Of a stretch of DNA of 64,000 nucleotides, positions 1-64,000 are shown piece after piece; within the stretch, counting starts at the first letter, position 1; every line of letters starts with the position of its first letter. The translations under genes were made by a program, and so were the position numbers. The notes under the pieces were generated by a model. It ran no database searches and was not told the origin of the DNA. It saw nothing but the letters and a program-made list of their open reading frames with translations. Source of the DNA: a virus (lineage: Duplodnaviria > Caudoviricetes); IMG/VR virus record IMGVR_UViG_3300020202_000076, positions 401 to 64,400 of that record, one strand, 5' to 3'.

Positions 1-147
1 GACTGGCTTCGCAACTGCCTCGATGTGCCGACGCGAGCGCGACTGAACCCCGACAACCAGCCGCACTATCCGGCCGCCCTCAAGAAGTTCAACGCCATCG
101 AGCGCGCCTATCGTGTCTCGCGCGGGCTGGAGACGGAGGCCCGATGA
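1..147 (+). CDS. C-terminal fragment of a phage hypothetical protein (probably continues from 63870-64000)
   Basis: Frame 1 is open: DWLRNCLDVPTRARL...ETEAR*. Its TGA overlaps the ATG of the next gene (ATGA). Confidence 0.6.
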   Translation, partial: DWLRNCLDVPTRARLNPDNQPHYPAALKKFNAIERAYRVSRGLETEAR

Positions 148-488
148 CGGTTCTCCTCCCCAAGACCCGGATCGTGCGCGATCAGAAGTGGCTCGACCAC
201 CTGAAGACGCAGCCGTGCATCATCACGGGCTATCGCGGCAACGATTACGAAGCGGTGGACCCGGCGCACATCGGGACGCTTGGGCGCGGGATCAAGTCGC
301 CGGACAACGAATGCCTCCCGATCCGGCACAGCATCCACGTTCAGATGCACGCGCATGGGGAAATGTCGATCCTACGCGCCCACCTACCGGACGACGTGTT
401 GCGCGCAGCTCTCCGGGCTTATGCGCGCGAGATGTATGCGGAGTGGGCCGGCAAGCGCTTTCGCATGGAGCAGAAGGAGAGAGGGTGA
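144..488 (+). CDS. DUF968/HNH-like Zn-binding nuclease-type protein
   Basis: WLDHLKTQPCIITG...DPAHI...GIKSPDNECLPI..SIH pattern. Confidence 0.6.
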   Translation: MTVLLPKTRIVRDQKWLDHLKTQPCIITGYRGNDYEAVDPAHIGTLGRGIKSPDNECLPIRHSIHVQMHAHGEMSILRAHLPDDVLRAALRAYAREMYAEWAGKRFRMEQKERG

Positions 489-691
489 TGGTTGAGCAAA
501 CGGTCGCTGACATCGCTGATGCCGAATTGCTGAGCCGAGCCGTCAGGAACGCCCGCAGCCGCGACAAGCGCAAGGGCGAGAAGCATTGGCGCTGGGTTGC
601 CGTGATGGACGTCTTCGCTCTTGGTCGGACTTATTCCTGTCAGCTCTGTGAGCGCTTCGGGCTCAATCCTGACGAAGAGGTCGCTCGTTGA
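488..691 (+). CDS. Hypothetical phage protein
   Basis: TGATG coupling, GGAG-like SD; MVEQTVADIADAELL... Confidence 0.6.
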   Translation: MVEQTVADIADAELLSRAVRNARSRDKRKGEKHWRWVAVMDVFALGRTYSCQLCERFGLNPDEEVAR

Positions 692-761
692 CGCGCTCTA
701 GCCGAAACGTAGTGCCTGACCAGATCGAAGAACAGAGTTCAGCAATCCGAAAACTCGTTCC

Positions 762-1055
762 ATGACATCACCAGAAACAAACAAACTACTCGATGAGGTG
801 GACCGCATGGGCCGGCAGCGGAACGGCTCTACGTCCACAGCAAGCAAGATCGCAGAGGCTGCCGACTTCCTCGCCGACGCGGCACCCATCCTCGCCCGAG
901 AGGTCCGCAAGCTCCAAGAGGAACTGGCGGCGGCGGACTACGCGCTCATCATGTCGAACAGCGATAGCGGGAACTGGGATGATCGAGCCCGCAACGCCCT
1001 GGCAGGCGCCCGCTCCCGTCAGCGCACCACCGGGGTGGAGGGGGCCGATGTCTGA
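762..1055 (+). CDS. Hypothetical phage protein
   Basis: ORF in a tightly packed + strand operon. Confidence 0.55.
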   Translation: MTSPETNKLLDEVDRMGRQRNGSTSTASKIAEAADFLADAAPILAREVRKLQEELAAADYALIMSNSDSGNWDDRARNALAGARSRQRTTGVEGADV

Positions 1056-1758
1056 GCGTCACGAGATGGAGATCCTGGAGTGCCCATTCGACGGCTGCCA
1101 ATCACCGCAACCGTGCTTTGACGCTCAGACATGCCTCGCAGAACAGATTCAGCCCTTGGGGGCCACACCAATGATCGATGACACGCACCAAGCGCGACTG
1201 GACGGCGTAGAAGGCGGCGATGCGCAGTACACCGCTCAGCTTGAGGATCGAGTCACCGCGCTGACCGAACAAGTCGAGCAGCTACAGGGCCGAGCGGAGA
1301 GGGCGGAAGCTCTTGCCGACGCACGCAACGAGGGCATGAACGAACTGCTCACCCACCTCTCAGCATCCGAAGCCACCGTGGCGCAGCTACAGACGAGCCT
1401 CATGGGGGCGAGGGAGGTGCTGCGGGAAGCTCGAACCGTTCTGCATCTTCTCCAAAGCAACCCCGAGCTGAGCGGCTGCGGCCAGCATACGCATGCCATC
1501 GCCAGCGTTAATGCCGCCCTTGCGTTGAAGGCAGATTGGCCGAAAGAGATCGCGGGTCTTGTGATGGCCGTCGTCATGGACCTGGACGTGCCAAAGGCGA
1601 TGGGCGCGGTTCTGGCGGCCTACCCGTCCCTCGCAGAGCAGGCGAGCGGTCTAGAGCCCGTTCGCACCGAGCCGATTTATGACGGATCGAGACGGGGGCA
1701 ACGACTCATGCCGCCGCGCTTCGCCCTGCGTGCAGAGAAGTTCAGGAGCGCACGATGA
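1048..1758 (+). CDS. Hypothetical coiled-coil protein
   Basis: ATG at 1048 after GGAGG; coiled-coil segment AQLEDRVTALTEQVEQLQ. Confidence 0.55.
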   Translation: MSERHEMEILECPFDGCQSPQPCFDAQTCLAEQIQPLGATPMIDDTHQARLDGVEGGDAQYTAQLEDRVTALTEQVEQLQGRAERAEALADARNEGMNELLTHLSASEATVAQLQTSLMGAREVLREARTVLHLLQSNPELSGCGQHTHAIASVNAALALKADWPKEIAGLVMAVVMDLDVPKAMGAVLAAYPSLAEQASGLEPVRTEPIYDGSRRGQRLMPPRFALRAEKFRSAR

Positions 1759-2303
1759 CCCCCTCACCGACGAAAGAGGAAATCCAGGCGCTGATCGCGG
1801 AGCTTCGCGACGATGCTGATGCACGCGACGGCGGCGCAGTTCGCCATCCGTTGCTGGGCGCCTCGCGCATTCGGGCGGCGGCGAGCGCTCTCGAAGCTCT
1901 ATACCGCAATCTCACCACAGCAGGCAGGGATGGGTTCATGAAGGCGAGGGAGGCGGCGGCGAAGTGGCACGACGAGCGGCGCGCGTCAGCAGAACGACAA
2001 TGCGAAGCTCTACAGTATCCAGTCGAGCATCCGTTCCAGACCATCGCGCGCCCGAGTGTCGCAGCATTTAGGGAAGAAGAAAAACTTCATACGAATTGCG
2101 CCTCCGCCATCCGCTCCATCCCCCTCCCCACAGAGATGGAAGAGGAGAAGGTGGGGGATGATGGATGGATCGATAAGGTGACCGTTCGCCTAAACAAGCT
2201 TGAGTTTTTTCTCCGAGGCTCAGATGCAAACGAAAGCGCTCACGCCCTCGTATGCGAAGCCCTCGCCCTCCTCCCCTCTAAGGACATCCAAGATGGCGAC
2301 TGA
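1755..2303 (+). CDS. Hypothetical phage protein
   Basis: ATGA coupling with the previous gene. Confidence 0.55.
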   Translation: MTPSPTKEEIQALIAELRDDADARDGGAVRHPLLGASRIRAAASALEALYRNLTTAGRDGFMKAREAAAKWHDERRASAERQCEALQYPVEHPFQTIARPSVAAFREEEKLHTNCASAIRSIPLPTEMEEEKVGDDGWIDKVTVRLNKLEFFLRGSDANESAHALVCEALALLPSKDIQDGD

Positions 2304-2493
2304 CCTTGAGGACAGACTGGCGAAGGATGCGTATCTGGTCGCCCTCGTATCCGTGGCCGAGGATCTGCCGCGCCTGATGAAGCAGGAGAATGCGTTCCTC
2401 GTCGCGCTCATCATCGGCTTGACCAAGGCGGTCAAAGAAGCGCGGCCGGACGTGCCGTTCATCGCCACCAAGGGAGGCCCCAATGGCGGATGA
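2293..2493 (+). CDS. Hypothetical phage protein
   Basis: AGGA SD and ATG at 2293; overlaps neighbours. Confidence 0.5.
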   Translation: MATDLEDRLAKDAYLVALVSVAEDLPRLMKQENAFLVALIIGLTKAVKEARPDVPFIATKGGPNGG

Positions 2494-2860
2494 AGTGAAG
2501 CTGGATGAGCGGGGGCTGGAGGCGGCGTGCATCTATTCCGTCGAGACGATGGGCAAGTACACGTCCCCGCGCCAAGTCATCGAAGGAATCATCCGAGCCT
2601 ACCTCACGCACACCCTCGGGCAGGAGAAGGAGGGGTGGAGGCCCGTTCCGCACATTCGCGAGCGGCAGGAGGGCGTGGCGCCGTGGGATGGCAGGCGGGT
2701 GTTGCTTTGGTCTCGACTCTATCCGCAGACGCCGACCGTCTCGCGATGGATCGAGGCCAACATGGGCGCGGGGTGGGAGGGCTACTACATCACGCCCGAT
2801 CTCTGGCATCCGCTGCCGGGCCTTCCCGCCCCTCCGCCTTCTATGGAGAAGAAGCCGTGA
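2483..2860 (+). CDS. Hypothetical protein with DUF551-like C-terminus
   Basis: GWRPV...APWDGRRVLLW...W.PLP.LP.PP pattern. Confidence 0.55.
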   Translation: MADEVKLDERGLEAACIYSVETMGKYTSPRQVIEGIIRAYLTHTLGQEKEGWRPVPHIRERQEGVAPWDGRRVLLWSRLYPQTPTVSRWIEANMGAGWEGYYITPDLWHPLPGLPAPPPSMEKKP

Positions 2861-3096
2861 GCGATGAATACATTCCGCCGCTCGTTTCGTTTCCCGGCGC
2901 ACCCCTCACACCCGAAGTTGTCCTGCATCGAACGCTCAACAAGCTGGAGCACATCAAGGGCGTGACGGTCATCATTCAATGGAAAGCCGACGAAAGCTTT
3001 TCGGTCGACTGGTCGACGATGAACAAGAGCGAGCTTTACATGTCGGCGCGAGTTCTGGATCAGACCGCCGTCGAAAGCGCGAGGAGCGATCCGTGA
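2857..3096 (+). CDS. Hypothetical phage protein
   Basis: GTGA coupling; VSDEYIPPLVSFPG... Confidence 0.55.
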   Translation: MSDEYIPPLVSFPGAPLTPEVVLHRTLNKLEHIKGVTVIIQWKADESFSVDWSTMNKSELYMSARVLDQTAVESARSDP

Positions 3097-3205
3097 TGCG
3101 CTCCTCTAGCCGACAGGAACCGCTTCCGGAAGAGAATGGAAAGCGTTCAGCCCGAAAAGATTCTGATGTGCGCTTCGCGATCACGTTGAGAAAGGGCCAG
3201 AACTT

Positions 3206-3580
3206 ATGACCGCCGAGTTGATCGAGAGATTGGAGCAAGCTGAGGGGCCGTCGCCTGAACTCGACGAAGCGATCTTCCAGGTCGTCTTCGGCGATCAACC
3301 GCTCGCGAGCCCCGGCCGCAGATTCACCTCCAGTGTCGATGCGGCCCTTACCTTGGTGCCGGAGGGGTGGGATTGGGCCGTCAGCACATCGACCACAGGG
3401 CCTGACGTGGCGGCATGCTTTTTTGCCTCCGTGAGGGAGACGCAGCCGTTCGACCCAGTGACATTGCAATGGCCAGATCGGCCGGACGCAGAAGGCTTCA
3501 AGCATCATAAGGGCGGCCCCGCGCTCGCCCTCTGCATCGCCAGCCTTAAGGCCCGTCTTTCCGTGATCGCGAGAGGGTGA
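3206..3580 (+). CDS. Hypothetical phage protein
   Basis: LIERLE.AEGPS.ELD..I...FTSSVDAALTLVPEGW...PALALCIA.LKAR, a pattern I recognise from alphaproteobacterial phage proteins. Confidence 0.65.
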   Translation: MTAELIERLEQAEGPSPELDEAIFQVVFGDQPLASPGRRFTSSVDAALTLVPEGWDWAVSTSTTGPDVAACFFASVRETQPFDPVTLQWPDRPDAEGFKHHKGGPALALCIASLKARLSVIARG

Positions 3581-3627
3581 AGAGATCAGGGGTGGCTTCG
3601 CATCACGCGGATGGGCATTGCGTCAAC

Positions 3628-3870
3628 ATGGAGAGCGAGAACATGGACGACTCCTTCGGCGCCCGACTCTTGACGGCACGCAAGCGCCGCGACCTCTCAG
3701 CATCGCAGCTCGCCGAGCGCGCGGACATCAACGTCACGCAGATCTCTCATTTTGAGAACGGTCAGCGACAGCCGGGCGCCGACAACATCCGCAAGCTCGC
3801 ACGCGCCCTAGACATCACGGCCGATTTCCTGCTCGGCCTGACGACTGATACGCGAAGGATCAGCTCATGA
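3628..3870 (+). CDS. XRE-family HTH transcriptional regulator
   Basis: FGARLLTARKRRDLSASQLAERADINVTQISHFENGQRQP...LARALDITADFLLG. Confidence 0.85.
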   Translation: MESENMDDSFGARLLTARKRRDLSASQLAERADINVTQISHFENGQRQPGADNIRKLARALDITADFLLGLTTDTRRISS

Positions 3871-3914
3871 CCACCCCTCCCCCCGGTAACAGCGGAAGCC
3901 GAAGGAAGGCAGAC

Positions 3915-4205
3915 GTGAGCGTCGACTATTTCCTGTTTTCGCCCGGGGCCAACAGGGCAGTGCTGATCGGCTCGGTCGGCGCGTTCGGTGTCAAATCTTG
4001 GCCGGTTGAATATGGCGGGCGGGAGTTCATCGCTTGGGCAATCGAGGAATCCATCAACGACGTGCGGATGGTGAGCGAGCGCGAGTTGCCGGAGAGTTAT
4101 GAACGCTTTGTCCCGCGGCCCCCCGCGACGAACGAGGAAGACAGCGGCAGGACTCCGCAGAAGACGGAGCCCCTACTTAAGTCTTCCCCTGATAGGGACA
4201 CATGA
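3915..4205 (+). CDS. Hypothetical protein bracketed by family-I junction motifs
   Basis: GTG at 3915 (or ATG at 3867); C-terminus is encoded through the motif at 4122-4171. Confidence 0.5.
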   Translation: MSVDYFLFSPGANRAVLIGSVGAFGVKSWPVEYGGREFIAWAIEESINDVRMVSERELPESYERFVPRPPATNEEDSGRTPQKTEPLLKSSPDRDT

Positions 4206-4522
4206 CGGCGAGGCGGGGTGACATCGCTGATCTGCCGGCTTGGCCGCTCGGGCTCTCGCTCGAACAGGCTGCCGCTATGGTCGGGGTGTCCGAAAGCCAC
4301 TTCCTTGAGCACTGCAAGCTGATTCCCGTCCGCATCGGCTCCCGGAAACTCTACGACCGGGACGAGGTCACCGCCTGGTTCAAGGGCTTGAAGGGGGTGG
4401 TTGACGCGACCAAGCCCGGCAAGCCAGCCTTACCGCCCCGCCGCCGTTCTGCCATGGAGATGCTGGATGCCGCGTTCACGAAAGAACGTAGTCCGCCGCA
4501 AGCTCGCAGACGGCTCGGTTAA
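4202..4522 (+). CDS. xis: Excisionase / AlpA-like HTH
   Basis: PLGLSLEQAAAMVGVSESHF...PVRIGSRKLYDRDEV..W; immediately upstream of and overlapping the integrase. Confidence 0.75.
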   Translation: MTARRGDIADLPAWPLGLSLEQAAAMVGVSESHFLEHCKLIPVRIGSRKLYDRDEVTAWFKGLKGVVDATKPGKPALPPRRRSAMEMLDAAFTKERSPPQARRRLG

Positions 4523-5435
4523 GGTCTATGTCTACGAGGGCGGGATCAGGACGGACGCCGAAGAGGCGCCGAAGCCCAAAGACCTCGGCGACCTGATCCG
4601 TGACTACCGCCGCCCCAAAGGCCCATGGTGGAAGCTCGCTCCGAACACGCAGCGCACGCAGAACGCGGCAATGAAGAAACTGGAGGCCATTCACGCGACG
4701 CTGCTATCCGACATCGACGCGGCGTGGTGCGAGCGCGTTCAAGAGCACCTGTCGGATACCCCCGGCATCGCCAACATCACCACCGGACTGTTGCGGCGCA
4801 TGTTCAAGCGCGGCGTGAAGCTCAAATGGATGCCCTTCAACCCTGCTGCAGACCTTGAGAAGCTGAAGACCGGAGAGGGCAAGCCCTGGCCGCTCTGGGC
4901 CATCAGGCAGTTCCGTCAGCGCGCCCCGGCGGACTGGTGCTTCATCTTCGACCTTGCCATCGCCACCGGCCTGCGCGTGAGCGACCTGCGGGCGCTTCGG
5001 TGGTCCAACTACGACGGGACATGGATACGGTGCATCCAGCAGAAGACCGGCGAGGAAGTCGAATGCCTGCTGGTGCCCGAGATGGTGCGGCGCCTCAATC
5101 AGAAGAAGCGCCAGGCGCGGGGGCTGTCGATCATCGCCACGGCGACGGGCACGCCCTACACCAAGACCGGCTTTGAAGCAGCCTGGTACAAGGTCCTCAA
5201 GCACACGGGGTTGAAGGGGAAGGGCTACACCTTCCACGGGCTGCGCCACACGCACGGCACCATGCGCGCGGACTCCGGCGACAGCGAGCACACCATCGCC
5301 GCAGCCCTCGGCCACAAGAGCCTTCAGAGCACGCGCCGATACACGAAGAACGCCAACCGACGCCGGCTTTTGGAAGACGCTCAGGAGCGTTTTGCCGCCG
5401 AGTGGCAAAACGGCAAATCCAGCAAGTCTAACTAG
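4467..5435 (+). CDS. int: Tyrosine integrase
   Basis: Catalytic motifs TGLRVSD, QQKTG, FHGLRHT, LGHKS and RRY. Confidence 0.95.
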   Translation: MPRSRKNVVRRKLADGSVKVYVYEGGIRTDAEEAPKPKDLGDLIRDYRRPKGPWWKLAPNTQRTQNAAMKKLEAIHATLLSDIDAAWCERVQEHLSDTPGIANITTGLLRRMFKRGVKLKWMPFNPAADLEKLKTGEGKPWPLWAIRQFRQRAPADWCFIFDLAIATGLRVSDLRALRWSNYDGTWIRCIQQKTGEEVECLLVPEMVRRLNQKKRQARGLSIIATATGTPYTKTGFEAAWYKVLKHTGLKGKGYTFHGLRHTHGTMRADSGDSEHTIAAALGHKSLQSTRRYTKNANRRRLLEDAQERFAAEWQNGKSSKSN

Positions 5436-5560
5436 CGATCACCCTTGAGAAAATGCCATGCTTTTGGTAACGCACACTCCCAATCATCTGAGCGACTTAA
5501 TGAGGCGCGGCTGTCAAAAGTTGGCCGCCGTGTTCCTGAGTCGTTTGCTGTCGGCAAAAC
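5389..5560. other. Putative attP region with integrase arm-type repeats
   Basis: Lower-GC stretch after int. GGCAAAAC at 5389-5396 (-), 5404-5411 and 5553-5560; variant GGCAAATC at 5412-5419. Confidence 0.45.
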
Positions 5561-5624
5561 GAACGGCCGACATGCTGGCCAAGGCCCGAGCGAAGGGGCT
5601 GAAGATCATCGAGCGGGGAGCGCA

Positions 5625-5894
5625 ATGAGCGAGCGATGCCCAACTTGTGGTCAGTCGATGCGCAAGCCGACCGCGCCGCCGATCATGAGTGCGGACGCCC
5701 TGGTCGCGTTGATGCGATCGCCAACGCCCAAGGGCGGCTCCGCATGCGTCTATCTGACGAACAGCGGCGGATACGCCATCGAGTACGGGCGGGGTCGCGT
5801 TCATCTGGACGCCATAGACGAGGCGCGGTCTCGCGGGCTCATCGTGCCAAAGTGGCCAGATCGTCACCCCACCGGCTATTGGCGGCTGGCGTAA
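5625..5894 (+). CDS. Hypothetical protein with N-terminal CxxC
   Basis: GGGGAG SD; MSERCPTCG. Confidence 0.55.
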   Translation: MSERCPTCGQSMRKPTAPPIMSADALVALMRSPTPKGGSACVYLTNSGGYAIEYGRGRVHLDAIDEARSRGLIVPKWPDRHPTGYWRLA

Positions 5895-5913
5895 GGCTCA
5901 GCCACAATGCCCC

Positions 5914-6201
5914 ATGCCCTCCGCCTACACCGTCGCCGACGTGCTCCGCTATGGCTACACGCTGACGGTCTATTGCCGGAACCACAAATGCGAGCGGAAC
6001 AAGAAGCCTGCCCCTGGAGCACCGAGAATCCCGAAGTGGGTAACCCTCGACCTGTCGAAATATCCTCCTATGACACCTGTAGACGACATAGAGGCAAGGC
6101 TCAGATGCTCGGTATGCAATGGGAAGGATGTGCTTCTACAGGTGACGCCGGGAGAGGGTGTGCCGGGAGCGGGAAAGCCGAAGTATCGGCCTATGGAGTA
6201 G
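5914..6201 (+). CDS. Zn-ribbon hypothetical protein
   Basis: LTVYCRNHKC...RLRCSVCNGK. Confidence 0.65.
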   Translation: MPSAYTVADVLRYGYTLTVYCRNHKCERNKKPAPGAPRIPKWVTLDLSKYPPMTPVDDIEARLRCSVCNGKDVLLQVTPGEGVPGAGKPKYRPME

Positions 6202-6288
6202 AATATGGACTGGGCACTGTCTCAGTTAGATCGGTGACCGGCCGCTAACGGGGTTGGACCCGTCCGGCCCCCATGCCATCTTAGCCGC

Positions 6289-6469
6289 ATGCCCAAGGGA
6301 CCTAAAGGCGAGCGCCGCCCCGCCGATGTCGTCGGCGCCGCCATCATGGTGGCGAAGATCGCGGTCGGCGAGGTCGAAGAGAACACGCCGGCCAGGGAAG
6401 GGAAAGAGTACGCCCGCAAGGGCGGCCTGAAGGGCGGGAAGGCCCGCGCCAAGGCCCTTACCCCCAATC
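6289..6469 (+). pseudogene. Small basic IS-associated protein, truncated by the IS1595 left end
   Basis: MPKGPKGERRPADVVGAAIMVAKIAVGE...GGLKGGKARAKALTP; the frame runs into the terminal inverted repeat at 6470. Confidence 0.6.
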
Positions 6470-6633
6470 CGGTCTTTTGGTGCAAAGGCCACCAACCGAT
6501 TCAAGGTGATAAGCGATGAACGAGCAGAACCCGAGAGAAGCGGCATTAGGTAGCTGAAACAACCAGCCTCCTTTTGCCGCTCAGTTGAAAGGACTGAGCT
6601 ATGGAATTCCGGAAGGGGGCGATGGTCGCCCTC

Positions 6634-7527
6634 TCAGTCTTGGTACTCGTAGTTGGGATCGTCGTGAACAACGAGGCGTTCGGAAGCTCCTCCGACCTCT
6701 TCCAGGACGCGACAGCAAGACGTGGTGCGCCCGCGTCCATCCAAATCGACATAGTTCACGATCCCCACGACATAGAACTTCGCGGTTCCGTTCCTAAGCT
6801 CGATGAATTCCGAGCCTGTAATCGCCCTATGCACCGGGAGCCCAGACGGTATTTGCGGCATTCCTGGGTGCATCCATCCGTCCATCGCGAGAATGACGGG
6901 CGTCATGCTCCCGAGGTCAGTTTCCCGAGGTGGGAGCGGTCGTCCCTTGGGAAGGATGATGCCTACTATCACCGCGCGCCGAACCTGACCGAGCGTGAGC
7001 CCGCTGTTCACTATCGCCCAGTCAACTGTGACTGGTTGTTCGCTGGTGATCGACCTCGCCATCCAAACATGACGCACGCGGATCAGCGGGCGATGATTGG
7101 CGCGGAAGTCCCTTTGCAGCTCGCCAGTGGTGCGTCGGGCCTCTCCAAAGGTCTTCCACAAGAACCAAAGGGTGATGAACCCAACAACCAGTTGAACGGC
7201 CGTGAGCCCCGCGAGCGCGCTGGCCCAGAAGGCCATGTCTTCCTGTGCTTTAAGGTCCGCAGCCTCCCGCTTGTCATCGTCGGGCTTGTCGGCCTCTTTG
7301 CGTGCCTCACGGGCATCTTGGCGGGAAAGTATCTGTATCGCCTCGTTGGCGGCGGATACGAGGCCCCACAACGCTTCGATGGCGTGCGTGTTGTCGGTAT
7401 TCTGGCTTTGGGGATTGGCTTGATCTGGGCTGGGCTGCTGTTGGGCAAAAGCTACTGCGCCTAGCAGCAACCAGACAGCTAGGAGTCCTCCAGCCGCAAG
7501 ACGGTGCAGCCAATCGCTACGAGACAT
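6634..7527 (-). CDS. Membrane/secreted passenger protein
   Basis: N-terminal signal-like segment and a second TM (FWASALAGLTAVQLVVGFITLWFLW). Confidence 0.7.
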   Translation of the reverse strand: MSRSDWLHRLAAGGLLAVWLLLGAVAFAQQQPSPDQANPQSQNTDNTHAIEALWGLVSAANEAIQILSRQDAREARKEADKPDDDKREAADLKAQEDMAFWASALAGLTAVQLVVGFITLWFLWKTFGEARRTTGELQRDFRANHRPLIRVRHVWMARSITSEQPVTVDWAIVNSGLTLGQVRRAVIVGIILPKGRPLPPRETDLGSMTPVILAMDGWMHPGMPQIPSGLPVHRAITGSEFIELRNGTAKFYVVGIVNYVDLDGRGRTTSCCRVLEEVGGASERLVVHDDPNYEYQD

Positions 7528-7706
7528 TGGACAAAGAAAGCCGCCGTGAAGCCACCCCGGCTGATCTTGTTCGCGATGTTGCGTTCTGTCTCGCGGATTC
7601 CGAGTGGTTCTAGCTTTTCGGCCAACTCTCGGTAGCCGACGTTTCGGCGCTTAAGTTCGGCCTTTAACAAGGACTTAACCCGCTCAGACCATTCCTTTTC
7701 CGGCAT
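7479..7706 (-). CDS. DUF6471-like HTH protein, divergent from the transposase
   Basis: W..RVKSLLKAELKRRNVGY.ELAEKL...ETERNIANKISRGGFTAAFFVQCL.AIG. Confidence 0.8.
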   Translation of the reverse strand: MPEKEWSERVKSLLKAELKRRNVGYRELAEKLEPLGIRETERNIANKISRGGFTAAFFVQCLVAIGCTVLRLEDS

Positions 7707-7806
7707 AGACACCCCGTTTCCGTGGGAAATATCACCATATCCGATGTAAACACCATTGACAACGGGACGGATCATCATCATATTCGATGTATCAACATCG
7801 GATTTG

Positions 7807-8775
7807 ATGATGTCTCAGCACTTCCTCCTCTCCTCAGCCGCCCGTTCGCTCTCCCTGGCGAAGGTCATGCGGCTGTCGGACGAAGAGGCTTCCGCCACCT
7901 TCGCCAAGGTCCGTTGGGCGTGTAACGACGGCAAGCCGGTCTGCCCGAAATGCGGCTCCGTGACCGTCTACGCCTGCAAGTCCCGCCCGATCTTCAAGTG
8001 CAAGGACTGCAAGGCGCAGTTCAGCGTCACGAGCGGCACCATCTTTGCCGACCGCAAGCTCCCGGTGCGCGACATTCTCGCGGCCATTGCGATCTTCACG
8101 AACGGCGCCAAGGGCTACTCGGCGCTTCAACTGAGCCGCGATCTGGATTGCCAGTACAAGACGGCGTTCGTTCTCGCGCACAAGCTCCGGGAAGCGATGG
8201 CGGCTGAGAGCAAGACGCGCACGCTCAAGGGTCACGTCGAGATCGACGGCGCTTTCTTCGGCGGTCACGTCCAGCCCGAGAACCGCAAGGAAGACCGCAA
8301 GGACCTGCGCCTCAAGCGGAACCAGACCGGCAAGCGCAAGGCCGTGGTGGTCATGCGCGAGCGCAACGGCAAGACGCTTACCGCCGTCTTCGCGGCCGAA
8401 GGCGATGCCGTCCAGACCGTGCGTGACCGCGTTGAGAGCGGCACCACGATCTATGCCGACGAAGCCTCGCATTGGGATGCGCTGCACTCGCGCTTTGACG
8501 CGAAGCGCATCAATCACAGCATCGCCTTCTCGGATGACGGCGCCTGCACGAACCAAGCGGAGAGCTTCTTTAGCCGTCTCCGCCGCGCGGAGATCGGCAC
8601 GCACCATCATATCAGCGGCCAGTACCTCGCTTCCTACGCCAACGAAATGGCGTGGCGCGAAGACAACCGCCGCGTTCCGAACGGCAAGCAGTTCCTGATG
8701 ATCGCGGGCGCCGTCATGGCCGCTCCGGTCTCGTCTCAGTGGTGCGGTTACTGGCAGAGGAGCAACAAGGAATGA
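7807..8775 (+). CDS. IS1595-family DDE transposase
   Basis: Zn finger CPKC...CKDC; VEIDGAFFGG, IYADE, INHS, TNQAESFFSRLRR, YANEMAWRED. Confidence 0.95.
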   Translation: MMSQHFLLSSAARSLSLAKVMRLSDEEASATFAKVRWACNDGKPVCPKCGSVTVYACKSRPIFKCKDCKAQFSVTSGTIFADRKLPVRDILAAIAIFTNGAKGYSALQLSRDLDCQYKTAFVLAHKLREAMAAESKTRTLKGHVEIDGAFFGGHVQPENRKEDRKDLRLKRNQTGKRKAVVVMRERNGKTLTAVFAAEGDAVQTVRDRVESGTTIYADEASHWDALHSRFDAKRINHSIAFSDDGACTNQAESFFSRLRRAEIGTHHHISGQYLASYANEMAWREDNRRVPNGKQFLMIAGAVMAAPVSSQWCGYWQRSNKE

Positions 8776-9218
8776 AGATCGAGCGCCCCAACACTCTCTC
8801 GGGCCTCGTGGACAAGCGCCGCGAGATCGCCGGCAAGGTCGGCGAGACGCGCGCCCTGCTACGCCAACTCATCATCGACTTGGACCACGTAGACGCGGCT
8901 ATCCGCCTCTTCGATCCGACCTACGATGTAGAGGGACTGCGGCCGAAGCTTCCGCAGGCTCGCGGCTACGCCATGAAAGGCGACGTGACGCGCGCCTTTC
9001 TGGAAATCCTGCGGAAGGCGGATGGCCCAATGACTACGCAAGAGCTAGCCAAGCACCTGATGACCGAACGTGGCCTCGATCCCAAGGACGTTGATCTAGT
9101 GCAGACCATGACTCGGCGCGCGGGGCCGCTTCTCAAGAACCAATTGAAACGCGGCGTTCTCAGGCGGACCAAAGACCCGAAGCATGGGCGCTTTAGCTTC
9201 TGGGAGATCGCGGACTAG
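8772..9218 (+). CDS. IS passenger: coiled coil plus winged-HTH-like protein
   Basis: ATGA-coupled to the transposase; SGLVDKRREIAG...DLDHVDAAIRLFDP...ILRKADGPMTTQELA. Confidence 0.75.
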   Translation: MKIERPNTLSGLVDKRREIAGKVGETRALLRQLIIDLDHVDAAIRLFDPTYDVEGLRPKLPQARGYAMKGDVTRAFLEILRKADGPMTTQELAKHLMTERGLDPKDVDLVQTMTRRAGPLLKNQLKRGVLRRTKDPKHGRFSFWEIAD

Positions 9219-9406
9219 CTTTCCGGATGGTCTGACGCCTTCCGAGGCGCGATGACCTGTTTTCCCAACGCCTCCCTGATGCCGGCCTCAATCAGGGTTC
9301 GCGCCACGTCAGTCTTGTCCTTCCCGTACGCGCCGATATCCGCCAAATCCTCAAGATAGGCGTGCATGATCGGGGCTAGACGCGGCTCAACCTTCTTATT
9401 GGCCAT
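9215..9406 (-). CDS. Small ribbon-helix-helix-like protein
   Basis: 63 aa, KKVEPRL...YLEDLADIGAYGKDKTDVARTLIE.GIRE; palindromic repeats upstream. Confidence 0.55.
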   Translation of the reverse strand: MANKKVEPRLAPIMHAYLEDLADIGAYGKDKTDVARTLIEAGIREALGKQVIAPRKASDHPES

Positions 9407-9427
9407 TGGAGGCAGCGTACCACGACA

Positions 9428-9469
9428 TGGCTGCCAATTGACCGCCAGTCGGCTGCCATTTGGCAGCCA
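9428..9469. promoter_or_regulatory. Putative operator repeats (GGCTGCCA)
   Basis: GGCTGCCA at 9429 and the palindrome GGCTGCCA-TT-TGGCAGCC at 9451-9468, upstream of the RHH-like gene. Confidence 0.45.
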
Positions 9470-9509
9470 CAACATGCTTGACGGCGCCGGCCGTCACCTA
9501 CTACATTTC

Positions 9510-9538
9510 GAAAAAGAAGGGCGCCCGAAGGCGCCCCT
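9510..9538 (-). terminator. Rho-independent terminator
   Basis: Minus strand GGGCGCC-TTCG-GGCGCCC followed by TTCTTTTT. Confidence 0.7.
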
Positions 9539-9779
9539 GAGGTCAGTTAGGTGGGTGTCCTGGTGGAGGGGACCCCATTGCTCGCGAGAGAGTGATCGGC
9601 CCTGGAAAGATCGGGCACTCGCTCCGAGAAGATCAGCTTAGCGCGAATCCCCCGCGACCGCAACATGTCGCGGGCGATTAGCCCATCTGCACAAACTGTT
9701 GTGACCCCGACTCTGAGTCATTGGGCGAGAATTTCCCCCTGATTGACTCAGGAGCCGCGGTCGTTCTCTCATTGTTCCC

Positions 9780-10109
9780 ATGCCCCCGATTGACGGACGC
9801 GCCCGGCCCCTAGCCCACGGGGACCGGCCCAGGAAGAAGGGCGATCTCGTCCGGCTCATCGCCGGGAGCGTCATGCATCGCCTGCCCGAAACCAACCAAG
9901 ACGTAGCTATAGAAGTCGCCGAGCTGGTCTTGCAGGTCTTCGCCGAGAGCGGGCTACGGATCATCTGGCGGCCGAAGCTGCCTCCTACCCGACCGGCCTA
10001 CGTCCCGCCGAAGAGGGGCAAAGGCTCGCGACCCGCCCACTACCCGCTGCCGCGCATGGGGGAGTCGATTGCCGAAGCGCAGGAGAGATTGAAGCGGGAG
10101 AAGGAGTAG
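9780..10109 (+). CDS. Hypothetical IS passenger
   Basis: 109-aa ORF with plausible composition. Confidence 0.5.
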   Translation: MPPIDGRARPLAHGDRPRKKGDLVRLIAGSVMHRLPETNQDVAIEVAELVLQVFAESGLRIIWRPKLPPTRPAYVPPKRGKGSRPAHYPLPRMGESIAEAQERLKREKE

Positions 10110-10202
10110 CGGGCACTTTGGCGCAAACGCCACCTAGCGCATGGGGCGGCGCAACCTTCGACTCCCGGAGGTTGTCGCGGTACACTAGTAGCGGGAGTCG
10201 GA

Positions 10203-10490
10203 ATGGAGGCGCGAGTGGCGAAGTTCGTGATTACCTACGACCTGCGAAAGGTTCGGGACTATGACAAGGTCTACGAACTTCTCGGAAAGTGGAAAGCGGT
10301 CCGAATCCTTGAGTCCGTATGGCTGGCCGGTATTGAGGGCACAGCATCCCAGGTCGTGGACGCGCTACGAAAGCAAGCCGACTTCGACGACGGGCTTGCA
10401 GTAATCCAGCTAAAGAACCCCGGCGACTGGGCCACCGTCGGAGTGGGCGACGCGTCCCTGAAGTGGCTTCGCGCAAACATTGCTCCGTAA
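10203..10490 (+). CDS. Cas2/VapD-like ferredoxin-fold protein (no CRISPR context)
   Basis: FVITYDLRK.RDY..VYE.L..W.AVRILESVW. Confidence 0.65.
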   Translation: MEARVAKFVITYDLRKVRDYDKVYELLGKWKAVRILESVWLAGIEGTASQVVDALRKQADFDDGLAVIQLKNPGDWATVGVGDASLKWLRANIAP

Positions 10491-10607
10491 CTGGGGAGTC
10501 ATCCAAAACTCCTCGCGTATCCTGACGGGCACGCGCAAGACGGCAGCAATCCAACACACGATCTTTGCGCGCATGGCTTAGCCTCCTATCTCCGAAGGGG
10601 ACTCGCG

Positions 10608-10913
10608 ATGAGCTACGCAGCACTGAAGGCCGCAATTCAAAAGCGCCAATCCGTGACGTTTTACGTTCGCGGCAAGGTCCGCCATGTCAGCCCGCACGCC
10701 ATCGGCACGAACAGCAAGGGCGTCGCAAACGTCATGACGTTTCAGTATGCGGGAGACGGCAGTAAGCCGCTGCCCATCGGGGGCGAGTGGCGCTGCTTTG
10801 AGGTAGCGGACGTTTCGGGTGTGCGCGAGAACGGCGATCCGTGGCACACAAACCCGTTCGAGCACTCCGAGCGGAACACCTGCGTTACGCACGTTGATGC
10901 TTCCACGTCCTAA
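10608..10913 (+). CDS. Stand-alone WYL-like domain protein
   Basis: LKAAIQKRQSVTF...G..R.VSPHAIG...WRCFEVADVS. Confidence 0.65.
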   Translation: MSYAALKAAIQKRQSVTFYVRGKVRHVSPHAIGTNSKGVANVMTFQYAGDGSKPLPIGGEWRCFEVADVSGVRENGDPWHTNPFEHSERNTCVTHVDASTS

Positions 10914-11097
10914 GCTCCGGCAGCATCTCGGGCGATAGAGCGGGCCACTCGGCCGCAGCAAATCGCTTAGCCTGATCGGGCGCGTTGCGTCCTAAGAAAA
11001 TCGCCTTCTCGCAGAGGCCGTCGTCCTGGGGGTCGATGTGCTCGACCGCCCAAGCAACCTCGCCAGCATCGAAGGGGTAGATCGCAACCCAGGCCAT
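10885..11097 (-). CDS. Hypothetical IS passenger
   Basis: WAVEHID..DDG.CEKAIF.G..A...A..FA pattern. Confidence 0.55.
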   Translation of the reverse strand: MAWVAIYPFDAGEVAWAVEHIDPQDDGLCEKAIFLGRNAPDQAKRFAAAEWPALSPEMLPELRTWKHQRA

Positions 11098-11154
11098 GGG
11101 CCACCTTGAAACTGCAATTGCAGTTACAGTACCATAGGGCTTCGGTTGTGTCAG

Positions 11155-11349
11155 CTACCTAATGCCGAACTTATGGCGCGGCGGGATCTTGGTCGGGTTC
11201 TCGGCATAGCCGTGCAGCTCTAGCGTCCGGTCTATCGCCCGCAGATCGGCTAGGAGCTTGTCCAACTCGACCTGCGCCTTGCGGACCAGGCCCGACACGT
11301 CCGCCCGCTTCCTGACCAGAGCCTCTACGACCAACGAATGCTCAGGCAT
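11155..11349 (-). CDS. Short paralogue of the N-terminal half of the 8772-9218 protein
   Basis: ALVRKRADVSG...DLRAIDRTLEL aligns with GLVDKRREIAG...DLDHVDAAIRL; GGAGG SD. Confidence 0.6.
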   Translation of the reverse strand: MPEHSLVVEALVRKRADVSGLVRKAQVELDKLLADLRAIDRTLELHGYAENPTKIPPRHKFGIR

Positions 11350-11434
11350 GCATCCCTCCATTGCTGGAGGGGCAAGTTAGCCGCTCATGCCGCTAATGGG
11401 TTGACGGGCTTGGTGGCCCTTGCGCCAAGATACC

Positions 11435-11527
11435 GCTGTGTCGCCTTAAACTTGACGCTCCTAAGCTCTTGCAGAGCCGGAGGCGAGCGGCCCTGCAAAA
11501 GCCGGTACTCAAGCCCGGCCCGCAGCT
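11435..11527 (+). ncRNA. tRNA-like structured element 1
   Basis: 5' GCTGTG pairs with 3' CGCAGC; T-arm-like GCCGG-TACTCAAGC-CCGGC stacks on it. Shares GCCCGGCCCGCAGC with element 2. Confidence 0.4.
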
Positions 11528-11628
11528 AATAACCATCTGTTGCACCACCGACATCGTGTCGGCGAGGACAGAGGTAGGGCGGCTCAGCCTCAGCCGACGC
11601 AAGCCGGGGCACTGAAGCGGAGACGACG

Positions 11629-11784
11629 ATGGCACACTACAAGCGGCGCAAGCGGAAGAACGCCCGAGGCGGTTGCCTGATGTGCAAGCCATGGAAGGTC
11701 AACGGCGCCAAGCGGCAGTGCGAGCACATCTCAGCGGCGCGTGTGCGCGAGTGGACCAAGGCGCAGATGGCTGACGCGCGTTAA
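11629..11784 (+). CDS. 51-aa basic CxxC peptide (absent from the ORF track)
   Basis: GGAG SD; MAHYKRRKRKNARGGCLMCKPWKVNGAKRQCEHISAARVREWTKAQMADAR*. Confidence 0.7.
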   Translation: MAHYKRRKRKNARGGCLMCKPWKVNGAKRQCEHISAARVREWTKAQMADAR

Positions 11785-11885
11785 TCTCCCGCGACGAGCG
11801 CTGAAGACGGCGGCCGGTCTCGCTGGCGGCCGGAGCCACTTCCAATCGTCGGAACCCTCAATTACCCCTCACCGTTCCCATATCC

Positions 11886-12206
11886 ATGACCAAGGAAGAG
11901 GAACGCCTGAGAGGTGGTATCATAGGGGCTATCAATGCCCTTGGTGCTCCCGACTGGGATTCCGTCAAAGCCCAGTTCCCGTCAGGCGGGGACCACACCG
12001 AGCGGATGATCGACCGGCTCCTCGATCACCTGCGGACGCTCGTAGGGAAGAAACCCCTGACCAGACCCGGGAAAGCCGGAACCTACATCGCAGCGATAGA
12101 CGAGCAGATGGACAGGCTCCTGGCGGAAACGGAGTTCGTCAGAGAGACCTGGAACGACCCGCCGATGAAGACCTTCAAGCCGGGGAAGAAGAAGCGGCGG
12201 AGGTGA
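11886..12206 (+). CDS. Hypothetical protein, paralogue of 47409-47813
   Basis: Shared R..IIGAIN.L...P.GG...ERM...L.DHLR...G; basic C-terminal tail KPGKKKRRR. Confidence 0.65.
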   Translation: MTKEEERLRGGIIGAINALGAPDWDSVKAQFPSGGDHTERMIDRLLDHLRTLVGKKPLTRPGKAGTYIAAIDEQMDRLLAETEFVRETWNDPPMKTFKPGKKKRRR

Positions 12207-12214
12207 GGGGATTC

Positions 12215-12223
12215 TGGTAAAGT
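12215..12223 (+). promoter_or_regulatory. Putative extended -10 promoter
   Basis: TG-G-TAAAGT; the predicted +1 falls on G12230, the first base of element 2. Confidence 0.4.
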
Positions 12224-12229
12224 AGGGTC

Positions 12230-12321
12230 GTTGCGGCGGTGAGCGTTAGGGTCCCGCTGACGAGCGGATGAGATCTCAAAGCCGAGGTCGACTTGCCGGG
12301 GTTCGCGCCCGGCCCGCAGCA
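12230..12321 (+). ncRNA. tRNA-like structured element 2
   Basis: 7-bp acceptor-like stem GTTGCGG/CCGCAGC; T-arm-like GCCGG-GGTTCGCGC-CCGGC; internal hairpins. No canonical anticodon arm and no CCA. Confidence 0.5.
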
Positions 12322-12345
12322 TCGGCCCCCGAGGCCGCTACCAGT

Positions 12346-12375
12346 GAAAGCCGCTGTCTTCGGATGGCGGCTTTC
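12346..12375 (+). terminator. Strong hairpin (terminator/attenuator-like) just upstream of the RF gene
   Basis: GAAAGCCGCTGTC-TTCG-GATGGCGGCTTTC, 13-bp stem with a cUUCGg loop; short U tract. Confidence 0.55.
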
Positions 12376-12398
12376 GCGCAAGAGATAGGAGAAGGTCG

Positions 12399-13091
12399 AT
12401 GAAGTACACGCTCGAAATCAGACCGGCCGAGGGCGGCGATGACGCCAAGCTCTTTGTCCACGACCTCGTGAGCGCCTATTCGCGGACCTTCCTCAAGCTC
12501 GGCTGAAAGCACCGGGTCGTGCGACAGCGCGCGGCCCCTATCGGATTCTTCGACGCCACCCTGGAAGTCGAGGGCGACAGTCGCTTGGAGGCCGAAGCCG
12601 GCGGCCATCGCATCCAGCGCATTCCGCCGACCGAGCGGCGCGGGCGCGTCCACACCTCAACCTGTACCGTCGCTGTGCTCGGCAAAGCCGCCGAGGCGGA
12701 CCCGCGCTACCTGATGCGCGCGGACGGTGATTTCCGGGTCGAGTGGTTCAGCGGCACCGGCAAGGGCGGTCAGCACCGCAACAAGCATCAGAACTGTTGC
12801 CGGCTGTTCCACAATCCCACGGGCATCAAGAAGGAAGCCCAGACCCGATCGCGCGAAAGCAGCCTCAGAGAGGCGCGGGCGGCGATGATCGCGGAGCTAG
12901 ACCGGCGGATTGCTGGCGAACAAGAAGCGGTCCTGTCGGACACCCGACGCGGCCAGATGGGCTCCGGCATGAGAGGCGACAAGGTGCGGACCTATCGGTT
13001 CCAGGACGACGTGGTGAAGGATCACCGAACCGGCCGCACCGCCTCGTGCGAGAAGATGATGCGCGGGAACATGGACGCGATCTGGGGCTGA
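12399..13091 (+). CDS. Domain-1-less RF1-like peptide chain release factor with an in-frame UGA at codon 36
   Basis: AGGAG SD and ATG at 12399: MKYTLEIRPAEGGDDAKLF...KLG*KHR (TGA 12504-12506). Same frame continues EAGGHRIQRIPPTERRGRVHTSTCTVAV...GKGGQHRNK...GSGMRGDKVRTYRF. Confidence 0.88.
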
Positions 13092-13238
13092 GCCTCCCGC
13101 GACGGGCTCAAGCGACAACGGCAGCAGGAGGCGGGTGACGGAGCCACAAATGATGGCGGACTTAACACGTCACCAGAACGTGTTAGCGATCTGACGAAAA
13201 ACAAACGCATCACCCCGCATTCGCCCTACCGGTGTCCC

Positions 13239-13448
13239 TCAGCGCGGCGCCTTGAAGCAACCAAGCCTCAAGCCGAACTCGTTGTGCGCCAGGATCGCAT
13301 CCTCGGTCGGCCGTGTAAGCACGTCTTCCTTGCTGAGCAGGATGGGGCGGAACCCGGCGCAGTTATCTCTTACTCCAGCGGTCGCGCATCCGTTGATGCT
13401 GAACAGGATCGGCAGCAGCGACAACCGCATCCACTTCCCTGCGGACAT
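13239..13448 (-). CDS. o-spanin (Rz1-like lipoprotein)
   Basis: Lipobox-like LLPILFSINGC; overlaps the i-spanin in the lysis cassette. Confidence 0.7.
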   Translation of the reverse strand: MSAGKWMRLSLLPILFSINGCATAGVRDNCAGFRPILLSKEDVLTRPTEDAILAHNEFGLRLGCFKAPR

Positions 13449-13587
13449 GTTCGGCCTCCTGGGTTTTGGATAGGTCGGCGAGCTTCTGTTCGTCCCGCCC
13501 CGCCTGTCGGTCGCGCTCGCGGCTGAGCCATGCGAGGACGAGGTTGAACGCCTCGACAAGCCCGGCCGCGAGTTTGGCGAAGGTCAC
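13363..13587 (-). CDS. i-spanin (Rz-like)
   Basis: GTG start; N-terminal hydrophobic helix, then a charged helical region. Confidence 0.65.
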   Translation of the reverse strand: MTFAKLAAGLVEAFNLVLAWLSRERDRQAGRDEQKLADLSKTQEAEHVRREVDAVVAAADPVQHQRMRDRWSKR

Positions 13588-13751
13588 TCGCGATCCTTCA
13601 TGAAGAAGGCGGCGAGGCCGGCAACACCGGTCAGAACCTGGATGACCATGGTCCACGCCTCGGGCGCGACCTGGAGGCCGAAGATGCCCATGAGGGCCGC
13701 GAGACCCGCATAGCTCGACGGCTCACGAAGGCGATCGACCAGATAATTCAT
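13584..13751 (-). CDS. Holin-like two-TM protein (55 aa, absent from the ORF track)
   Basis: MNYLVDRLREPSSYAGLAALMGIFGLQVAPEAWTMVIQVLTGVAGLAAFFMKDRE*. Confidence 0.75.
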   Translation of the reverse strand: MNYLVDRLREPSSYAGLAALMGIFGLQVAPEAWTMVIQVLTGVAGLAAFFMKDRE

Positions 13752-13766
13752 GTCATGCTCCTATGC

Positions 13767-13979
13767 TCAATGCCCGGTGCCGCCGGGTGCGGTCAGCTCT
13801 TCGATTTCTTGTAGCTTGGCCTTCAATCGGAGAATGGATGCGAGGTGCCCAACGCGCGTCGTGCGCAGGCTGTCGACGATGGCCTGATTGCGACTGTGGT
13901 CGAGCATTGCTTGCTTCACCTCGTCCGCCTGCTGGCGATAGAAGGCGATCTCGCTTCGAATGAAGTCGGCTTCGCTCAT
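13767..13979 (-). CDS. Hypothetical coiled-coil protein in the lysis cassette
   Basis: ATGA-coupled to the endolysin; MSEADFIRSEIAFY... Confidence 0.55.
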   Translation of the reverse strand: MSEADFIRSEIAFYRQQADEVKQAMLDHSRNQAIVDSLRTTRVGHLASILRLKAKLQEIEELTAPGGTGH

Positions 13980-14419
13980 CCTGTTTCCATCATCTTCGCC
14001 AGACGCTCGCACCGTGCCGGCGTCTGCTGAGCCCACGCTGAATCGCGCATCTCGCGAGCCGCATCGGTGAAGTCCATGCGCCGGATCGCGGCGAGGAACT
14101 TGACGAACTTCGACACCCCGCCCCATCCCATCTGGTAGACCATGCTCATCAGCACGATCTGCCTGACCTCGGAGAGGGATCGCCAGCCAAGCAGGTTCCG
14201 ATCAAGCGCCTCCTCCGCGTGCTTCAGCGGTTGTTCGGAGAGGTAGACCGCCTCTTCCCTGGTGAGCGGATAGACGTCGAGAGCTCGGCCGATTCCGATG
14301 GTGGGGTGTCCCTCGACGACGCTGCCCTTACGGATAGTCTTGCCCGTTGCATCGTCGTAGAGGTCGAGGCGCAGCCCCTCGTCCTTGATCAGCAGATCGA
14401 GCATCGCGGCGCGGTTCAC
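13976..14419 (-). CDS. Endolysin, T4-lysozyme-like (GH24)
   Basis: DEGLRLDLYDD.TG...PTIGIGR...MVYQMG..GV.KF...AA.EM.DS.WA.QTP.R..RL..MM.TG. Confidence 0.9.
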   Translation of the reverse strand: MNRAAMLDLLIKDEGLRLDLYDDATGKTIRKGSVVEGHPTIGIGRALDVYPLTREEAVYLSEQPLKHAEEALDRNLLGWRSLSEVRQIVLMSMVYQMGWGGVSKFVKFLAAIRRMDFTDAAREMRDSAWAQQTPARCERLAKMMETG

Positions 14420-14595
14420 TTCAGCACCGCCTTGAGCACGGCGAGCACAGGTTCGGACGTGGCGCCCAAGGCAATGAGCACCGCGTACATCAGGTATTCG
14501 AGGCGCTTCAGGCGATCTTCCATCGCCTTGTAGCGGAGCGCGCACAGGTCGACATGCGCCGGGAGGGAGTCCCGCTCGGAGGGGGAGCCGGTCAT
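14416..14595 (-). CDS. Small coiled-coil plus TM protein (holin/XhlA-like)
   Basis: HVDLCALRYKAMEDRLKRLE followed by a hydrophobic helix. Confidence 0.6.
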   Translation of the reverse strand: MTGSPSERDSLPAHVDLCALRYKAMEDRLKRLEYLMYAVLIALGATSEPVLAVLKAVLK

Positions 14596-14729
14596 CAGAG
14601 CCCCACCGCCCACCGGCCAGACACCACCCCCTGGAACAGGCCAGGGGACATGACGGCCGTGTCGAACATGAACTGCTTGGTGATCAGGAGGGCGACCACG
14701 AGGCAGAGGAAAAGGCAGAACCAGCGCAT
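14595..14729 (-). CDS. Small membrane protein
   Basis: MRWFCLFLCLVVALLIT...; TAATG/TGATG coupling. Confidence 0.45.
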   Translation of the reverse strand: MRWFCLFLCLVVALLITKQFMFDTAVMSPGLFQGVVSGRWAVGL

Positions 14730-15073
14730 TACACGCCCCCCGCCGGACGGATCAGGCACTTGACCTTGGGGAAGGTCGCCGCCGGACGGCACCACCAGAA
14801 GAACTGATCCCGGCTCATGTGAAGGTCGGGGTCGCCCTCCATGAAGACCTGGCCGGTCGAGATGATCTCCCACCCGCCCCGGATCGGGCGCACGGCCGTC
14901 AGGGGCACCCGCTCACAGTCATGGATTCCGCAGCAATAGGAGAGCTTTGGGTCGTCCGCGATCCATTGCGCGTCGCCATGCGCCAGGGCCGGGGAAGCCA
15001 GAAACAAAATGAGCAAACAGACGCCAAGACTCTTTCCGACCGATCTGTTTAGACTTTCGACGGCTCGCGACAT
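14729..15073 (-). CDS. Secreted Cys-rich hypothetical protein
   Basis: Signal peptide (LLILFLASPALAH); CCG..DC...S.D.FFWWC...C. Confidence 0.65.
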   Translation of the reverse strand: MSRAVESLNRSVGKSLGVCLLILFLASPALAHGDAQWIADDPKLSYCCGIHDCERVPLTAVRPIRGGWEIISTGQVFMEGDPDLHMSRDQFFWWCRPAATFPKVKCLIRPAGGV

Positions 15074-15306
15074 GGACTGAATCTCCTGTCGTGGGTGGCT
15101 GTCCCTTTCGGGGGGTAGTCGCGGCCGGGGCGCGCTGCCGTGAGAAGTCGCGCGCTCCGGTCGCCGAGGCTTCGACGACTCCGTGATAGGTGCGGGGCGC
15201 CTGCAGAGAGGGGCCGCAGACGCCCCGCGTCGCGCTCAACCCGGGGTGAACGGGGAGCGCGAACCGTGCTAGGGTTAGGCAATGACCAACGGGTTCGGGA
15301 TCGGCG

Positions 15307-18300
15307 TCATCGCGACGCTGATCGGAGTGATCCTTCTCTGGATGTCTTGAGGCGCGTGTAGCCCTGCTGGGCAATCGCGCTCATCCGATCCGTCAGTTGA
15401 TCGATCTCGGAACGCTTCTTCGCCCCGTCCATCTTCGTATCGGCCTGGATCTGCCTGATCCTCTGTCGGATCTGCGCGATCTGGTCGGAGGTCCGGTCAG
15501 CCATCCGCGCCTGCTGGAGAATGCCTGGGTTATCCTTCGCCAACTCCCTGGCTTCTTCCGTGCGGCCGAGCTTCTGCAGGGAGCGGACAGAACCGGCGAT
15601 CTGCCGGATCTCGGTTTGCAGGTCGTAGAAGTCGGTCATGTACTGAGACGAGCGCCCGGAGGCCTGGCGCATGAAGCGGCCGATGACCGGCGTGTCTTCG
15701 ATCCGCCGCGCCGCCCGCTCCCCGGGAGTCACCGCGTCATGCACGACGTTCGAGGCGCCCATCAGGTAGGTGGCGAGGGTGCCGAAATACCCCCGAAGGG
15801 CAGCGTCCACACGGACGGGCGAGACGACTTCAGGCGCGAGGGCACCGAGAGACTTGGCAAGCCCGCTGGTCTGGTCGCTGACCCGTTCTCCCGGGCGGAG
15901 GTTGCGCATCGCCTCGGTCTCGATGGTCTGGCCGGTGAAGCCGACCTTGTTCATCGCCTGCTCCAGGATGGGTTTGACGAGCTGCGGGGTGGGATCGAGG
16001 CTCAACTGATCGGCGAAGACGCGGAGCATTCGCTTCCTCAGTCTCTGGCTGTCGTCCTGGCCCAAGGCCCAGCGGGTCAGTCGTTCCGGGACGGTGGAGA
16101 AGACCGCACCGACCTCGAAGGGCTTGGGGAACTTGAACCAGGTGTCGCCGATTTTGATGTGATAGTTGTTGTCCTTCTCCTGGTCCGGGATCTTCTCGTA
16201 ATCCGGATCGCCCATGTTCGATAGCATCAGGGCGAGAGACGCGCCCATGATGAGGGAGCCGCGGAAGAGGAAAGACCGAGGCGTTTCGTTCGCCGAGCGG
16301 CCGAGCTTGTAGAGACCCTGAAGCCTGGCATTGAGGAACGGCACCACGGCGGTCAGGTAGCGCAGCGCGGTCATGTCGCCGCGCATCGAGAAGTCCATCA
16401 GGTCCATCGCCTGATACGCCGCCTCCGCCGGGCTCGCCCCTTCCTTGATCAGACGATCGTAGAGAGCCAGCCGGTTGGCGTTGTCCGAGGCCTTGCCGAC
16501 GGCCTCCCACTTTTCCCACCAGCTCCTGAGCGCATTCCGTGCGGCCTTGCCTTCGTCGAGGCGGTTCAGCTCACGGGCTTTGCCGATCGGATCGGTGCCG
16601 TAGAACCCCACCGCATCCGCGCCGCCTTCCCTCAAGGCCTGTGCGGAAGTCGAATCCTTGAGGGAGTCGACGAAGCCCTTCGCGGCTTTCCAAGGGTTGG
16701 TCCGACCTCCGGTAACGACCCAGGACGCGAGAGAGTCGCGCATCGCGTTGGCGAGCATGAAGTCGGGGAAGACCGTGACCGTGCGGGTGAGGAGATTCTT
16801 CGCTCCGCCGAAGATCTTCATCATCCCGTCGTTGAAGCCCGGCCAGTGAATGGCGGTCATCGAGCGAAGGAAGAACGGATCGTTCGCCGTGAAGGAAACC
16901 GGCTTGCCGTCATACATCACGGTAAACCCCGAACGGTCCTTGGACGGACGGGTCTTCAGGATGTCGGCGTAGCCCTTCTTGTCGGCGTCGGGAACATCCG
17001 AAGGCACGTCAGGCTCGGCATCGACCACGCCCCGGCGATCGAGAGCCCCGACCTTGACCCCGAGTTCGGCCGCCGACTGTGCGGCCATGTTCTTCATCGA
17101 GGCGTCGACCAGGTGAGAGACGTTCCTCACCATGTTCATCATCAGGTCGTTGATCTGCTCCTCGCCGCCTTCGAGCTTCTTGATCCCCGCGCGTTGACCG
17201 GCAAGACCCCTCTTCCCCCGTGGGGTGACTTCCTCGCCTTCGAGGATGCGGAAGAACGGGACGTAATCGTCCTTCTCGAAAACCGCCCGCGCGTCTTTCG
17301 AGACCAATCCCGATTGCTCCGCCATGTCGAGGACAGCGGAATTGAAACGCGCCCATTTGCGCTGAACCTCGCGGAACTCCGGGTACTGCTCGCCAAGCTT
17401 CAGCAGCTCGTCGATGTCGCTTTGCGAGAGGAGGCTTTCCCTGCCTTCCTGGATCAGGCGCTTCGACCGATTGGCGATGGCCCAGCCCTGCCAGAGACGG
17501 AGCAGACCTTTCTTCGCCAGGGGCTCGAAGATCGCGTTGAACCCGCCCTCGAACCCCTCCCGCTTCTGCCAGCGCCCGTCCTTCCACTGGACCATGCCGC
17601 TGGTCATCAGGGTGTGGATGACACCTCCGGAGTTGAGCATCCGCGCTCGTTTGTAGGCCGAGACCTCGGCGGAAAGCAGCTTCCCTTGGTTGAGGGATTT
17701 CTCGGCCTCGGCAATCGCGTCGTACTGATCGAACACGCCCTGGCGGAACTCGCGGCCGATATTCTCCTTCCAGTGCGCGAAGAACTCGCGGAGCTTCTGG
17801 CCGAAGGGCTTGTCGGTCGAGCCCATGATGCGCGAGATGATCTCTTCCTGCTGAGACGAGCCTTTCTTCTGCTCGGCCCGCTGGAAGAGAGAGCCGCGCG
17901 CCTGATCCATCTGCGCCGGGGTGACGCTGACGTTGCGCTCGGCATTGAGCGTGTCGGACCACCGCTCCTGGGCACGCTGGAACTTAGCCGTTACCTTCAC
18001 CAGCTTGTCGTCGAAGATGACGTAGTTGCGGGGGCCGTCGCCCTTGTCGCGGCTCGATCCGTCGAGGTAGCGGATGCCGGGGATGCCGGCTTTTGCCAGC
18101 CATTCCGACGCCGCTTTTGGCGAGCGACCAATTCCCAGTTCGTCACCGAGCCAGCCGGTCAGCTCACGGTATATCATCCGGCCTTCGGCCGACTGCATTG
18201 CGCGATGGGGCATATTGGCGCCAGCGAACGCAGCCCGCAGACGGTCACCGACCTTGTCGGACTGCGGACCATCCCAATCCAGATACTCATCCTCGGCGGG

Positions 18301-21300
18301 CGCAAGATCGACCTGATAAAGGCGTCCTTTCTTGCCGGCGCGCTCTTCCATGAGCCGGTCGTACTCAGCCTTCACTTCGTAGCCGCGCGGGTCGTTGAAT
18401 TTGCCATATTCGCCCGCCCTGTACTTATCCATCTCGCGCGAAAGATCCGTCAGGCGCTTGTTGACCGCGGCGAGGTATGCGTCGTCGCTCACGTTGTCGC
18501 GATAGTATTCAGCGACCTTCTTGTTGCCGGCGAAGTACAGCCCCCAGCCATACGCTTGGTTGCCCTCCCCTGAGCCGATCTTGTGCAGAGAGAACTCTTC
18601 GAAGTCGTGCGGCGAGCCATGCCATGCTGCGTGCATCGAAGAGTCCGAGCGGCCAGAGCGTCCTTGCTCTCTTGATCCGATCTCGCCGGAGCCGACGGCC
18701 TCCATCACGTCCTGCCACGACTTGAAGCCGTTGCCCTGCATCCAGTTCTTCACACGCGAGAGGAACTGCGCGATGCGATCGAACAGCCGACGGATGCCCG
18801 GCGCGACCTTGAGGTCGCCGACCGAATAAGCGGCGCGGGCCTCGGCAATCGCTTCCTCGATCTGCTGCTCGCGGGAAAGGTCGGAATAGCGCTCACCGAT
18901 ATTGTATTTCTGCATCCACCCACGGGCGGCAGCCTTGAGTATGTTCCACTCCTCCTGGGTGAAGAGGCCGGACTGCTTGAAGAAGTGGACGATCTCGTGG
19001 TTGAGCGTCTTGATCAGGTCCCGGGTCCCGCGGGACTTGCCGTCCTGGTCCTGCATCGCCAGCGAGACGATGCTCTCCAGCGAGCGCTCGTTGTAGGCCC
19101 CGAGGACGGCGCCCCTGTTCTCTCCGGTCCCGCCGGTCAGCTTGTCGGCGACGTTGACCGCAAGCTTCTTGTTCGGCGCCATCTGGCGCGCGATCTCGAC
19201 CATGGCTTCAGCGGCCTGGGAGCGCTTCGCCGTCCATTCGGGGCTTACGCGGTATTCCGCCTTGAGGTCGGGCGCGACCTGCCAGGAGACGGTTTCGCCT
19301 TCGGTCTTTGATGGGGTGTCGGCGCGACGCTCGGAGGTGGGGTTGTCGAAATTCGACCCAACCTCTATATTCAAATCGTCGCCGGGACGGCTCTCCAATG
19401 CGTTCGGGGCTGTTCTCTCGAAAGAGGACCCTCCCTCTGGGATCTCTGAATCCCTCGGCCCGGCGACCGCATCCCTGTCTTTGTTGAGTGCGTAGTGAAA
19501 GGTGCCGTCACGCATCTCGCGAACGGTCATGATCAAATCGCGCCTTTGGCCTCCAACGTCGGCCGACGCCTTGAGTTTGTGCCACACCTTGACATCGCTA
19601 CGGGGGTCGGCCTCCGGCTCGCTGCTGATTTTCTTCCCGCGCTCAAGCAATTGCGGAAGGGCCGGAATTGCGCGAAGCAGGTCTTCGCCCGCCCCGAAAA
19701 TCGTCTTCTTTTTTCCCTTCTTGTCGAACGAGATGGGCTTACCGAGGTCGGCGTTATTGACCGAGCGACCCTGGAGATTGTCCTCAAAATATCGGGTGGC
19801 CGCGTCGCGAAGGGAGCGAATGTCCGCGTGCTCCCCGAGCTCGGCCCCGGTCAGGCTGATCGGTTCGGCCTCGGCGCTAACTCCCGGCGGCGTGGCCCGA
19901 TCTTGGTTGGCGGGAGAAACGGGCGCGGCCGGAGCCACGGGCGCCGGGGCCTGCGGATTCGCCGCCCTCACCCATGCCTTGCCCTTCTGCTCGATCAATC
20001 CCTGTTGAGCGAGGGAGGCTTTGACCTGATCGAGGTTCGCCTCTTTCCCCGCGGCCTGGGCGATGTAGCGGTTTGTGACGGGCTTGCCGGGTTCGAGCTG
20101 AGCGACCGCTGCCGCAACCGGATCAGGCGCCGCAGATGGCGCGTCGAGATCGGAGACCAAAGCGCGCAGGCGCTCGGTGATGGCGCCCATGTCGTCTTGC
20201 GCGGGAAGCGCGGGCGGGGGCGCGGCCGGCATCTCGACGGGAGCGGCACTCGGATCGGGCGCAACCGGGGCGGCCGAAAGGTCGGGCATCTGAGTGCCGG
20301 ACTTATCGGGCATGGGAATGGGAGTTTCGGCCGGCTCGACCGGAGGGGCCGAGATCGGGGCGGGCTGAGGCGCGACGGCCGCGTGGGCCCGCTCGACGAG
20401 CTCGTCCGCGGGGACAAGCGGCGCCTGCCCTGGTTCCGCGCCAGGGACCGACGGTTGCTGGCGCGAGGAACCGACTGCCGTCTCGACAACGCCCGTGGGG
20501 ATCTCGGCGATGGCTTCGAGCGCGACTTCGCCGGGGCGCTTGATCTGGCCTTCGGAAACGAGCTGAGCGCCCGCCTCGCCGGCAGCCCCGCCCGTGGCCT
20601 GCATTCCCGCCTCGCCAGCGGCGCGCCCGACAAAGCGCGCGGTGGATTTCGGGCCGCCCGCCATGCGCAGGATCTTGCCGGCGAAACCAGCGGTGAGGCC
20701 GTCGAACAGACCGACCGGGACGCCGCGCTTGACCGCGTGCTCCCGCGCCTTCGCCATCATCTCGGGATCGGAAAGCCCGGAGGTGACGGATTGCGCATCG
20801 TCGAGCTTGATCCCCGCCTCGCGCAGCGCATCGAGGACGGAGGAGGCGTATTCCGTGGCGCCGGAGGTCACGCCGGCCGCGGCGCCGAAAGCGAGGGGAC
20901 CGCCGAGGGCAGCAGGGAGAGCCGCGGCCATTCCCGGACCCGCCTGCCCGATGGACTCGCCCATGATCGAGAACAGAGCGCCGGGGGATTTGATCAGGCC
21001 GCCGAGGAAGTCGGAGACCGACTGCGCCTCGGACATCTGGCGCATGGCTTCCTGTGTTTCAGGAGGGGCCGGGATGGACTGCTGATAGCGTTCCTGCTCG
21101 GCGATGGTCTGCGCCGCACTCTCCGGCGCCATAACACCGAGGTCGGCAGCGACACCCGCGGCCCCTTGCTTGAAGCGCGAGAAACCGCGGCGGCCGGAGG
21201 CGAAGAACGGAGAGGAGGTCTCGACCGGAGGCGGGGGCCGGATATCCGAAGTGAGATCGTCGAGCAGGCCGGAGAGCGACGGAGCAGCCTTGGGAACGGG

Positions 21301-21363
21301 CGCGCCTCCGCCGGACACCGGCATCGGGCCGATATCCTGGAGGAGGTCGCTGAACAGGTTCAC
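15307..21363 (-). CDS. 2018-aa polyvalent ejection/internal virion protein (LPD3-like, HExxH metallopeptidase-like, ART-like, LPD38-like)
   Basis: LNHEIVH...EEAIAE; AWHGSPHDFEEFS..KIGSGEG.QAYGWGLYFA; C-terminal DYEKIP..EKDNNY...FPKPFEVG; last gene of the virion operon. Confidence 0.8.
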   Translation of the reverse strand: MNLFSDLLQDIGPMPVSGGGAPVPKAAPSLSGLLDDLTSDIRPPPPVETSSPFFASGRRGFSRFKQGAAGVAADLGVMAPESAAQTIAEQERYQQSIPAPPETQEAMRQMSEAQSVSDFLGGLIKSPGALFSIMGESIGQAGPGMAAALPAALGGPLAFGAAAGVTSGATEYASSVLDALREAGIKLDDAQSVTSGLSDPEMMAKAREHAVKRGVPVGLFDGLTAGFAGKILRMAGGPKSTARFVGRAAGEAGMQATGGAAGEAGAQLVSEGQIKRPGEVALEAIAEIPTGVVETAVGSSRQQPSVPGAEPGQAPLVPADELVERAHAAVAPQPAPISAPPVEPAETPIPMPDKSGTQMPDLSAAPVAPDPSAAPVEMPAAPPPALPAQDDMGAITERLRALVSDLDAPSAAPDPVAAAVAQLEPGKPVTNRYIAQAAGKEANLDQVKASLAQQGLIEQKGKAWVRAANPQAPAPVAPAAPVSPANQDRATPPGVSAEAEPISLTGAELGEHADIRSLRDAATRYFEDNLQGRSVNNADLGKPISFDKKGKKKTIFGAGEDLLRAIPALPQLLERGKKISSEPEADPRSDVKVWHKLKASADVGGQRRDLIMTVREMRDGTFHYALNKDRDAVAGPRDSEIPEGGSSFERTAPNALESRPGDDLNIEVGSNFDNPTSERRADTPSKTEGETVSWQVAPDLKAEYRVSPEWTAKRSQAAEAMVEIARQMAPNKKLAVNVADKLTGGTGENRGAVLGAYNERSLESIVSLAMQDQDGKSRGTRDLIKTLNHEIVHFFKQSGLFTQEEWNILKAAARGWMQKYNIGERYSDLSREQQIEEAIAEARAAYSVGDLKVAPGIRRLFDRIAQFLSRVKNWMQGNGFKSWQDVMEAVGSGEIGSREQGRSGRSDSSMHAAWHGSPHDFEEFSLHKIGSGEGNQAYGWGLYFAGNKKVAEYYRDNVSDDAYLAAVNKRLTDLSREMDKYRAGEYGKFNDPRGYEVKAEYDRLMEERAGKKGRLYQVDLAPAEDEYLDWDGPQSDKVGDRLRAAFAGANMPHRAMQSAEGRMIYRELTGWLGDELGIGRSPKAASEWLAKAGIPGIRYLDGSSRDKGDGPRNYVIFDDKLVKVTAKFQRAQERWSDTLNAERNVSVTPAQMDQARGSLFQRAEQKKGSSQQEEIISRIMGSTDKPFGQKLREFFAHWKENIGREFRQGVFDQYDAIAEAEKSLNQGKLLSAEVSAYKRARMLNSGGVIHTLMTSGMVQWKDGRWQKREGFEGGFNAIFEPLAKKGLLRLWQGWAIANRSKRLIQEGRESLLSQSDIDELLKLGEQYPEFREVQRKWARFNSAVLDMAEQSGLVSKDARAVFEKDDYVPFFRILEGEEVTPRGKRGLAGQRAGIKKLEGGEEQINDLMMNMVRNVSHLVDASMKNMAAQSAAELGVKVGALDRRGVVDAEPDVPSDVPDADKKGYADILKTRPSKDRSGFTVMYDGKPVSFTANDPFFLRSMTAIHWPGFNDGMMKIFGGAKNLLTRTVTVFPDFMLANAMRDSLASWVVTGGRTNPWKAAKGFVDSLKDSTSAQALREGGADAVGFYGTDPIGKARELNRLDEGKAARNALRSWWEKWEAVGKASDNANRLALYDRLIKEGASPAEAAYQAMDLMDFSMRGDMTALRYLTAVVPFLNARLQGLYKLGRSANETPRSFLFRGSLIMGASLALMLSNMGDPDYEKIPDQEKDNNYHIKIGDTWFKFPKPFEVGAVFSTVPERLTRWALGQDDSQRLRKRMLRVFADQLSLDPTPQLVKPILEQAMNKVGFTGQTIETEAMRNLRPGERVSDQTSGLAKSLGALAPEVVSPVRVDAALRGYFGTLATYLMGASNVVHDAVTPGERAARRIEDTPVIGRFMRQASGRSSQYMTDFYDLQTEIRQIAGSVRSLQKLGRTEEARELAKDNPGILQQARMADRTSDQIAQIRQRIRQIQADTKMDGAKKRSEIDQLTDRMSAIAQQGYTRLKTSREGSLRSASR

Positions 21364-22736
21364 TTCATCGCCTCGTCGACACGCTTTTTGGCTTCGCCGA
21401 TGCGGCGTTCTTTTTCTTCGGGAGAAAGAGGCGACGCCTTGATCTGGTCGATCGCCTCGCCGAGCTGGCGATAAAGAGCCGTGCGTCCCACCCGGGTCTT
21501 CGGGCCGAAGATGTCCAGGATCTCGCCTTCGACCTTGCGGCGCATCTCCGGAGTCTCGGGAACGCTGCCTTTCTCGGTCAGAGCCTCCAGGCGCTCGCGG
21601 AAATGCTTGGCGGCATCCTCGTCCACCCGCCTTTGATCCTGCTCGCTGCGCCGCTGGCCTTCGGCGTGGCGGTCTTCCCTTCGACCGCTTTCGATCATGG
21701 CCGTAAGCGCGCGCTGCGAGGCCTGATTGCCCTGCTGCGCTTCGAGGGAGAGCTTGCGGAACTCCAGGAGATCGCGCTGCGCCTCGGCCCTGGCCTCGCG
21801 GTTGAGCTGATTGTCCTTCGCCCGCTGCTCGAGCTGGAGAAGGAAATCCTTGCCCTTGAGATCGAGGCCCTTCTGTTCGAGGTCGAGCCGTCGATCGCCC
21901 TGCGCAAGCTGGCGCTCTTCGCGCTTGTCGAGGTTGTCGTTGCGCCTGCGCTGCTCATGCAGTTGCATCGCCGCCAATCCGCCCTCGCCGATCGCGCCGC
22001 CGAAGGTAGCGCCGGGTTTGCCGCCGGCAGCCATGGTGGCGAGACCCATGGTCAGGAGCGATTGCGGCAGGTTTGGGAACCTCTGCATCAGCCCGGCAAG
22101 CGCCCCTTGATCTGCGCCATTGCCGCCGTTTGCCGCAGGTGAGCCCTGCGTCATGGCGATGCCGCGCTGCCCTTCGAGATCGGGGGATTGGGGAATGACC
22201 GGCGGAGAGTTCGGCGGCATGCCGTTCTCCATCGCCGAGAGCGACGGCATCGAGCCGCCGAGCATAGGGTTCGGCGGAGTCGGTTTCGGCGGAGGGGCGG
22301 GCGGCGCTCCGATCAACGCTTGGAGCGCCGGCGGAAGCGCGTTTCGGCGCACGCCCCCTCTCTGACCTTCGAGGTCGGGAGATATGGACGTTTCGGCCGG
22401 GAGCGCCATGCCCCGTTGGCCCTCAAGGTCGATGGGGGCTGTCGAGGGAACTTCGCCCGTCGGCATCAGATGCTGAAGGACCGAGCCAACGACGCCGCGG
22501 CCGGGAGCCATCGGGAACTCGCCTCGCATGACCTGCGCCGCGGCACCGGGCTTGTATCCTTCAGGGACCGGATTGGGCTTCAGCAGAGGCGCGCGCTGCG
22601 ATGCGACAGGCGACTGCGCCACGGGGGACGGCATTCTCGCGCGCCAGTCCTCCGCGTATTCTTCCCCATAGGGGGCGTAGGAGGTCGGGGGCTGGTTGAT
22701 CTGCGCCAGCCGGCGGAGAAGCTGGATCGTGTCCAT
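21360..22736 (-). CDS. Ejection/internal virion protein
   Basis: Gly-rich amphipathic segment (LLTMGLATMAAGG...GAIGEGG) and coiled coil; DLEGQRG repeated three times. Confidence 0.65.
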   Translation of the reverse strand: MDTIQLLRRLAQINQPPTSYAPYGEEYAEDWRARMPSPVAQSPVASQRAPLLKPNPVPEGYKPGAAAQVMRGEFPMAPGRGVVGSVLQHLMPTGEVPSTAPIDLEGQRGMALPAETSISPDLEGQRGGVRRNALPPALQALIGAPPAPPPKPTPPNPMLGGSMPSLSAMENGMPPNSPPVIPQSPDLEGQRGIAMTQGSPAANGGNGADQGALAGLMQRFPNLPQSLLTMGLATMAAGGKPGATFGGAIGEGGLAAMQLHEQRRRNDNLDKREERQLAQGDRRLDLEQKGLDLKGKDFLLQLEQRAKDNQLNREARAEAQRDLLEFRKLSLEAQQGNQASQRALTAMIESGRREDRHAEGQRRSEQDQRRVDEDAAKHFRERLEALTEKGSVPETPEMRRKVEGEILDIFGPKTRVGRTALYRQLGEAIDQIKASPLSPEEKERRIGEAKKRVDEAMK

Positions 22737-24092
22737 CTACTTGCCCATGAACATCGAGAGAAGCCCGGCGAGGCTGAGGGCGCCACCGCCGACCTGCGCT
22801 GCCGTGTTGGGCCCGGGCCCGTAGGTCGTGCGCCCGTAGGGAGACTGGTTGAGCGCCGAGATCAGCATGTTGAGGTTTTCCTGCGGGTGGTTCTGCTCCC
22901 TCAAGAAATCCTGATAGGCAAGGTCCATGTTCGCCTGATCCATGCCCTGCTGCTCTTTGCCGATCCCCATCAGTGCGGCGATGTCCTTGTAGGACATGTC
23001 CTGCGAAAGTTTCGCGAGCTCGCCCTGCTGGCCGGCGGACTGGATGTCCAGGCCCATCTTCTTGAGCATCGCGTCCTGGTTGGCGAGGTTGGATTCCTGC
23101 CGGAGCTTCGCGTTCAACTGCGCGATCGTGTTGAGCGCATCCTGGTTTCGGAACTGCGCCTGGGTGGTGACGTTCTGGTTCGACTTCGCCGCATCCAGTC
23201 CCGTGGACTGATTGGCCAACCCCGCCGTCAAGGCGCGGTCCTGATCGCGCTGAACGAGACCAGAGGCCGTGTCGAAACCGCCGGCCATGCCTTCGGCTTC
23301 GGTCTTCGCCAGTTGGGCGAGGATGTTCTTCTGCGTCTCGGCGTCGAGAAGCGCGGCGCGCGAACCCCCGAACGCGCCGGAGCCCGTGGCTCGGGCTGCG
23401 TTCCCGGTGAGCATGATGTCGCCCTGCCGCTGAATCTCGGCGAGCGTCGGATCAAGGGCCGCTTGGCGGTACTGATTGAGGTATTGGATAACGGGCGCGT
23501 CGGTGAAGCGCTCGGCCGCCACACGCTCGGCGTTCACCCGTTCGAGCCCGGCCGGATCGACCGTCGACGCCTCGGCCTGGGGCTGGCCGCCCATGAAGGA
23601 ATTCCCGGACGGGAAGGAGATCGGGGCCCCGCCGCCATTCAGGGCCGGCAGCAAAGCGCCGATGCTCGATGCGCTGCCGAACATCGGCGAGGTGTTGAGC
23701 ATCGGCTCCGGCCCGCCGGTTCGCGGCATGCCGAAGTTGAGCACGCCAGGACGCGCCAGGCCGGGCGTGTGACCGGCGCCGATCGATCCGCCTCTCGCCT
23801 TCTGCATCCAGTCGACGTTCGGGCCGCCAACCATCGGCGCCGCGGTCGCGCTCACGCCCTGAGCTGCCTTCATCGCGGAGGCGAGGTTCCCCGACTGAGC
23901 GCCCATGCCGGAGCGGATTGCGCCGAAGGCATTGGCCTGATCCGGCGACCAGCCGGCGATCCTCTGATTGCCATAGGTCTGGAAGGGCTTGGTCGCGAGC
24001 TCGTTGGCGAGGCTCATATTGGACTGAGCCTGCTTGTCGACCCATTCGGGAAGCTCGATTTTCGACGCGACTTGGGAAGAGCTACCGCCCAT
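22737..24092 (-). CDS. Ejection/pilot protein
   Basis: MGGSSSQ...LPEWV...Y...RIAG.SPDQ, GSGAFGGSR, DLAYQDFLREQNHP. Confidence 0.7.
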   Translation of the reverse strand: MGGSSSQVASKIELPEWVDKQAQSNMSLANELATKPFQTYGNQRIAGWSPDQANAFGAIRSGMGAQSGNLASAMKAAQGVSATAAPMVGGPNVDWMQKARGGSIGAGHTPGLARPGVLNFGMPRTGGPEPMLNTSPMFGSASSIGALLPALNGGGAPISFPSGNSFMGGQPQAEASTVDPAGLERVNAERVAAERFTDAPVIQYLNQYRQAALDPTLAEIQRQGDIMLTGNAARATGSGAFGGSRAALLDAETQKNILAQLAKTEAEGMAGGFDTASGLVQRDQDRALTAGLANQSTGLDAAKSNQNVTTQAQFRNQDALNTIAQLNAKLRQESNLANQDAMLKKMGLDIQSAGQQGELAKLSQDMSYKDIAALMGIGKEQQGMDQANMDLAYQDFLREQNHPQENLNMLISALNQSPYGRTTYGPGPNTAAQVGGGALSLAGLLSMFMGK

Positions 24093-24501
24093 CGGGCACC
24101 TCGGCTTCGTAAATCGTGGCGACGGCCTTGACCGGCAGGGCCTTGTCGTTGGCCCTCGGCCCCTGCATGCGGATGCGTCGGATGTTCAGCGAGCGGGCAA
24201 AGTCCAGAACCTCGGGCCAGTAGTCGGCGATGGTCCTGTTCTGGTGTCGATGGAAGCAGATCCAGACGAAGAGGATCGGCGTTCCGCCTTCGAAGATGCG
24301 TTGGCTGACAAGGCAGCCGCAGACATGCCCGTCCTCATCCCGCGCGACATGCAGGAGGGCGGTCTGTCCGATCAGCTCGATGAACACGTCCTCGGGCAGC
24401 CAGAGCGCCTTGGTGCGTTCCTTGACCGCCTCGACCATCGGGCGCACGAGCGGCCACGCCTCCCGGATCTTCTCGGGAGGGACCGCTTCGAGATGGGGCA
24501 T
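24082..24501 (-). CDS. GNAT-like virion assembly protein (P22 gp14 / T7 gp13 position)
   Basis: 139 aa; LFVWICF...VLDFARSLNIRRIRMQG; position between nozzle and ejection genes. Confidence 0.55.
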   Translation of the reverse strand: MPHLEAVPPEKIREAWPLVRPMVEAVKERTKALWLPEDVFIELIGQTALLHVARDEDGHVCGCLVSQRIFEGGTPILFVWICFHRHQNRTIADYWPEVLDFARSLNIRRIRMQGPRANDKALPVKAVATIYEAEVPDGR

Positions 24502-25457
24502 TACTTGAGGCCGACGGCCTTGCGCAGACGGTTCAGGTCGTAGGCCCCGGTGTTGAGCTTCTTCAGGAAGTCGGCGCCGAGCTTCTGCATCTGGACCGCG
24601 CGGATCACGCCCTCGCCGCCATCGGCGTTGATCGTCACATCGTCCTTGCCGTACTTCTTGTCGCCTTTGACCACGCCGCCCTTGGCATACATGCCCGGCG
24701 ACTCGCCCTCGCTTCCGGCCTCGGCTGGATCGATGCCGCCGCTGTAGTCGCCCTGCGAAGGATCGCTTCGACCCGCGAGTTCCGGGTTCGCGACGCCGCC
24801 GGCCACGTTCATGCCGGTGTTCGCAGCGCCGGCAATCTGACCGCCGACATAATCACCGGGGTTGGACAGACCGCTATTGGCGAGAGCGGCCGAAAGCTGG
24901 CTGTCTTCGAGGAAGTTGGCGCCCTTCATGCCGATGATGCTGGCGACGATGCTCGGCAGGCTGAACCCGGCGATGGAGTTCTTTTCCTTGCCGGCCGCGT
25001 ATGACTGAAGCTCTGCCGGCGTCATCTGATCGAAGGCTTTTCCATGCTCGGCATTGCGCTCGTTCGCCATGCTCTGGCCGCCATCCGGACCGCCGCCTCT
25101 TCCGTCGAGAAGATCCGTTGCCGTGGAGCTCGCCGTGTTCGTACCCGTCGAGGTCGCCGGGGATGTGGTCCAGGCCGAGTTATCCGGGCGGAAGTTGCGG
25201 TGCTGCGGGCCGAAGCCGTATTTCGAGACGTCGCCTGCATACGGGGTGTAGGAGGATTTCAACGCCCCACCGGCAAAGCGGTCGGCGTAGGGAAGCGTCG
25301 AAGGCGGACGCATGGCGTTGTATGGATCGACGGCGGGCGCCATCGGCTGATCGCCGGATAGGCTCTGAGCCAGCCCCGGCACGCCGGCCCGCGTCGGCGC
25401 ACGCGGCGGCGCGGAAGACTGAAACTGCCGGAGGATCTGGGACAGGTCGAAACTCAT
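24501..25457 (-). CDS. Probable internal virion protein
   Basis: Start at MSFDLSQ (ATGA-coupled); C-terminal YAKGG.V.G.....DDV......GEGVI motif. Confidence 0.6.
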   Translation of the reverse strand: MSFDLSQILRQFQSSAPPRAPTRAGVPGLAQSLSGDQPMAPAVDPYNAMRPPSTLPYADRFAGGALKSSYTPYAGDVSKYGFGPQHRNFRPDNSAWTTSPATSTGTNTASSTATDLLDGRGGGPDGGQSMANERNAEHGKAFDQMTPAELQSYAAGKEKNSIAGFSLPSIVASIIGMKGANFLEDSQLSAALANSGLSNPGDYVGGQIAGAANTGMNVAGGVANPELAGRSDPSQGDYSGGIDPAEAGSEGESPGMYAKGGVVKGDKKYGKDDVTINADGGEGVIRAVQMQKLGADFLKKLNTGAYDLNRLRKAVGLK

Positions 25458-27265
25458 GGGCGCTCTCCCAGAGGCTGAACATCGAAACGCTGGACGCCCA
25501 ACCGCAGCCGTCCCGTGGCGTCGTTGCGTTCGAGACGGATGCTGCCCTGTCTTCCCGAAGCCCTCGGATCGATCCGGACGCCCGAGGTTCCGATCATGTA
25601 CGGGCCATCCTCTTCGTCCGGAGACTGAGGATACTCGCGGGTCTTGACCGTCAGCTCGATGACGCCGGCCTGATCCTTGAAGTCCGGGATGTAGCCCAGA
25701 ACCTCCATCAGCAACCCGCCCTCCGCGAGGTCGAACGGCGCGCATTCGATATAGGCGTTGAGCGGGCCGCCATCGGCGGAGCGTCCGATCTCGTGGATGT
25801 AGAGCTTGGAATCCGTGCCCGCCATCACCGGGTATTGATCCACGCCCGCATCGACCATGGCGGTTCGCGCAATGGTGCCGGCGAACCACCCGCCCTCTTC
25901 CGTGCTCAGCGCCGCGTAGTTCGAGCACTCCGCGTCGTCGTCGGCCGGATAGAGGCACCACATCTCGTTGTTGAGACCGTTGCGGCAGAGATAGATCTTC
26001 TCCTGCTGCGCCGGGGTGATCGCGTCGAACACGTATTTGATGATCGGGCAATCGGCCATCGCCCTCGGCTGACCGCCGTCATAGATCCAGAACTGCCCGT
26101 TATTGGAGAGCCAATAGACATTCGCGCCGACCACGCAGACGGCGTTCGGCCCGATCAACCCGCACCCCTTGGCGAGAAGCACGAAGCCGTAGACCAGGGA
26201 AGGATCGGAGAGGTAGCGCATCGCATAGACGGCGGTGTCGGTGAAGATCAGGCTCTCGCTCTTGGTAGAAAGCCCCGCGACGATTCTCGACCCCTCGGAA
26301 AGCGTGTAGTCCCCGGCCTGGTTGGTGACCGCGGGCGTCCAGGTCGTGTCCTGCCTCTGCCCCGACCAGCGGAGCAGCATGGGGACGAAGTTGACGCCGT
26401 CATGCGTTCCCGCCGCGACGATGAAGCCCTCGGCCGTGACGAACATGTAGGTCGTCTGGGACGGCGCATTGGCAAGCGGCTGCGCCCGGACCCCGGTGTT
26501 CAATTGCCACTGGTAGATCAGGCCGGAGCGAGGGTTGGCGAGAAGGTACTGGCCGAAATTATCGAGCGACCATGTGCGCGGATAAGCGACGGTCGCCGAG
26601 GAGACGCCAAAAAACCCGAGGCCATGACCGCCGACGCCGTAGCCCGGTCCGCCCAAGCCGTTCTGGTTGCCGATCGCCAGCTCGTACTCGGCGACGACGG
26701 AAGTGCCGCCGCCGGTTCCCGCGGCCGTGGCGGTGCTCGCCGCCGTGATCTGGAAGGACGTACCGGACAGCACGTCCATGACGTAAGGCCCGGCGACGAC
26801 GATACCGCCCACGGTCCCGGCGCCGGAGAAGACCACCGTGTCGTCGTCGCTCCCGCCATGGGTGAGCGTGCCGATGTTGACCGTGACGATCGGGCTGCCG
26901 GAGGAAACGATGAACGGATTGGAATATGTGGAGGTGCCGCGAAAGGGCGTGATGTCGTAGAGACCGCCGCCGTAAAGCACCGCAAGCTTCTTGTGCGTGG
27001 CCGCCGCGAGATAGGGAACGGCGGAGGTGTCCGCCCAGGCATGGAGGCGCCGGCAGATACCGGGGATCGTTCCGTCGGTGGCGACGACATAGGTGTCCGT
27101 GCCGGTGACGAGATTGACCAGAGAGGCCGATTGATAGCCGGGGATGTCTTCGAAGTATCCGAGATGCGGGCGCATCCACTGCATCGCGGTCCAGTTGCCC
27201 TTCGCCGAGAGCGCGGTCACGTCCTTGACCAGCGTCGGGGCGAAGTCGAGCTTGACGATGCTCAC
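25454..27265 (-). CDS. Tail nozzle / tubular protein B (P22 gp10-like)
   Basis: ~600 aa beta-rich; WSLDNFGQYL, LRWS.Q..DTTWTP..TNQAGD..L..GS.I; GTGA-coupled start. Confidence 0.8.
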   Translation of the reverse strand: MSIVKLDFAPTLVKDVTALSAKGNWTAMQWMRPHLGYFEDIPGYQSASLVNLVTGTDTYVVATDGTIPGICRRLHAWADTSAVPYLAAATHKKLAVLYGGGLYDITPFRGTSTYSNPFIVSSGSPIVTVNIGTLTHGGSDDDTVVFSGAGTVGGIVVAGPYVMDVLSGTSFQITAASTATAAGTGGGTSVVAEYELAIGNQNGLGGPGYGVGGHGLGFFGVSSATVAYPRTWSLDNFGQYLLANPRSGLIYQWQLNTGVRAQPLANAPSQTTYMFVTAEGFIVAAGTHDGVNFVPMLLRWSGQRQDTTWTPAVTNQAGDYTLSEGSRIVAGLSTKSESLIFTDTAVYAMRYLSDPSLVYGFVLLAKGCGLIGPNAVCVVGANVYWLSNNGQFWIYDGGQPRAMADCPIIKYVFDAITPAQQEKIYLCRNGLNNEMWCLYPADDDAECSNYAALSTEEGGWFAGTIARTAMVDAGVDQYPVMAGTDSKLYIHEIGRSADGGPLNAYIECAPFDLAEGGLLMEVLGYIPDFKDQAGVIELTVKTREYPQSPDEEDGPYMIGTSGVRIDPRASGRQGSIRLERNDATGRLRLGVQRFDVQPLGERP

Positions 27266-27669
27266 TTGATCTGGCCTCGCCAACCCTGGCGGTCGCGGAA
27301 GCGCTTGGCGACGGGTTCCGGCAGATCATCCAGGCTCGACCCGGTCTTCTGGAGCAGGAAGAGGACCGTATCCTCCAGGGCGCGGACCATCGGCTGGTCG
27401 GAGAAGGCGAGCATGCGCATGTGGTGCAGCCCCCTTTCCTCGGCCAGCTCGTAGGGTGTTTTCTCGCGGACGATCCAATGCCGGCGGACCCTCCTGGCGA
27501 GAGGATCGGCGTAGAGGTCGCCGGCCGTGCAAACATCGGTCTTGCGGTTGAAGGAGGGCCGCTCGGTCTCGATCAGCCACCACGCAAACCCTTCATTCGC
27601 CTGGGGCGCATAGGGTTCGTGGGGGATGTCGACGAGGGAGTGGTCGGAGAGGCGGACAAGAGCAAACAT
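27262..27669 (-). CDS. Tail-associated hypothetical protein
   Basis: GGAG SD; follows the Gly-rich fibre gene. Confidence 0.55.
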   Translation of the reverse strand: MFALVRLSDHSLVDIPHEPYAPQANEGFAWWLIETERPSFNRKTDVCTAGDLYADPLARRVRRHWIVREKTPYELAEERGLHHMRMLAFSDQPMVRALEDTVLFLLQKTGSSLDDLPEPVAKRFRDRQGWRGQIK

Positions 27670-27742
27670 TCAAGCTCCGTCAAGTTGCGCGTCCCGGTAG
27701 CCAAGGTTTCAACTTCGGGTCGTTTTCTGATATGCTCCGCTC

Positions 27743-27901
27743 ATGGTTGAAGCCGCCCATGAGTTGCCTCTGCCTGATTGCGCCCTCCAGGCCCAACACA
27801 AGCTTGAGACGGTTTGGAGAAAAGACGAGCGCGGCCAGTGGACGCCGCTGCTTACGATGCGGGATACTTGGGGCATCAGAGATCCAGATCCCTTCCGTTA
27901 G
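27743..27901 (+). CDS. Possible leaderless antisense small ORF (52 aa)
   Basis: MVEAAHELPLPDC...DPFR* fills the only gap in the tail operon; TG-A-TATGCT lies 6 nt before the ATG. Confidence 0.35.
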   Translation: MVEAAHELPLPDCALQAQHKLETVWRKDERGQWTPLLTMRDTWGIRDPDPFR

Positions 27902-29058
27902 GCGACCAGGAAGATCGAGCCGACGCCCGCGCCTCCAGCACCACCCGTGCTGCCGCTACCCCCGCCTCCCCCACCGGCACCGCCAGCACCGCCGGTCGCC
28001 GTATCTGTCACCGTCGTGCCGTTCTGAGCAGGCGGGATAAATCCAGCCCCGGCCCCTGGACCGCCGCCGTTCCAGCTCTGCCGAACCGGGCCGCCGGACG
28101 TATCAATGACCGTGCCTCCAGCTCGCGCTGGACCGCCGCCACCCGCGCCGCTTCGGCCTGATGTTCCTCCACCACCGCCGCCGCCGCCCGTATTTGTCCC
28201 ATCGTTTCCGACTGCGCCGCCGGCCCCGCCTGCTCCGCCAGCACCAGTCGGGCCGCCAGCCCCGCCCCCACCTCCTCCGCCACCGCTTGCACCGCCATTG
28301 CCGCCAGCGCCGCCGGAATTGTTGCTCAGGAAATTGGACGCCGTGCCGCCGGCACCACCGGTTCCGGGAGCGCCCGCTGCGCCGCCCGCTCCACCGCCAG
28401 CCGTCAGCGTCGTTGCGCCCAGAAGTGTCCCAGTGATCGTCGTATCGCCGCCACTAGAGCCCGGAGCGCCTGCGGCTCCCCCAGCGCCGATCGTGAAAAC
28501 GAATTCCCCGTTGCCGGAAGGCCGCAGAAGAAAAGGCGTGTATCCGCCGGCTCCACCGCCGCCGCCGCCGCCGTCGTTCCCACCGTCGTTGGCGGCTCCT
28601 CCGCCGGCTCCCGATGCGGCGACCTCACCAAATCGATAGTTATCCGGAATTGTATGTGCCGGCTTCGCTCCGGCGGTCGTGAAGGAAGTGATGACGTAGA
28701 ACGGCGAGGCGATGTCGTTGTCATAGGCAAAGAAGTTGCCGGTGACCGGCCCCGCCATGCGCCCCCCCGCGCCGGCCAGTCCTCGTCCTCTTCCCGCATT
28801 GCCGTTGAGCGCCATCAGCAAGGCGCCCTTCTCCATCATCTCCTTGAGCGGGGCTTTGACCGCGATCTCCCATCCATCCTTGAAGAAGTCACGAAGCCAG
28901 CGGAGGTGAAGGTCGGACCAGATCACTGGCGGACACTCTCCGTCTCGCGCCAGATTGTGAGAGTCGAAGCGCAGCCGCATCGGCTTGCACGCGACGGTGA
29001 CGTTCTCGCGATGCGAGAGGCGAAGCCCGTGGAAGGGCATCCAGATCGAGGTCGCCAT
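27898..29058 (-). CDS. Gly-rich tail fibre/spike-like protein
   Basis: TAATG-coupled start MATSIW; long GGGGG/GGAG tracts. Confidence 0.65.
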   Translation of the reverse strand: MATSIWMPFHGLRLSHRENVTVACKPMRLRFDSHNLARDGECPPVIWSDLHLRWLRDFFKDGWEIAVKAPLKEMMEKGALLMALNGNAGRGRGLAGAGGRMAGPVTGNFFAYDNDIASPFYVITSFTTAGAKPAHTIPDNYRFGEVAASGAGGGAANDGGNDGGGGGGGAGGYTPFLLRPSGNGEFVFTIGAGGAAGAPGSSGGDTTITGTLLGATTLTAGGGAGGAAGAPGTGGAGGTASNFLSNNSGGAGGNGGASGGGGGGGGAGGPTGAGGAGGAGGAVGNDGTNTGGGGGGGGTSGRSGAGGGGPARAGGTVIDTSGGPVRQSWNGGGPGAGAGFIPPAQNGTTVTDTATGGAGGAGGGGGGSGSTGGAGGAGVGSIFLVA

Positions 29059-29408
29059 TACGGCGTGATCCGGTTGACGAAGCCGTAGATCAGCGGCTTC
29101 ACCGCCGAGGTCGAGAAGGCCGAGACCACGCCTTGATTGGCGATCGGCCAGCCCGGGATGATCTCGTATGCTCCGGCGTTGTTCGTGATCGTCACGGTGT
29201 TCTGGAAGTTCGCGCCGGTCCCGCCGAACTGCACGGTCAGCACAGATGCCGCCGTGCCGGGGTTGGCCGCGTAGAGCCACACCTCGTCTTTTGTGGCGGT
29301 TCCCGTGCCGGCCGTGTGCAGGGCCGTCGCGGCGGTGCCCGCCGTTCCCGCAACGGGGATGGGCTGCCCACCGGTGCCGTGGGTCAGAAACTCTTTCGTG
29401 AATGGCAT
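29058..29408 (-). CDS. Small virion/tail protein
   Basis: GGAGG-like SD; MPFTKEFL...LHTA....DEVWLYA.N...IYGFVNRIT. Confidence 0.7.
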   Translation of the reverse strand: MPFTKEFLTHGTGGQPIPVAGTAGTAATALHTAGTGTATKDEVWLYAANPGTAASVLTVQFGGTGANFQNTVTITNNAGAYEIIPGWPIANQGVVSAFSTSAVKPLIYGFVNRITP

Positions 29409-29415
29409 GGCTACC

Positions 29416-30303
29416 TCAGGAGAAAACCTGGACCTCGAGGACCGAGGACGCGGCGGCGAAGGTTCCGGCGCCGGAGAGAAACTTGGTGTCGTCGCCCGCT
29501 TGCGGGGCCGGGACGACACCCGCGGTCCCCGCGCTCGTGCTCGTCGCCGCGACGAAAGCCGGGAGGACGAGGATCTCGTTTGCCCCGGGATTGGCGCGCG
29601 TACCGAGGACGCTCGACGATCCGAGCGCGATCTTGGTGCTGATGTATCCGGGCGTCGCGTCGGTGAGGCTCACCAGCACGGCGCCGGCAGAGGCGGGCAG
29701 AGCCGCCGCGGCAATCGCCGCATCCATTTGGGACTTGTTCACCGCATCGGCATTCGCCGTACCGGTCCCGACACTCGTCAGCCTGAAGCCGCCCATCGAG
29801 CGGTTTTCCGTCGCGGTGACGACCTGGGCGAAATTCGCCGCAGATGTTGAAGCCGTGGCGCTGCCGACGTTCTTCAGCTCGTTCGACCCGAAATCCAGCG
29901 TGCGGCGGATCGAAGTATCCGTGCCGTCGCAGGAGACGATGTAAGACCCGCCCGAAGGAATGGAGGCCCCGACACCGCCCGAGGTCTTGATCGTGATGGT
30001 GAAGGCGCCCATCGTCGCGCCGTTCGGGACCAGATACCACTTCTGAACCGACGGAATGATGATCGTGCAGTTGCCCGAGAGGGTTCCGGCCAGGATCAGC
30101 ATCCGCATCCGGGATTCATCGGCCGCGTAGTTGACCGAGGTCAGCGTCGTCGTGCCGGAGGTCAGGGTGATCGTGACCTGACCGTCGAGCGCGTCGTCGA
30201 TCAGATCGAAATTGGTGTTGAGGTAGGGATCGCCCCAGACATTGAGGTTCGACCCGAGGCTCTGCTTGCGGAAGCGGTTTCGCGTCGTTGCCGTATCGGC
30301 CAT
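29416..30303 (-). CDS. Tail fibre (proximal) protein
   Basis: G.N.N.WG...N.NFDLID.A, LILAGTLSGN.TIIIP...K.Y.V.N; DAVNKSQMD repeat. Confidence 0.75.
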   Translation of the reverse strand: MADTATTRNRFRKQSLGSNLNVWGDPYLNTNFDLIDDALDGQVTITLTSGTTTLTSVNYAADESRMRMLILAGTLSGNCTIIIPSVQKWYLVPNGATMGAFTITIKTSGGVGASIPSGGSYIVSCDGTDTSIRRTLDFGSNELKNVGSATASTSAANFAQVVTATENRSMGGFRLTSVGTGTANADAVNKSQMDAAIAAAALPASAGAVLVSLTDATPGYISTKIALGSSSVLGTRANPGANEILVLPAFVAATSTSAGTAGVVPAPQAGDDTKFLSGAGTFAAASSVLEVQVFS

Positions 30304-30638
30304 CAGACGCTCCCGTGGTTGAAGCGCGCGCCGAGGCCCGGCCGAATGTCACCGGACCGTCCCGGAGAGCCCGAGAAAGCCGGATCGGCGTAGCGGTAGC
30401 CGTCGGCAAAATGAAGCGCGAGGCCGTCGTAGAAAGGCGTCTGGCAGATCGCACAAACGACATTCGCATCGCCCGAAGCGGGTTCCGGCTGGCGCCAGTT
30501 GCCGAGCAGACGCGACGGATCGAAAGGTTCCCCGCAAAGCCCGTCCCTGCGGAAGTCGCAGATGACATGGCCGTGCTCGCACGTCACCTGTTCGCCAGCC
30601 GTCGCATAGATCGGTCGGCGCTGCGGGGAGTCGAACAT
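30303..30638 (-). CDS. Cys/His-rich hypothetical protein
   Basis: TGATG coupling at both ends; CEHGH.IC...CAIC. Confidence 0.55.
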   Translation of the reverse strand: MFDSPQRRPIYATAGEQVTCEHGHVICDFRRDGLCGEPFDPSRLLGNWRQPEPASGDANVVCAICQTPFYDGLALHFADGYRYADPAFSGSPGRSGDIRPGLGARFNHGSV

Positions 30639-31090
30639 CAGGAGCCTCGCAGGATCTGCCATTGCTGGGCGGTGATGCAGGAGAGAAGGGCCGAGGTCCC
30701 GACGCCGAGCGTGACGCTCGCATTGGTGCCGGCCGTGCCGATCCGGGCCCCGGTCTGCGGCCATACCGAAGCCGCCGCCGTCCCGGTCATCGCGACGAAT
30801 ACCTGTCGTCCGGGCCTTGCCCCCGGAAGCAGAAACGCGCCGGTCCCGACCGTGCCCGTTGTCAGCTCGGCGAGGTCGGCCGAGATCGGCGTCGCCGTCG
30901 CCTGCGATGTCCCCGTCCCCGTCCCGGTGATCACGGCGAAGGAGCGGTTGGCGAAGTGAGGAATCCCGGGCGGGAAGGAAAACTTGTTGGTCTCCAGCTC
31001 GGTCAGCGTGCGCTCGACATTGCCCGTCAGCTCTTGCGCCCAAGGAATGACCTGCGCCGCATTTCTGGGTGCGGCCGGGAGACGCGCCAT
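30638..31090 (-). CDS. Virion protein (Thr/Gly-rich)
   Basis: Short coiled coil followed by TGTGTGT...; follows the adaptor gene. Confidence 0.6.
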   Translation of the reverse strand: MARLPAAPRNAAQVIPWAQELTGNVERTLTELETNKFSFPPGIPHFANRSFAVITGTGTGTSQATATPISADLAELTTGTVGTGAFLLPGARPGRQVFVAMTGTAAASVWPQTGARIGTAGTNASVTLGVGTSALLSCITAQQWQILRGS

Positions 31091-31728
31091 CAGCCCGAGG
31101 ACATGCCGAGATCGAGGCCGATCAGCTCGGAATTGCTCTCGGCATTGACGCTATCGATCTCGGCATCGGCGATCGCCTGCCAATATTCCTGCTGCGGCGA
31201 GTTGCGCAGCCACTCATAGGCGTAGCTGGCGCAGATCGCGCGGATCAGGCGCGGGTTCTTCTGGGTGAGCCAGGTCGTTTCCGTCGCCGTCCCCAGGGTC
31301 GGCATGTCCTTGTAGAAGACGAAGCGGTAGGCGTAGGTGCCGTCGAGGCAGGACGGAAACGCCGCATTGGTCCCGACCGCCGCCCAGATCGCCGGGAAGG
31401 CGGTCCCCAGGAGTCCCGTCGTCCCCGAATAGAACCGCGCCTGCTCCATCTCCTCCACGGTCTTGGGCACGATGATCTGCGCCGTCGGCGCCGTGAACTC
31501 GAACTTGGACGCCGCCCGGAAGCCGGCAGGAAGCGGGATCTCGCTCTGCCCGGTGGTCGCGGTGCCGACATGGGTGGACAGCATCTCGCGGGCGCGCAGC
31601 CTGGAATTGAGATAGGGCTGCGCGTCGTCGAGGATCGTGTCGGGATCGATCGACGAGTTGTTGACGAACGATTTGAGCGACCCGCTGCTTCCCTTCTCGT
31701 TGACCAGCGCCGAGTAGGTCATCGCCAT
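31090..31728 (-). CDS. Head-tail adaptor / tubular protein A
   Basis: MTYS.L...I...AQ..LN.RLR.REM...LP..F...TWLT...P.L pattern; 212 aa. Confidence 0.75.
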   Translation of the reverse strand: MAMTYSALVNEKGSSGSLKSFVNNSSIDPDTILDDAQPYLNSRLRAREMLSTHVGTATTGQSEIPLPAGFRAASKFEFTAPTAQIIVPKTVEEMEQARFYSGTTGLLGTAFPAIWAAVGTNAAFPSCLDGTYAYRFVFYKDMPTLGTATETTWLTQKNPRLIRAICASYAYEWLRNSPQQEYWQAIADAEIDSVNAESNSELIGLDLGMSSG

Positions 31729-31731
31729 GGG

Positions 31732-33390
31732 CTACTCCGCAGCGGCCTGCATCTCGACGAGCTTCTGGTCGCCAGCGGTGATGGTGATCGAGTGGCCATC
31801 TTCGATAAGATGGGCCGCCGCATCCGCGAAGTCGCGAGCGACCTCCGCCGGCAGCAGAGCCAGGATCGCCTCCACCGTATCCTCGACGGTGATGTTGGCC
31901 TGGCATAGAGCCGCCCCGGTCACCTTGTCCTGGTTGCAGCGCGACCAGTCGTAGTGAAGACGGTGGCAGGGATAGCAGGCCGTCGAGCCCGCAACAGGCG
32001 TGAGGGCTTTGGTCCTCGGCCAGTGCTTCGTCAGATTCTCTTCGCTCGAATGCGAGAGGAAGACGACCTTCGGGATGTCGAGATGGCTGACCGAGTTGAG
32101 GACGCCGGTCTCGGGGCCGACGACGAGGTCGACCTTTCGCGCCAGCGCCATGGTTCCGCGGATCGGCCACTCCCCGCAGGTCCGGACGATCCGTTGCGCA
32201 TCGCCGAAGAACAGCTTGGCCGAGTCCTGGACCTGCACCTCCAGATCCTTGTGCTTTTCCTCTCCCGCCAGGATCACCGTCGCCGTCGGGTGTTTGTAGA
32301 GCAGACGGACGATCGCGGGCGGGGTGTGCGGCCAGATCTTGTGCGGGGCCGAGCCGCCGACGATCCAGAGGATCACCGGACCCGACAACCCTTTCAGGAT
32401 TCCTTCCACCCGCTTCTCCTCTTCCTCGGTCGGGTAGAAGGCGGGCTTGAAGACATGCGGGAGGCCGGCGATGTCGTGCTGACGTTCGAGATAGTTCTTG
32501 TCGTAGAGCTTCCGCCTCACCTCGTCGGTATGCTTGTCGTGCAGCGAGCCGGGAAGCGTGAGCAGCGTCGCCTCCACGCCCTCGCACAGATTGACGGTGC
32601 GGTCGTAGCGCTTGCCCATCTCGTCCCAATAGGGGCCGAGGGCTTCGTTCGGGACCTGTCCCTCGTCCTGGATGATGAAGGCATCGATGTTCGGATCGTT
32701 CTGGACCACGCTCATCCCTCTGGGCGTGGTGTTCAGCGTGACGTGCCAGCCCTCGGCCTTGAGCCCGGCGGCGACCGACGATGCCTGGATCAGGTCGCCG
32801 AAGGCGCCATAGCGGATCAGCAGGCAGGATTTCTCCCTCTTCGCCCACGGCTTGACGTTCTGCTGGAAGTCGTCCCTCTTCCGCCAGACTTGGAATTGCG
32901 AGTATTCCTCGCCGCCGTTGCGCGTCTCGTTCTCCAGCAGGTCCCAGCCCCCGAGACGGCGGAAGACCTGCACCATCTCATGCGGCCAGATATCGGCCTT
33001 GTGGTCCGGGTTGGCTCCCGGCTGCCCGACCCTTGGATAGAGATCGGGATGCGGCCAGTAGAGCGTGAGGAAGCCGCCGGGCTTGACGATGCGCCACCAC
33101 TCGGCGATGGCCTTGGGCCACTCCTTCACATGCTCGATGAAGTGCGAGGAGATGACGAAATCCTGGGAGGCATCGGCGATCCCGGTCAAGGGGCCGCCGC
33201 CATCCATGTGATAGTCGGCGACCCTCTTGCCGCCGTAATCCTTGCCGGAGTCGAGCGTCATCCAGTGGCCGAACCACCGAGCCTGGCCCGAACCGATGTC
33301 GATCCCCTTCCCTCTCGTATAGGGGACGACCAGCGGATAGATCTTGGCCAGCTCCTGGCCGGTCGAGTCGATCTTGATGTTCCAGACCAC
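31732..33390 (-). CDS. SAM methyltransferase fused to a GT9-like glycosyltransferase
   Basis: GIDIGSG...DFVISSHFIEH...EWWRIVKPGG; C-terminal IRYGAFGDLI...HKIWP...DLVVGPETG..N...CYPC. Confidence 0.85.
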   Translation of the reverse strand: MVWNIKIDSTGQELAKIYPLVVPYTRGKGIDIGSGQARWFGHWMTLDSGKDYGGKRVADYHMDGGGPLTGIADASQDFVISSHFIEHVKEWPKAIAEWWRIVKPGGFLTLYWPHPDLYPRVGQPGANPDHKADIWPHEMVQVFRRLGGWDLLENETRNGGEEYSQFQVWRKRDDFQQNVKPWAKREKSCLLIRYGAFGDLIQASSVAAGLKAEGWHVTLNTTPRGMSVVQNDPNIDAFIIQDEGQVPNEALGPYWDEMGKRYDRTVNLCEGVEATLLTLPGSLHDKHTDEVRRKLYDKNYLERQHDIAGLPHVFKPAFYPTEEEEKRVEGILKGLSGPVILWIVGGSAPHKIWPHTPPAIVRLLYKHPTATVILAGEEKHKDLEVQVQDSAKLFFGDAQRIVRTCGEWPIRGTMALARKVDLVVGPETGVLNSVSHLDIPKVVFLSHSSEENLTKHWPRTKALTPVAGSTACYPCHRLHYDWSRCNQDKVTGAALCQANITVEDTVEAILALLPAEVARDFADAAAHLIEDGHSITITAGDQKLVEMQAAAE

Positions 33391-33393
33391 GCG

Positions 33394-33606
33394 CTACCTC
33401 GCCTTGGGCGGGCGGCCAACGCGGCGCAGCGTCGGCTCGACCGGAGAAATCGCGGCAGGCACATCGGCCGGCGCCGCGGGCGCGGGAGGGGTGACCTCCC
33501 GGCCGTTGGCATCGAAGCAGATGTTGTCCTGCACGAAGGCTCCCCCGGGACCTGGCGGGCACATCAGCCCGTAGGACCGGGAGAAGTCGATCATGCGAGG
33601 GGCCAT
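33394..33606 (-). CDS. Hypothetical protein
   Basis: TAATG-coupled; DFSRSYG...F.QD...FDANG. Confidence 0.6.
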   Translation of the reverse strand: MAPRMIDFSRSYGLMCPPGPGGAFVQDNICFDANGREVTPPAPAAPADVPAAISPVEPTLRRVGRPPKAR

Positions 33607-33782
33607 TACTTCTTCCCTTGGTGGCCGACGGCGCCGCCGTAGTTGAAGCTGTCGGCGATGCCGGCATAGGGGGCGCTCTGCTTGTCGGGCGCGGCCAGAT
33701 CGTTGCTCGGCTCGGTCGAGACGCCCGTGTCGTTATTGACGACCTTGGTCGACGGCTTGTCGCCGTGGCGAAGGATGCTCAT
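33606..33782 (-). CDS. Hypothetical 58-aa protein (absent from the ORF track)
   Basis: AGGAG SD; MSILRHGDKPSTK...HQGKK*. Confidence 0.55.
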   Translation of the reverse strand: MSILRHGDKPSTKVVNNDTGVSTEPSNDLAAPDKQSAPYAGIADSFNYGGAVGHQGKK

Positions 33783-33795
33783 CGTTCTCTCCTGA

Positions 33796-34179
33796 TTAGC
33801 CGGCGAAGCTGCCGGTGTAGGTGGGGAAGTACTCGTAGTTGACGGCGATCACCGAGGTGGCATCCGTGCCCTTGGTCGCGAAGGTCTGCGAGCCTGCGGG
33901 CAACGCGATCGGCGCCGACTGCGAGAAGGTGCCGAAGGTGGTCCCGGCCGTGGTCGCGAGATCGACCGTGCCGAGCGCCGTGGTGCCGACCGTGACGGTC
34001 AGGGTATTCGCGGTCTCGGTGCCCGCGACGACGATGCGATACGTCGCCTGGGTAACCGTGATCGCGAAGGGATTGACCATCCGGCAACTCATCACAGAAG
34101 CCGTTGCCGGCGTCTGGTACGTCGCCGAATGCCGAGCCAGATAGCTCGGCTGCATGTAGTTGAAGGACTGAACTGGCAT
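33796..34179 (-). CDS. Capsid decoration-like protein, paralogue 2
   Basis: 127 aa, Thr-rich; aligns with 34204-34587 (F.YM.P.Y.AR, F.IT.T.A.YR.V.AGT, YEY.PT..G). Confidence 0.7.
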   Translation of the reverse strand: MPVQSFNYMQPSYLARHSATYQTPATASVMSCRMVNPFAITVTQATYRIVVAGTETANTLTVTVGTTALGTVDLATTAGTTFGTFSQSAPIALPAGSQTFATKGTDATSVIAVNYEYFPTYTGSFAG

Positions 34180-34203
34180 AGGCCTTACTCCTTCTTTCCG
34201 GGG

Positions 34204-34587
34204 CTAGGCCGTGACATCGCCGAAGGGCGTCGGGTAGTACTCGTAGGCGACGTTGATGTTCCCGACCGCATCGGCGCCGCGGACGGTGTAGATCTCCCCG
34301 CCCTTGGCGATGGCGACGCTCGCCGCGACCGCGAAGGTCCCGGTGGAGGTGCCGACCGTGGTGCCGAGGGAGATCGTGCCGACCGCGGAACCGCCGGCAT
34401 TGACGATGTAGGTGTTCACCGCCGTTCCCGTACCCGCCGTGACCACGCGATAGGAGGCCCCGGTGAAGGTGATCGGAAACTGGGCGACGAAGCGGGCGAC
34501 CGTACCGGAGACAGCCGTCCCGGTGTCGACCGAGTGGAAGCGCCGCGCATTGTAATGCGGGTGCATGTAGTCGAAGTTGATGGGCAT
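34204..34587 (-). CDS. Capsid decoration-like protein, paralogue 1
   Basis: 127 aa, directly after the capsid gene. Confidence 0.7.
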   Translation of the reverse strand: MPINFDYMHPHYNARRFHSVDTGTAVSGTVARFVAQFPITFTGASYRVVTAGTGTAVNTYIVNAGGSAVGTISLGTTVGTSTGTFAVAASVAIAKGGEIYTVRGADAVGNINVAYEYYPTPFGDVTA

Positions 34588-34605
34588 AGGCTGCTCCTGA
34601 AACGA

Positions 34606-34634
34606 GAGCGGCCCGCGCTCTGGCGGGCCGGCTC
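34606..34634 (-). terminator. Hairpin downstream of the capsid gene
   Basis: Minus strand CGGCCCGC-CAGAGC-GCGGGCCG followed by CTCTCGTTT. Confidence 0.45.
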
Positions 34635-34664
34635 AGGTTGACGAGGAAGGAAGTCGCCGCGTGA

Positions 34665-35636
34665 CTACGCGGCGGAGTCCCATTTAATTATCCGACTGTT
34701 CGTGGCGCCGCTGTCGTTGGTCGCGGAATACATGATCCCGAAACCTTCGAGCGCGTACCACGCAACACCGAGGTCGCGGCCGTAATCGCCGGGGATCTTG
34801 CCGCGGATCTCCGGAGGAACGGCGATGATCTCGGCCGCCGTATCGGCGCCCATGAAGTACGCCCAGTCGGAATGGCCAGACGACCAAGCCGTGCCCGAGT
34901 TGTTGACGCCCTTGAGGATATTCGTCTGCTCGATGGCGCGGCAGGTGTCGTAGCGGCCGATCTCGCCCTTGAGGATCTTCTGGTAGCCCGACTCGGTGTA
35001 CTGGTAGACGCCTTCGAGCTGTTCGCGGATGGGCTCGAAAGTGGTCGGGCGGCCGATGACGGCGTAATCATCCGCGGCGAAACCTGGGATGTTGCGCTCC
35101 TTCATGGTGTTGACGATCGCCCGCCAGTGGTACTTGTTGAGCGCGGAGGCGTTGGTCGCCGTCGCCGTACCGTTGGTGGTGAGCACGCCCGCATGCGCGG
35201 TGCCGGTGCCGACGTAGCGCAGAAGGCAGTTGTTGAACTGCGCCTGTGCGCCGCGGTCCAGGGCTTCGCGAGCGTCACGCGCGAGGATGTTGCGGGTGAC
35301 GGCGGTCACCGACTGGCGGGAGTAGAGATCCACCAGGGAGGTGAACGGAACGGCGATGCCCCATTCGGTGATGGTCGCCGTGCCCTGCTTGACCAGGAAG
35401 TTCGACTGCGGGATGGCCGTACCCTCGGAGAGGGTGGTGCCCGACTGCTGGAGCTTCGAGTAGACGTTCCAGGTGACGAGCTGGCCGTTGTTGAGGCCCT
35501 TGTCGGAGAAGTCCTGCGCGTCGCACAGGGGGCGGAATTTGGCGGAGGCGCGAACCTCGGTGCGCATGACATCGGACAACTCGTCCGCGTACATGAAGCC
35601 GCCGAGGGTGTTCGTGCCCCAAAGCTGTCCAGCCAT
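34665..35636 (-). CDS. Major capsid protein
   Basis: GAGG SD; MAGQLWGTNTLGGFMY..ELS...EWG..VP...GEIGRY...IPGDYGR..GVAWY.L.GFG; follows the scaffold gene. Confidence 0.9.
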   Translation of the reverse strand: MAGQLWGTNTLGGFMYADELSDVMRTEVRASAKFRPLCDAQDFSDKGLNNGQLVTWNVYSKLQQSGTTLSEGTAIPQSNFLVKQGTATITEWGIAVPFTSLVDLYSRQSVTAVTRNILARDAREALDRGAQAQFNNCLLRYVGTGTAHAGVLTTNGTATATNASALNKYHWRAIVNTMKERNIPGFAADDYAVIGRPTTFEPIREQLEGVYQYTESGYQKILKGEIGRYDTCRAIEQTNILKGVNNSGTAWSSGHSDWAYFMGADTAAEIIAVPPEIRGKIPGDYGRDLGVAWYALEGFGIMYSATNDSGATNSRIIKWDSAA

Positions 35637-35685
35637 GGGAGTTACCTCGTAAGGATGGCGCGCTTGAGAGCGCGCGTTGATGGGA

Positions 35686-36897
35686 TCAGCGGGGGTAAGC
35701 GCGCTCGCGCTGGTCCTCGGCCACGATCTGTGACGCCGTTTTACGGGTGGCCACTTTCGGGGTCGGACGGGCGGTCGCGGCTGCCGGCACCGGCGGCGCC
35801 CCGCGCTTGGCATCCAACCTCTGTTGGGTAGCCGGCGGGGTAGTCGGGGTGACCGGGGATTCTTTCGGCCGCACGAAGGTGTTCTCCACGTCTTCGGCGG
35901 CGGTACGGAAAATGGTTTCGAGTGAACGGCCACGGAAATCCACGGCGTTGCGGAACTTGGCGTGCCAGCCGGCGATCTGCTCCTGCGGCATGGCATTGAC
36001 GCGGACGGGATCGGCACCCGCCTCGATCAGGTCTTCCCTCATCATGCGCGAGGACTGCGCCGCGACGGCGGCACCCAGGCGTTCATCGGCAAACACCGCC
36101 TGATGCTTGGCGGCGATCTCGCCGAAGGTCTCCTCAAGGCGCTGCTGCTGGTGCTCCTGGCGGTAGGTCGATTGTGCGATCTGCTGGATCTGCTCGGCCG
36201 TGAGCGTCTGGACGGGCTGCGCCGGAGCCGGCGTCAGGATCTTGCGGAGGACCGCCTTGATCTCGTCCTCGGAGCCGTGAAGAACCGCCTTGGCTGCCTG
36301 ATCCACGACATCGTCGATGCTCGGCGCCTGTGGCGTCGGAGGCGACGCGGGTGCGGCCGGAGCTGCCGGAGGCGTCTGGCGGCCGGCTTGCTCAAGGACG
36401 CGCTCTGCTTCCGCTCTCCGGGCGGTTGCTTCTTCGAGGCGCTTCCTTGCCGCGCCTTCGAGCTGATTGATGCGGATGCCTTCCGCGACCGTGACCTCGC
36501 GCTCCTGGCCCTCGATCTTGATGACCATCTTCGCATCGGCCGGGATGTCCTGCGGCTGGCCGTTGACCATGATGCGGATGGTCTGCGGGGCCGGAGGCGC
36601 GACCGGAGCGACGGGCTCGGCCGGCGCGGGCTCATCCGCGACAGGCTCGGGTGCAGGCTCCGCCGGCTCCTCGGGCACGCCGTCGGGAACCGGAACCGCG
36701 ATATGGCCGAACTCGGCCTTCCGTGCCTCGGCGATCTTCTTTGCCGCCTCGTCCTCGATCGCATCGCGTGCGTCGGGGGAAGAAGCAGGCGGACGATTGC
36801 CGAGTTCGACCTCGGCGACCTTCGGCACTTCGATCATGGAAGCAAGCGACGGAGCCGGCACGCCCGTTGGGGTGGCACCGGGGGGATGCGTGGTCAC
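35686..36897 (-). CDS. Capsid scaffolding protein
   Basis: Acidic Pro-rich N-terminus, KIEGQEREVT..E motif and helical body; lies between portal and capsid. Confidence 0.75.
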   Translation of the reverse strand: MTTHPPGATPTGVPAPSLASMIEVPKVAEVELGNRPPASSPDARDAIEDEAAKKIAEARKAEFGHIAVPVPDGVPEEPAEPAPEPVADEPAPAEPVAPVAPPAPQTIRIMVNGQPQDIPADAKMVIKIEGQEREVTVAEGIRINQLEGAARKRLEEATARRAEAERVLEQAGRQTPPAAPAAPASPPTPQAPSIDDVVDQAAKAVLHGSEDEIKAVLRKILTPAPAQPVQTLTAEQIQQIAQSTYRQEHQQQRLEETFGEIAAKHQAVFADERLGAAVAAQSSRMMREDLIEAGADPVRVNAMPQEQIAGWHAKFRNAVDFRGRSLETIFRTAAEDVENTFVRPKESPVTPTTPPATQQRLDAKRGAPPVPAAATARPTPKVATRKTASQIVAEDQRERAYPR

Positions 36898-36953
36898 GAA
36901 TGAGACTCCTTCAAAGGGATGCGGCTCCTCACGGAGCTGCGGTCAGCCGGTGT

Positions 36954-37262
36954 CTAGCCGGCGGATTCTTCGATGCCTTGCGAGGCATTGAACGCCTGCT
37001 CGGCAAGCTCGCCTCTCTGGATGGTTCCGTTCATCCAGGTTTCGATGTCGTAGAAGCGCTTCACTTCGCCCTGCAGCCTGGCGATCAGCCCCGCGTTCGT
37101 GGGGTCGGCCTTGACCAGCTCCTCAGTCGCCGCGAGCGCGGCGAGCCGGGCGGTCTCGACCAGCCACTGGTAAAGGACCGTCTGCCTTGCGCCCCGGAGC
37201 TCGACGGCAAGGCGGACATCGGCGAGAAGCCTCCTCTGCTCCTCGGAATATTCTTCGCTCAA
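36954..37262 (-). CDS. Small head-assembly protein
   Basis: Overlaps the portal stop; helical. Confidence 0.6.
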   Translation of the reverse strand: MSEEYSEEQRRLLADVRLAVELRGARQTVLYQWLVETARLAALAATEELVKADPTNAGLIARLQGEVKRFYDIETWMNGTIQRGELAEQAFNASQGIEESAG

Positions 37263-39424
37263 GCCGCCGCCCTCTCCGGCTGGTTGAACTCGGCGATCAA
37301 CCCTCCGAGGTGCTGGCGGACCTGTGCCGCCCGGTCCTGCGCGCTGATGCGCTCGCGGCTGGCGATCTCCATGCCCGTGCGCTCGGTCTCGCCGGCTTCT
37401 TGAATCTCGGTCTTGGCGATCTCGCCCTGGATCTTCTCCTGGTTGCTCGCGAGCTTCTGCTCGAGCTGGGCGATCTGCTCCTGCATCGCCTGCATCTGCT
37501 GCTGGACCTCGGGCGGAAGGCCGGATTCCTGGAGCTTGAAGTCGAGGAAGCGCTTGCCGTCCTTGTATCCGGCAAGGCCGAACACTTCCTTGGTGATTGC
37601 CTCGAAGCCAGGGGACTCGACGACCTGCGGCCCATAAACCTTCACCAGGGGCTCGCCAATCTTGAGCACCGATCCGAGAGCCCCCATGAACCGGCCCAGC
37701 CTCTGCTCCGGATTGGTCGCACCGATGCCGACATTGACAGTCGTCGTCAGCTCGGCCGAGAGAAGATCGTCGGTCATCGGATCGATGTTGTAGCGCTGCC
37801 AGGTCTGTGCCTGCTTTCCCGCCAGGGCGATGACGGTCAAATCCGTCTCGTAGCGCTGCACGAGCTTGACGGCCTGTGTAAGCGTGGGCTCGACCCAGGT
37901 CTCGGCGAAGATGCGAAGGTCGTACTCGCCGAGGGTATTGGCGCCTCCCGCAAGGAGGTTCATGCCGCCGACGGTCTCGTTCAAGTCCCGGTTCGACTGC
38001 ACCGACGACCCGGAGAACTGGCCCGCCAGGTCGTCGAAGTCCAGGTTGAGCATGTTCTGCTCTTGATAGGACGACGCCGTGACATCGGGCGGGCGGACGA
38101 AGCTCACCACATCATTGGGATTGCCGGGAACCTGGACGACGCCGCCGACCCGCGAGCTGGTAAGGGCCCTGAGATCGATATTGCTTGCGCTCTTGACCAG
38201 CACCTTCGGTTCGAGCGCCTGGAACACGTTGTCGAGCCGCAAATTCTCCAGGTGGTTCGCACGAACCTGAAGGTCGAAGACGAGGCCCACCTTGGATTCT
38301 GGGAAGAGCCGGAACGCCTCGATCTGCCCCACGCCCCAGGTGAAGGGCCGCTCGTCGAGGAAGTAGACCTCCTTCAGCGGACGAGGATCGGAAAGGATCT
38401 GCTGCGTTCCAAGGGTGTAGAACTGCCAGTCCTCGCCGTCGCGGCGGATGATGTTCTCATGCACCCAGACCAGCGCCATCTCATTATCCGAGGGCGATGC
38501 CGCCGCCTGGTCAGAGAACCGATCCTGTCCGCCCTCGCGCTTCTCTCTCAGACCCAAGGTCTCATCGACGAGCGCCCCGGCAACGGCCTGGGGCGAGACT
38601 TCACGCCATGTCGGCTGGCCGGTCTTGGGGTCCTTGAGCTTGGATCTCTCCCGGACCTGCGCCACGTACATCGGAAAGCGATAGATCAGATAGGGCGAAA
38701 GCTGGATCGGGTTGAGCCAGTCCGCGCCCGGATGAATGCGCATGTTCTCCGGCGGGATGGGCTGGATGACCAGATCGTCGCGGACGATCTTCCTTGTCTC
38801 CTCCTCCATCATCGCCGGGGCGCCGGTCACGTCGTCGAGGCGCTGTTCTCCCGTGTAAGGATCGAGCACGGGCACCCAACGGCCGGTCTTGGTGACCTTC
38901 TCCTCGAAAGCCCAGTATTGCTTGGAGCAGCAGACCCCCATGACATTGGCGGTCTGATACTGCCCCTGGACGATGCGGAACCACGGAATCTTCTTGGTCA
39001 GGCGATATTGCAGGATCGCCCCGGTGATCTCCGCCCCCGCCCTTTCCTTCTCCACGCTGTCGTCGACCGGCGCGACATTGACCACGTCCTGGGTCGAGAA
39101 AAAGGCGCGGGCGCAGTCGGCTTCGGACCGGCGCACCATCGAGCGGGTCTTCGGCCGGAACAGCCGCGAGCGCGACCTGTATTCGTCCGCGAGATAACGC
39201 GAGCCGGAGGCGTGCTTGGACTGGAAGTGGTCGATATCCCGAGCCCAATGCTTCTGCACGAAGCCCGTCAGGAAGTCGGTCGACTCGCGATAGGCGTTCT
39301 GGGCCTGCTTGAGGAAATCCTCGTCGGTCGGCGGCGTGTCGCCGGCCGGTCCGTTGGCCGGCGGAATGTCTCCTCCGAGCCCGTTCTCCAGCATTGCTTC
39401 GGACGAGGCATTGACGATCGACAT
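37259..39424 (-). CDS. Portal protein (P22-like)
   Basis: 721 aa; RSRLFRPKTRS, NETVGGMNLL, R.FAETWVEP; C-terminal Gln-rich barrel-like helix. Confidence 0.9.
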   Translation of the reverse strand: MSIVNASSEAMLENGLGGDIPPANGPAGDTPPTDEDFLKQAQNAYRESTDFLTGFVQKHWARDIDHFQSKHASGSRYLADEYRSRSRLFRPKTRSMVRRSEADCARAFFSTQDVVNVAPVDDSVEKERAGAEITGAILQYRLTKKIPWFRIVQGQYQTANVMGVCCSKQYWAFEEKVTKTGRWVPVLDPYTGEQRLDDVTGAPAMMEEETRKIVRDDLVIQPIPPENMRIHPGADWLNPIQLSPYLIYRFPMYVAQVRERSKLKDPKTGQPTWREVSPQAVAGALVDETLGLREKREGGQDRFSDQAAASPSDNEMALVWVHENIIRRDGEDWQFYTLGTQQILSDPRPLKEVYFLDERPFTWGVGQIEAFRLFPESKVGLVFDLQVRANHLENLRLDNVFQALEPKVLVKSASNIDLRALTSSRVGGVVQVPGNPNDVVSFVRPPDVTASSYQEQNMLNLDFDDLAGQFSGSSVQSNRDLNETVGGMNLLAGGANTLGEYDLRIFAETWVEPTLTQAVKLVQRYETDLTVIALAGKQAQTWQRYNIDPMTDDLLSAELTTTVNVGIGATNPEQRLGRFMGALGSVLKIGEPLVKVYGPQVVESPGFEAITKEVFGLAGYKDGKRFLDFKLQESGLPPEVQQQMQAMQEQIAQLEQKLASNQEKIQGEIAKTEIQEAGETERTGMEIASRERISAQDRAAQVRQHLGGLIAEFNQPERAAA

Positions 39425-39760
39425 CTAGTGGAAGCGCGACTTGAGTTCGAGGGTGCGGAGCTGGTCCATGTCCGCCTTCCCGCGCTTGACGAAGAAGCGC
39501 TCCAGGATCTCGCCCCCCGCCTTGATCGCGGCGCGGCGAACATCGTTGTGCGAGTAGAGGTCGGTGAGTTTGAGGTAGTAGCCGCACTGCTCCGACAGCA
39601 TCCAATGCTGGATGATGACCATGCCGACGGTCGGCGCCGAGTTGACGTGGACGTAGAACTTATGGCCCGGATATTCACGCGACAGGATGCGGGAGATTTC
39701 CGAGGCGAAGGTGATGTCGTTCAGGGTGTGCGCGTCGTAGAGCGCGACTTCTTCGCTCAT
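39425..39760 (-). CDS. Hypothetical protein upstream of the portal
   Basis: L...YPGH.F.V.V...AGGEILERF...RG. Confidence 0.65.
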   Translation of the reverse strand: MSEEVALYDAHTLNDITFASEISRILSREYPGHKFYVHVNSAPTVGMVIIQHWMLSEQCGYYLKLTDLYSHNDVRRAAIKAGGEILERFFVKRGKADMDQLRTLELKSRFH

Positions 39761-40065
39761 GCGTAGAGCTTCCGCGCCGTCTCTTCGAGGTCCTTGCCCA
39801 GCACCCACGCAATGGCCGGGGCGCCGCGCTTGCGAAGCTTCTCGCCAACTCGAACGTCGAAGGCGTTGCCGTATTCGCGACCGTCTAGAGTTTTGAAGTA
39901 CCAAGCAACATACTGAAGCCGGCACGGCATGCCGCCGAAATCGAAGATGGCCATCGGGAACAAGGCCCGCACCTGACGCGCCAGCCGCATATCGGCTTTG
40001 GGCGCGTACTTGACGCCGCGGTCCCAGTCACCGCCGTTGACCTGCCGCCCGATCCTCCCGCTCAT
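39757..40065 (-). CDS. Hypothetical protein
   Basis: ATGA coupling at both ends. Confidence 0.55.
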   Translation of the reverse strand: MSGRIGRQVNGGDWDRGVKYAPKADMRLARQVRALFPMAIFDFGGMPCRLQYVAWYFKTLDGREYGNAFDVRVGEKLRKRGAPAIAWVLGKDLEETARKLYA

Positions 40066-40253
40066 CGCTGTATCCCGCAGGTCGTGGTCGGCACATGCGT
40101 TCCGGGCATCACCGTGGCGTCGTGTCCCCAATCCCAGGCGATCGGCGACATCTGCCGCTCCCGCCGGTATTCGGTCTGGAACCGTTCGGTCTCCACCCGG
40201 ATCCTCTCTTTCTGGCCTGCCGTCATGCGTTCCAGCATCTCCTCGTAGGTCAC
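40062..40253 (-). CDS. Hypothetical protein
   Basis: GTGA/ATGA coupling. Confidence 0.5.
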   Translation of the reverse strand: MTYEEMLERMTAGQKERIRVETERFQTEYRRERQMSPIAWDWGHDATVMPGTHVPTTTCGIQR

Positions 40254-40462
40254 GGGTCCACCACTTCGAGGGCGAGCGTCTTTCCCATCGCGCGGGCCAG
40301 CCGCTCCAGGGAGTCGTAGGACGATCCGTGCGCCTCATCGAGGGCGCGCGTGACGATGATCGGCGCCACGCCGGCCTTGCGCGCCAAACCCGCCGGGGTG
40401 AGGCCGCTGTCGGCCATGGCCTGCGCCAGAAGCCGCTTGGCCTTCGTTCGTGTCGGGCTCAT
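40250..40462 (-). CDS. XRE-like HTH protein
   Basis: LAQAMADSGLTPAGLARKAGVAPIIVTRALD...SYDSLERLARAMG. Confidence 0.7.
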   Translation of the reverse strand: MSPTRTKAKRLLAQAMADSGLTPAGLARKAGVAPIIVTRALDEAHGSSYDSLERLARAMGKTLALEVVDP

Positions 40463-40659
40463 AGCCACGAGTAGGGCTGTCCCGGCTGCTGCGTGGTCGA
40501 GAAGCCGCGCTTGTTCGAAAACACGTAGGTGATCGGCTGGACCGAATCCTTGGCCCATTTCGGATCGGCCTGGACGACCAGCGACTTCATGTCGCCCGGA
40601 GGCGGCGTGCCGCGCTTGGTGCGGTCGAAGACGCGGTAGACAATGGGAAGGTCGTTCAT
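40459..40659 (-). CDS. Hypothetical protein
   Basis: GGAGG SD; ATGA coupling. Confidence 0.55.
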   Translation of the reverse strand: MNDLPIVYRVFDRTKRGTPPPGDMKSLVVQADPKWAKDSVQPITYVFSNKRGFSTTQQPGQPYSWL

Positions 40660-41036
40660 CGTTCCTCCAATGCCTTCACGCGCCCGTCGATCAGTCGGAC
40701 GGCAGAGCCGAGCGGCGGCAAAGCCTCGGAGAGAGTCGTCGCCGCCTCGGCCTCGGTAACCAGGTCGTCGACCACGGCCGACGGATCGGGCTCGACTTCG
40801 GGGGCCACAACCGGCGCGGCGGGGCGGTAAGGTTTAAGCGCCTCGACGATCCTGAGCGAGTCCTTGGCGATGGAGGAGCGGTCGCTGACCGATTGCCACC
40901 GGCCATGCTCGGCATCGATGTACGTCCAGTCCGCGTCGCTGAATTGACTGGCGAGGGTCGCAGCCTGTGCAGGCGAGAGGTCGTTTCGGTTCTGACGGTA
41001 TGCGGTGAAAGCGGCGCGGAACCCTGCGGGGATCAC
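40656..41036 (-). CDS. Hypothetical protein
   Basis: GTG start overlapping the methyltransferase stop. Confidence 0.55.
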   Translation of the reverse strand: MIPAGFRAAFTAYRQNRNDLSPAQAATLASQFSDADWTYIDAEHGRWQSVSDRSSIAKDSLRIVEALKPYRPAAPVVAPEVEPDPSAVVDDLVTEAEAATTLSEALPPLGSAVRLIDGRVKALEER

Positions 41037-42232
41037 GCCGCCCTCCGCCTGACATGCTCGTGAACCGTTGGAAGAGGCACGATGAACCGCGTGGTCGGAT
41101 GCTTGTCGGCGATCATGGAAGCGTAGCGCCAGGCGAAGACCAGGACGGCGCTTGGCTTGTCCTTCTCCAGCCTGTCGCCCGGGTGGATAGGGATCTCGTA
41201 GCCAGGGCCCTTGAGGAAGGGGGGCTTGTCGGCGGTGTTGTCGTCGTAGAGGCAATGGATGCGGTGCTGAAGGCCGAGCTGATGCAGGAGGGCTACCGTG
41301 CCGACGGAGGCGCCGTAGCCGGCGATGGTCTTGCCCTCGCGGTCGATCAGGCGATGGACGGCGGCGCGGAGGTTTTCGATGCGCTCGGCGAAGCCTGAGA
41401 GCGCGGCCTGGACATTCACCGTCCGACTTTCATGTGGCGAATGCTGGAACGCCCGCCCGCGACCGATAGAGACACGGATTGAGCCGCCCTTGGTATCGAC
41501 GCGGTCAGTACGACTAAGCCCCATCGCGCGCTGGGCGAAGTGCGCGCCGAGAGGATTGATCGCGAAATAGCTCACATGCTCCGGATAGATCGTATCCAGC
41601 AGCATCTTCTCGAACACGTCCGGGCCGTATTGCGTTTCGAAGACCAGGGCGCCGTCGGTGCTCAGCAGGGTTTCGACCCCCTCGGTGAAGACGCTCAGAT
41701 CCTCAAGGTTCGCCAGCACGTTGTTGGCGATGATCAGATCGGCCGGGCCTTCGGTCGCCAGGATCTCCCGGGCAATTCCCGCCCCGAAGAAGCTTGAGAG
41801 CGTCGGAATGCCCGAGGCCGTCGCTTCCCGTGCGATCTTTGTCGCGGGGTCCACACCCAGAACCCGCAATCCCTTTTCCTTGAAGCAGTGCAGCAGAGAG
41901 CCATCGTTGCTGCCCACCTCGACAACCAGATCCCCGGTCTTCAGGTCGTGCCGATCGATCAGCGTCCGGGCCAGCTCGCGGAAGTGGTCGACCAGACCGG
42001 GGGAGGATGAGGTCCGATAGACATAGGTGCCGTAGTTGAACTCGGGGTCCAGCATGTGGCTGGTCTGGACGTGCCCGCATTCCTTGCAGAGCATGAGGTT
42101 GAGCGGGACCATCTCGAACACGTCGGACTTGAGGTTAGGCGATGTCGCCGGCATGGGCTTCATCGGCACGGCAAGATCCAGATCGGTGGAGCGGCAGAGA
42201 ACGCAGTGGGTGATGGGGCGATGGACGGTCAT
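41033..42232 (-). CDS. NDP-hexose C-methyltransferase-like protein
   Basis: C.LC...PL.L.LC..CGHVQ, Y.YRTS.S, VVEVGSNDGSLL, ANNVLA, DTIY.EH.SYF, GYGA, VLVFAW.YA..I. Confidence 0.9.
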   Translation of the reverse strand: MTVHRPITHCVLCRSTDLDLAVPMKPMPATSPNLKSDVFEMVPLNLMLCKECGHVQTSHMLDPEFNYGTYVYRTSSSPGLVDHFRELARTLIDRHDLKTGDLVVEVGSNDGSLLHCFKEKGLRVLGVDPATKIAREATASGIPTLSSFFGAGIAREILATEGPADLIIANNVLANLEDLSVFTEGVETLLSTDGALVFETQYGPDVFEKMLLDTIYPEHVSYFAINPLGAHFAQRAMGLSRTDRVDTKGGSIRVSIGRGRAFQHSPHESRTVNVQAALSGFAERIENLRAAVHRLIDREGKTIAGYGASVGTVALLHQLGLQHRIHCLYDDNTADKPPFLKGPGYEIPIHPGDRLEKDKPSAVLVFAWRYASMIADKHPTTRFIVPLPTVHEHVRRRAA

Positions 42233-42480
42233 CTGGCCCTCTTGATGTAGGGGCGCAGCCGCCACGCGACGAAGTTGTCTCGTGCGCGCCGAAACCCCTC
42301 AAGAAGCAAGAGCGGTCCGAGACCACAGGCTGCGCCCATGCCAACAAGAGCAAAGGCCGCGATCCAGTAAGGCACGCCATCGACTAGGCTCATCTGCCAA
42401 GCCGATAGCCCGAAGAAGGCGAGTGTCAGCGCCATCTGGACGGCCAATCTCCAACCCTTCGTCTGTCCGGCGAGGATCAC
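42229..42480 (-). CDS. Two-TM membrane protein
   Basis: GTGA/ATGA-coupled; two hydrophobic helices. Confidence 0.5.
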   Translation of the reverse strand: MILAGQTKGWRLAVQMALTLAFFGLSAWQMSLVDGVPYWIAAFALVGMGAACGLGPLLLLEGFRRARDNFVAWRLRPYIKRAR

Positions 42481-43397
42481 GCAGCCACCCTTTCTTCCCG
42501 CTTCATCTCGTCGAGCTTGTGCCGGGCCTGCGCCCATCCGAGGGCGTGCTCGATCAGCCCGCTGTAGAGCCCTTCCCGCGCCTTCTGCGGCCAGGTCTTC
42601 TCATCCATCTGCGATGCACGATGGAACATGCGCGCCAGCGTGCGGCTGATGTCGCACCAGATCCGCTCCTCCAGGATCTGCTTCTCCAGGGCCGTGCTCG
42701 CCGCCCTCAACTGCCCTTCCAGCCCCGCATTGCCGGCATCCACATGCTTGACGTGGCAGGCCAAAGGCTCGGCGATGACGAACAGCCCGTCCCGGCACGT
42801 GGCGAAGTAAGGCAGCCACACATCGGGGATCACGTCGTCGATGAGCGGAAACTCTTCGAACAGTTCACGCTTCCATGCGCAAGAGCACGATCCCCCGACC
42901 CGATCGGAGATCACCCGGGACGGATCGACGAAGCCCGTCTCCTTGGGCCATATCGTCTGCTGCACCATCTCCCCTGGGCCCGGCATCGGATTGTCAGGCG
43001 TGGTGAACAGGCAGTGCGTCCCGACATAGGAGGCGCCGGATATGCGGAAGGCCTCGACCACCCGCTCGACTCGATTGGGAAAGTTCAGGTCGTCCGCCCC
43101 AAGCGTGAGGTAGATGTCCGCCTCGACCTGCCTGTGTATCCACCGGAGATGCGCGTTGAGCCCGGCCAGCCCGTAGGCCGTGCGGTCGGGGCAGTCGTAG
43201 ACGACGACGTGATGCTTGTGCTGCTTGCCGACCAGGATTTCCTTGACGGCATCCATGGTGCCGTCGGTCGAGCCCTGATCCGATACGACGATGGACAGGC
43301 CCCGGTAGGTCTGCGCGAGGGCCGACTTCAACGCCTCGCCTATATGTTTCGCTTTGTTACGGGCAGGAATGACGAGCGCGACGCGCGGATCAGGCAT
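42477..43397 (-). CDS. Glycosyltransferase family 2
   Basis: VIPARNK..HI.EAL.SAL.QTY....IVVSDQGSTDGT; GADD (DxD-type) motif. Confidence 0.9.
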   Translation of the reverse strand: MPDPRVALVIPARNKAKHIGEALKSALAQTYRGLSIVVSDQGSTDGTMDAVKEILVGKQHKHHVVVYDCPDRTAYGLAGLNAHLRWIHRQVEADIYLTLGADDLNFPNRVERVVEAFRISGASYVGTHCLFTTPDNPMPGPGEMVQQTIWPKETGFVDPSRVISDRVGGSCSCAWKRELFEEFPLIDDVIPDVWLPYFATCRDGLFVIAEPLACHVKHVDAGNAGLEGQLRAASTALEKQILEERIWCDISRTLARMFHRASQMDEKTWPQKAREGLYSGLIEHALGWAQARHKLDEMKREERVAA

Positions 43398-43406
43398 ACG
43401 TCCCCT

Positions 43407-44930
43407 CTAGTGATCCCACCGTGTCTCCGGCGTGTACGACTGCTGCACGTTACGGGCAGAGCCTTGAGCGAAGGTCAGAACGAAGGCGTCCCCGAGGTCA
43501 GGTGACCGCAGGCCCCGCTTCTCCATCTCGTCCTTGCTCTCGACCTTCTTTCGCTCCCGCCCCGAGGTGTAGCTGTATCGGGGGGCGGTAAGCTCGGCGA
43601 TCAGCGGCTCGTCCTGGACGATCGACACGTCCTTGGCCTCGAACCACTCCCTTGCGGCAAACCACAGCTCGTCCCTGAGACGCGGATAGGTCTCCTTCGC
43701 GGACGATCCTTCCGCCGCATTCACCCCGACCACAGGCAGCCCCAGCTCGGTGAGCCGGTCGACCACACCGGCCCCCAGGCCGATGACATCGACGAAGATC
43801 ACCTCGGGCTTGTCCTCGGCCTCTAGATACTCCTGATGAACCCGACCGGCGGTCTGCATCGTGTCCAGGCCGGACCACGCCGCCACCCTCTCGGTCAGCG
43901 CATTGCCCTGGCGCTTGGCCAAGGCGCAGCGGTCTCCACCGAAGCGGGCAACGTCCAGGCCCCAGACCACGCGGCCCGTCGGCTTGACCTTGCGGTTGAT
44001 CGCCGCCCTCACCAGGGGAGAGGGAATCACGCTCCGCTTGTTCGATGCCTCGAAGGCCTCTTCCGGTGTCGCCGGGTACTCCCGGCGGAAGCTCTCTTCG
44101 CCTTCCTCGCCACCACCAAGATCCGCAATCTTGGCGCGGCGCCAGGCGATCTGGCCGTCCGTCAGCCCACCGCAGAGGGCCGAATACTCAACCTCGTCCT
44201 TGTCCTGCGCGAACCCCTTGTCGACCGGATGGCTGTATTCGGTCTGGAGATACCAGGGCACGAAGATGGCGATGAAGCCGCCCTCGCCCCGTACCGCCGA
44301 CTGCCAACGGCCGTGGAAGAAATCCCCCGGACCGTCCGACGTGCTCTCCAGGATCGCTTCGGTCCCCGGCTCATCGGGGATGGCTTGGAGGATTCCCGCC
44401 GCATGGGTTGAGGCGAAGGGCCAGAAGGCGACCTCGGACCCGTGGAAGAACTGGATCGTCTGCGACCGCCCAACGGCCTTGGTCCCTGCCGTGCCGACCT
44501 TGTAGCCCGAGTCCAGCTTGTCGAAGTGAAGCTCTTTCGCATTCGCTGCGCCCGTTGAGGGCTTGACCACATCCGGGCAGTGCTCGTGATAGCGCTCGGC
44601 CATCTCGAACAGGTTGTCCGTCGCCTCCTGCTCATGCGTGAGGATGAAGGCCCTGACGCCGTAACGGTGAGAAACCTTCCAGTAGAAGCGGCCCTCAACG
44701 TAGGTGGAGCAACCCTGTTGCCGCCCCTTGAGGATGATCGCCCGGACCTTGCCGGTCTCCTTGAGCTGCGCCTCGATCCTGTCGTGGATCAGCCGTTGCG
44801 CCGAGTTGAGCGTTAGAGGCTCGATCGCCCCCGACTTGGTGCGGATGCGAAGGCATTTGCTGGCGTAGTGAACGAAGTCGTCCTTGAGACGCTGGCGGAT
44901 GGCCAGCTCCTCGGACTCATCGAAGGGCAC
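43407..44930 (-). CDS. terL: Terminase large subunit
   Basis: IILKGRQQGCST, FHGSEVAFW, ILESTSDG, GLDVARFGGD, RSPDLGDA. Confidence 0.95.
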   Translation of the reverse strand: MPFDESEELAIRQRLKDDFVHYASKCLRIRTKSGAIEPLTLNSAQRLIHDRIEAQLKETGKVRAIILKGRQQGCSTYVEGRFYWKVSHRYGVRAFILTHEQEATDNLFEMAERYHEHCPDVVKPSTGAANAKELHFDKLDSGYKVGTAGTKAVGRSQTIQFFHGSEVAFWPFASTHAAGILQAIPDEPGTEAILESTSDGPGDFFHGRWQSAVRGEGGFIAIFVPWYLQTEYSHPVDKGFAQDKDEVEYSALCGGLTDGQIAWRRAKIADLGGGEEGEESFRREYPATPEEAFEASNKRSVIPSPLVRAAINRKVKPTGRVVWGLDVARFGGDRCALAKRQGNALTERVAAWSGLDTMQTAGRVHQEYLEAEDKPEVIFVDVIGLGAGVVDRLTELGLPVVGVNAAEGSSAKETYPRLRDELWFAAREWFEAKDVSIVQDEPLIAELTAPRYSYTSGRERKKVESKDEMEKRGLRSPDLGDAFVLTFAQGSARNVQQSYTPETRWDH

Positions 44931-45174
44931 GCAGCTTGTCCTCGTGCGTGACGGTCAGGTCGCCAGTGATCTGCGTGGGCAAGACCTTGCCGAGCAGCGT
45001 GCAGAAGACTGCGGGATTCTCCCGGGCCACCGTGTTGAGGTACGCCTCGCCGCCAACCTGGGTGAAGGCGTTGAGGATCGCGGTCTTGAGGTCGGCAGTG
45101 ATCTTGTTGACCGAGCCCTTGGGCCGCCCTTTGCCGGCATTCCCCCTATTCGGGCCTAGTTTACGCTCAGCCAT
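44917..45174 (-). CDS. terS: Terminase small subunit
   Basis: GRPKGSVNK.T.DLK.AI..AF...GG..YL...A..NP..F..LLGKVLP; directly upstream of terL. Confidence 0.8.
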   Translation of the reverse strand: MAERKLGPNRGNAGKGRPKGSVNKITADLKTAILNAFTQVGGEAYLNTVARENPAVFCTLLGKVLPTQITGDLTVTHEDKLRALR

Positions 45175-45220
45175 ATACGCCCAAGCCACGCCCCTTGCGG
45201 GGTAGCAGCCCTCTATCGGT

Positions 45221-45412
45221 TCACTCGCGCTCGGATGGCCGCGACATGTGCGGCCGAAGCTTCTCGCGGATCTGGAGATATTCCGTGTGGCCACACTTCT
45301 CGCAGACATGGCTGAGGAAGTCGGCGTCGTGGAGATAGCGCACAACCTCAACCGATCCGTCCTGCATCGGGATCTGGGCGATGGGGCCGGTCACCCCACA
45401 CAACGTTTCCAT
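45221..45412 (-). CDS. Zn-ribbon hypothetical protein
   Basis: CEKCGH motif; GAGA/GAAGA SD-like sequence. Confidence 0.45.
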   Translation of the reverse strand: METLCGVTGPIAQIPMQDGSVEVVRYLHDADFLSHVCEKCGHTEYLQIREKLRPHMSRPSERE

Positions 45413-45418
45413 GCCGCG

Positions 45419-45667
45419 CTATCGGTTCTCTTCGTACCCGTAATCGAGCTTGCGACGGTAGCCGTAGCCCGGAGAGCCGGACCCGCTCGCGCCGGCACTC
45501 ACATCCTCGGCGCCGAGCTGACGGGCACGATCATGGGTGAAGAAGCTGTCGGTGCTCTCATGAGCCGACCCCATGCGCCGCTGATAGTCGGGCGCCGCAA
45601 CCACGGGGACGGATTGCTTGGACGGCCAGTCAAGGACGGCCGGGCCGTCGACATCGCGGACTTTCAT
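45419..45667 (-). CDS. Hypothetical protein, first gene of the late operon
   Basis: GGGAG SD; MKVRDVDG... Confidence 0.5.
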   Translation of the reverse strand: MKVRDVDGPAVLDWPSKQSVPVVAAPDYQRRMGSAHESTDSFFTHDRARQLGAEDVSAGASGSGSPGYGYRRKLDYGYEENR

Positions 45668-45680
45668 GGGCGGGGCTCCC

Positions 45681-45718
45681 AAAGCAAAAACCCGCCGCGG
45701 ATGGTTCCGGGCGGGCGC
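45681..45718 (-). terminator. Rho-independent terminator at the head of the late operon
   Basis: Minus strand CCCGCC(C)GGA-ACCA-TCC(GC)GGCGGG followed by TTTTTGCTTT. Confidence 0.65.
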
Positions 45719-45972
45719 AGAAATCGTATTCTGAGCGGTAGTCAATACCAGCAATCGGGCTAGGCGTCAACCATTCGCTTCCACATTTCGTCGGTATGTC
45801 TCCAGCACCTCAGGCAGATCGTTGCCATGAATGCCGATGAGCGCGAACTCGATATCGAAACACCTGATGCACAGGTCATAAGACCGATGAGGGGAATAGA
45901 CGCCGCTTTCGCCGATCTCGCTCTCCCACTCCAGATCCTTGGAGCATCCGGCGCAGTGGCGATTGCGCGGCA

Positions 45973-46455
45973 TCACGCCACCCAATCCAGGTTTCGCGGC
46001 AGCGGCGTCGCTTTCCTGATCCGCGCGTAGGCCTGCAGAGCCTCGGCAACCATCCTCGATGGAAGATCAAACTCGATCGTGCCGTCAGCGAATTTCTGGC
46101 CCCAGCCCGGCGGTTCGCCATCCACCACCATGTCGAGCAAACGGGAGAGGACGTTATGGCCCCATCCCTGCGTCCAGGGGAGATAGCGGTTGGCGTGTAT
46201 CCAGGCAATCTCGGGATTCATCACCGCCCGACCACCCTCGCCTCGCGCCTTGGTCAGAAGGCTTCCGGCGACGGCCATGTAGACCTTGCGGATCTCCAGG
46301 GCTCCGTCCCGTGCAGCGTCGTCGATCAGACCCTCGGTGTGCATGATCACCAGAGGGTCCGGCTGAAGCTTCGCTAGGGTCTCTGGCGTAGGCCCCACCC
46401 TGTCGGACACCTTGACGGCCTCGCGCTTCGCCTTCTTGCCCTTACGCTTCGGCAT
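45973..46455 (-). CDS. Putative late-gene regulator (Q-position protein)
   Basis: GPTPETLAKL.PDPL..M...G.I pattern; lies upstream of the late terminator. Confidence 0.45.
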   Translation of the reverse strand: MPKRKGKKAKREAVKVSDRVGPTPETLAKLQPDPLVIMHTEGLIDDAARDGALEIRKVYMAVAGSLLTKARGEGGRAVMNPEIAWIHANRYLPWTQGWGHNVLSRLLDMVVDGEPPGWGQKFADGTIEFDLPSRMVAEALQAYARIRKATPLPRNLDWVA

Positions 46456-46488
46456 CCAGACCTCGGTCGCTAGTTGCATGGTCGATCC

Positions 46489-46749
46489 TCACGGCAGCCT
46501 CAGTTGTCCCTCTGGGAGCTTCTGTCCCGATGCGTGGAAGCGGGCGTATTCGAGTTCTCGATATGCGTTCTGCAGGGCTATGGCGTCGTTGATGTCCAGG
46601 GCGCCCCAGAGTCGGGAACGGTTCTTCATCACCTGGTCCAAGGCCTTGAGCGTGTTGTGTTCAGCAAGAGCAAGGTTGGTCAGCATCTCGACCTGAGAGC
46701 CGTCTCGCATGGTCAGGGTTTCGGTCTTGGGGGGCTGAACGTCTGTCAT
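46489..46749 (-). CDS. Hypothetical protein
   Basis: ATGA-coupled; its start lies inside a family-II motif. Confidence 0.5.
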   Translation of the reverse strand: MTDVQPPKTETLTMRDGSQVEMLTNLALAEHNTLKALDQVMKNRSRLWGALDINDAIALQNAYRELEYARFHASGQKLPEGQLRLP

Positions 46750-46934
46750 CGAGCCTTGCGAGACCCCGTTTCGGCCAGGTATTCGCCGCACCAGTAGATT
46801 GTCGAGTTCACGACAGCCTGCGGAAAGCGCACACACTGGACGCGCGGGTATTCCACACCCTCGAAGGGACCGTGAAGGATTTCCTTCGGAGGCCACGGCC
46901 TCGCCCATTTGCAGGTTTCGCAGCTCTCCGTCAC
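46746..46934 (-). CDS. Small Cys-rich protein
   Basis: CETCKW...C.RFP...WCGEY. Confidence 0.6.
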   Translation of the reverse strand: MTESCETCKWARPWPPKEILHGPFEGVEYPRVQCVRFPQAVVNSTIYWCGEYLAETGSRKAR

Positions 46935-47359
46935 TTCGCGCTCTCGTAAAGGGCGCGCAGATCGGTCATTTTGACGACCAGCCCACTGTCGCGCGGGTCT
47001 TCGCCTAGTCGCGGCCCCGCATGCCTTGAGGCAAGCTTCTCGATCTTCTCCATCCATTCGGAGTCGCGGGCGCGAACCCCTGAGCAAAACACATCCATTG
47101 AACTCACAATGGGAACCGCGTTCCGCCATGCCGTGTCGTAGCATTCCGCCGCCGTGCGCAGCCTCGGCTTGTCTAGAGCCGCACGCTCGGCTTCGGCGAA
47201 CTTGATCGCGTCGTTTGCTGCCAGAAGGTCGCTTGCGCTCACAATGTCGACCGGGTTCATGTGGACCTTGCCGAGCCCGGCCGCCCATCGAGCGAGCACC
47301 CTAAGCGCCCTCTCCTTCGCCTCTTGTACCCTGATGTCTGCTGTGGTGGTGGATGTCAT
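46931..47359 (-). CDS. Hypothetical protein
   Basis: GTGA coupling with the downstream gene. Confidence 0.5.
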   Translation of the reverse strand: MTSTTTADIRVQEAKERALRVLARWAAGLGKVHMNPVDIVSASDLLAANDAIKFAEAERAALDKPRLRTAAECYDTAWRNAVPIVSSMDVFCSGVRARDSEWMEKIEKLASRHAGPRLGEDPRDSGLVVKMTDLRALYESAK

Positions 47360-47408
47360 GGTGAGGTCTTTCGATGGGTCTTATGTGGAGGGTTCTTGAG
47401 AGCAACCG

Positions 47409-47813
47409 TCACCGAGCACTGTCAGCGGGCATCGTAATCGTCATCGGCTCGCGCACGGCGTCAGTCACCGAAAGCCAGTGGGCGGCAGACTCATCGCCAG
47501 CAAGCGGCGCGGGCGTTCCGTCATCGTTCATCGCGCCCCGGAAGCTCTTCGGCTCAAGGCCGATTGCGACGCGCAGGTGATCGACCAGCACCTCGCACAT
47601 GCGCTCACACTCGATGCCGCCAGCCGGCAGCGAGCCCAAGATCGTGTCGGGCGCGTGTCCGCTTAGCAGGTTGATCGCGCCGATGATCGCGCGGCGCATC
47701 TTGATCTCGCTCGATTCCTGATCCGCAATCATCGCTCTGATCTCCGGTGAATTGAGGCCTTCGATGGTGCGCCGCATAACCTCAGCGCAGTCTTCCGTGC
47801 TCCAGTCGCTCAT
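47409..47813 (-). CDS. Hypothetical protein, paralogue of 11886-12206
   Basis: GGAGG SD; MRRAIIGAINLL...PAGGIECERMCEVLVDHLRVAIG. Confidence 0.65.
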   Translation of the reverse strand: MSDWSTEDCAEVMRRTIEGLNSPEIRAMIADQESSEIKMRRAIIGAINLLSGHAPDTILGSLPAGGIECERMCEVLVDHLRVAIGLEPKSFRGAMNDDGTPAPLAGDESAAHWLSVTDAVREPMTITMPADSAR

Positions 47814-48100
47814 CTCAGCCTCCCCACATCCATCGCCAGCGTCGATACCAGGGCTCGGGCGCGGGACCGACCGCAGCGTCGTAGACCTTCCTCGGACGAG
47901 GCCCAGGCCGATCAGACCAACCGCCCGTCGCGCAGCACCGCTTGCTGGTTCGGCTTCCAGCCCGGGCAGACGCGCCGCTCGGTATCGCCACCAGAGCAAG
48001 GCTTATCGCCGCGCACCCCAGAAGCGACGCAAGCAACGATCTCCTCCTCATCGCCCCTCTCCGTTGGTTGCCAAGGTCTCCGCGAGCGGAGCGAGCCACC

Positions 48101-48325
48101 TCACGCTGCCTTCCTCTTCCTTGGCAGCCGGTAGCGTGCCACTCGCTTTCCGGACTCCACCTCCACCATGGTCTTCTCGATCGGGTGCTTGTCCTTTCGG
48201 AGGTCGTAGATCCTTCCGCTCAACCTGAGACACCCGTACAGCCTCAAAGCCTCCAACGAGGTGATCGTCTTCCCCCGCTTCAGATGCGCGAGGATCGCTG
48301 CGGATTGTGTTTCGTTCGTCGCCAT
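48101..48325 (-). CDS. Winged-HTH protein
   Basis: Q...IL.HLK.GKTIT.LEAL..YGC.RL..RIYDLRK. Confidence 0.8.
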   Translation of the reverse strand: MATNETQSAAILAHLKRGKTITSLEALRLYGCLRLSGRIYDLRKDKHPIEKTMVEVESGKRVARYRLPRKRKAA

Positions 48326-48342
48326 CACAGGCCCCTCTCTGG

Positions 48343-49095
48343 TTACGCCGCCTTCGGCACTTCGCTCGCAATCGCCACGAGATCGGCAAAGGCGGACGTT
48401 CCGCGCCTCTCAGCCGACCGCATCGCCCCCTGCATCCGCTCCGCGAACTCCTGACGCTCGCCGACCTGAGCAGCGATCTGCCAAGCCTGATTGACCTCGA
48501 AGCCGTGGCTTTGCATGCGCTGGACGATGCGAGCCCAGTCGATGCCGACAAGGTCCGTGATCCGCCGAGCGCGAGGCGCAGCCGAGCGTCGGGACCGAGA
48601 ATCCAATTCAGAGGTTTTAAAATCTCTTGGTCTGGTATCTGGCCTCTGGCTTCTGGCCTCTCGGTCGCGCGCGTCGCGAGACTTATCCGTCGGGTTATCC
48701 GGTTTTGGCGGCGGGGGGTTATCCGACCCCTTATCCAAAAGGCGGGGGTTGCCGCCGCTCGCTCCGTTCGCTTGGTTGACCGCCCGGCGATGCGCGTCAC
48801 GGACCATGCGCCGGCTGATCCAGACGCCATCTTTGATCGTGGCTACTCCGGCGCCCTCAAGCTCATCGAGCGCCTTCCTGACGAGCCCTGTGGGCGCCCC
48901 GACCTGTACCGCGATCTGCGGAAGTGTCGGCGCTTTGCCGTTGATCAGCAGATGGCCATAGGGCGTCGCCTCGTGCATGAGGCAGAGCATTTCCATCCAG
49001 AGGCCGCGCGCCGCCAGGCTGCACAGGCGTAGCTCTTTGTTGGCTCGCCAATCGGCCCAGTAAAATTTCGACCAGGGCTCGCGCTTGTCGATCAT
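48343..49095 (-). CDS. Replication initiator-like protein (YdaU/DUF1376-related)
   Basis: PW.KFY.ADW....LRLCSLAARGLW.EMLCLMH...YG.L...SRRMVRD...G..GGNP. Confidence 0.75.
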   Translation of the reverse strand: MIDKREPWSKFYWADWRANKELRLCSLAARGLWMEMLCLMHEATPYGHLLINGKAPTLPQIAVQVGAPTGLVRKALDELEGAGVATIKDGVWISRRMVRDAHRRAVNQANGASGGNPRLLDKGSDNPPPPKPDNPTDKSRDARDREARSQRPDTRPRDFKTSELDSRSRRSAAPRARRITDLVGIDWARIVQRMQSHGFEVNQAWQIAAQVGERQEFAERMQGAMRSAERRGTSAFADLVAIASEVPKAA

Positions 49096-49655
49096 CAGTG
49101 CAGGCTCCAGCCCATTTCCTCGGGCGTCCGGGTGCGCTTGCGGCGATTGCACGGCTTGCAGGCGGTGACCAAGTTGTCGGGATCGTCGCGTCCGCCGCGG
49201 CTACGCGGGAGGACGTGATCGCACTCAAGCTTACCGCCCCGAGCGCCGCAGTACCGGCACGTGAAGTCGTCACGCTCGAATACCGATTGCCTGATCTGCC
49301 GCCAGTCAGCAGGCATCTCCCTGGAATCGCGCGGGAGAAGACGCCTCGATCCGCGCCAGTGGCGCATCCATTGCATTGGCCTGGGCGTCCAGCCCTTGGC
49401 CGTTACATCGAACATCGACTCCAGACGCGGACGCATCCGGCGCCATTTCCGGACCGAGAAAAGACGGGTTGTTTGCGCAAAATCGCGATCGTCGTAGTCG
49501 AGTGGAGTGCCGCGCCACCACCACGCCGCGACTAACAAGAGGTATGCCCCTATCTCCGCGGCGCCAAGATGGGCCGCCTCCGAGACGAGCTGCGCCACAT
49601 CAATAGGCATTGCCTCCGGCGCGTCGCTGTCCGACCGCATTACGACGTCCTCCAT
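49095..49655 (-). CDS. DUF1376-like N-terminus fused to an HNH endonuclease
   Basis: MPI.V......HL.A.E.GAYLLL....W, then VFERDDFTCRYCG...ECDHVLPRSRGG.D..DNLVTACKPCNRRK. Confidence 0.8.
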   Translation of the reverse strand: MEDVVMRSDSDAPEAMPIDVAQLVSEAAHLGAAEIGAYLLLVAAWWWRGTPLDYDDRDFAQTTRLFSVRKWRRMRPRLESMFDVTAKGWTPRPMQWMRHWRGSRRLLPRDSREMPADWRQIRQSVFERDDFTCRYCGARGGKLECDHVLPRSRGGRDDPDNLVTACKPCNRRKRTRTPEEMGWSLH

Positions 49656-49909
49656 ACGCGCACACCCTCAGGCATGAGCCTGGAGGTGTAGCTTCGCTCC
49701 TCGATGCCCTTTACGGCCTTGCCAGCAGCGACGGCGCTCCGGCGTGGCGTCGCGTTATGCAGATGAGTGCGTCCCGGGATCAGAAAGCTGTCGCCGACTT
49801 CCATCTCGCGCCAAGGAAAGTTGACTTGCTTGGAGCCGCGAGGCCGCCCGCCCCGCTTAAGCGGCGGGATCGGAATGCCCTTTTCGACTGGCAGGAAGCT
49901 CCGGCTCAT
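49640..49909 (-). CDS. Small DNA-binding-like phage protein
   Basis: VEKGIPIP...[13 protein letters not shown]...GVRVWR. Confidence 0.7.
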
Positions 49910-50253
49910 TGCATCCCCTCACCCAGCAGCGCGCCATGGATGCGGACCTTGGCGCCGATGATTGCGGATCGAGCCTCGGGATGAGCGTTGGCCGTCTCGT
50001 CCAGAATGCGATCGATCTCGGAGCGCAGGTTGGGCTTCGCCTCGATGGCCCTCAGGACCTCGATGGACCGATCCTGGAATGGGCGGCGCCGGATGAATCC
50101 GCGCTCCTCAAGCCCGAGGACCAAGCGATGGATGCCCGATCTGGACTTGAGACCGAGCGCATCCTTCATCTCGTCATAGGAAGGCGCACATCGGTTCTCG
50201 ACCATGTACTGGCCGATGAAGTCCAGAAGGTGCGATTGCTGGCGCGTCAGCAT
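49906..50253 (-). CDS. LexA-type DNA-binding domain without peptidase domain
   Basis: MLTRQQ..LL.FI......[32 protein letters not shown], very close to the alphaproteobacterial LexA N-terminus; 115 aa. Confidence 0.85.
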
Positions 50254-50284
50254 CGTGTTTCCCGTGAAACAGAACATGCAGTGA

Positions 50285-50545
50285 TCACAGCCCCGCCCTA
50301 TGCAGCACGAGCCGGTTGACGAAGGCGCTGAACGCCCGCTTGTCCGCCTCACCGATGAGCTTTGCGTGGCTCTCCACCATGGCGATGAATGAATTGAGGT
50401 CCATCGGGTAGTGGAGGTCGGATGCAGAGCCCTGCCTTCCGTTCTTCCCTCCTCCGTCCCTTCCCGCCTCGGCGATGATCTCGATACCGCCGGCAATAAG
50501 ACGAGCCTCTATCGCGGCCTTGCGCATGGTTACCTGGTCTCTCAT
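50285..50545 (-). CDS. Hypothetical protein
   Basis: ORF downstream of a family-I motif. Confidence 0.5.
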
Positions 50546-50630
50546 GCGGATAGCCCTTTAGGTGGCTCCGGCAGTCGCCGTTCTGCTGCCGTGGCTACCG
50601 AGCCCGTCGCGGGAGTGTGGCCGTTGTCGG

Positions 50631-50969
50631 TCATGCCCGCCTCGCCTTCTTCGGCTTGGTCTTGCCGAAGAGATTGGGCATCTCTTTCGCCAGCTTCTCG
50701 TCGGCAGCACTGGGCAAGCCGAGCTTCGCCCGCAGGCGGTCAATTTCCGTGCGCGCCGCGTAGAGCGAACCGACAGTGGAGAGGAGCGACCCGGCGACGT
50801 GCTCCGGCTCCTCTTGAAGCATCGGATAGGGCCGACGTTTCGCAAGAGCCTCGCCGATCATCTGCACGTGACGAGAGGCGGGACAGGTGTTCTCGGGGAA
50901 CCGTCGCTCTCGGTTGGCCCTGCGCAGCGCGCGCATCGCGTACTGGCGGTCGGTCATCGGCTTCTTCAT
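50631..50969 (-). CDS. Hypothetical protein
   Basis: ATGA-coupled to rusA; followed by a family-I motif. Confidence 0.6.
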   Translation of the reverse strand: MKKPMTDRQYAMRALRRANRERRFPENTCPASRHVQMIGEALAKRRPYPMLQEEPEHVAGSLLSTVGSLYAARTEIDRLRAKLGLPSAADEKLAKEMPNLFGKTKPKKARRA

Positions 50970-51313
50970 GACAACGATCCGATGGTGACGAGCATGTCGC
51001 TGCGATCCGCACGCTTGATGTGCAGATCGTCTATGAACTTGTCGTCCGTGAGGATGCGGAGCTTCACCAATAGGTCTGAAGCCGCTTTCTCGAAATTTCC
51101 GATATCGCGGCGCCGGTCACGCGGCACTTCGTAGGCCACGATGTAGGGCGGCTCGACGGTCCCCTTGCCGACCACCGCTGTCTTCGCCAGCCAGCCGGCC
51201 TCGTTGATCCACTTCCGGTACTCGGGCGACTTCGCGCGACCACGGCCCGGCACGTTGACGAACAGATTGTTCGCCGAAGGTGGAACCGGAATCGTGAACG
51301 TCAGTTTGGACAT
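50966..51313 (-). CDS. rusA: RusA-family Holliday junction resolvase
   Basis: P.PPSAN...RRRDIGNFEKA.SD.L....I..DD..I. Confidence 0.85.
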   Translation of the reverse strand: MSKLTFTIPVPPSANNLFVNVPGRGRAKSPEYRKWINEAGWLAKTAVVGKGTVEPPYIVAYEVPRDRRRDIGNFEKAASDLLVKLRILTDDKFIDDLHIKRADRSDMLVTIGSLS

Positions 51314-51337
51314 TTGCCGTTCTGCGACCTTGCGAAG

Positions 51338-51430
51338 GGACCGGGGGACAAGCCCCCGGCCAAGGTTGGGACAGTGGGAGGACTGTCCCTAGGGAGGAGT
51401 GCCGAGCGACAGTGCCCCGCTCGGCCGGGG
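51338..51430 (-). ncRNA. Three-hairpin element with anti-SD CCUCCC motifs (cuckoo-like sRNA candidate)
   Basis: Minus strand GGGACAGT-CCTCCC-ACTGTCCC, linker CTCCTCCC and two further GC stems. Confidence 0.45.
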
Positions 51431-51436
51431 ATCTCG

Positions 51437-51670
51437 TCAGGACTTGCGTTTTTCGATGCAGTCGGCGATGCCGTAGAAGAGGCCAAACGTCACGCCGGTG
51501 TAGGCAGCGCCAGTCAACGCCACAAAGGCGAGACTGCCCGTCGCATCATGCACGGTGACCACCACGTAGCCGCCGACAACCGCAGCGACGCCAAGCGCAC
51601 CGAATACGACAGCCCCCAAGAGGATGTGCTGAACGACTGCCTTGAGGCATTCCATCCGACGACTCCCCAA
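51437..51670 (-). CDS. Two-TM membrane protein
   Basis: Two hydrophobic helices. Confidence 0.5.
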   Translation of the reverse strand: MGSRRMECLKAVVQHILLGAVVFGALGVAAVVGGYVVVTVHDATGSLAFVALTGAAYTGVTFGLFYGIADCIEKRKS

Positions 51671-51734
51671 TGTTCACGCGGCCACCTCGCCGCGCCCTGC
51701 TACGACCTGAGCGGCCCACCCGGCCGCGAACGAG

Positions 51735-52460
51735 TTACGCTGCTGTGGTTGACATGCTCAGAACCTTCTCGCTGTCCGCGAGGTGATCCGCTTCCGTGAA
51801 GTAACCGATGTTCGTCACCAGCCCGTCGCAGATGGCTTTGCCGATCACGCGAGGGATGCTGAATGTTTTCTCAAGGCCCTTCCCGTCCACCACCGTTGAA
51901 AAGATCGGCGTGCCCCACTGGAGCCAGCAAACCTTGACGCAGAGGCGGGAGATCAGCTGACCAAGCCCGTTGTTGCCTCGGTCAGGGCGAGCCCATGTCG
52001 TGCCGCAATGGACAAAGGTTTTGAGGTCGTCCAGCTCAGGCGCGTTGCCTTCGACGACGACGTTCTGGTACTGCCGGTCCTCGTCCCTGTCGCACCACAG
52101 CCGTTGTGTCTCGAACAGCCGGCGGATCGTGCCGAGCGGATACATCGCCCCGGTTGAGGTAAGGACCAGCGGCGCCGGCAGGCTCGGATATGTCCCGATG
52201 AAGCCCAGGAAGGAGCCGGGCGCGATGTAGCGCGCGATCGGATCGGCATGGCGAGCGAGAAGAGGAAGTGGAGCGGAGCCGACCATGGCTCGGCGGTATT
52301 CCATCTCCACCGTGTCCCGGAACCGCCACGCATCCATGGAGAGCATGAGGACCACGCCCTTCGCTCTGATCTGATCGACCAGAACGATTGAGGCGTCCCT
52401 GACCTTCTCCTGCTCAGGAGTGCAGACGAGGGCCGACAGCCATTCGCGAAGGCGCATCAT
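51735..52460 (-). CDS. GNAT/acyltransferase-like protein
   Basis: ATGA-coupled start MMRLREW; HCGTTWARPDRGNNGLGQLISRL resembles GNAT motif A. Confidence 0.5.
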   Translation of the reverse strand: MMRLREWLSALVCTPEQEKVRDASIVLVDQIRAKGVVLMLSMDAWRFRDTVEMEYRRAMVGSAPLPLLARHADPIARYIAPGSFLGFIGTYPSLPAPLVLTSTGAMYPLGTIRRLFETQRLWCDRDEDRQYQNVVVEGNAPELDDLKTFVHCGTTWARPDRGNNGLGQLISRLCVKVCWLQWGTPIFSTVVDGKGLEKTFSIPRVIGKAICDGLVTNIGYFTEADHLADSEKVLSMSTTAA

Positions 52461-52630
52461 GCCGCAGCCTCGCTCTTCTCGTTCATCGCGAGCTGGTACT
52501 TCTGCTGCTTCGACAGCGCGGCCTCTGATACCGGGCCGGCTCCGCCAGCAACCTTCCGGCACTGGTTGTCGATTGCGCACGGCGCCGCACAGCGCGTCAT
52601 CGTGTTGGGGCACACGTCGCGGGGCGTCAT
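52457..52630 (-). CDS. 57-aa Cys-rich peptide (absent from the ORF track)
   Basis: MTPRDVCPNTMTRCAAPCAIDNQC...EAAA*; ATGA coupling at both ends. Confidence 0.5.
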   Translation of the reverse strand: MTPRDVCPNTMTRCAAPCAIDNQCRKVAGGAGPVSEAALSKQQKYQLAMNEKSEAAA

Positions 52631-52956
52631 GCAGCGACGGCCTCCGCCTTCTTCTTCCGCCCCTTCTTAACGCGCGGTGGCTTTTTGCTGAGGTCGAGGC
52701 CGTCGCGAACCCTGAACGTCTGCGAGGTCTCGGCGAACAGGCCATCATGCTGAGCGATGAGCCACCCGTTCGCGATGGCGGAGCGAATGGTTGTCGACTC
52801 GACGAACCCGCCGCCGTCCATGAGCGAGAAACGCGGACTGTCCCAGTCAATGTTGTGCTGGAGCATTACCCCGCCATGCGCGGCGATCCGGCGAAGGCTC
52901 GCGCGCTGCGGGTAAGGAACGTCAGGCATTCTCGGGCTCCCCATATGGACGCTCAT
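52627..52956 (-). CDS. Hypothetical protein
   Basis: ATGA-coupled start MSVHMG; GWL....DGLF...SQTFR. Confidence 0.55.
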   Translation of the reverse strand: MSVHMGSPRMPDVPYPQRASLRRIAAHGGVMLQHNIDWDSPRFSLMDGGGFVESTTIRSAIANGWLIAQHDGLFAETSQTFRVRDGLDLSKKPPRVKKGRKKKAEAVAA

Positions 52957-53861
52957 GCCGCGGCCTCGAAACGAATGAAGCGCGACATCAGGACCGGCCT
53001 GTTTCCATCCTTGAACACGCAACGGATGATCCGGCCCGAAGCCGTCTTCACCCCGTCGCCACGGATCAGCGAAACCGCACTGTCGAGAAGATGAGGTTGG
53101 TCGTCATTCGCCGCCTGATCGAACTCGCCGATCAGCCTTTGCCCGTATGCCGGGTCGTCGCTCTGTGCGACGGCACGCCCCACCATGGAGGCGGGATTGC
53201 TGTGCATGACGTTCTTCGACGCGACATGGGCAAGAGTCCAGTGGTCAGCCTTGAACGCCACCCCTGTGGTCTGGAGCGGATCGGCCTTCGCAATCTCGAC
53301 GGCTTCGGTAAGGGAAAGTGACGGACGGGCTTTCCAGAGGCTCAGATGCTCCCGGAGCGGCGCGCACGTTCCTCCGGCGAGGAGGTCGAGGGATCGGCGG
53401 GCCGTGACGAGCGCCAGCGCAGGACGATCAGCCGGGCCTTCTCCCGCCATCCCGCCGCCTTCCGGTCCCCCCGATCCACCCAACGGCCAAGATGCGCCAT
53501 CAGCCAGCCGAGGGCCTTTCCCGCGCCCCTCAACGTTGCGGCCTTCAGGTGCAGTCCCGGCGGCAGATCGGATTCCATATCGGATGTCCTTCAGCGTCTG
53601 TTCGATCTCGGCGAGCTTGGCCAGATGGTAGGCAGGGTCGGCCGGGCCGATGATCGGCTCCAGGATCTTCAGTCCGAATCTCGATATCGCCCTGACCAAC
53701 ACCGCAGCGCTCGGCGGCGCACCGTCACGGATGTTCGCGATGGTCTGCGGCGTTACCTTGATCGACCGCGCCGCCTCCTTGAGCGAGCCGAACCGGCCCA
53801 GCTCCTCGGCGATCAGGCCGCGTACCGCGTCAAGCGCGATATCTCTCGATCCAAAAGACAT
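52953..53861 (-). CDS. CII-like HTH fused to a PAS-like C-terminal domain
   Basis: GGAGG SD; N-terminal KEAARSIKVTPQTIANIRDG..PS...LV..I..FG; C-terminal VGR.V....D.AYG......F.QA....QP.L. Confidence 0.55.
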   Translation of the reverse strand: MSFGSRDIALDAVRGLIAEELGRFGSLKEAARSIKVTPQTIANIRDGAPPSAAVLVRAISRFGLKILEPIIGPADPAYHLAKLAEIEQTLKDIRYGIRSAAGTAPEGRNVEGRGKGPRLADGASWPLGGSGGPEGGGMAGEGPADRPALALVTARRSLDLLAGGTCAPLREHLSLWKARPSLSLTEAVEIAKADPLQTTGVAFKADHWTLAHVASKNVMHSNPASMVGRAVAQSDDPAYGQRLIGEFDQAANDDQPHLLDSAVSLIRGDGVKTASGRIIRCVFKDGNRPVLMSRFIRFEAAA

Positions 53862-54114
53862 TAGGTCACTCCTCCTTCAAGCTGATTGGCGTGAGAGGAG
53901 AGAACCAAAGAGTCGAATGCGCGAACGAGGCCGGACCCGCTGCAGTGGGGCTCGGCCACAACAGAGGAGGCACCGGGAGGCGAGTAGCTGATGCTCGCAC
54001 TCCCGGCCTTCGCATCGTGGGGATAGGCGATGCGGTCGATCATCGCTGGCAACCGCTCGGCTCCATCGCCAAGCGACTTGTCAGACGCCTTAATGGGGGT
54101 GGGGGGTGAGAGTG

Positions 54115-54672
54115 TCATGCCGGCATGCTCACCAGCGGCGTGTCCGCTTTCAGATAGAGCGGATGCTTTGGCCTGCCGCTCGCGGTGAAGCCGAGCGCGT
54201 GTCGTGGCCTATCGCCGAGCCAGCCGAGCAGCGTTTCATCTTGACCGAGATGCCCACCGTGAGCGCCCCAGGCGCAGATGATCAAGCCGGCCTCGTAGGC
54301 GAGACGCTCAACCCAATGCTGGTTGCGGTCGCCGACCGGGTCGTCACTGTGATTGAGCGCGAGCAAATTCTTGGGGCTGGTGGCGCGATAGGCGAAGAGG
54401 TTGACGACCTCCAGGCGCTCGAACTTCCATGCCTTCGCGAACGCGACGCAGCGGCGGATCGTGGGATCGTCGGTCGCGCCGTCAGCGGTCGACGGATTGA
54501 GCATGATGAAGAGGCACGCCTTCGGCTCGCCGACTTGCTGCCCCGCGCCATCCTTGAAGCCCTGCCATTTCCAGTTCTTCGGATCGTGCGTGCCGCGCCA
54601 CTCGCGCCAGAGCGCATAGCGATATTTCCCGCAAGCCGAAATATCCGCGCCGGTTTGGATGTAGTCGCCCAT
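54115..54672 (-). CDS. DUF1643-family protein
   Basis: IS.CGKYRY.L.R.W...FIMLNPSTAD...DDPTIRRC..FA..W......VVNLFAYRAT.P...ICAWG...PKHPLY. Confidence 0.9.
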   Translation of the reverse strand: MGDYIQTGADISACGKYRYALWREWRGTHDPKNWKWQGFKDGAGQQVGEPKACLFIMLNPSTADGATDDPTIRRCVAFAKAWKFERLEVVNLFAYRATSPKNLLALNHSDDPVGDRNQHWVERLAYEAGLIICAWGAHGGHLGQDETLLGWLGDRPRHALGFTASGRPKHPLYLKADTPLVSMPA

Positions 54673-54996
54673 CTACCCCCTCCCCTCGGACGCCGCGTTG
54701 TCGGGGTTGGCTCCGTCATCCTTCGGCGTGCTGCCGTGATCAGCAGAGCCCGTCGCGGGAGGCTTCGGGAGCGGCATCCAGTGGGTGAACTTGCGGTTCT
54801 GGACGATGTCCCGGAACGGCACCTCGACGATGCCGAACCCAAGGAAATTCTGAGCGATGACCGGCTGCTGGATGATCAGGTCGCGCGCAACGAGGTTGTC
54901 GTTCTCATCGAACTCTTCGACCTTCGTAATCACGGTCCACGCGAGGAACTTCGTCCCGTCCTTCGGCGCCGTCTTGATGTCTCGCCACTCGCTCAC
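54673..54996 (-). CDS. DUF551-family protein
   Basis: EWRDIKTAPKDGT.FL...THWMPLP.PP; tail encoded through a family-I motif. Confidence 0.8.
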   Translation of the reverse strand: MSEWRDIKTAPKDGTKFLAWTVITKVEEFDENDNLVARDLIIQQPVIAQNFLGFGIVEVPFRDIVQNRKFTHWMPLPKPPATGSADHGSTPKDDGANPDNAASEGRG

Positions 54997-55407
54997 GTCC
55001 TCGCTCCCTGGTGATGTTGCGATGAGGAGCAGCGTGAGGCGAAGCGAACTAAAATCTTCCTCTTACAAACCCTCCTGATGGTGGAGAGAGGAACCAAGGT
55101 CAGGATGCGAATCTCCTCCGCACTCTTCCCTTCACCGTGGAGGCGAAGAATGGCCGCGATGGTCTTGGGGTGCGTCATGCCGCCGTGCTCCCCGTCCACT
55201 TCGCGCACTCTTCGAAGCGTCGGATGCGTTCAGCTTGAGAGGCGATAAGGAGCCGCGCCTTGTGCAGCTCGGTGAGCGCCGATGTCAGCGCCTCCTCCGC
55301 CTGCACCCTCGCCGTGTGCGATGCCGTCAGCCGCAGCCGCATCGCATCCAAGGTCGAGCGCCAGCACAGCGGCCAACGATCCACCACACCGGCTTTCAGA
55401 GCGCCGA

Positions 55408-55617
55408 TCATGCGGCCCTGCGCTTCGCATTGGCGCGCATGAAGTTCTCGATCTTCTGCTGTGTCTTCCAACCGGGGTCGCGCCCCTTGCGGAGCTGGTA
55501 GACGAAGCGCGGATCGTTGAGAGCGTCCTTCCCGAGCCGGGCGGCGCTCATTTTCGAGGCCGCCAGGAACCGCTCGATCTTCGCGAGCAGCGGGTGGGGT
55601 TGGAGGGTTTCGGACAT
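55408..55617 (-). CDS. Cro-like repressor
   Basis: LL.KIERFL..SKMSA.RLGKDALNDPRFV..LR.GR.P; divergent from the cI-like gene. Confidence 0.8.
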   Translation of the reverse strand: MSETLQPHPLLAKIERFLAASKMSAARLGKDALNDPRFVYQLRKGRDPGWKTQQKIENFMRANAKRRAA

Positions 55618-55625
55618 GAAAGCGG

Positions 55626-55670
55626 AGGATAATAGCAATCTTCCTACCGGTCAAGATAGGAATGATCCTC
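55626..55670 (-). promoter_or_regulatory. Cro-side promoter with two operators
   Basis: Minus strand TTGACC-N17-TATCCT; operators TAGCAATCTTCCTA (55633-55646) and TAGGAATGATCCTC (55657-55670). Confidence 0.7.
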
Positions 55671-55708
55671 CGCGCGAATCGCAACGTTCATCCGTAGGAT
55701 CGGCGCCC

Positions 55709-56176
55709 ATGGGGAGCGATGCAGCCGAGCGGGCGCGCGAGTTGGTTCGCGAGCGGATCAAAGACCTCGGCCTAGAAATGAAAAGCCTTTCGCGCGAAAT
55801 TGGGCGAAATCCCGCCTATATCCATCAGTACCTAAACAAAAGGTCGCCACTCTATATTGGAGAGCAGGAGCGCCCGATCCTGGCAGCCAAACTTGGAATC
55901 TCGGAAGACCTCCTCAAGCCCCCTCCCAAGACTGATATGCAACCGAAGCCGAGATTCAGCGGCTTCAAGGGCGTCAGAAAACCGATCACCGACCAGGCGC
56001 TCATCGAGGGCCTGATTTCGCGAATGCTCCATATTAATCAAAGCTTGAAGTTGAATTGGTCGCCCGAGCGGATGGCGCGGGCAATTACCCTCGGATACGA
56101 GGCTGGCGTAGAAGAGAACGAAGCCAATCCAGTTGAAATTATTGACAAACTAGTTGCCGCGCTAAAGCGGAATTAA
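55709..56176 (+). CDS. CI-like repressor lacking an S24 peptidase domain
   Basis: I...GL.MK.LSREIGRNPAYIHQYL.K.SP..I.E..R..LA..LGI; 155 aa. Confidence 0.8.
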   Translation: MGSDAAERARELVRERIKDLGLEMKSLSREIGRNPAYIHQYLNKRSPLYIGEQERPILAAKLGISEDLLKPPPKTDMQPKPRFSGFKGVRKPITDQALIEGLISRMLHINQSLKLNWSPERMARAITLGYEAGVEENEANPVEIIDKLVAALKRN

Positions 56177-56540
56177 TGCCTCTCTCGTGTCCGTGATTGC
56201 GCATCTACACCTTTCGCTTGCACTCCGTCACGGTTGAGACGCAGAATGTCACAGCCAGTCACAGACGGCGCGGAGGCGATATGCCGACACCGGGGCAATG
56301 GGCAAGAGCGTGTGCAGCGCTCGATGACTTGATCCTCCGCGAGATCCTGCTGGATAACCCGGCAGCCGGGAAGCTCCTTGTACGCCGGCTGAAGAAATAC
56401 GGCCGGCTGGCCCTCCCCCGCCCTCCCGTACCCCGGTCGCTCCCGCGCGCCCGAGCCCGGCCGCCTGGCTCTAAGCCCCTTAGTTAACCTGCGATAATAG
56501 CGGCGGGCCGCTCAGCGGTTCCGTTGGCATGGCTAGACGG

Positions 56541-56583
56541 TAGCATTTTTCCTATTGACGGTCGGTAGCAATCATCCTATTAT
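56541..56583 (+). promoter_or_regulatory. Early rightward promoter with two operators
   Basis: TTGACG (56555)-N17-TATTAT (56578); operators TAGCATTTTTCCTA (56541-56554) and TAGCAATCATCCTA (56566-56579). Confidence 0.75.
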
Positions 56584-56622
56584 CCTCTCGTTCAAAGCCT
56601 ACGGGCTCTCAACCGAGGAGGG

Positions 56623-56991
56623 ATGGGGATGGCGGAGAAGATCAAGAGCGAGGGGACTGCCCTTCGGGATCACGTTGAGCCATCTGCCGAACCTGCGGGC
56701 GCGGAGGTCTCGTTCGCCAAGTGGCTGTCCGACGAGATCGAGCGCGCCGCCGAAGACGCTGAGGAAAGCCACGTTGAGGCGCGCAACACCTACGGCGCCG
56801 GATACGACCGGGGCTATGTCAACGCGCTGAAGGCGGTCGAGGGTCGCGGCGTCAGCGACATGTATGCCTCACTCGTGGAGGTGGTCGCCGCCACCGATGC
56901 CTACGACGAAAGCCCGGCCGCTGATGATCGCTGCATCCGCGCTATCGAGAAATGCCGCGCCGCCTTGTCCCGCTCCCGTGGGGAGGGCTGA
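56623..56991 (+). CDS. Early hypothetical protein
   Basis: GGAGG SD; shares both termini with 57227-57784. Confidence 0.6.
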   Translation: MGMAEKIKSEGTALRDHVEPSAEPAGAEVSFAKWLSDEIERAAEDAEESHVEARNTYGAGYDRGYVNALKAVEGRGVSDMYASLVEVVAATDAYDESPAADDRCIRAIEKCRAALSRSRGEG

Positions 56992-57289
56992 TCATGTCCG
57001 TAGCCGGCCGCGTCAGCGATGCCCCTTGGGGCGACATGACCAACGCTCAGCGCTTCGCTCTTGAAGAAGCGGGCGACGCTCATATCGCCACTGCATTCAA
57101 CACGATCTCTTTCGCCGTCTCTCAGCGCGTTGGCGGTGACGAGCTTCGGCGCCGCCTCAAGCGTGCGCTCGCCAGCCTCGACGAGGCCCGCGGCATTCTA
57201 ACCAAGCTGAGCGCGGAGTAGCCCCCATGTCCGAGAAGATTTCAGGGACTGCCCTTCGGGATCACGTTGAGCCATCTGCCGAACCTGCG
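56653..57289 (+). repeat. 45-bp perfect direct repeat (56653-56697 and 57245-57289)
   Basis: GGGACTGCCCTTCGGGATCACGTTGAGCCATCTGCCGAACCTGCG occurs twice. Confidence 0.9.
56994..57221 (+). CDS. Early hypothetical protein
   Basis: GGAGG SD within the repeat. Confidence 0.55.
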   Translation: MSVAGRVSDAPWGDMTNAQRFALEEAGDAHIATAFNTISFAVSQRVGGDELRRRLKRALASLDEARGILTKLSAE

Positions 57290-57784
57290 AAGAGCGAGCC
57301 GGGGCTCGCCAACCTCCACGTCGATTGCGTGAACGAAGAGCGCAATTACGGTTCTGTCGGATGGGAGGCCGAGGGCGCTCGGTTTCACATCTGGGTCACT
57401 CTTCCTGGCCTCGCCCATAATGGAATTCTTCATAAGAACGTTGGCAGCGGTCGGGCTCACTCGCACAGGAGCCTGAACGCTCGATCCAAGAAGTGGGCGC
57501 CCGTCATCGACGCCGCCTTCAACGAGGTCCGAACGCGCGACCTGATCGCGGGCGCCATCGCCGCGAAAGACGCCGAAGACGCTGAGTGGAGGCGCCTCAC
57601 CGAAGAGAGCGCCGCCTTTGAGCGGAAGCGTGAAGCTGGGCCCGATCTCTACGCGGCAGCGCAGAGCCTGATTAACGGCATCGACACCGGCTTGGTCCGG
57701 CTCGAAACCGACGCAGACGAGACGCTGGCGAACACGATGCGCGACCTGCGCTCCGCCTTGTCCCACGCCCGTGGGGAGGACTGA
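57227..57784 (+). CDS. Early hypothetical protein
   Basis: GGAG SD; AGPDLYAA...RSALSHARGE tail. Confidence 0.6.
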   Translation: MSEKISGTALRDHVEPSAEPAKSEPGLANLHVDCVNEERNYGSVGWEAEGARFHIWVTLPGLAHNGILHKNVGSGRAHSHRSLNARSKKWAPVIDAAFNEVRTRDLIAGAIAAKDAEDAEWRRLTEESAAFERKREAGPDLYAAAQSLINGIDTGLVRLETDADETLANTMRDLRSALSHARGED

Positions 57785-57786
57785 TC

Positions 57787-58083
57787 ATGTCCACGCAGCG
57801 GGTGTTCCGTAATCGAAAGGAAGCGGAGAAGGCGGGGTTTAGTTCCTTCTCGAAGGGCTTCAACGAAGAGTGGCGGAAGGGCGAAGGCAAGAACCACGAG
57901 CGCGCCATAGTCCGGTCACCCCTCGAAGCTCGGCTCGCCGAAGCGCTGGAGGAAGCGGAGCAGGGAGGGCCGCGCTGCCCCTGCTGCGGTCGGGATGCGC
58001 GTCCAGGACGCGATCCGAAACACCGGCACGCCGAAGACTGCAAGCTCTCCCTCGCCTTGAGGGCGTTCCGGGGTGAGTCATGA
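57787..58083 (+). CDS. Early hypothetical protein (CxxC...H..DC)
   Basis: GGAGG SD; CPCCG...HAEDCKL. Confidence 0.55.
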   Translation: MSTQRVFRNRKEAEKAGFSSFSKGFNEEWRKGEGKNHERAIVRSPLEARLAEALEEAEQGGPRCPCCGRDARPGRDPKHRHAEDCKLSLALRAFRGES

Positions 58084-58397
58084 CACAGCCCCGCACAGAA
58101 GAAGAGGCGATTGCGCGGTTGCGGGAACTGCATCGGAAGATCGATGTGCTCGCTGACGAGGCAATGCTCCTGCACCTGTCGGCAAAGCTCCCCCCGTCCC
58201 TCTGCAGCAAAGCGGAAGAGACGCACGGGTATCTGCGCTCGACGCTGAGCGACTGCGACATCCCGTACGCCATCAAGATGCAAGCGCGGCGCGATCGAGA
58301 CGAGGACGGCGACGAGGAACCCTACGGGCGCATGAGCCGGCATTCCGATGAGAACCACGCCGGCATCTGCGAGCACATCAGGAATGCGGCGGAGTAG
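58080..58397 (+). CDS. Early hypothetical protein
   Basis: ATGA coupling. Confidence 0.5.
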   Translation: MTQPRTEEEAIARLRELHRKIDVLADEAMLLHLSAKLPPSLCSKAEETHGYLRSTLSDCDIPYAIKMQARRDRDEDGDEEPYGRMSRHSDENHAGICEHIRNAAE

Positions 58398-58400
58398 ACG

Positions 58401-58727
58401 ATGAGCGACCGATTGACATGGCAGGAGAAGGCAGCGGCGCTCGATGCGCTCTCCGAGATCCGACTTCTGATCCGCAAACCCGGCGATTGGTACGTGCATC
58501 AGAACGTCTCGGTTGGCGACGGGTCCGCCACGCTTGTCGGCGCGTACGGGAACGGCGAGACACCCGAGGCCGCGCTCAATGATCACTGGCGCGCTCTGGT
58601 CACCGACCTGGTGGGCTGCGGCCCCACCGAAAAGTACCTCGTGGTCTCCGGCGAGAAGGGCAACCGCCGCGTCCGCTGGAACGGCTTCATGTGGATCGAA
58701 CTTCCGCAGCCCAAGGCCGAGTCATGA
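58401..58727 (+). CDS. Early hypothetical protein
   Basis: GGAG SD; GNG.TPE.A..DHW...VRWNGFMW. Confidence 0.6.
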   Translation: MSDRLTWQEKAAALDALSEIRLLIRKPGDWYVHQNVSVGDGSATLVGAYGNGETPEAALNDHWRALVTDLVGCGPTEKYLVVSGEKGNRRVRWNGFMWIELPQPKAES

Positions 58728-58831
58728 CCCCCATGCACAGCAGCTTATCCCAGACAGGGGAGAGGAAGATTTTTGGTCCCTTCGGATCGTTTGCACCGCA
58801 TCGCCCAACCACTGAGGACTGAGAGGAAGAG

Positions 58832-59431
58832 ATGTCGATGTACGAAGAAGAAGATTTCGATGGGCCGGATCGCTTCAGCGAAGGCGACGGCCAGATGAAG
58901 GCGCTCCTGACGCTCAAGGGCTTCAGCACGCGCGATCTGTTCTACCACATGGCCCGCGCCGTGCTGGACGAAGAGGGGCTCACCAAGCACGACCTCTCGA
59001 AGAAGGTCTTAACGGCTGTCGAGAAGGGGCTTGAGGCGGCTCTGTCCGAAGCGATGAACGGCATCATCGCGCAGCGCGCCGAGAGGCTTGTCGATGAACT
59101 GCTCACCAAGGAATTCGTGAAGACGAACGAGTGGGGCGAAAAGAAGGGCGAAACCATCACCCTTCGCGAGCACATCCTCTCGCTCTTTACGAAATCCCTC
59201 CAGGAGCGCGTGGACACCGACGGGCGCAACTCCTCCTACAACAACGGCATCACGCGCCTGGAGTGGATCATCAAGAAGCACGGGACCGATGGTCTCTTGG
59301 AACTCGCCAAGGGACAGGTCGCGAACGTGCGCAAGGAAGCCGAGAAGCAGATCGCGGCAGCGGTCGGCGCCTTCATCGCTCAGAACCTTGCGCAGCCTCT
59401 CACCGCGGCGACCGCGCTTCCGAAGCAGTAG
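58832..59431 (+). CDS. Early hypothetical helical protein
   Basis: GAGGA SD; TNEWGE.KG..ITLRE.I. Confidence 0.65.
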   Translation: MSMYEEEDFDGPDRFSEGDGQMKALLTLKGFSTRDLFYHMARAVLDEEGLTKHDLSKKVLTAVEKGLEAALSEAMNGIIAQRAERLVDELLTKEFVKTNEWGEKKGETITLREHILSLFTKSLQERVDTDGRNSSYNNGITRLEWIIKKHGTDGLLELAKGQVANVRKEAEKQIAAAVGAFIAQNLAQPLTAATALPKQ

Positions 59432-59513
59432 CGATCCCACGGGATGCGCCTCACATCGAGACGCATCACGGGCGACCGCCCTCCGCAAACCAGCGGATCA
59501 CATAACCAAGAGG

Positions 59514-60401
59514 ATGAAATCAATGCGATCGAACTTTCTGAAACGACTTCTCTACGGCGCGGCACTCTGCCTCGCCCTGGCGCCTCCGGCCAATGCCGAA
59601 ATGCTCTGGTCCGGACCGTCGAATACCGGGCTGTTCAACGCGCAGATCAGCGAGACGACGAAGGAAAGCCTGCTCGTCCACTACAGCTATCGCGATGAAG
59701 ACGGCACGGCTACCTGGTTCGCCGCGAACGGCAAGAATGGCGGCGATGCCGACCAGTTCAAGGGCCAGACCTTCACCTGTCGCGACGGCCAGCCCTTCGG
59801 CGGCACCTACAGGGCGCCGACCTGTGATGTGTTCGGCTTCCTCAGTGTCGAGTGGCCCTCGTCCCAGACCGGCAGCACCTACAACATCAACGTCGACCTC
59901 ATCGGCACGATCTACCTGCCCAACGACCGCCAGAAGTACGGACAGACGATCACGCCAACGGTGGTAGAGGCTGGCCCCGGCGGCGGCCCGAAGCCGCGCA
60001 ACGACTGTCCGGCTCAGGTCTCCGGCACGGGCGCGTGCATCGCCTATCACCCGGACGGCTGGTACTGGCGCTCGGCCGAAGGTGGCGAGGGCTGGTCGAT
60101 CCTGTTCCAGGGCGACTCCCTGTTCGCGACCGTCTTCACCTACGGCACCGATGGCCGGAACACCTGGAAGATCGCGACCGGACGTATGACGAGCGTGTCG
60201 TCTTTCTCCGGTGCGCTTCAGAGCTGCCGGAAGCCGGCGGGCGCGACCTCGGCGACGTGCGAGAGCGAAGGCAACGTCAGCATGACCTTCCGCACGGTCG
60301 ACAACAGCCCCCAGGCGAACACCTCGCGCAACACGAAGTACATCGACGTGACGCTGCCCACCGGCAAGCAGTTCACGCTCGAACGGTTTCTTCCCAACTA
60401 G
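59514..60401 (+). CDS. Secreted protein with two tandem beta-rich domains
   Basis: Signal peptide (AALCLALAPPANA); repeated Y..DG..TW....G...F.G....CR segments. Confidence 0.7.
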   Translation: MKSMRSNFLKRLLYGAALCLALAPPANAEMLWSGPSNTGLFNAQISETTKESLLVHYSYRDEDGTATWFAANGKNGGDADQFKGQTFTCRDGQPFGGTYRAPTCDVFGFLSVEWPSSQTGSTYNINVDLIGTIYLPNDRQKYGQTITPTVVEAGPGGGPKPRNDCPAQVSGTGACIAYHPDGWYWRSAEGGEGWSILFQGDSLFATVFTYGTDGRNTWKIATGRMTSVSSFSGALQSCRKPAGATSATCESEGNVSMTFRTVDNSPQANTSRNTKYIDVTLPTGKQFTLERFLPN

Positions 60402-60476
60402 GCCGACGACTTCGGCTGCGCCTCACTGCAGGGGGCGCAGAGGTGGTCGCCGGAGATAACCAGAGGAGCGAGGACG

Positions 60477-60758
60477 ATGGAGTTGGAACAGATTGAAGCA
60501 AGGGCCACAAAGCCTCGTCGCGTCATCTTGGGAGAGGGCGCTCACGTCGTCAACTACGGGACATGGGAAGGATCTCCGGCTGTCTTCATCGAGCCGGCGC
60601 CTTCGCCCGGCCCGGTCGGCGGCGATGCGACCGGCGCCGGGCTGCCCAAGGATGTCGTCAGCCCGGCCGGTCTCGTCCTCACGCTCTTAAACCCCCTGGC
60701 CGCGCTCACACTGATCGAAGCCATCACCAAGGCGCTGCTTCCGCGCAAGCCCGCCTGA
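60477..60758 (+). CDS. Hypothetical protein
   Basis: GAGGA SD. Confidence 0.55.
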   Translation: MELEQIEARATKPRRVILGEGAHVVNYGTWEGSPAVFIEPAPSPGPVGGDATGAGLPKDVVSPAGLVLTLLNPLAALTLIEAITKALLPRKPA

Positions 60759-60795
60759 CCACCCGTCCACCGGACCATAGGGGGAGAGATAGATC

Positions 60796-61023
60796 ATGTA
60801 CCAGCCCGGCCAGTGCGTTCAGTCCAGAGATGGGATCGGGACGGTGACGCGCTCTCTCGCTTCCGGCTTTGCATACAAGGTCGTGTTCCCGGGACTCGGA
60901 GAGGTCGTGTGCATGTCCTCTGTCCTTTCGGAAGCGCCGGAGAATGTCATCTCGATTTCTCGGGGCTGCGCTTCGCGATCACGCGGCACCTCATCGCGTC
61001 AAAGTCAGGGAGAGAGGATGTGA
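60796..61023 (+). CDS. Hypothetical protein (SH3-like pattern)
   Basis: YQPGQ.V....GIGTV......YKVVF. Confidence 0.45.
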   Translation: MYQPGQCVQSRDGIGTVTRSLASGFAYKVVFPGLGEVVCMSSVLSEAPENVISISRGCASRSRGTSSRQSQGERM

Positions 61024-61274
61024 GCCGGAAGCTTTCCGACAATCAGCGTCGCGCGCTGGAGATTCTGCGCAAAGGTGCGCCATGGCCGAGTGCATACGAC
61101 CTCGGTGTGGGGCTTGGAACGCTGAACTCTCTCGAAGGCCGCGGCTTGGTGATGGCGCACCACGGACTCGGGTCGCTGTTCTCGCCGCACACAGCGATCA
61201 AGTGGTCAATAACGGAAGCCGGCCGCGCCGCCCTCACCGAACGGTCAACTGAGCCCCAAAAGGACGTGTCATGA
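61020..61274 (+). CDS. Winged-HTH-like hypothetical protein
   Basis: KLS.NQRRAL...TL.SLE.RGLV...ITEAGRAAL. Confidence 0.6.
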   Translation: MSRKLSDNQRRALEILRKGAPWPSAYDLGVGLGTLNSLEGRGLVMAHHGLGSLFSPHTAIKWSITEAGRAALTERSTEPQKDVS

Positions 61275-61884
61275 GCGGTGTTCTCGCAGCCCTCGGGATG
61301 ATCGGGCTCCTCATGGTTCTCTTCAGACGAATGGGCGGCTTTTCTTTCTTGGAGTGTTTCGCCGTGGGCGTCGGGATCGGCGCCTGTTTTCTGCAGTCTC
61401 TCCAATACTTCGCAGGCACGCCATGACCCCTACATCTGCCGACTCGATCCTTCCTGATCCGCCGAACAGGAGTGAGGCAGAGGCCCTGTGGAACAGGATC
61501 GAGCGAGCGATTGCTGTGGCGAAGTCTGAACTCGCGGGGAGCTACCAAGTGCCTCAAGGCAAGGCCCGCTCAGTTTTCCGCCGAGAAACCGTCATTCACA
61601 TGGTCGACATCCTGGAAGGGAGACGCTGATGCAAGCGCTCAACGAACGCTTCCGCGCATGGTTTGGCCGCGATGGCGGGGACACTCCTCTGGCCCAGGAA
61701 GAGGCCGAGGCCCCGAAGGCGAAGCCACAAGAGATCCCGGCGAAGAAGGCTCGAACGGTCGCCGACCTCCCTCCGATGCGCCACCCGGAATACCTCGGTG
61801 TCCACATGGCCAACGCTCAGAACGCGAGTGCAATGCGATGACCAAGGGACTGGAGCCCATGGAGCAGGATGTGGGGAGGGCTTC

Positions 61885-62238
61885 ATGAGCGAGTGGCTGC
61901 CCGCCATTGCGTATCGTCGGCTGTGCCGGGAGATCGCGTCTGAGATTGTCGCGGCGATGGCGTTCCGAGACATGGGCTTTGAACAGATGGCCCCGGTCAT
62001 TGGCTCCACCGCTGGCGCTCTCAAGCGGAAGCTCGACCGGCTGATCGCGGGTCAATCGATTTCGCTCCGCGACGTGAGCGATCTTGCGTGGGCCCTGGAC
62101 TGTCGACTGTCCTTCCGCCTTGTCCCGCGCGAGCCGGACAAGGCTCCCGCGACGAACTCAAGCAACAGCGGAAGCACTCTGAAGGACGACGGAGCCACAT
62201 CGGATTCCGGGGAGCAGGAGGCGAAGCAGTCGTCATGA
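61885..62238 (+). CDS. HTH-like protein ending in a family-I motif
   Basis: GGAGG SD; FEQMA..IG......ISLRDVSDLAWALDC.L.F.L. Confidence 0.6.
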   Translation: MSEWLPAIAYRRLCREIASEIVAAMAFRDMGFEQMAPVIGSTAGALKRKLDRLIAGQSISLRDVSDLAWALDCRLSFRLVPREPDKAPATNSSNSGSTLKDDGATSDSGEQEAKQSS

Positions 62239-62456
62239 AAACTTTTGTGGCTGACGCAGGCAGTCAGCGAGCCCTTTCCGGTGAAGGAGTGTCCATCCGA
62301 TGAGCGACACCGAACGCGACTGCTGGGAGCTTCAGAAGCTGTGCGAGTGGCTTGCCTCCCGCGCTCCCCAGGATTTGGCCCGCGACCTTCAGACACTGGA
62401 GAAGGCACGCAACACGCTCAACCGGGTGATCGGCTTGGCACGCGGGGAGGTCAAGG

Positions 62457-63233
62457 ATGCCGCGTGACTATCTCTCGGCATCGCAGATCAACCGGTTCCT
62501 CGACGAGCCGGCCCTGTGGGTGATGGACCAGCTATTCGGCATCAAGGCTCCGGCAGGACCGGGAGCATGGCGGGGGTCGGCCGTGGAAGCCGCATGCGAT
62601 GCCGTCCTGTTCGCCAAGGCGGATGACGACGAGGCGCTGAAGGCGGCGAACGACCGGTTCGAGGTCGACGCTCAGGGCGACATGTCCGACGACGTGAACA
62701 AGGAACGGGTCGCAATCCCGGTCTACCTGAAGAACATCCTGCCGACCATCCGTGGTCTTGGGACGCCGCTGACCAAGCAGTCGAAGATCGTCCTGCAACT
62801 ACCGACGCTCGACTTAGACATCATCGGGTACGTCGATTACCGGTTTCCCGACTTCCTGATGGACCTGAAGACGACGGGCCGGATGCCCTCGCTCGATCCC
62901 ATCAGCGGGCGGATCAAGGACAAGGCGGATCACCTTCGACAGGTCGCGATCTACGAGCGCGCGGAGGCCGTGTCCCCTCGCCTCTGCTACGGCACGCCGG
63001 GCAAGCCCGAGAAGGGCCAAGACCGCAAACCCCCACTGATCTACACGCCGAGCCGCGACGAGCTGGACGCTGCCATGCGCCAGGTCGAAGCCGCCGGCCG
63101 CGCGATGCAGCGGCTCCTCAGAAGCGAGCAGCCGAAGGAGCGCATCGCCGAACTCTACCCGCCTCGGGACATGGAGTCCTACGTCTGGAACGACCGGCTT
63201 CGCGCAGAAGCAACAACCATCTGGAGACTGTGA
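62457..63233 (+). CDS. PD-(D/E)XK exonuclease (RecB/Cas4-like)
   Basis: YLSASQIN, IIGYVD...LMDLKTT, H.RQVAIY. Confidence 0.85.
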   Translation: MPRDYLSASQINRFLDEPALWVMDQLFGIKAPAGPGAWRGSAVEAACDAVLFAKADDDEALKAANDRFEVDAQGDMSDDVNKERVAIPVYLKNILPTIRGLGTPLTKQSKIVLQLPTLDLDIIGYVDYRFPDFLMDLKTTGRMPSLDPISGRIKDKADHLRQVAIYERAEAVSPRLCYGTPGKPEKGQDRKPPLIYTPSRDELDAAMRQVEAAGRAMQRLLRSEQPKERIAELYPPRDMESYVWNDRLRAEATTIWRL

Positions 63234-63868
63234 CCATGTACATGCCGCCCAACAGCGGGAACGACTTCGCGCCGCCGCCCGCCGGCACCCATATGGCGAT
63301 CTGTTATCGCGTGATCGACCTGGGCACGCAGCCCGTCGACTGGCAGGGCGAGACCAAGCACCAGCACAAGGTTCTGGTGTCCTGGGAGTTGCCGGACGAG
63401 AAGATGGAGGACGGCAAGCCGTTCAGCATCCATCAGCGCTACACCTTCTCCAGCCACGAGAAGTCGCGCTTTCGTCAGGATCTGGAGGCGTGGCGGGGCG
63501 CGAAGTTCACCGAGGCCGATCTGGCCGGGCCGCCCAACGGCTTCCACATCCGCAAGATCCTCGGCGTCCCGTGCCTGCTGACGGTCGTTCACAATGTCAA
63601 GCAGACGAAGACCTACGCCAACATCTCGGCGGTCTCCAAGCTGATGAAGGGCATGACGGCGCCGGCCCTGACGAACGAGAAGGTCTACTTCTCGCTCCAC
63701 CCCGACGAGTACAGCCAGGAGGTATTCGACAAGCTGTCGGCTGGTCTCCGTGCGGCGATCGAGAAGGCGCCCGAGTACATCAACCTCCGTCACCCGCGCA
63801 ACGGCGAAGCCGTCCATGAGGCGCCGCCGCCGCGCCATGACGACATGGATCAGGAGATACCTTTCTAG
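63230..63868 (+). CDS. Phage ssDNA-binding-like protein
   Basis: F.PPPAGTH.A.CYRVIDLGTQ...YT.S.HEKS..R.DLE.WRG; acidic tail DDMDQEIPF. Confidence 0.75.
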   Translation: MTMYMPPNSGNDFAPPPAGTHMAICYRVIDLGTQPVDWQGETKHQHKVLVSWELPDEKMEDGKPFSIHQRYTFSSHEKSRFRQDLEAWRGAKFTEADLAGPPNGFHIRKILGVPCLLTVVHNVKQTKTYANISAVSKLMKGMTAPALTNEKVYFSLHPDEYSQEVFDKLSAGLRAAIEKAPEYINLRHPRNGEAVHEAPPPRHDDMDQEIPF

Positions 63869-63869
63869 C

Positions 63870-64000
63870 ATGACCGCGTCCGCAGCCCTCGCCGGCACCT
63901 TCAGCGACTTCAAGCTCATCAAGAGCCGAGGGGTTGCTCAGTTGGTGATCGAAGTTCCGCTTGAGAAGGCGGACGCCGCTTTGTCCACGCTCGGCGGATT
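63870..64000 (+). CDS. N-terminal fragment of a phage hypothetical protein
   Basis: MTASAALAGTFSDFKLIKSRGVAQLVIEVPLEKADAALSTLGG runs off the window edge. Confidence 0.65.
   Translation, partial: MTASAALAGTFSDFKLIKSRGVAQLVIEVPLEKADAALSTLGG

Follow-up and report, generated by a model that had tools for sequence, protein, structure and literature searches.

A tripartite repeat at accessory gene junctions

The window, the whole 64,000-nucleotide stretch analyzed here, comes from the 64.4-kb record of a temperate SU10-like soil phage and carries six copies of a tripartite element composed of box A (CTCCCGCGACG), a central CGG(CAG), and box C (G[AC]CGGAGCC(A)), with 32 to 33 nt always separating boxes A and C. 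The gapped pattern CCCGCGACG-N12-16-CGG-N13-18-GNCGGAGCC has six exact matches in the window and none in 100 dinucleotide-preserving shuffles, which bears out the six spaced motifs of the original prediction along with their constant spacing (total length, 50 to 51 nt; spacers, 13 to 14 and 15 to 16 nt). The bare 9-mer CCCGCGACG is not enriched alone at up to one mismatch (54 found, 70 expected), and the signal therefore lies in the composite motif. All six copies share the orientation of the local genes as defined by our own codon-usage gene calls, and every copy in the window and its relatives is found on the strand that is sense for the surrounding operon. Profile searches (nhmmer, 6-copy and 16-copy profiles) recovered no further copies in the window and, as had been claimed, none in the virion operon (∼15.3 to 45 kb). 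A "partial copy" proposed at ∼3888 to 3920 gave only an E value of 5.3 with the 6-copy profile (at ∼3884 to 3915) and did not reach E ≤ 5 when the 16-copy profile was used, and we regard it as noise. The 16 full copies that we compared are those of the window, the record G001, and metagenome or MAG contigs; they represent perhaps five or six phage lineages, so that counts across them are not independent.

The copies lie at the 3' ends of accessory genes or at gene junctions in the nonstructural part of the genome, as first described. Copy 1 (4122 to 4171, plus strand; 50 nt, spacers of 14 and 15 nt) is the frame 1 tail of gene 3867-4205, whose product ends in PRP-PATNEEDSGRTPQKTE-PLLKSSPDRDT and whose stop codon overlaps the ATG (4202) of an HTH_17 excisionase-like (xis-like) gene directly downstream (4202 to 4522, plus strand), followed by a tyrosine integrase gene (4467 to 5435, plus strand). 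Copy 2 (11788 to 11837, plus strand; 50 nt) begins 4 nt past the TAA (11782 to 11784) of a 51-amino-acid gene (11629 to 11784), in the same frame and one codon beyond that stop, and its frame 1 stays open until the TGA of the ATGA overlap at 11886 where gene 11886-12206 starts; we read this copy as a former gene tail cut off by a stop. Copy 3 (13096 to 13145, plus strand; 50 nt) begins 5 nt past the TGA of a truncated RF1-like gene (12519 to 13091), in the +1 frame relative to it, and is plainly noncoding; no gene follows, the rightward operon ending there and facing convergent genes, and an ATGATG located 6 nt after GGAG opens a 14-codon ORF. Copies 2 and 3 bracket the RF unit (11886 to 13091, plus strand), as the original prediction had noted, which consists of gene 11886-12206 (a paralogue of gene 47409-47813), a small ORF, and the RF1-like gene.

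Copy 4 (50564 to 50613, minus strand; 50 nt, spacers of 13 and 16 nt) fills a 30-codon mini-ORF (50634 to 50542) whose ATG overlaps the TGA of gene 50631-50969 and whose TGA overlaps the ATG of gene 50285-50545, in both cases as ATGA. Copy 5 (54709 to 54759, minus strand; 51 nt, spacers of 14 and 16 nt) forms the tail of a DUF551 gene (54673 to 54996; product ending in THWMPLPKP-PATGSADHGSTPKDDGA-NPDNAASEGRG) that meets a DUF1643 gene (54115 to 54672) at a TAG-ATG junction; because the DUF551 Pfam domain extends no further than protein residue 80 (profile position 67 of 68), this tail is an add-on. Copy 6 (62146 to 62196, plus strand; 51 nt) is the tail of gene 61885-62238 (product ending in REPDKA-PATNSSNSGSTLKDDGA-TSDSGEQEAKQSS), which leads by an ATGA overlap into a 22-codon mini-ORF (62235 to 62303) and by a second ATGA into gene 62300-62467 and the replication module.

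Reading frame and nucleotide-level constraint

The earlier statement that three copies are noncoding is partly right, as copy 3 alone is plainly so; copies 1, 5, and 6 are in-frame C-terminal protein tails, copy 4 is a mini-ORF filler, and copy 2 is a TAA-cut copy with an open frame. ATGA overlaps, some via mini-ORFs, lead into or out of copies 1, 2, 4, and 6. Frame 1 (CCC GCG ACG, Pro-Ala-Thr) is open in all 16 full copies, while frames 2 and 3 contain stops in 5 and 4 of them, and the mean number of arginines per copy is 0.75 in frame 1 versus 4.2 and 4.6 in the other two. Long ORFs that are otherwise unrelated have frame 1 as their C-terminal tail in 13 of the 17 copies examined, and the frame 1 product is a bland Pro/Ser/Thr/Asp/Gly linker. 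The element is thus an ORF-compatible and usually translated gene tail, which the original prediction had missed. Early operons have almost no untranslated gaps, and the stop-free frame and bland linker allow the element to fit into the last codons of their genes. Rickettsia palindromic elements are likewise repeats tolerated in one reading frame of unrelated coding genes, but they are palindromic, 100 to 150 bp long, and gene-internal, whereas the phage element is nonpalindromic, 50 nt long, and found at gene ends.

Conservation operates at the nucleotide level, as originally proposed. All 16 full copies have the same box A and the same CGGAGCC but different spacers, such that ends of 11 and 9 nt are invariant and the middles differ by about 40% between copies. 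The CT preceding CCC occupies codon positions 2 and 3, with position 1 of that codon variable. Box C is read in two frames (D-G-A in 51-nt copies, T/P-E in 50-nt copies), and GGA, which G+C-rich genomes generally use little for glycine, is retained in all nine 51-nt copies. In copy 4 and the contig copy L166, spacer 1 has lost 1 nt and spacer 2 has gained 1 nt in compensation, preserving the boxes and total length and losing the peptide, and the gene-external copies 2 and 3 have perfect boxes. Judged from the sequence comparison, the repeat is real and acts as DNA or RNA.

The earlier observation that there is no consistent hairpin was confirmed, and no conserved RNA structure emerged: RNAalifold returned 4 invariant pairs at −2.4 kcal/mol with no covariation, and single-sequence folding gave z-scores of −2.0 to +0.8. 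No Rfam family fits the motif, and neither a sigma-70-like promoter nor an intrinsic terminator is present in it. The two sigma-70-like early promoters have operator-like repeats (55622 to 55673 and 56538 to 56581) that are A/T-rich and unlike the boxes, so that the immunity repressor is probably not the binder of the motif. Box C as a general ribosome-binding site was rejected, with GGAG rarely close before a start and the boxes pairing with Rhizobiales 16S rRNA no better than shuffled boxes.

Copies at module boundaries in related phages

The motif recurs in a few related phages, with copies occupying module boundaries in the nonstructural part of the genome; these boundaries precede the replication module and xis-int and flank the RF1 unit on both sides. 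The HTH_17 xis-like gene is preceded by a copy in the window, G001, and phage S (contig L145); it is followed by an integrase in the window and G001, and L145 ends within it. The integrases of the window and G001 are barely alike, sharing only a 43-residue stretch with 40% identity, and an extra 92-amino-acid ORF separates the motif from xis in G001 compared to L145. Tail-bearing genes are accessory and mutually unrelated (DUF551, a Tad3 anti-Thoeris homologue, a small HTH protein, and unassigned proteins) and occupy different slots of a common backbone in the window, phage S, and L162/L124. Phage S has 5 copies within ∼8.5 kb. The best-conserved gene common to the window, G001, and phage S encodes a DUF968/HNH-type nuclease (66 to 68% amino acid identity).

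Flanking sequences are unrelated on both sides in nearly all copy pairs, and each copy is therefore a homology island at a module boundary, which supports part of the original interpretation. In L162/L124, the sole pair with 100% identical flanking DNA, identity begins ∼280 nt from the motif. Window copies match a copy in another phage at 79 to 85% versus 60 to 74% for their siblings, which indicates that they are old, kept, and not recently homogenized. Subfamilies have ∼12 extra common nucleotides upstream (e.g., CCGGAAGAGRCT in copy 6, G001_17018, and L157b). The motif can be absent at the same junction in relatives with shared neighboring genes, and G001 has none upstream of its 62300-62467 orthologue; a supposed decayed second copy in G001 was not significant in the profile search.

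Candidate functions of the repeat

Our preferred class of explanation is a multi-box regulator or antiterminator binding site, one of the options originally put forward, and we tentatively consider it possible that the element is an orientation-dependent putative binding site that is kept compatible with translation and doubles as a patch of homology for exchanging modules. A role in mRNA or translation would fit the open frame 1 of noncoding copies and the mini-ORFs around or after the motif about as well. Such a translation element, in which ribosomes completing the upstream gene read through the motif and the Shine-Dalgarno (SD)-like GGAG of box C, partnered upstream by box A, favors termination-reinitiation, or coupling, at the start that follows, is unlikely. 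The universally open frame, the ATGA or TAG-ATG junctions on which most tails finish, the mini-ORF relays at copies 4 and 6, and gene 11886-12206, which lacks an SD of its own and on whose ATGA the frame 1 reading ends, all argue for it, as does an ATG 6 to 7 nt after GGAG in 5 of 19 full or degenerate copies (copy 3, L155, L157a, L162, and L191). However, only 2 of 18 copies have GGAG 6 to 7 nt before the ATG of an ORF of at least 40 amino acids; in the others, such a start comes 13 to 108 nt away, where found, and at least four window copies have a separate SD-like sequence near it. The 16S rRNA pairing and RNA folding results, the lack of a gene downstream of copy 3, and the unexplained box A also count against this reading. 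We consider it unlikely that the repeat is only a homologous-recombination linker, a leftover gene end spread by module shuffling with homology as its sole function, comparable to lambdoid "boundary sequences" or T4-type PeSL-mediated shuffling. The homology islands, the longer upstream matches of the subfamilies, the varying slots of tail-bearing genes, and the 92-amino-acid ORF in G001 would all follow, but neutral homology decays evenly and would not leave invariant ends around divergent middles, nor are copies homogenized within a genome or the decayed G001 copy significant. No joint between the direct copies 4 and 5 occurs in the contigs compared, which is weak evidence because contigs cannot show rare forms.

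Site-specific cassette exchange, with a putative recombinase or nuclease recognizing boxes A and C to mobilize units of ORF plus motif, appears very unlikely. Integron attC sites also have conserved ends and a variable center and follow each accessory ORF at its 3' end in a single orientation, and the fixed length of the variable center, the bracketed RF1 unit, the density of copies in phage S, and the shared DUF968/HNH-type nuclease gene would suit such a system. But an attC site forms an imperfect hairpin and depends on an IntI integrase next to attI, and neither was found for the phage element: it has no inverted-repeat core, and the sole tyrosine recombinase is of a generic type (20.6 bits against an integron-integrase model cutoff of 265). 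Moreover, most genes lack the motif and copies stand several genes apart rather than closing every cassette, the motif-adjacent integrases are barely alike, no pair of empty and filled sites turned up with its junctions inside the motif, and the L162/L124 identity starts off the motif, so the integron-like proposal is not supported. Least probable, and in our view highly improbable, is the reading that accessory proteins share a functional peptide tag at the C terminus (PAT[GN]S.D.GS..K.DGA), for example, a degron or a docking motif. The in-frame position in most copies, some synonymous-type variation (TCT/TCA/TCC/TCG, GAC/GAT, and AAG/AAA), and an orthologue from elsewhere (P0002) that likewise ends in PPATNTA...QPEPP favor it, but box C uses two frames, the frame-shifted middles of copy 4 and L166 keep nucleotides at the expense of the peptide, P-A-T shows no synonymous variation across 16 copies, gene-external copies have perfect boxes, and the middles of the close pair copy 5 and L162 differ by ∼6 nonsynonymous and 3 synonymous changes (counted by eye).

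Known repeats and a possible mode of action

Several dispersed phage repeats offer partial parallels to the element. In Cluster K mycobacteriophages (PMC3203893), start-associated sequence (SAS) repeats (consensus GGGATAGGAGCCC, containing GGAGCC as here) are short, asymmetric, multicopy, confined to the nonstructural genome half, almost always in one orientation, and linked to genes of different families, and the upstream stop may fall inside the SAS; a DNA-binding factor is suspected there for the extended form (ESAS). Unlike the phage element, which is normally translated as a protein tail, SAS lies 3 to 7 bp before start codons (here, 2 of 18 copies), and ESAS consists of paired 17-bp inverted repeats rather than three unlike boxes with a 32- to 33-nt gap (PMC3203893). 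PeSLs of T4-type phages (PMC2839356) are also small conserved cassettes bordering nonessential genes in variable regions, and PeSL-PeSL recombination causes insertions, deletions, and replacements; however, they combine a strong sigma-70-like promoter with a terminator stem-loop, neither of which is present here, and are intergenic and untranslated.

The stoperators of Cluster A mycobacteriophages (PMC9283540) are many dispersed asymmetric junction sites whose orientation tracks transcription and which silence elongation through prophage operons, and by analogy they could model how the preferred mechanism works. They are, however, 13-mers identical to the early-promoter operator and bound by the immunity repressor (PMC9283540), whereas the repeats in the promoter region here bear no relation to the boxes and the 50-nt site lies inside coding tails, with none in the virion operon. 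We infer that a sequence-specific putative factor would bind the element in an orientation-dependent manner and most likely act on transcription crossing module boundaries, where a copy might be a roadblock, a factor-dependent termination or antitermination point, or an internal promoter. With the same 50 to 65 nt present at many boundaries in several phages, the copies would therefore double as homology patches at which accessory genes may be swapped.

Genome setting and occurrence of the motif

The 64.4-kb IMG/VR virus record, of which the window covers bases 401-64400, derives from a temperate phage, as judged from Pfam, PHROG, and NCBIfam matches to an SU10-type portal and adaptor, a tyrosine integrase with an HTH_17 excisionase-like (xis-like) gene, a replication initiator of the NGO0469 family, and RusA. 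A 2,018-aa polyvalent protein (15307-21363, minus strand) with LPD3, LPD38, and weak ADP-ribosyltransferase domains is the last in the virion operon. Gene calls were made with our own codon-usage method, a crude substitute for a standard gene finder. The genes form three blocks, running on the plus strand from ∼55.7 kb via the wrap to 13.1 kb and on the minus strand from 55.6 kb to 13.4 kb, with sigma-70-like promoters diverging at 55654-55626 (minus) and 56555-56583 (plus). Because one soil-metagenome contig bridges the window end to the window start, the record, although classed as linear and 86% complete, probably represents a whole genome of ∼64.3 kb that is circular or circularly permuted. 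This run X1 contig of 55,340 nt comprises 57260-64000, then 44,271 more letters, and then 44001-48328. Positions 1-20000 (megablast) and 61000-64000 (blastn) had no match among GenBank phages, and no cultured phage has a terminase more than 48% identical to the one encoded here.

We searched the window with the composite pattern CCCGCGACG-N12-16-CGG-N13-18-GNCGGAGCC, which matched exactly all six copies of the original prediction and nothing in 100 dinucleotide-preserving shuffles used as the control. Four copies lie on the plus strand (4122-4171, 11788-11837, 13096-13145, and 62146-62196) and two on the minus strand (50564-50613 and 54709-54759). Each has a 5′ box (box A, including CCC GCG ACG), a central CGG, and a 3′ box (box C, G[AC]CGGAGCC), with spacers of 13-14 and 15-16 nt and a full length of 50-51 nt. 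The bare 9-mer is not enriched in the window, and the composite is needed. A profile built from the six copies found no others in the window; a partial copy previously proposed at 3888-3920 scored E = 5.3 with that profile (∼3884-3915) and was lost with a 16-copy profile. All six copies run with their own operon, as do all copies in relatives. None lies in the virion block, the window copies being confined to ∼35 kb of nonstructural DNA with several genes between copies.

Anatomy of the window copies

We read the anatomy of each copy from a three-frame translation, in which Pro-Ala-Thr is the actual or would-be reading of CCC GCG ACG in every case (frame 1). Copy 4122 forms the final part of the gene at 3867-4205, which ends in a stop codon overlapping the xis-like gene's ATG. 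Copy 54759 (minus strand) is the tail of a DUF551 protein, with the Pfam domain stopping at profile position 67 of 68, immediately before the motif. Copy 62146 is the tail of the gene at 61885-62238, which leads through an ATGA overlap into a 22-codon mini-ORF and from there, through another ATGA, into the replication module. Copy 50613 (minus strand) occupies a 30-codon ORF that overlaps both neighbors, its ATG with the TGA of the gene before it and its TGA with the ATG of the gene after it. The remaining two, both on the plus strand, lie outside called genes: copy 11788 begins one codon after a TAA, in frame, and its frame ends at the ATGA start of the gene at 11886, while copy 13096 lies 5 nt past the TGA of an RF1-like gene, in another frame, with no gene downstream.

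Several other features of these regions were observed. Genes of the early operons are chained together by ATGA stop-start overlaps at many junctions, and the mini-ORFs at 50542-50634 (minus, 30 codons) and 62235-62303 (plus, 22 codons) have as their sole visible role a translation relay between genes. The RF1-like gene (12519-13091, plus) is truncated, matching RF1 residues 160-342 at 144 bits (full-length cutoff, 423); a PxT-type tripeptide (PPT) and GGQ are retained, and the N-terminal domain is missing. There is no sign of stop-codon recoding, since tRNA (and tmRNA) genes are absent from the window and no long virion ORF is interrupted. The products of 11886-12206 (plus), inside the unit bracketed by copies 11788 and 13096 (1,308 bp apart), and 47409-47813 (minus) are paralogues with 36% identity over 106 aa. 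The accessory region also contains an IS1595-family (ISXO2-like) transposase gene (7804-8772, plus), adjoining a DUF6471 gene on the opposite strand (7482-7781); the transposase gene may represent an insertion sequence that the phage carries. An early gene is duplicated in tandem (56623-56991 and 57227-57784), as marked by repeats of 45 nt at 100% identity (56653-56697/57245-57289) and 44 nt at 91% (56956-56999/57749-57792).

Distribution in related phages

Strict-pattern scans covered viral, genome, and metagenome contig collections, with a profile as the filter; most loci found proved to be due to chance or to a conserved gene unrelated to the motif. In viral contigs the pattern matched 37 loci, of which one related virus record (G001, also L047) was the only true homologue, the others representing a conserved unrelated gene or chance; a looser scan gave 13 loci and again G001 alone. 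Genome contigs gave 89 loci, reduced by the filter (E ≤ 1e-3) to 3 with four matches in total: two contigs of one Salinarimonas-labeled MAG and one of an Opitutus-labeled MAG. Metagenome contigs gave 30 loci, with a convincing profile pass in eight (L141, L143, L145, L155, L157, L160, L162, and L166). After filtering, the motif family includes L162, L155, L157 (two copies), L145, L166, and L141/L143 from metagenomes and L111, L122, L191 (Salinarimonas label), and L124 (Opitutus label) from MAGs. Three of these contigs (L157, L111, and L145) overlap at 99-100% identity and join into ∼8.5 kb of a single phage, designated phage S, in which five copies share one orientation and ∼5 of the ∼20 genes carry a copy. 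The 41-kb G001 has one full and one shortened copy; it is the only relative found through the replication initiator, and the portal protein leads to relatives at only 25-39% identity.

A shorter subtype of 47-48 nt, GCGACGGGCTCGGC...GACGGAGCC, has a box A without CCC and occurs at 19291-19383 in G001, 1431-1490 in L111, and 1498-1560 in L191; in G001 a second box C follows ∼25 nt further on.

Constraint on the translated tail

In 13 of the 17 distinct copies analyzed, frame 1 of the motif is the tail of an ORF with 55 to 227 open codons ahead of it, typically reading ...P-PAT[GN]S[AT]D[SN]G[SN]..K.DGA[ST]S*. Among 16 full copies, stops interrupt frame 1 in none, frame 2 in five, and frame 3 in four, and frames 2 and 3 are arginine rich. 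An open frame of this kind could point to a peptide tag, with the translated product as the selected entity. Set against this, the boxes are invariant at the nucleotide level in 16/16 full copies, and P-A-T shows zero synonymous variation; the CT preceding CCC is fixed, though it supplies positions 2 and 3 of a codon that is variable at position 1. Box C falls in one of two frames, set by a copy length of 50 or 51 nt. In copies 50613 and L166, a 1-nt loss is balanced by a 1-nt gain that leaves the boxes and length intact and the peptide altered, and the boxes are still perfect in copies outside genes. The middle of the motif shows some synonymous-type variation, with close copies carrying nonsynonymous changes equally common in a count by eye. 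The constraint thus acts on the nucleic acid, with the peptide merely kept harmless, and we regard a peptide tag as very improbable.

A function at the mRNA or translation level would fit the open frame 1. The whole window had no Rfam match at the gathering score, RNAalifold on seven copies gave only four invariant pairs (−2.38 kcal/mol) and no covariation, and single-copy folds had z-scores of −2.0 to +0.8, bearing out the original observation that there is no consistent hairpin. In only 2 of 18 copies does the GGAG of box C stand 6-7 nt ahead of an ATG that opens an ORF of 40 aa or more, which rules out a general ribosome-binding site; elsewhere the distance to the next such start, where one was found, is 13-108 nt, and with short ORFs included an ATG lies 6-7 nt past GGAG in 5 of 19 copies. 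Tethering to 16S rRNA (TURBS-like) was likewise rejected, the boxes pairing with Rhizobiales 16S rRNA no better than shuffled boxes. We consider action at this level rather unlikely. Promoter and terminator scans detected no sigma-70-like promoter or intrinsic terminator at the copies.

Other candidates were discarded. The Pfam matches include no reverse transcriptase and the copies differ beyond adenines (by eye), unlike a diversity-generating retroelement; the homology of the center among copies rules out a crRNA-like unit (handle, 32 nt, handle); and no match was seen by eye to a tRNA-like 3′ end or to sigma-54, ECF, or LexA (GTTC-N7-GTTC) boxes.

Variable junctions and probable module exchange

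In nearly all pairs of copies, the sequences on either side of the motif are unrelated. Window copies are 60-74% identical to one another versus 79-85% identical to particular copies in other phages, and they therefore represent old lineages and not recent duplicates; some cross-phage pairs share ∼12 extra nt upstream. The tail-bearing genes are accessory and vary by phage (DUF551, a Tad3 homologue, a small HTH protein whose orthologue P0002 is also tailed, and several unknowns), and they occupy differing slots among backbone neighbors common to the phages (DUF968/HNH, the replication initiator, and others). In L155 (3-338, plus) the motif is a C-terminal extension past the domain end of the Tad3 (anti-Thoeris) homologue (Pfam PF25185, E = 4.8e-20). 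The window, G001, and phage S each have a copy ahead of the HTH_17 xis-like gene; the integrases that come next in the window and G001 are barely related, and a 92-aa ORF between motif and xis in G001 is absent from L145. A decayed second copy before xis in G001 appeared in a pairwise alignment and not with the profile and was left uncounted.

The motif thus marks variable junctions, and under any reading the copies likely serve as homology patches for module exchange. As a pure recombination linker, the motif would have no other role. In the relatives compared (G001/L145 and L162/L124), no indel junction could be placed inside the motif: the extra 92-aa ORF of G001 adjoins the motif, and in L162/L124, 100% identity begins ∼280 nt off it. 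Among the stretches listed from the contigs of two DNA runs, which miss rare forms, there is no joint between motif copies, and the contigs are identical across these stretches. The runs listed as containing the phage include no RNA run. We view a pure linker as unlikely. Integron attC sites consist of imperfect inverted repeats (R″/L″ and L′/R′) that fold as a hairpin, have an adjacent IntI-type integrase, and close every cassette. The motif, compared with this general description, lacks all three features: there is no hairpin, copies are several genes apart and do not end every contiguous cassette, and the integrase (4467-5432) reaches 20.6 bits with the TIGR02249 model (cutoff, 265) and looks like a generic Xer/phage type. 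The integron-like interpretation originally proposed is accordingly not supported, and a site-specific cassette site appears quite improbable. A new cassette system is similarly doubtful to a high degree; in such a system a dedicated sequence-specific enzyme would move units of an accessory ORF and its translated 50-nt site between temperate soil phages, anti-defense genes such as the Tad3 homologue among them. The enzyme would recognize boxes A and C without an attC-like hairpin, and the conserved DUF968/HNH nuclease would be one candidate.

A putative cis-acting site and its closest known counterparts

We propose that the motif is a putative cis-acting site for a sequence-specific factor. 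This proposal rests on boxes that are fixed, a gap between boxes A and C that varies by no more than 1 nt, an orientation that is strict, and an occurrence limited to early operons and located at module boundaries. That such a site would be built for translation follows from the early operons being chains of overlapping, coupled genes. By analogy with known phage repeats, this candidate site may act on transcription, either in the manner of a stoperator or as an internal control point, a possibility that we favor tentatively. Candidate binders encoded in the window include HTH_3 (3577-3867), HTH_17 (4202-4522), LexA-DBD (49909-50277), and small HTH (61885-62238) proteins and DUF968/HNH (144-488).

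The closest known elements are three kinds of phage repeat, and the comparison extended to attC sites and the Rickettsia palindromic elements as generally described. According to PMC3203893, the SAS of Cluster K mycobacteriophages are situated 3-7 bp in front of the next gene's start codon, and ESAS are paired 17-bp imperfect inverted repeats upstream. The motif resembles both in being nonstructural only and in one orientation, but SAS-like start-codon spacing was found in only 2/18 copies, and the alignments contain no inverted repeat beyond CTCC...GGAG. The stoperators of Cluster A mycobacteriophages, in the relevant passages of PMC9283540, are asymmetric sites that are also the operator at the early lytic promoter and that block elongation when bound by repressor. 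The motif shares with them an orientation that follows transcription. However, the early-promoter repeats differ from the motif boxes: the leftward promoter has an operator-like 21-nt inverted pair (within 55622-55673) and the rightward promoter an operator-like 19-nt direct pair (within 56538-56581; CGGTAGCA...CCTATT), neither showing any likeness to the boxes. Between the promoters, a 155-aa protein (55709-56173) with a predicted N-terminal HTH, a Pro-rich linker, and a helical C-terminal domain (mean pLDDT, 69.6) is probably the immunity repressor; as the promoter repeats are unlike the motif, it is probably not the motif binder. PeSL of T4-type phages, as summarized in PMC2839356, combine a sigma-70-like early promoter with a terminator stem-loop, and indels or replacements between close relatives join in the cassette; the scans located no sigma-70-like promoter or terminator at the motif copies, which have no conserved stem-loop. 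Because each of these three phage systems has a defining feature that is absent here, the motif belongs to none of them.

We rate the motif as a member of a kind already known, the dispersed, oriented cis-repeats of phage early regions, and as unusual in being a translated, frame-constrained gene tail. Repeats of this kind earlier led to the stoperator mechanism and to the PeSL account of accessory-gene shuffling. The present motif is unusual in two ways, in that it is conserved as nucleotides yet readable by the ribosome as a harmless tail and in that it tags accessory genes, including an anti-defense homologue, in uncultured soil phages. Should a binder or a mechanism of exchange be found, the motif would provide a handle for locating accessory and anti-defense loci in such phages and would illustrate how a cis-site can persist in operons that lack intergenic space.
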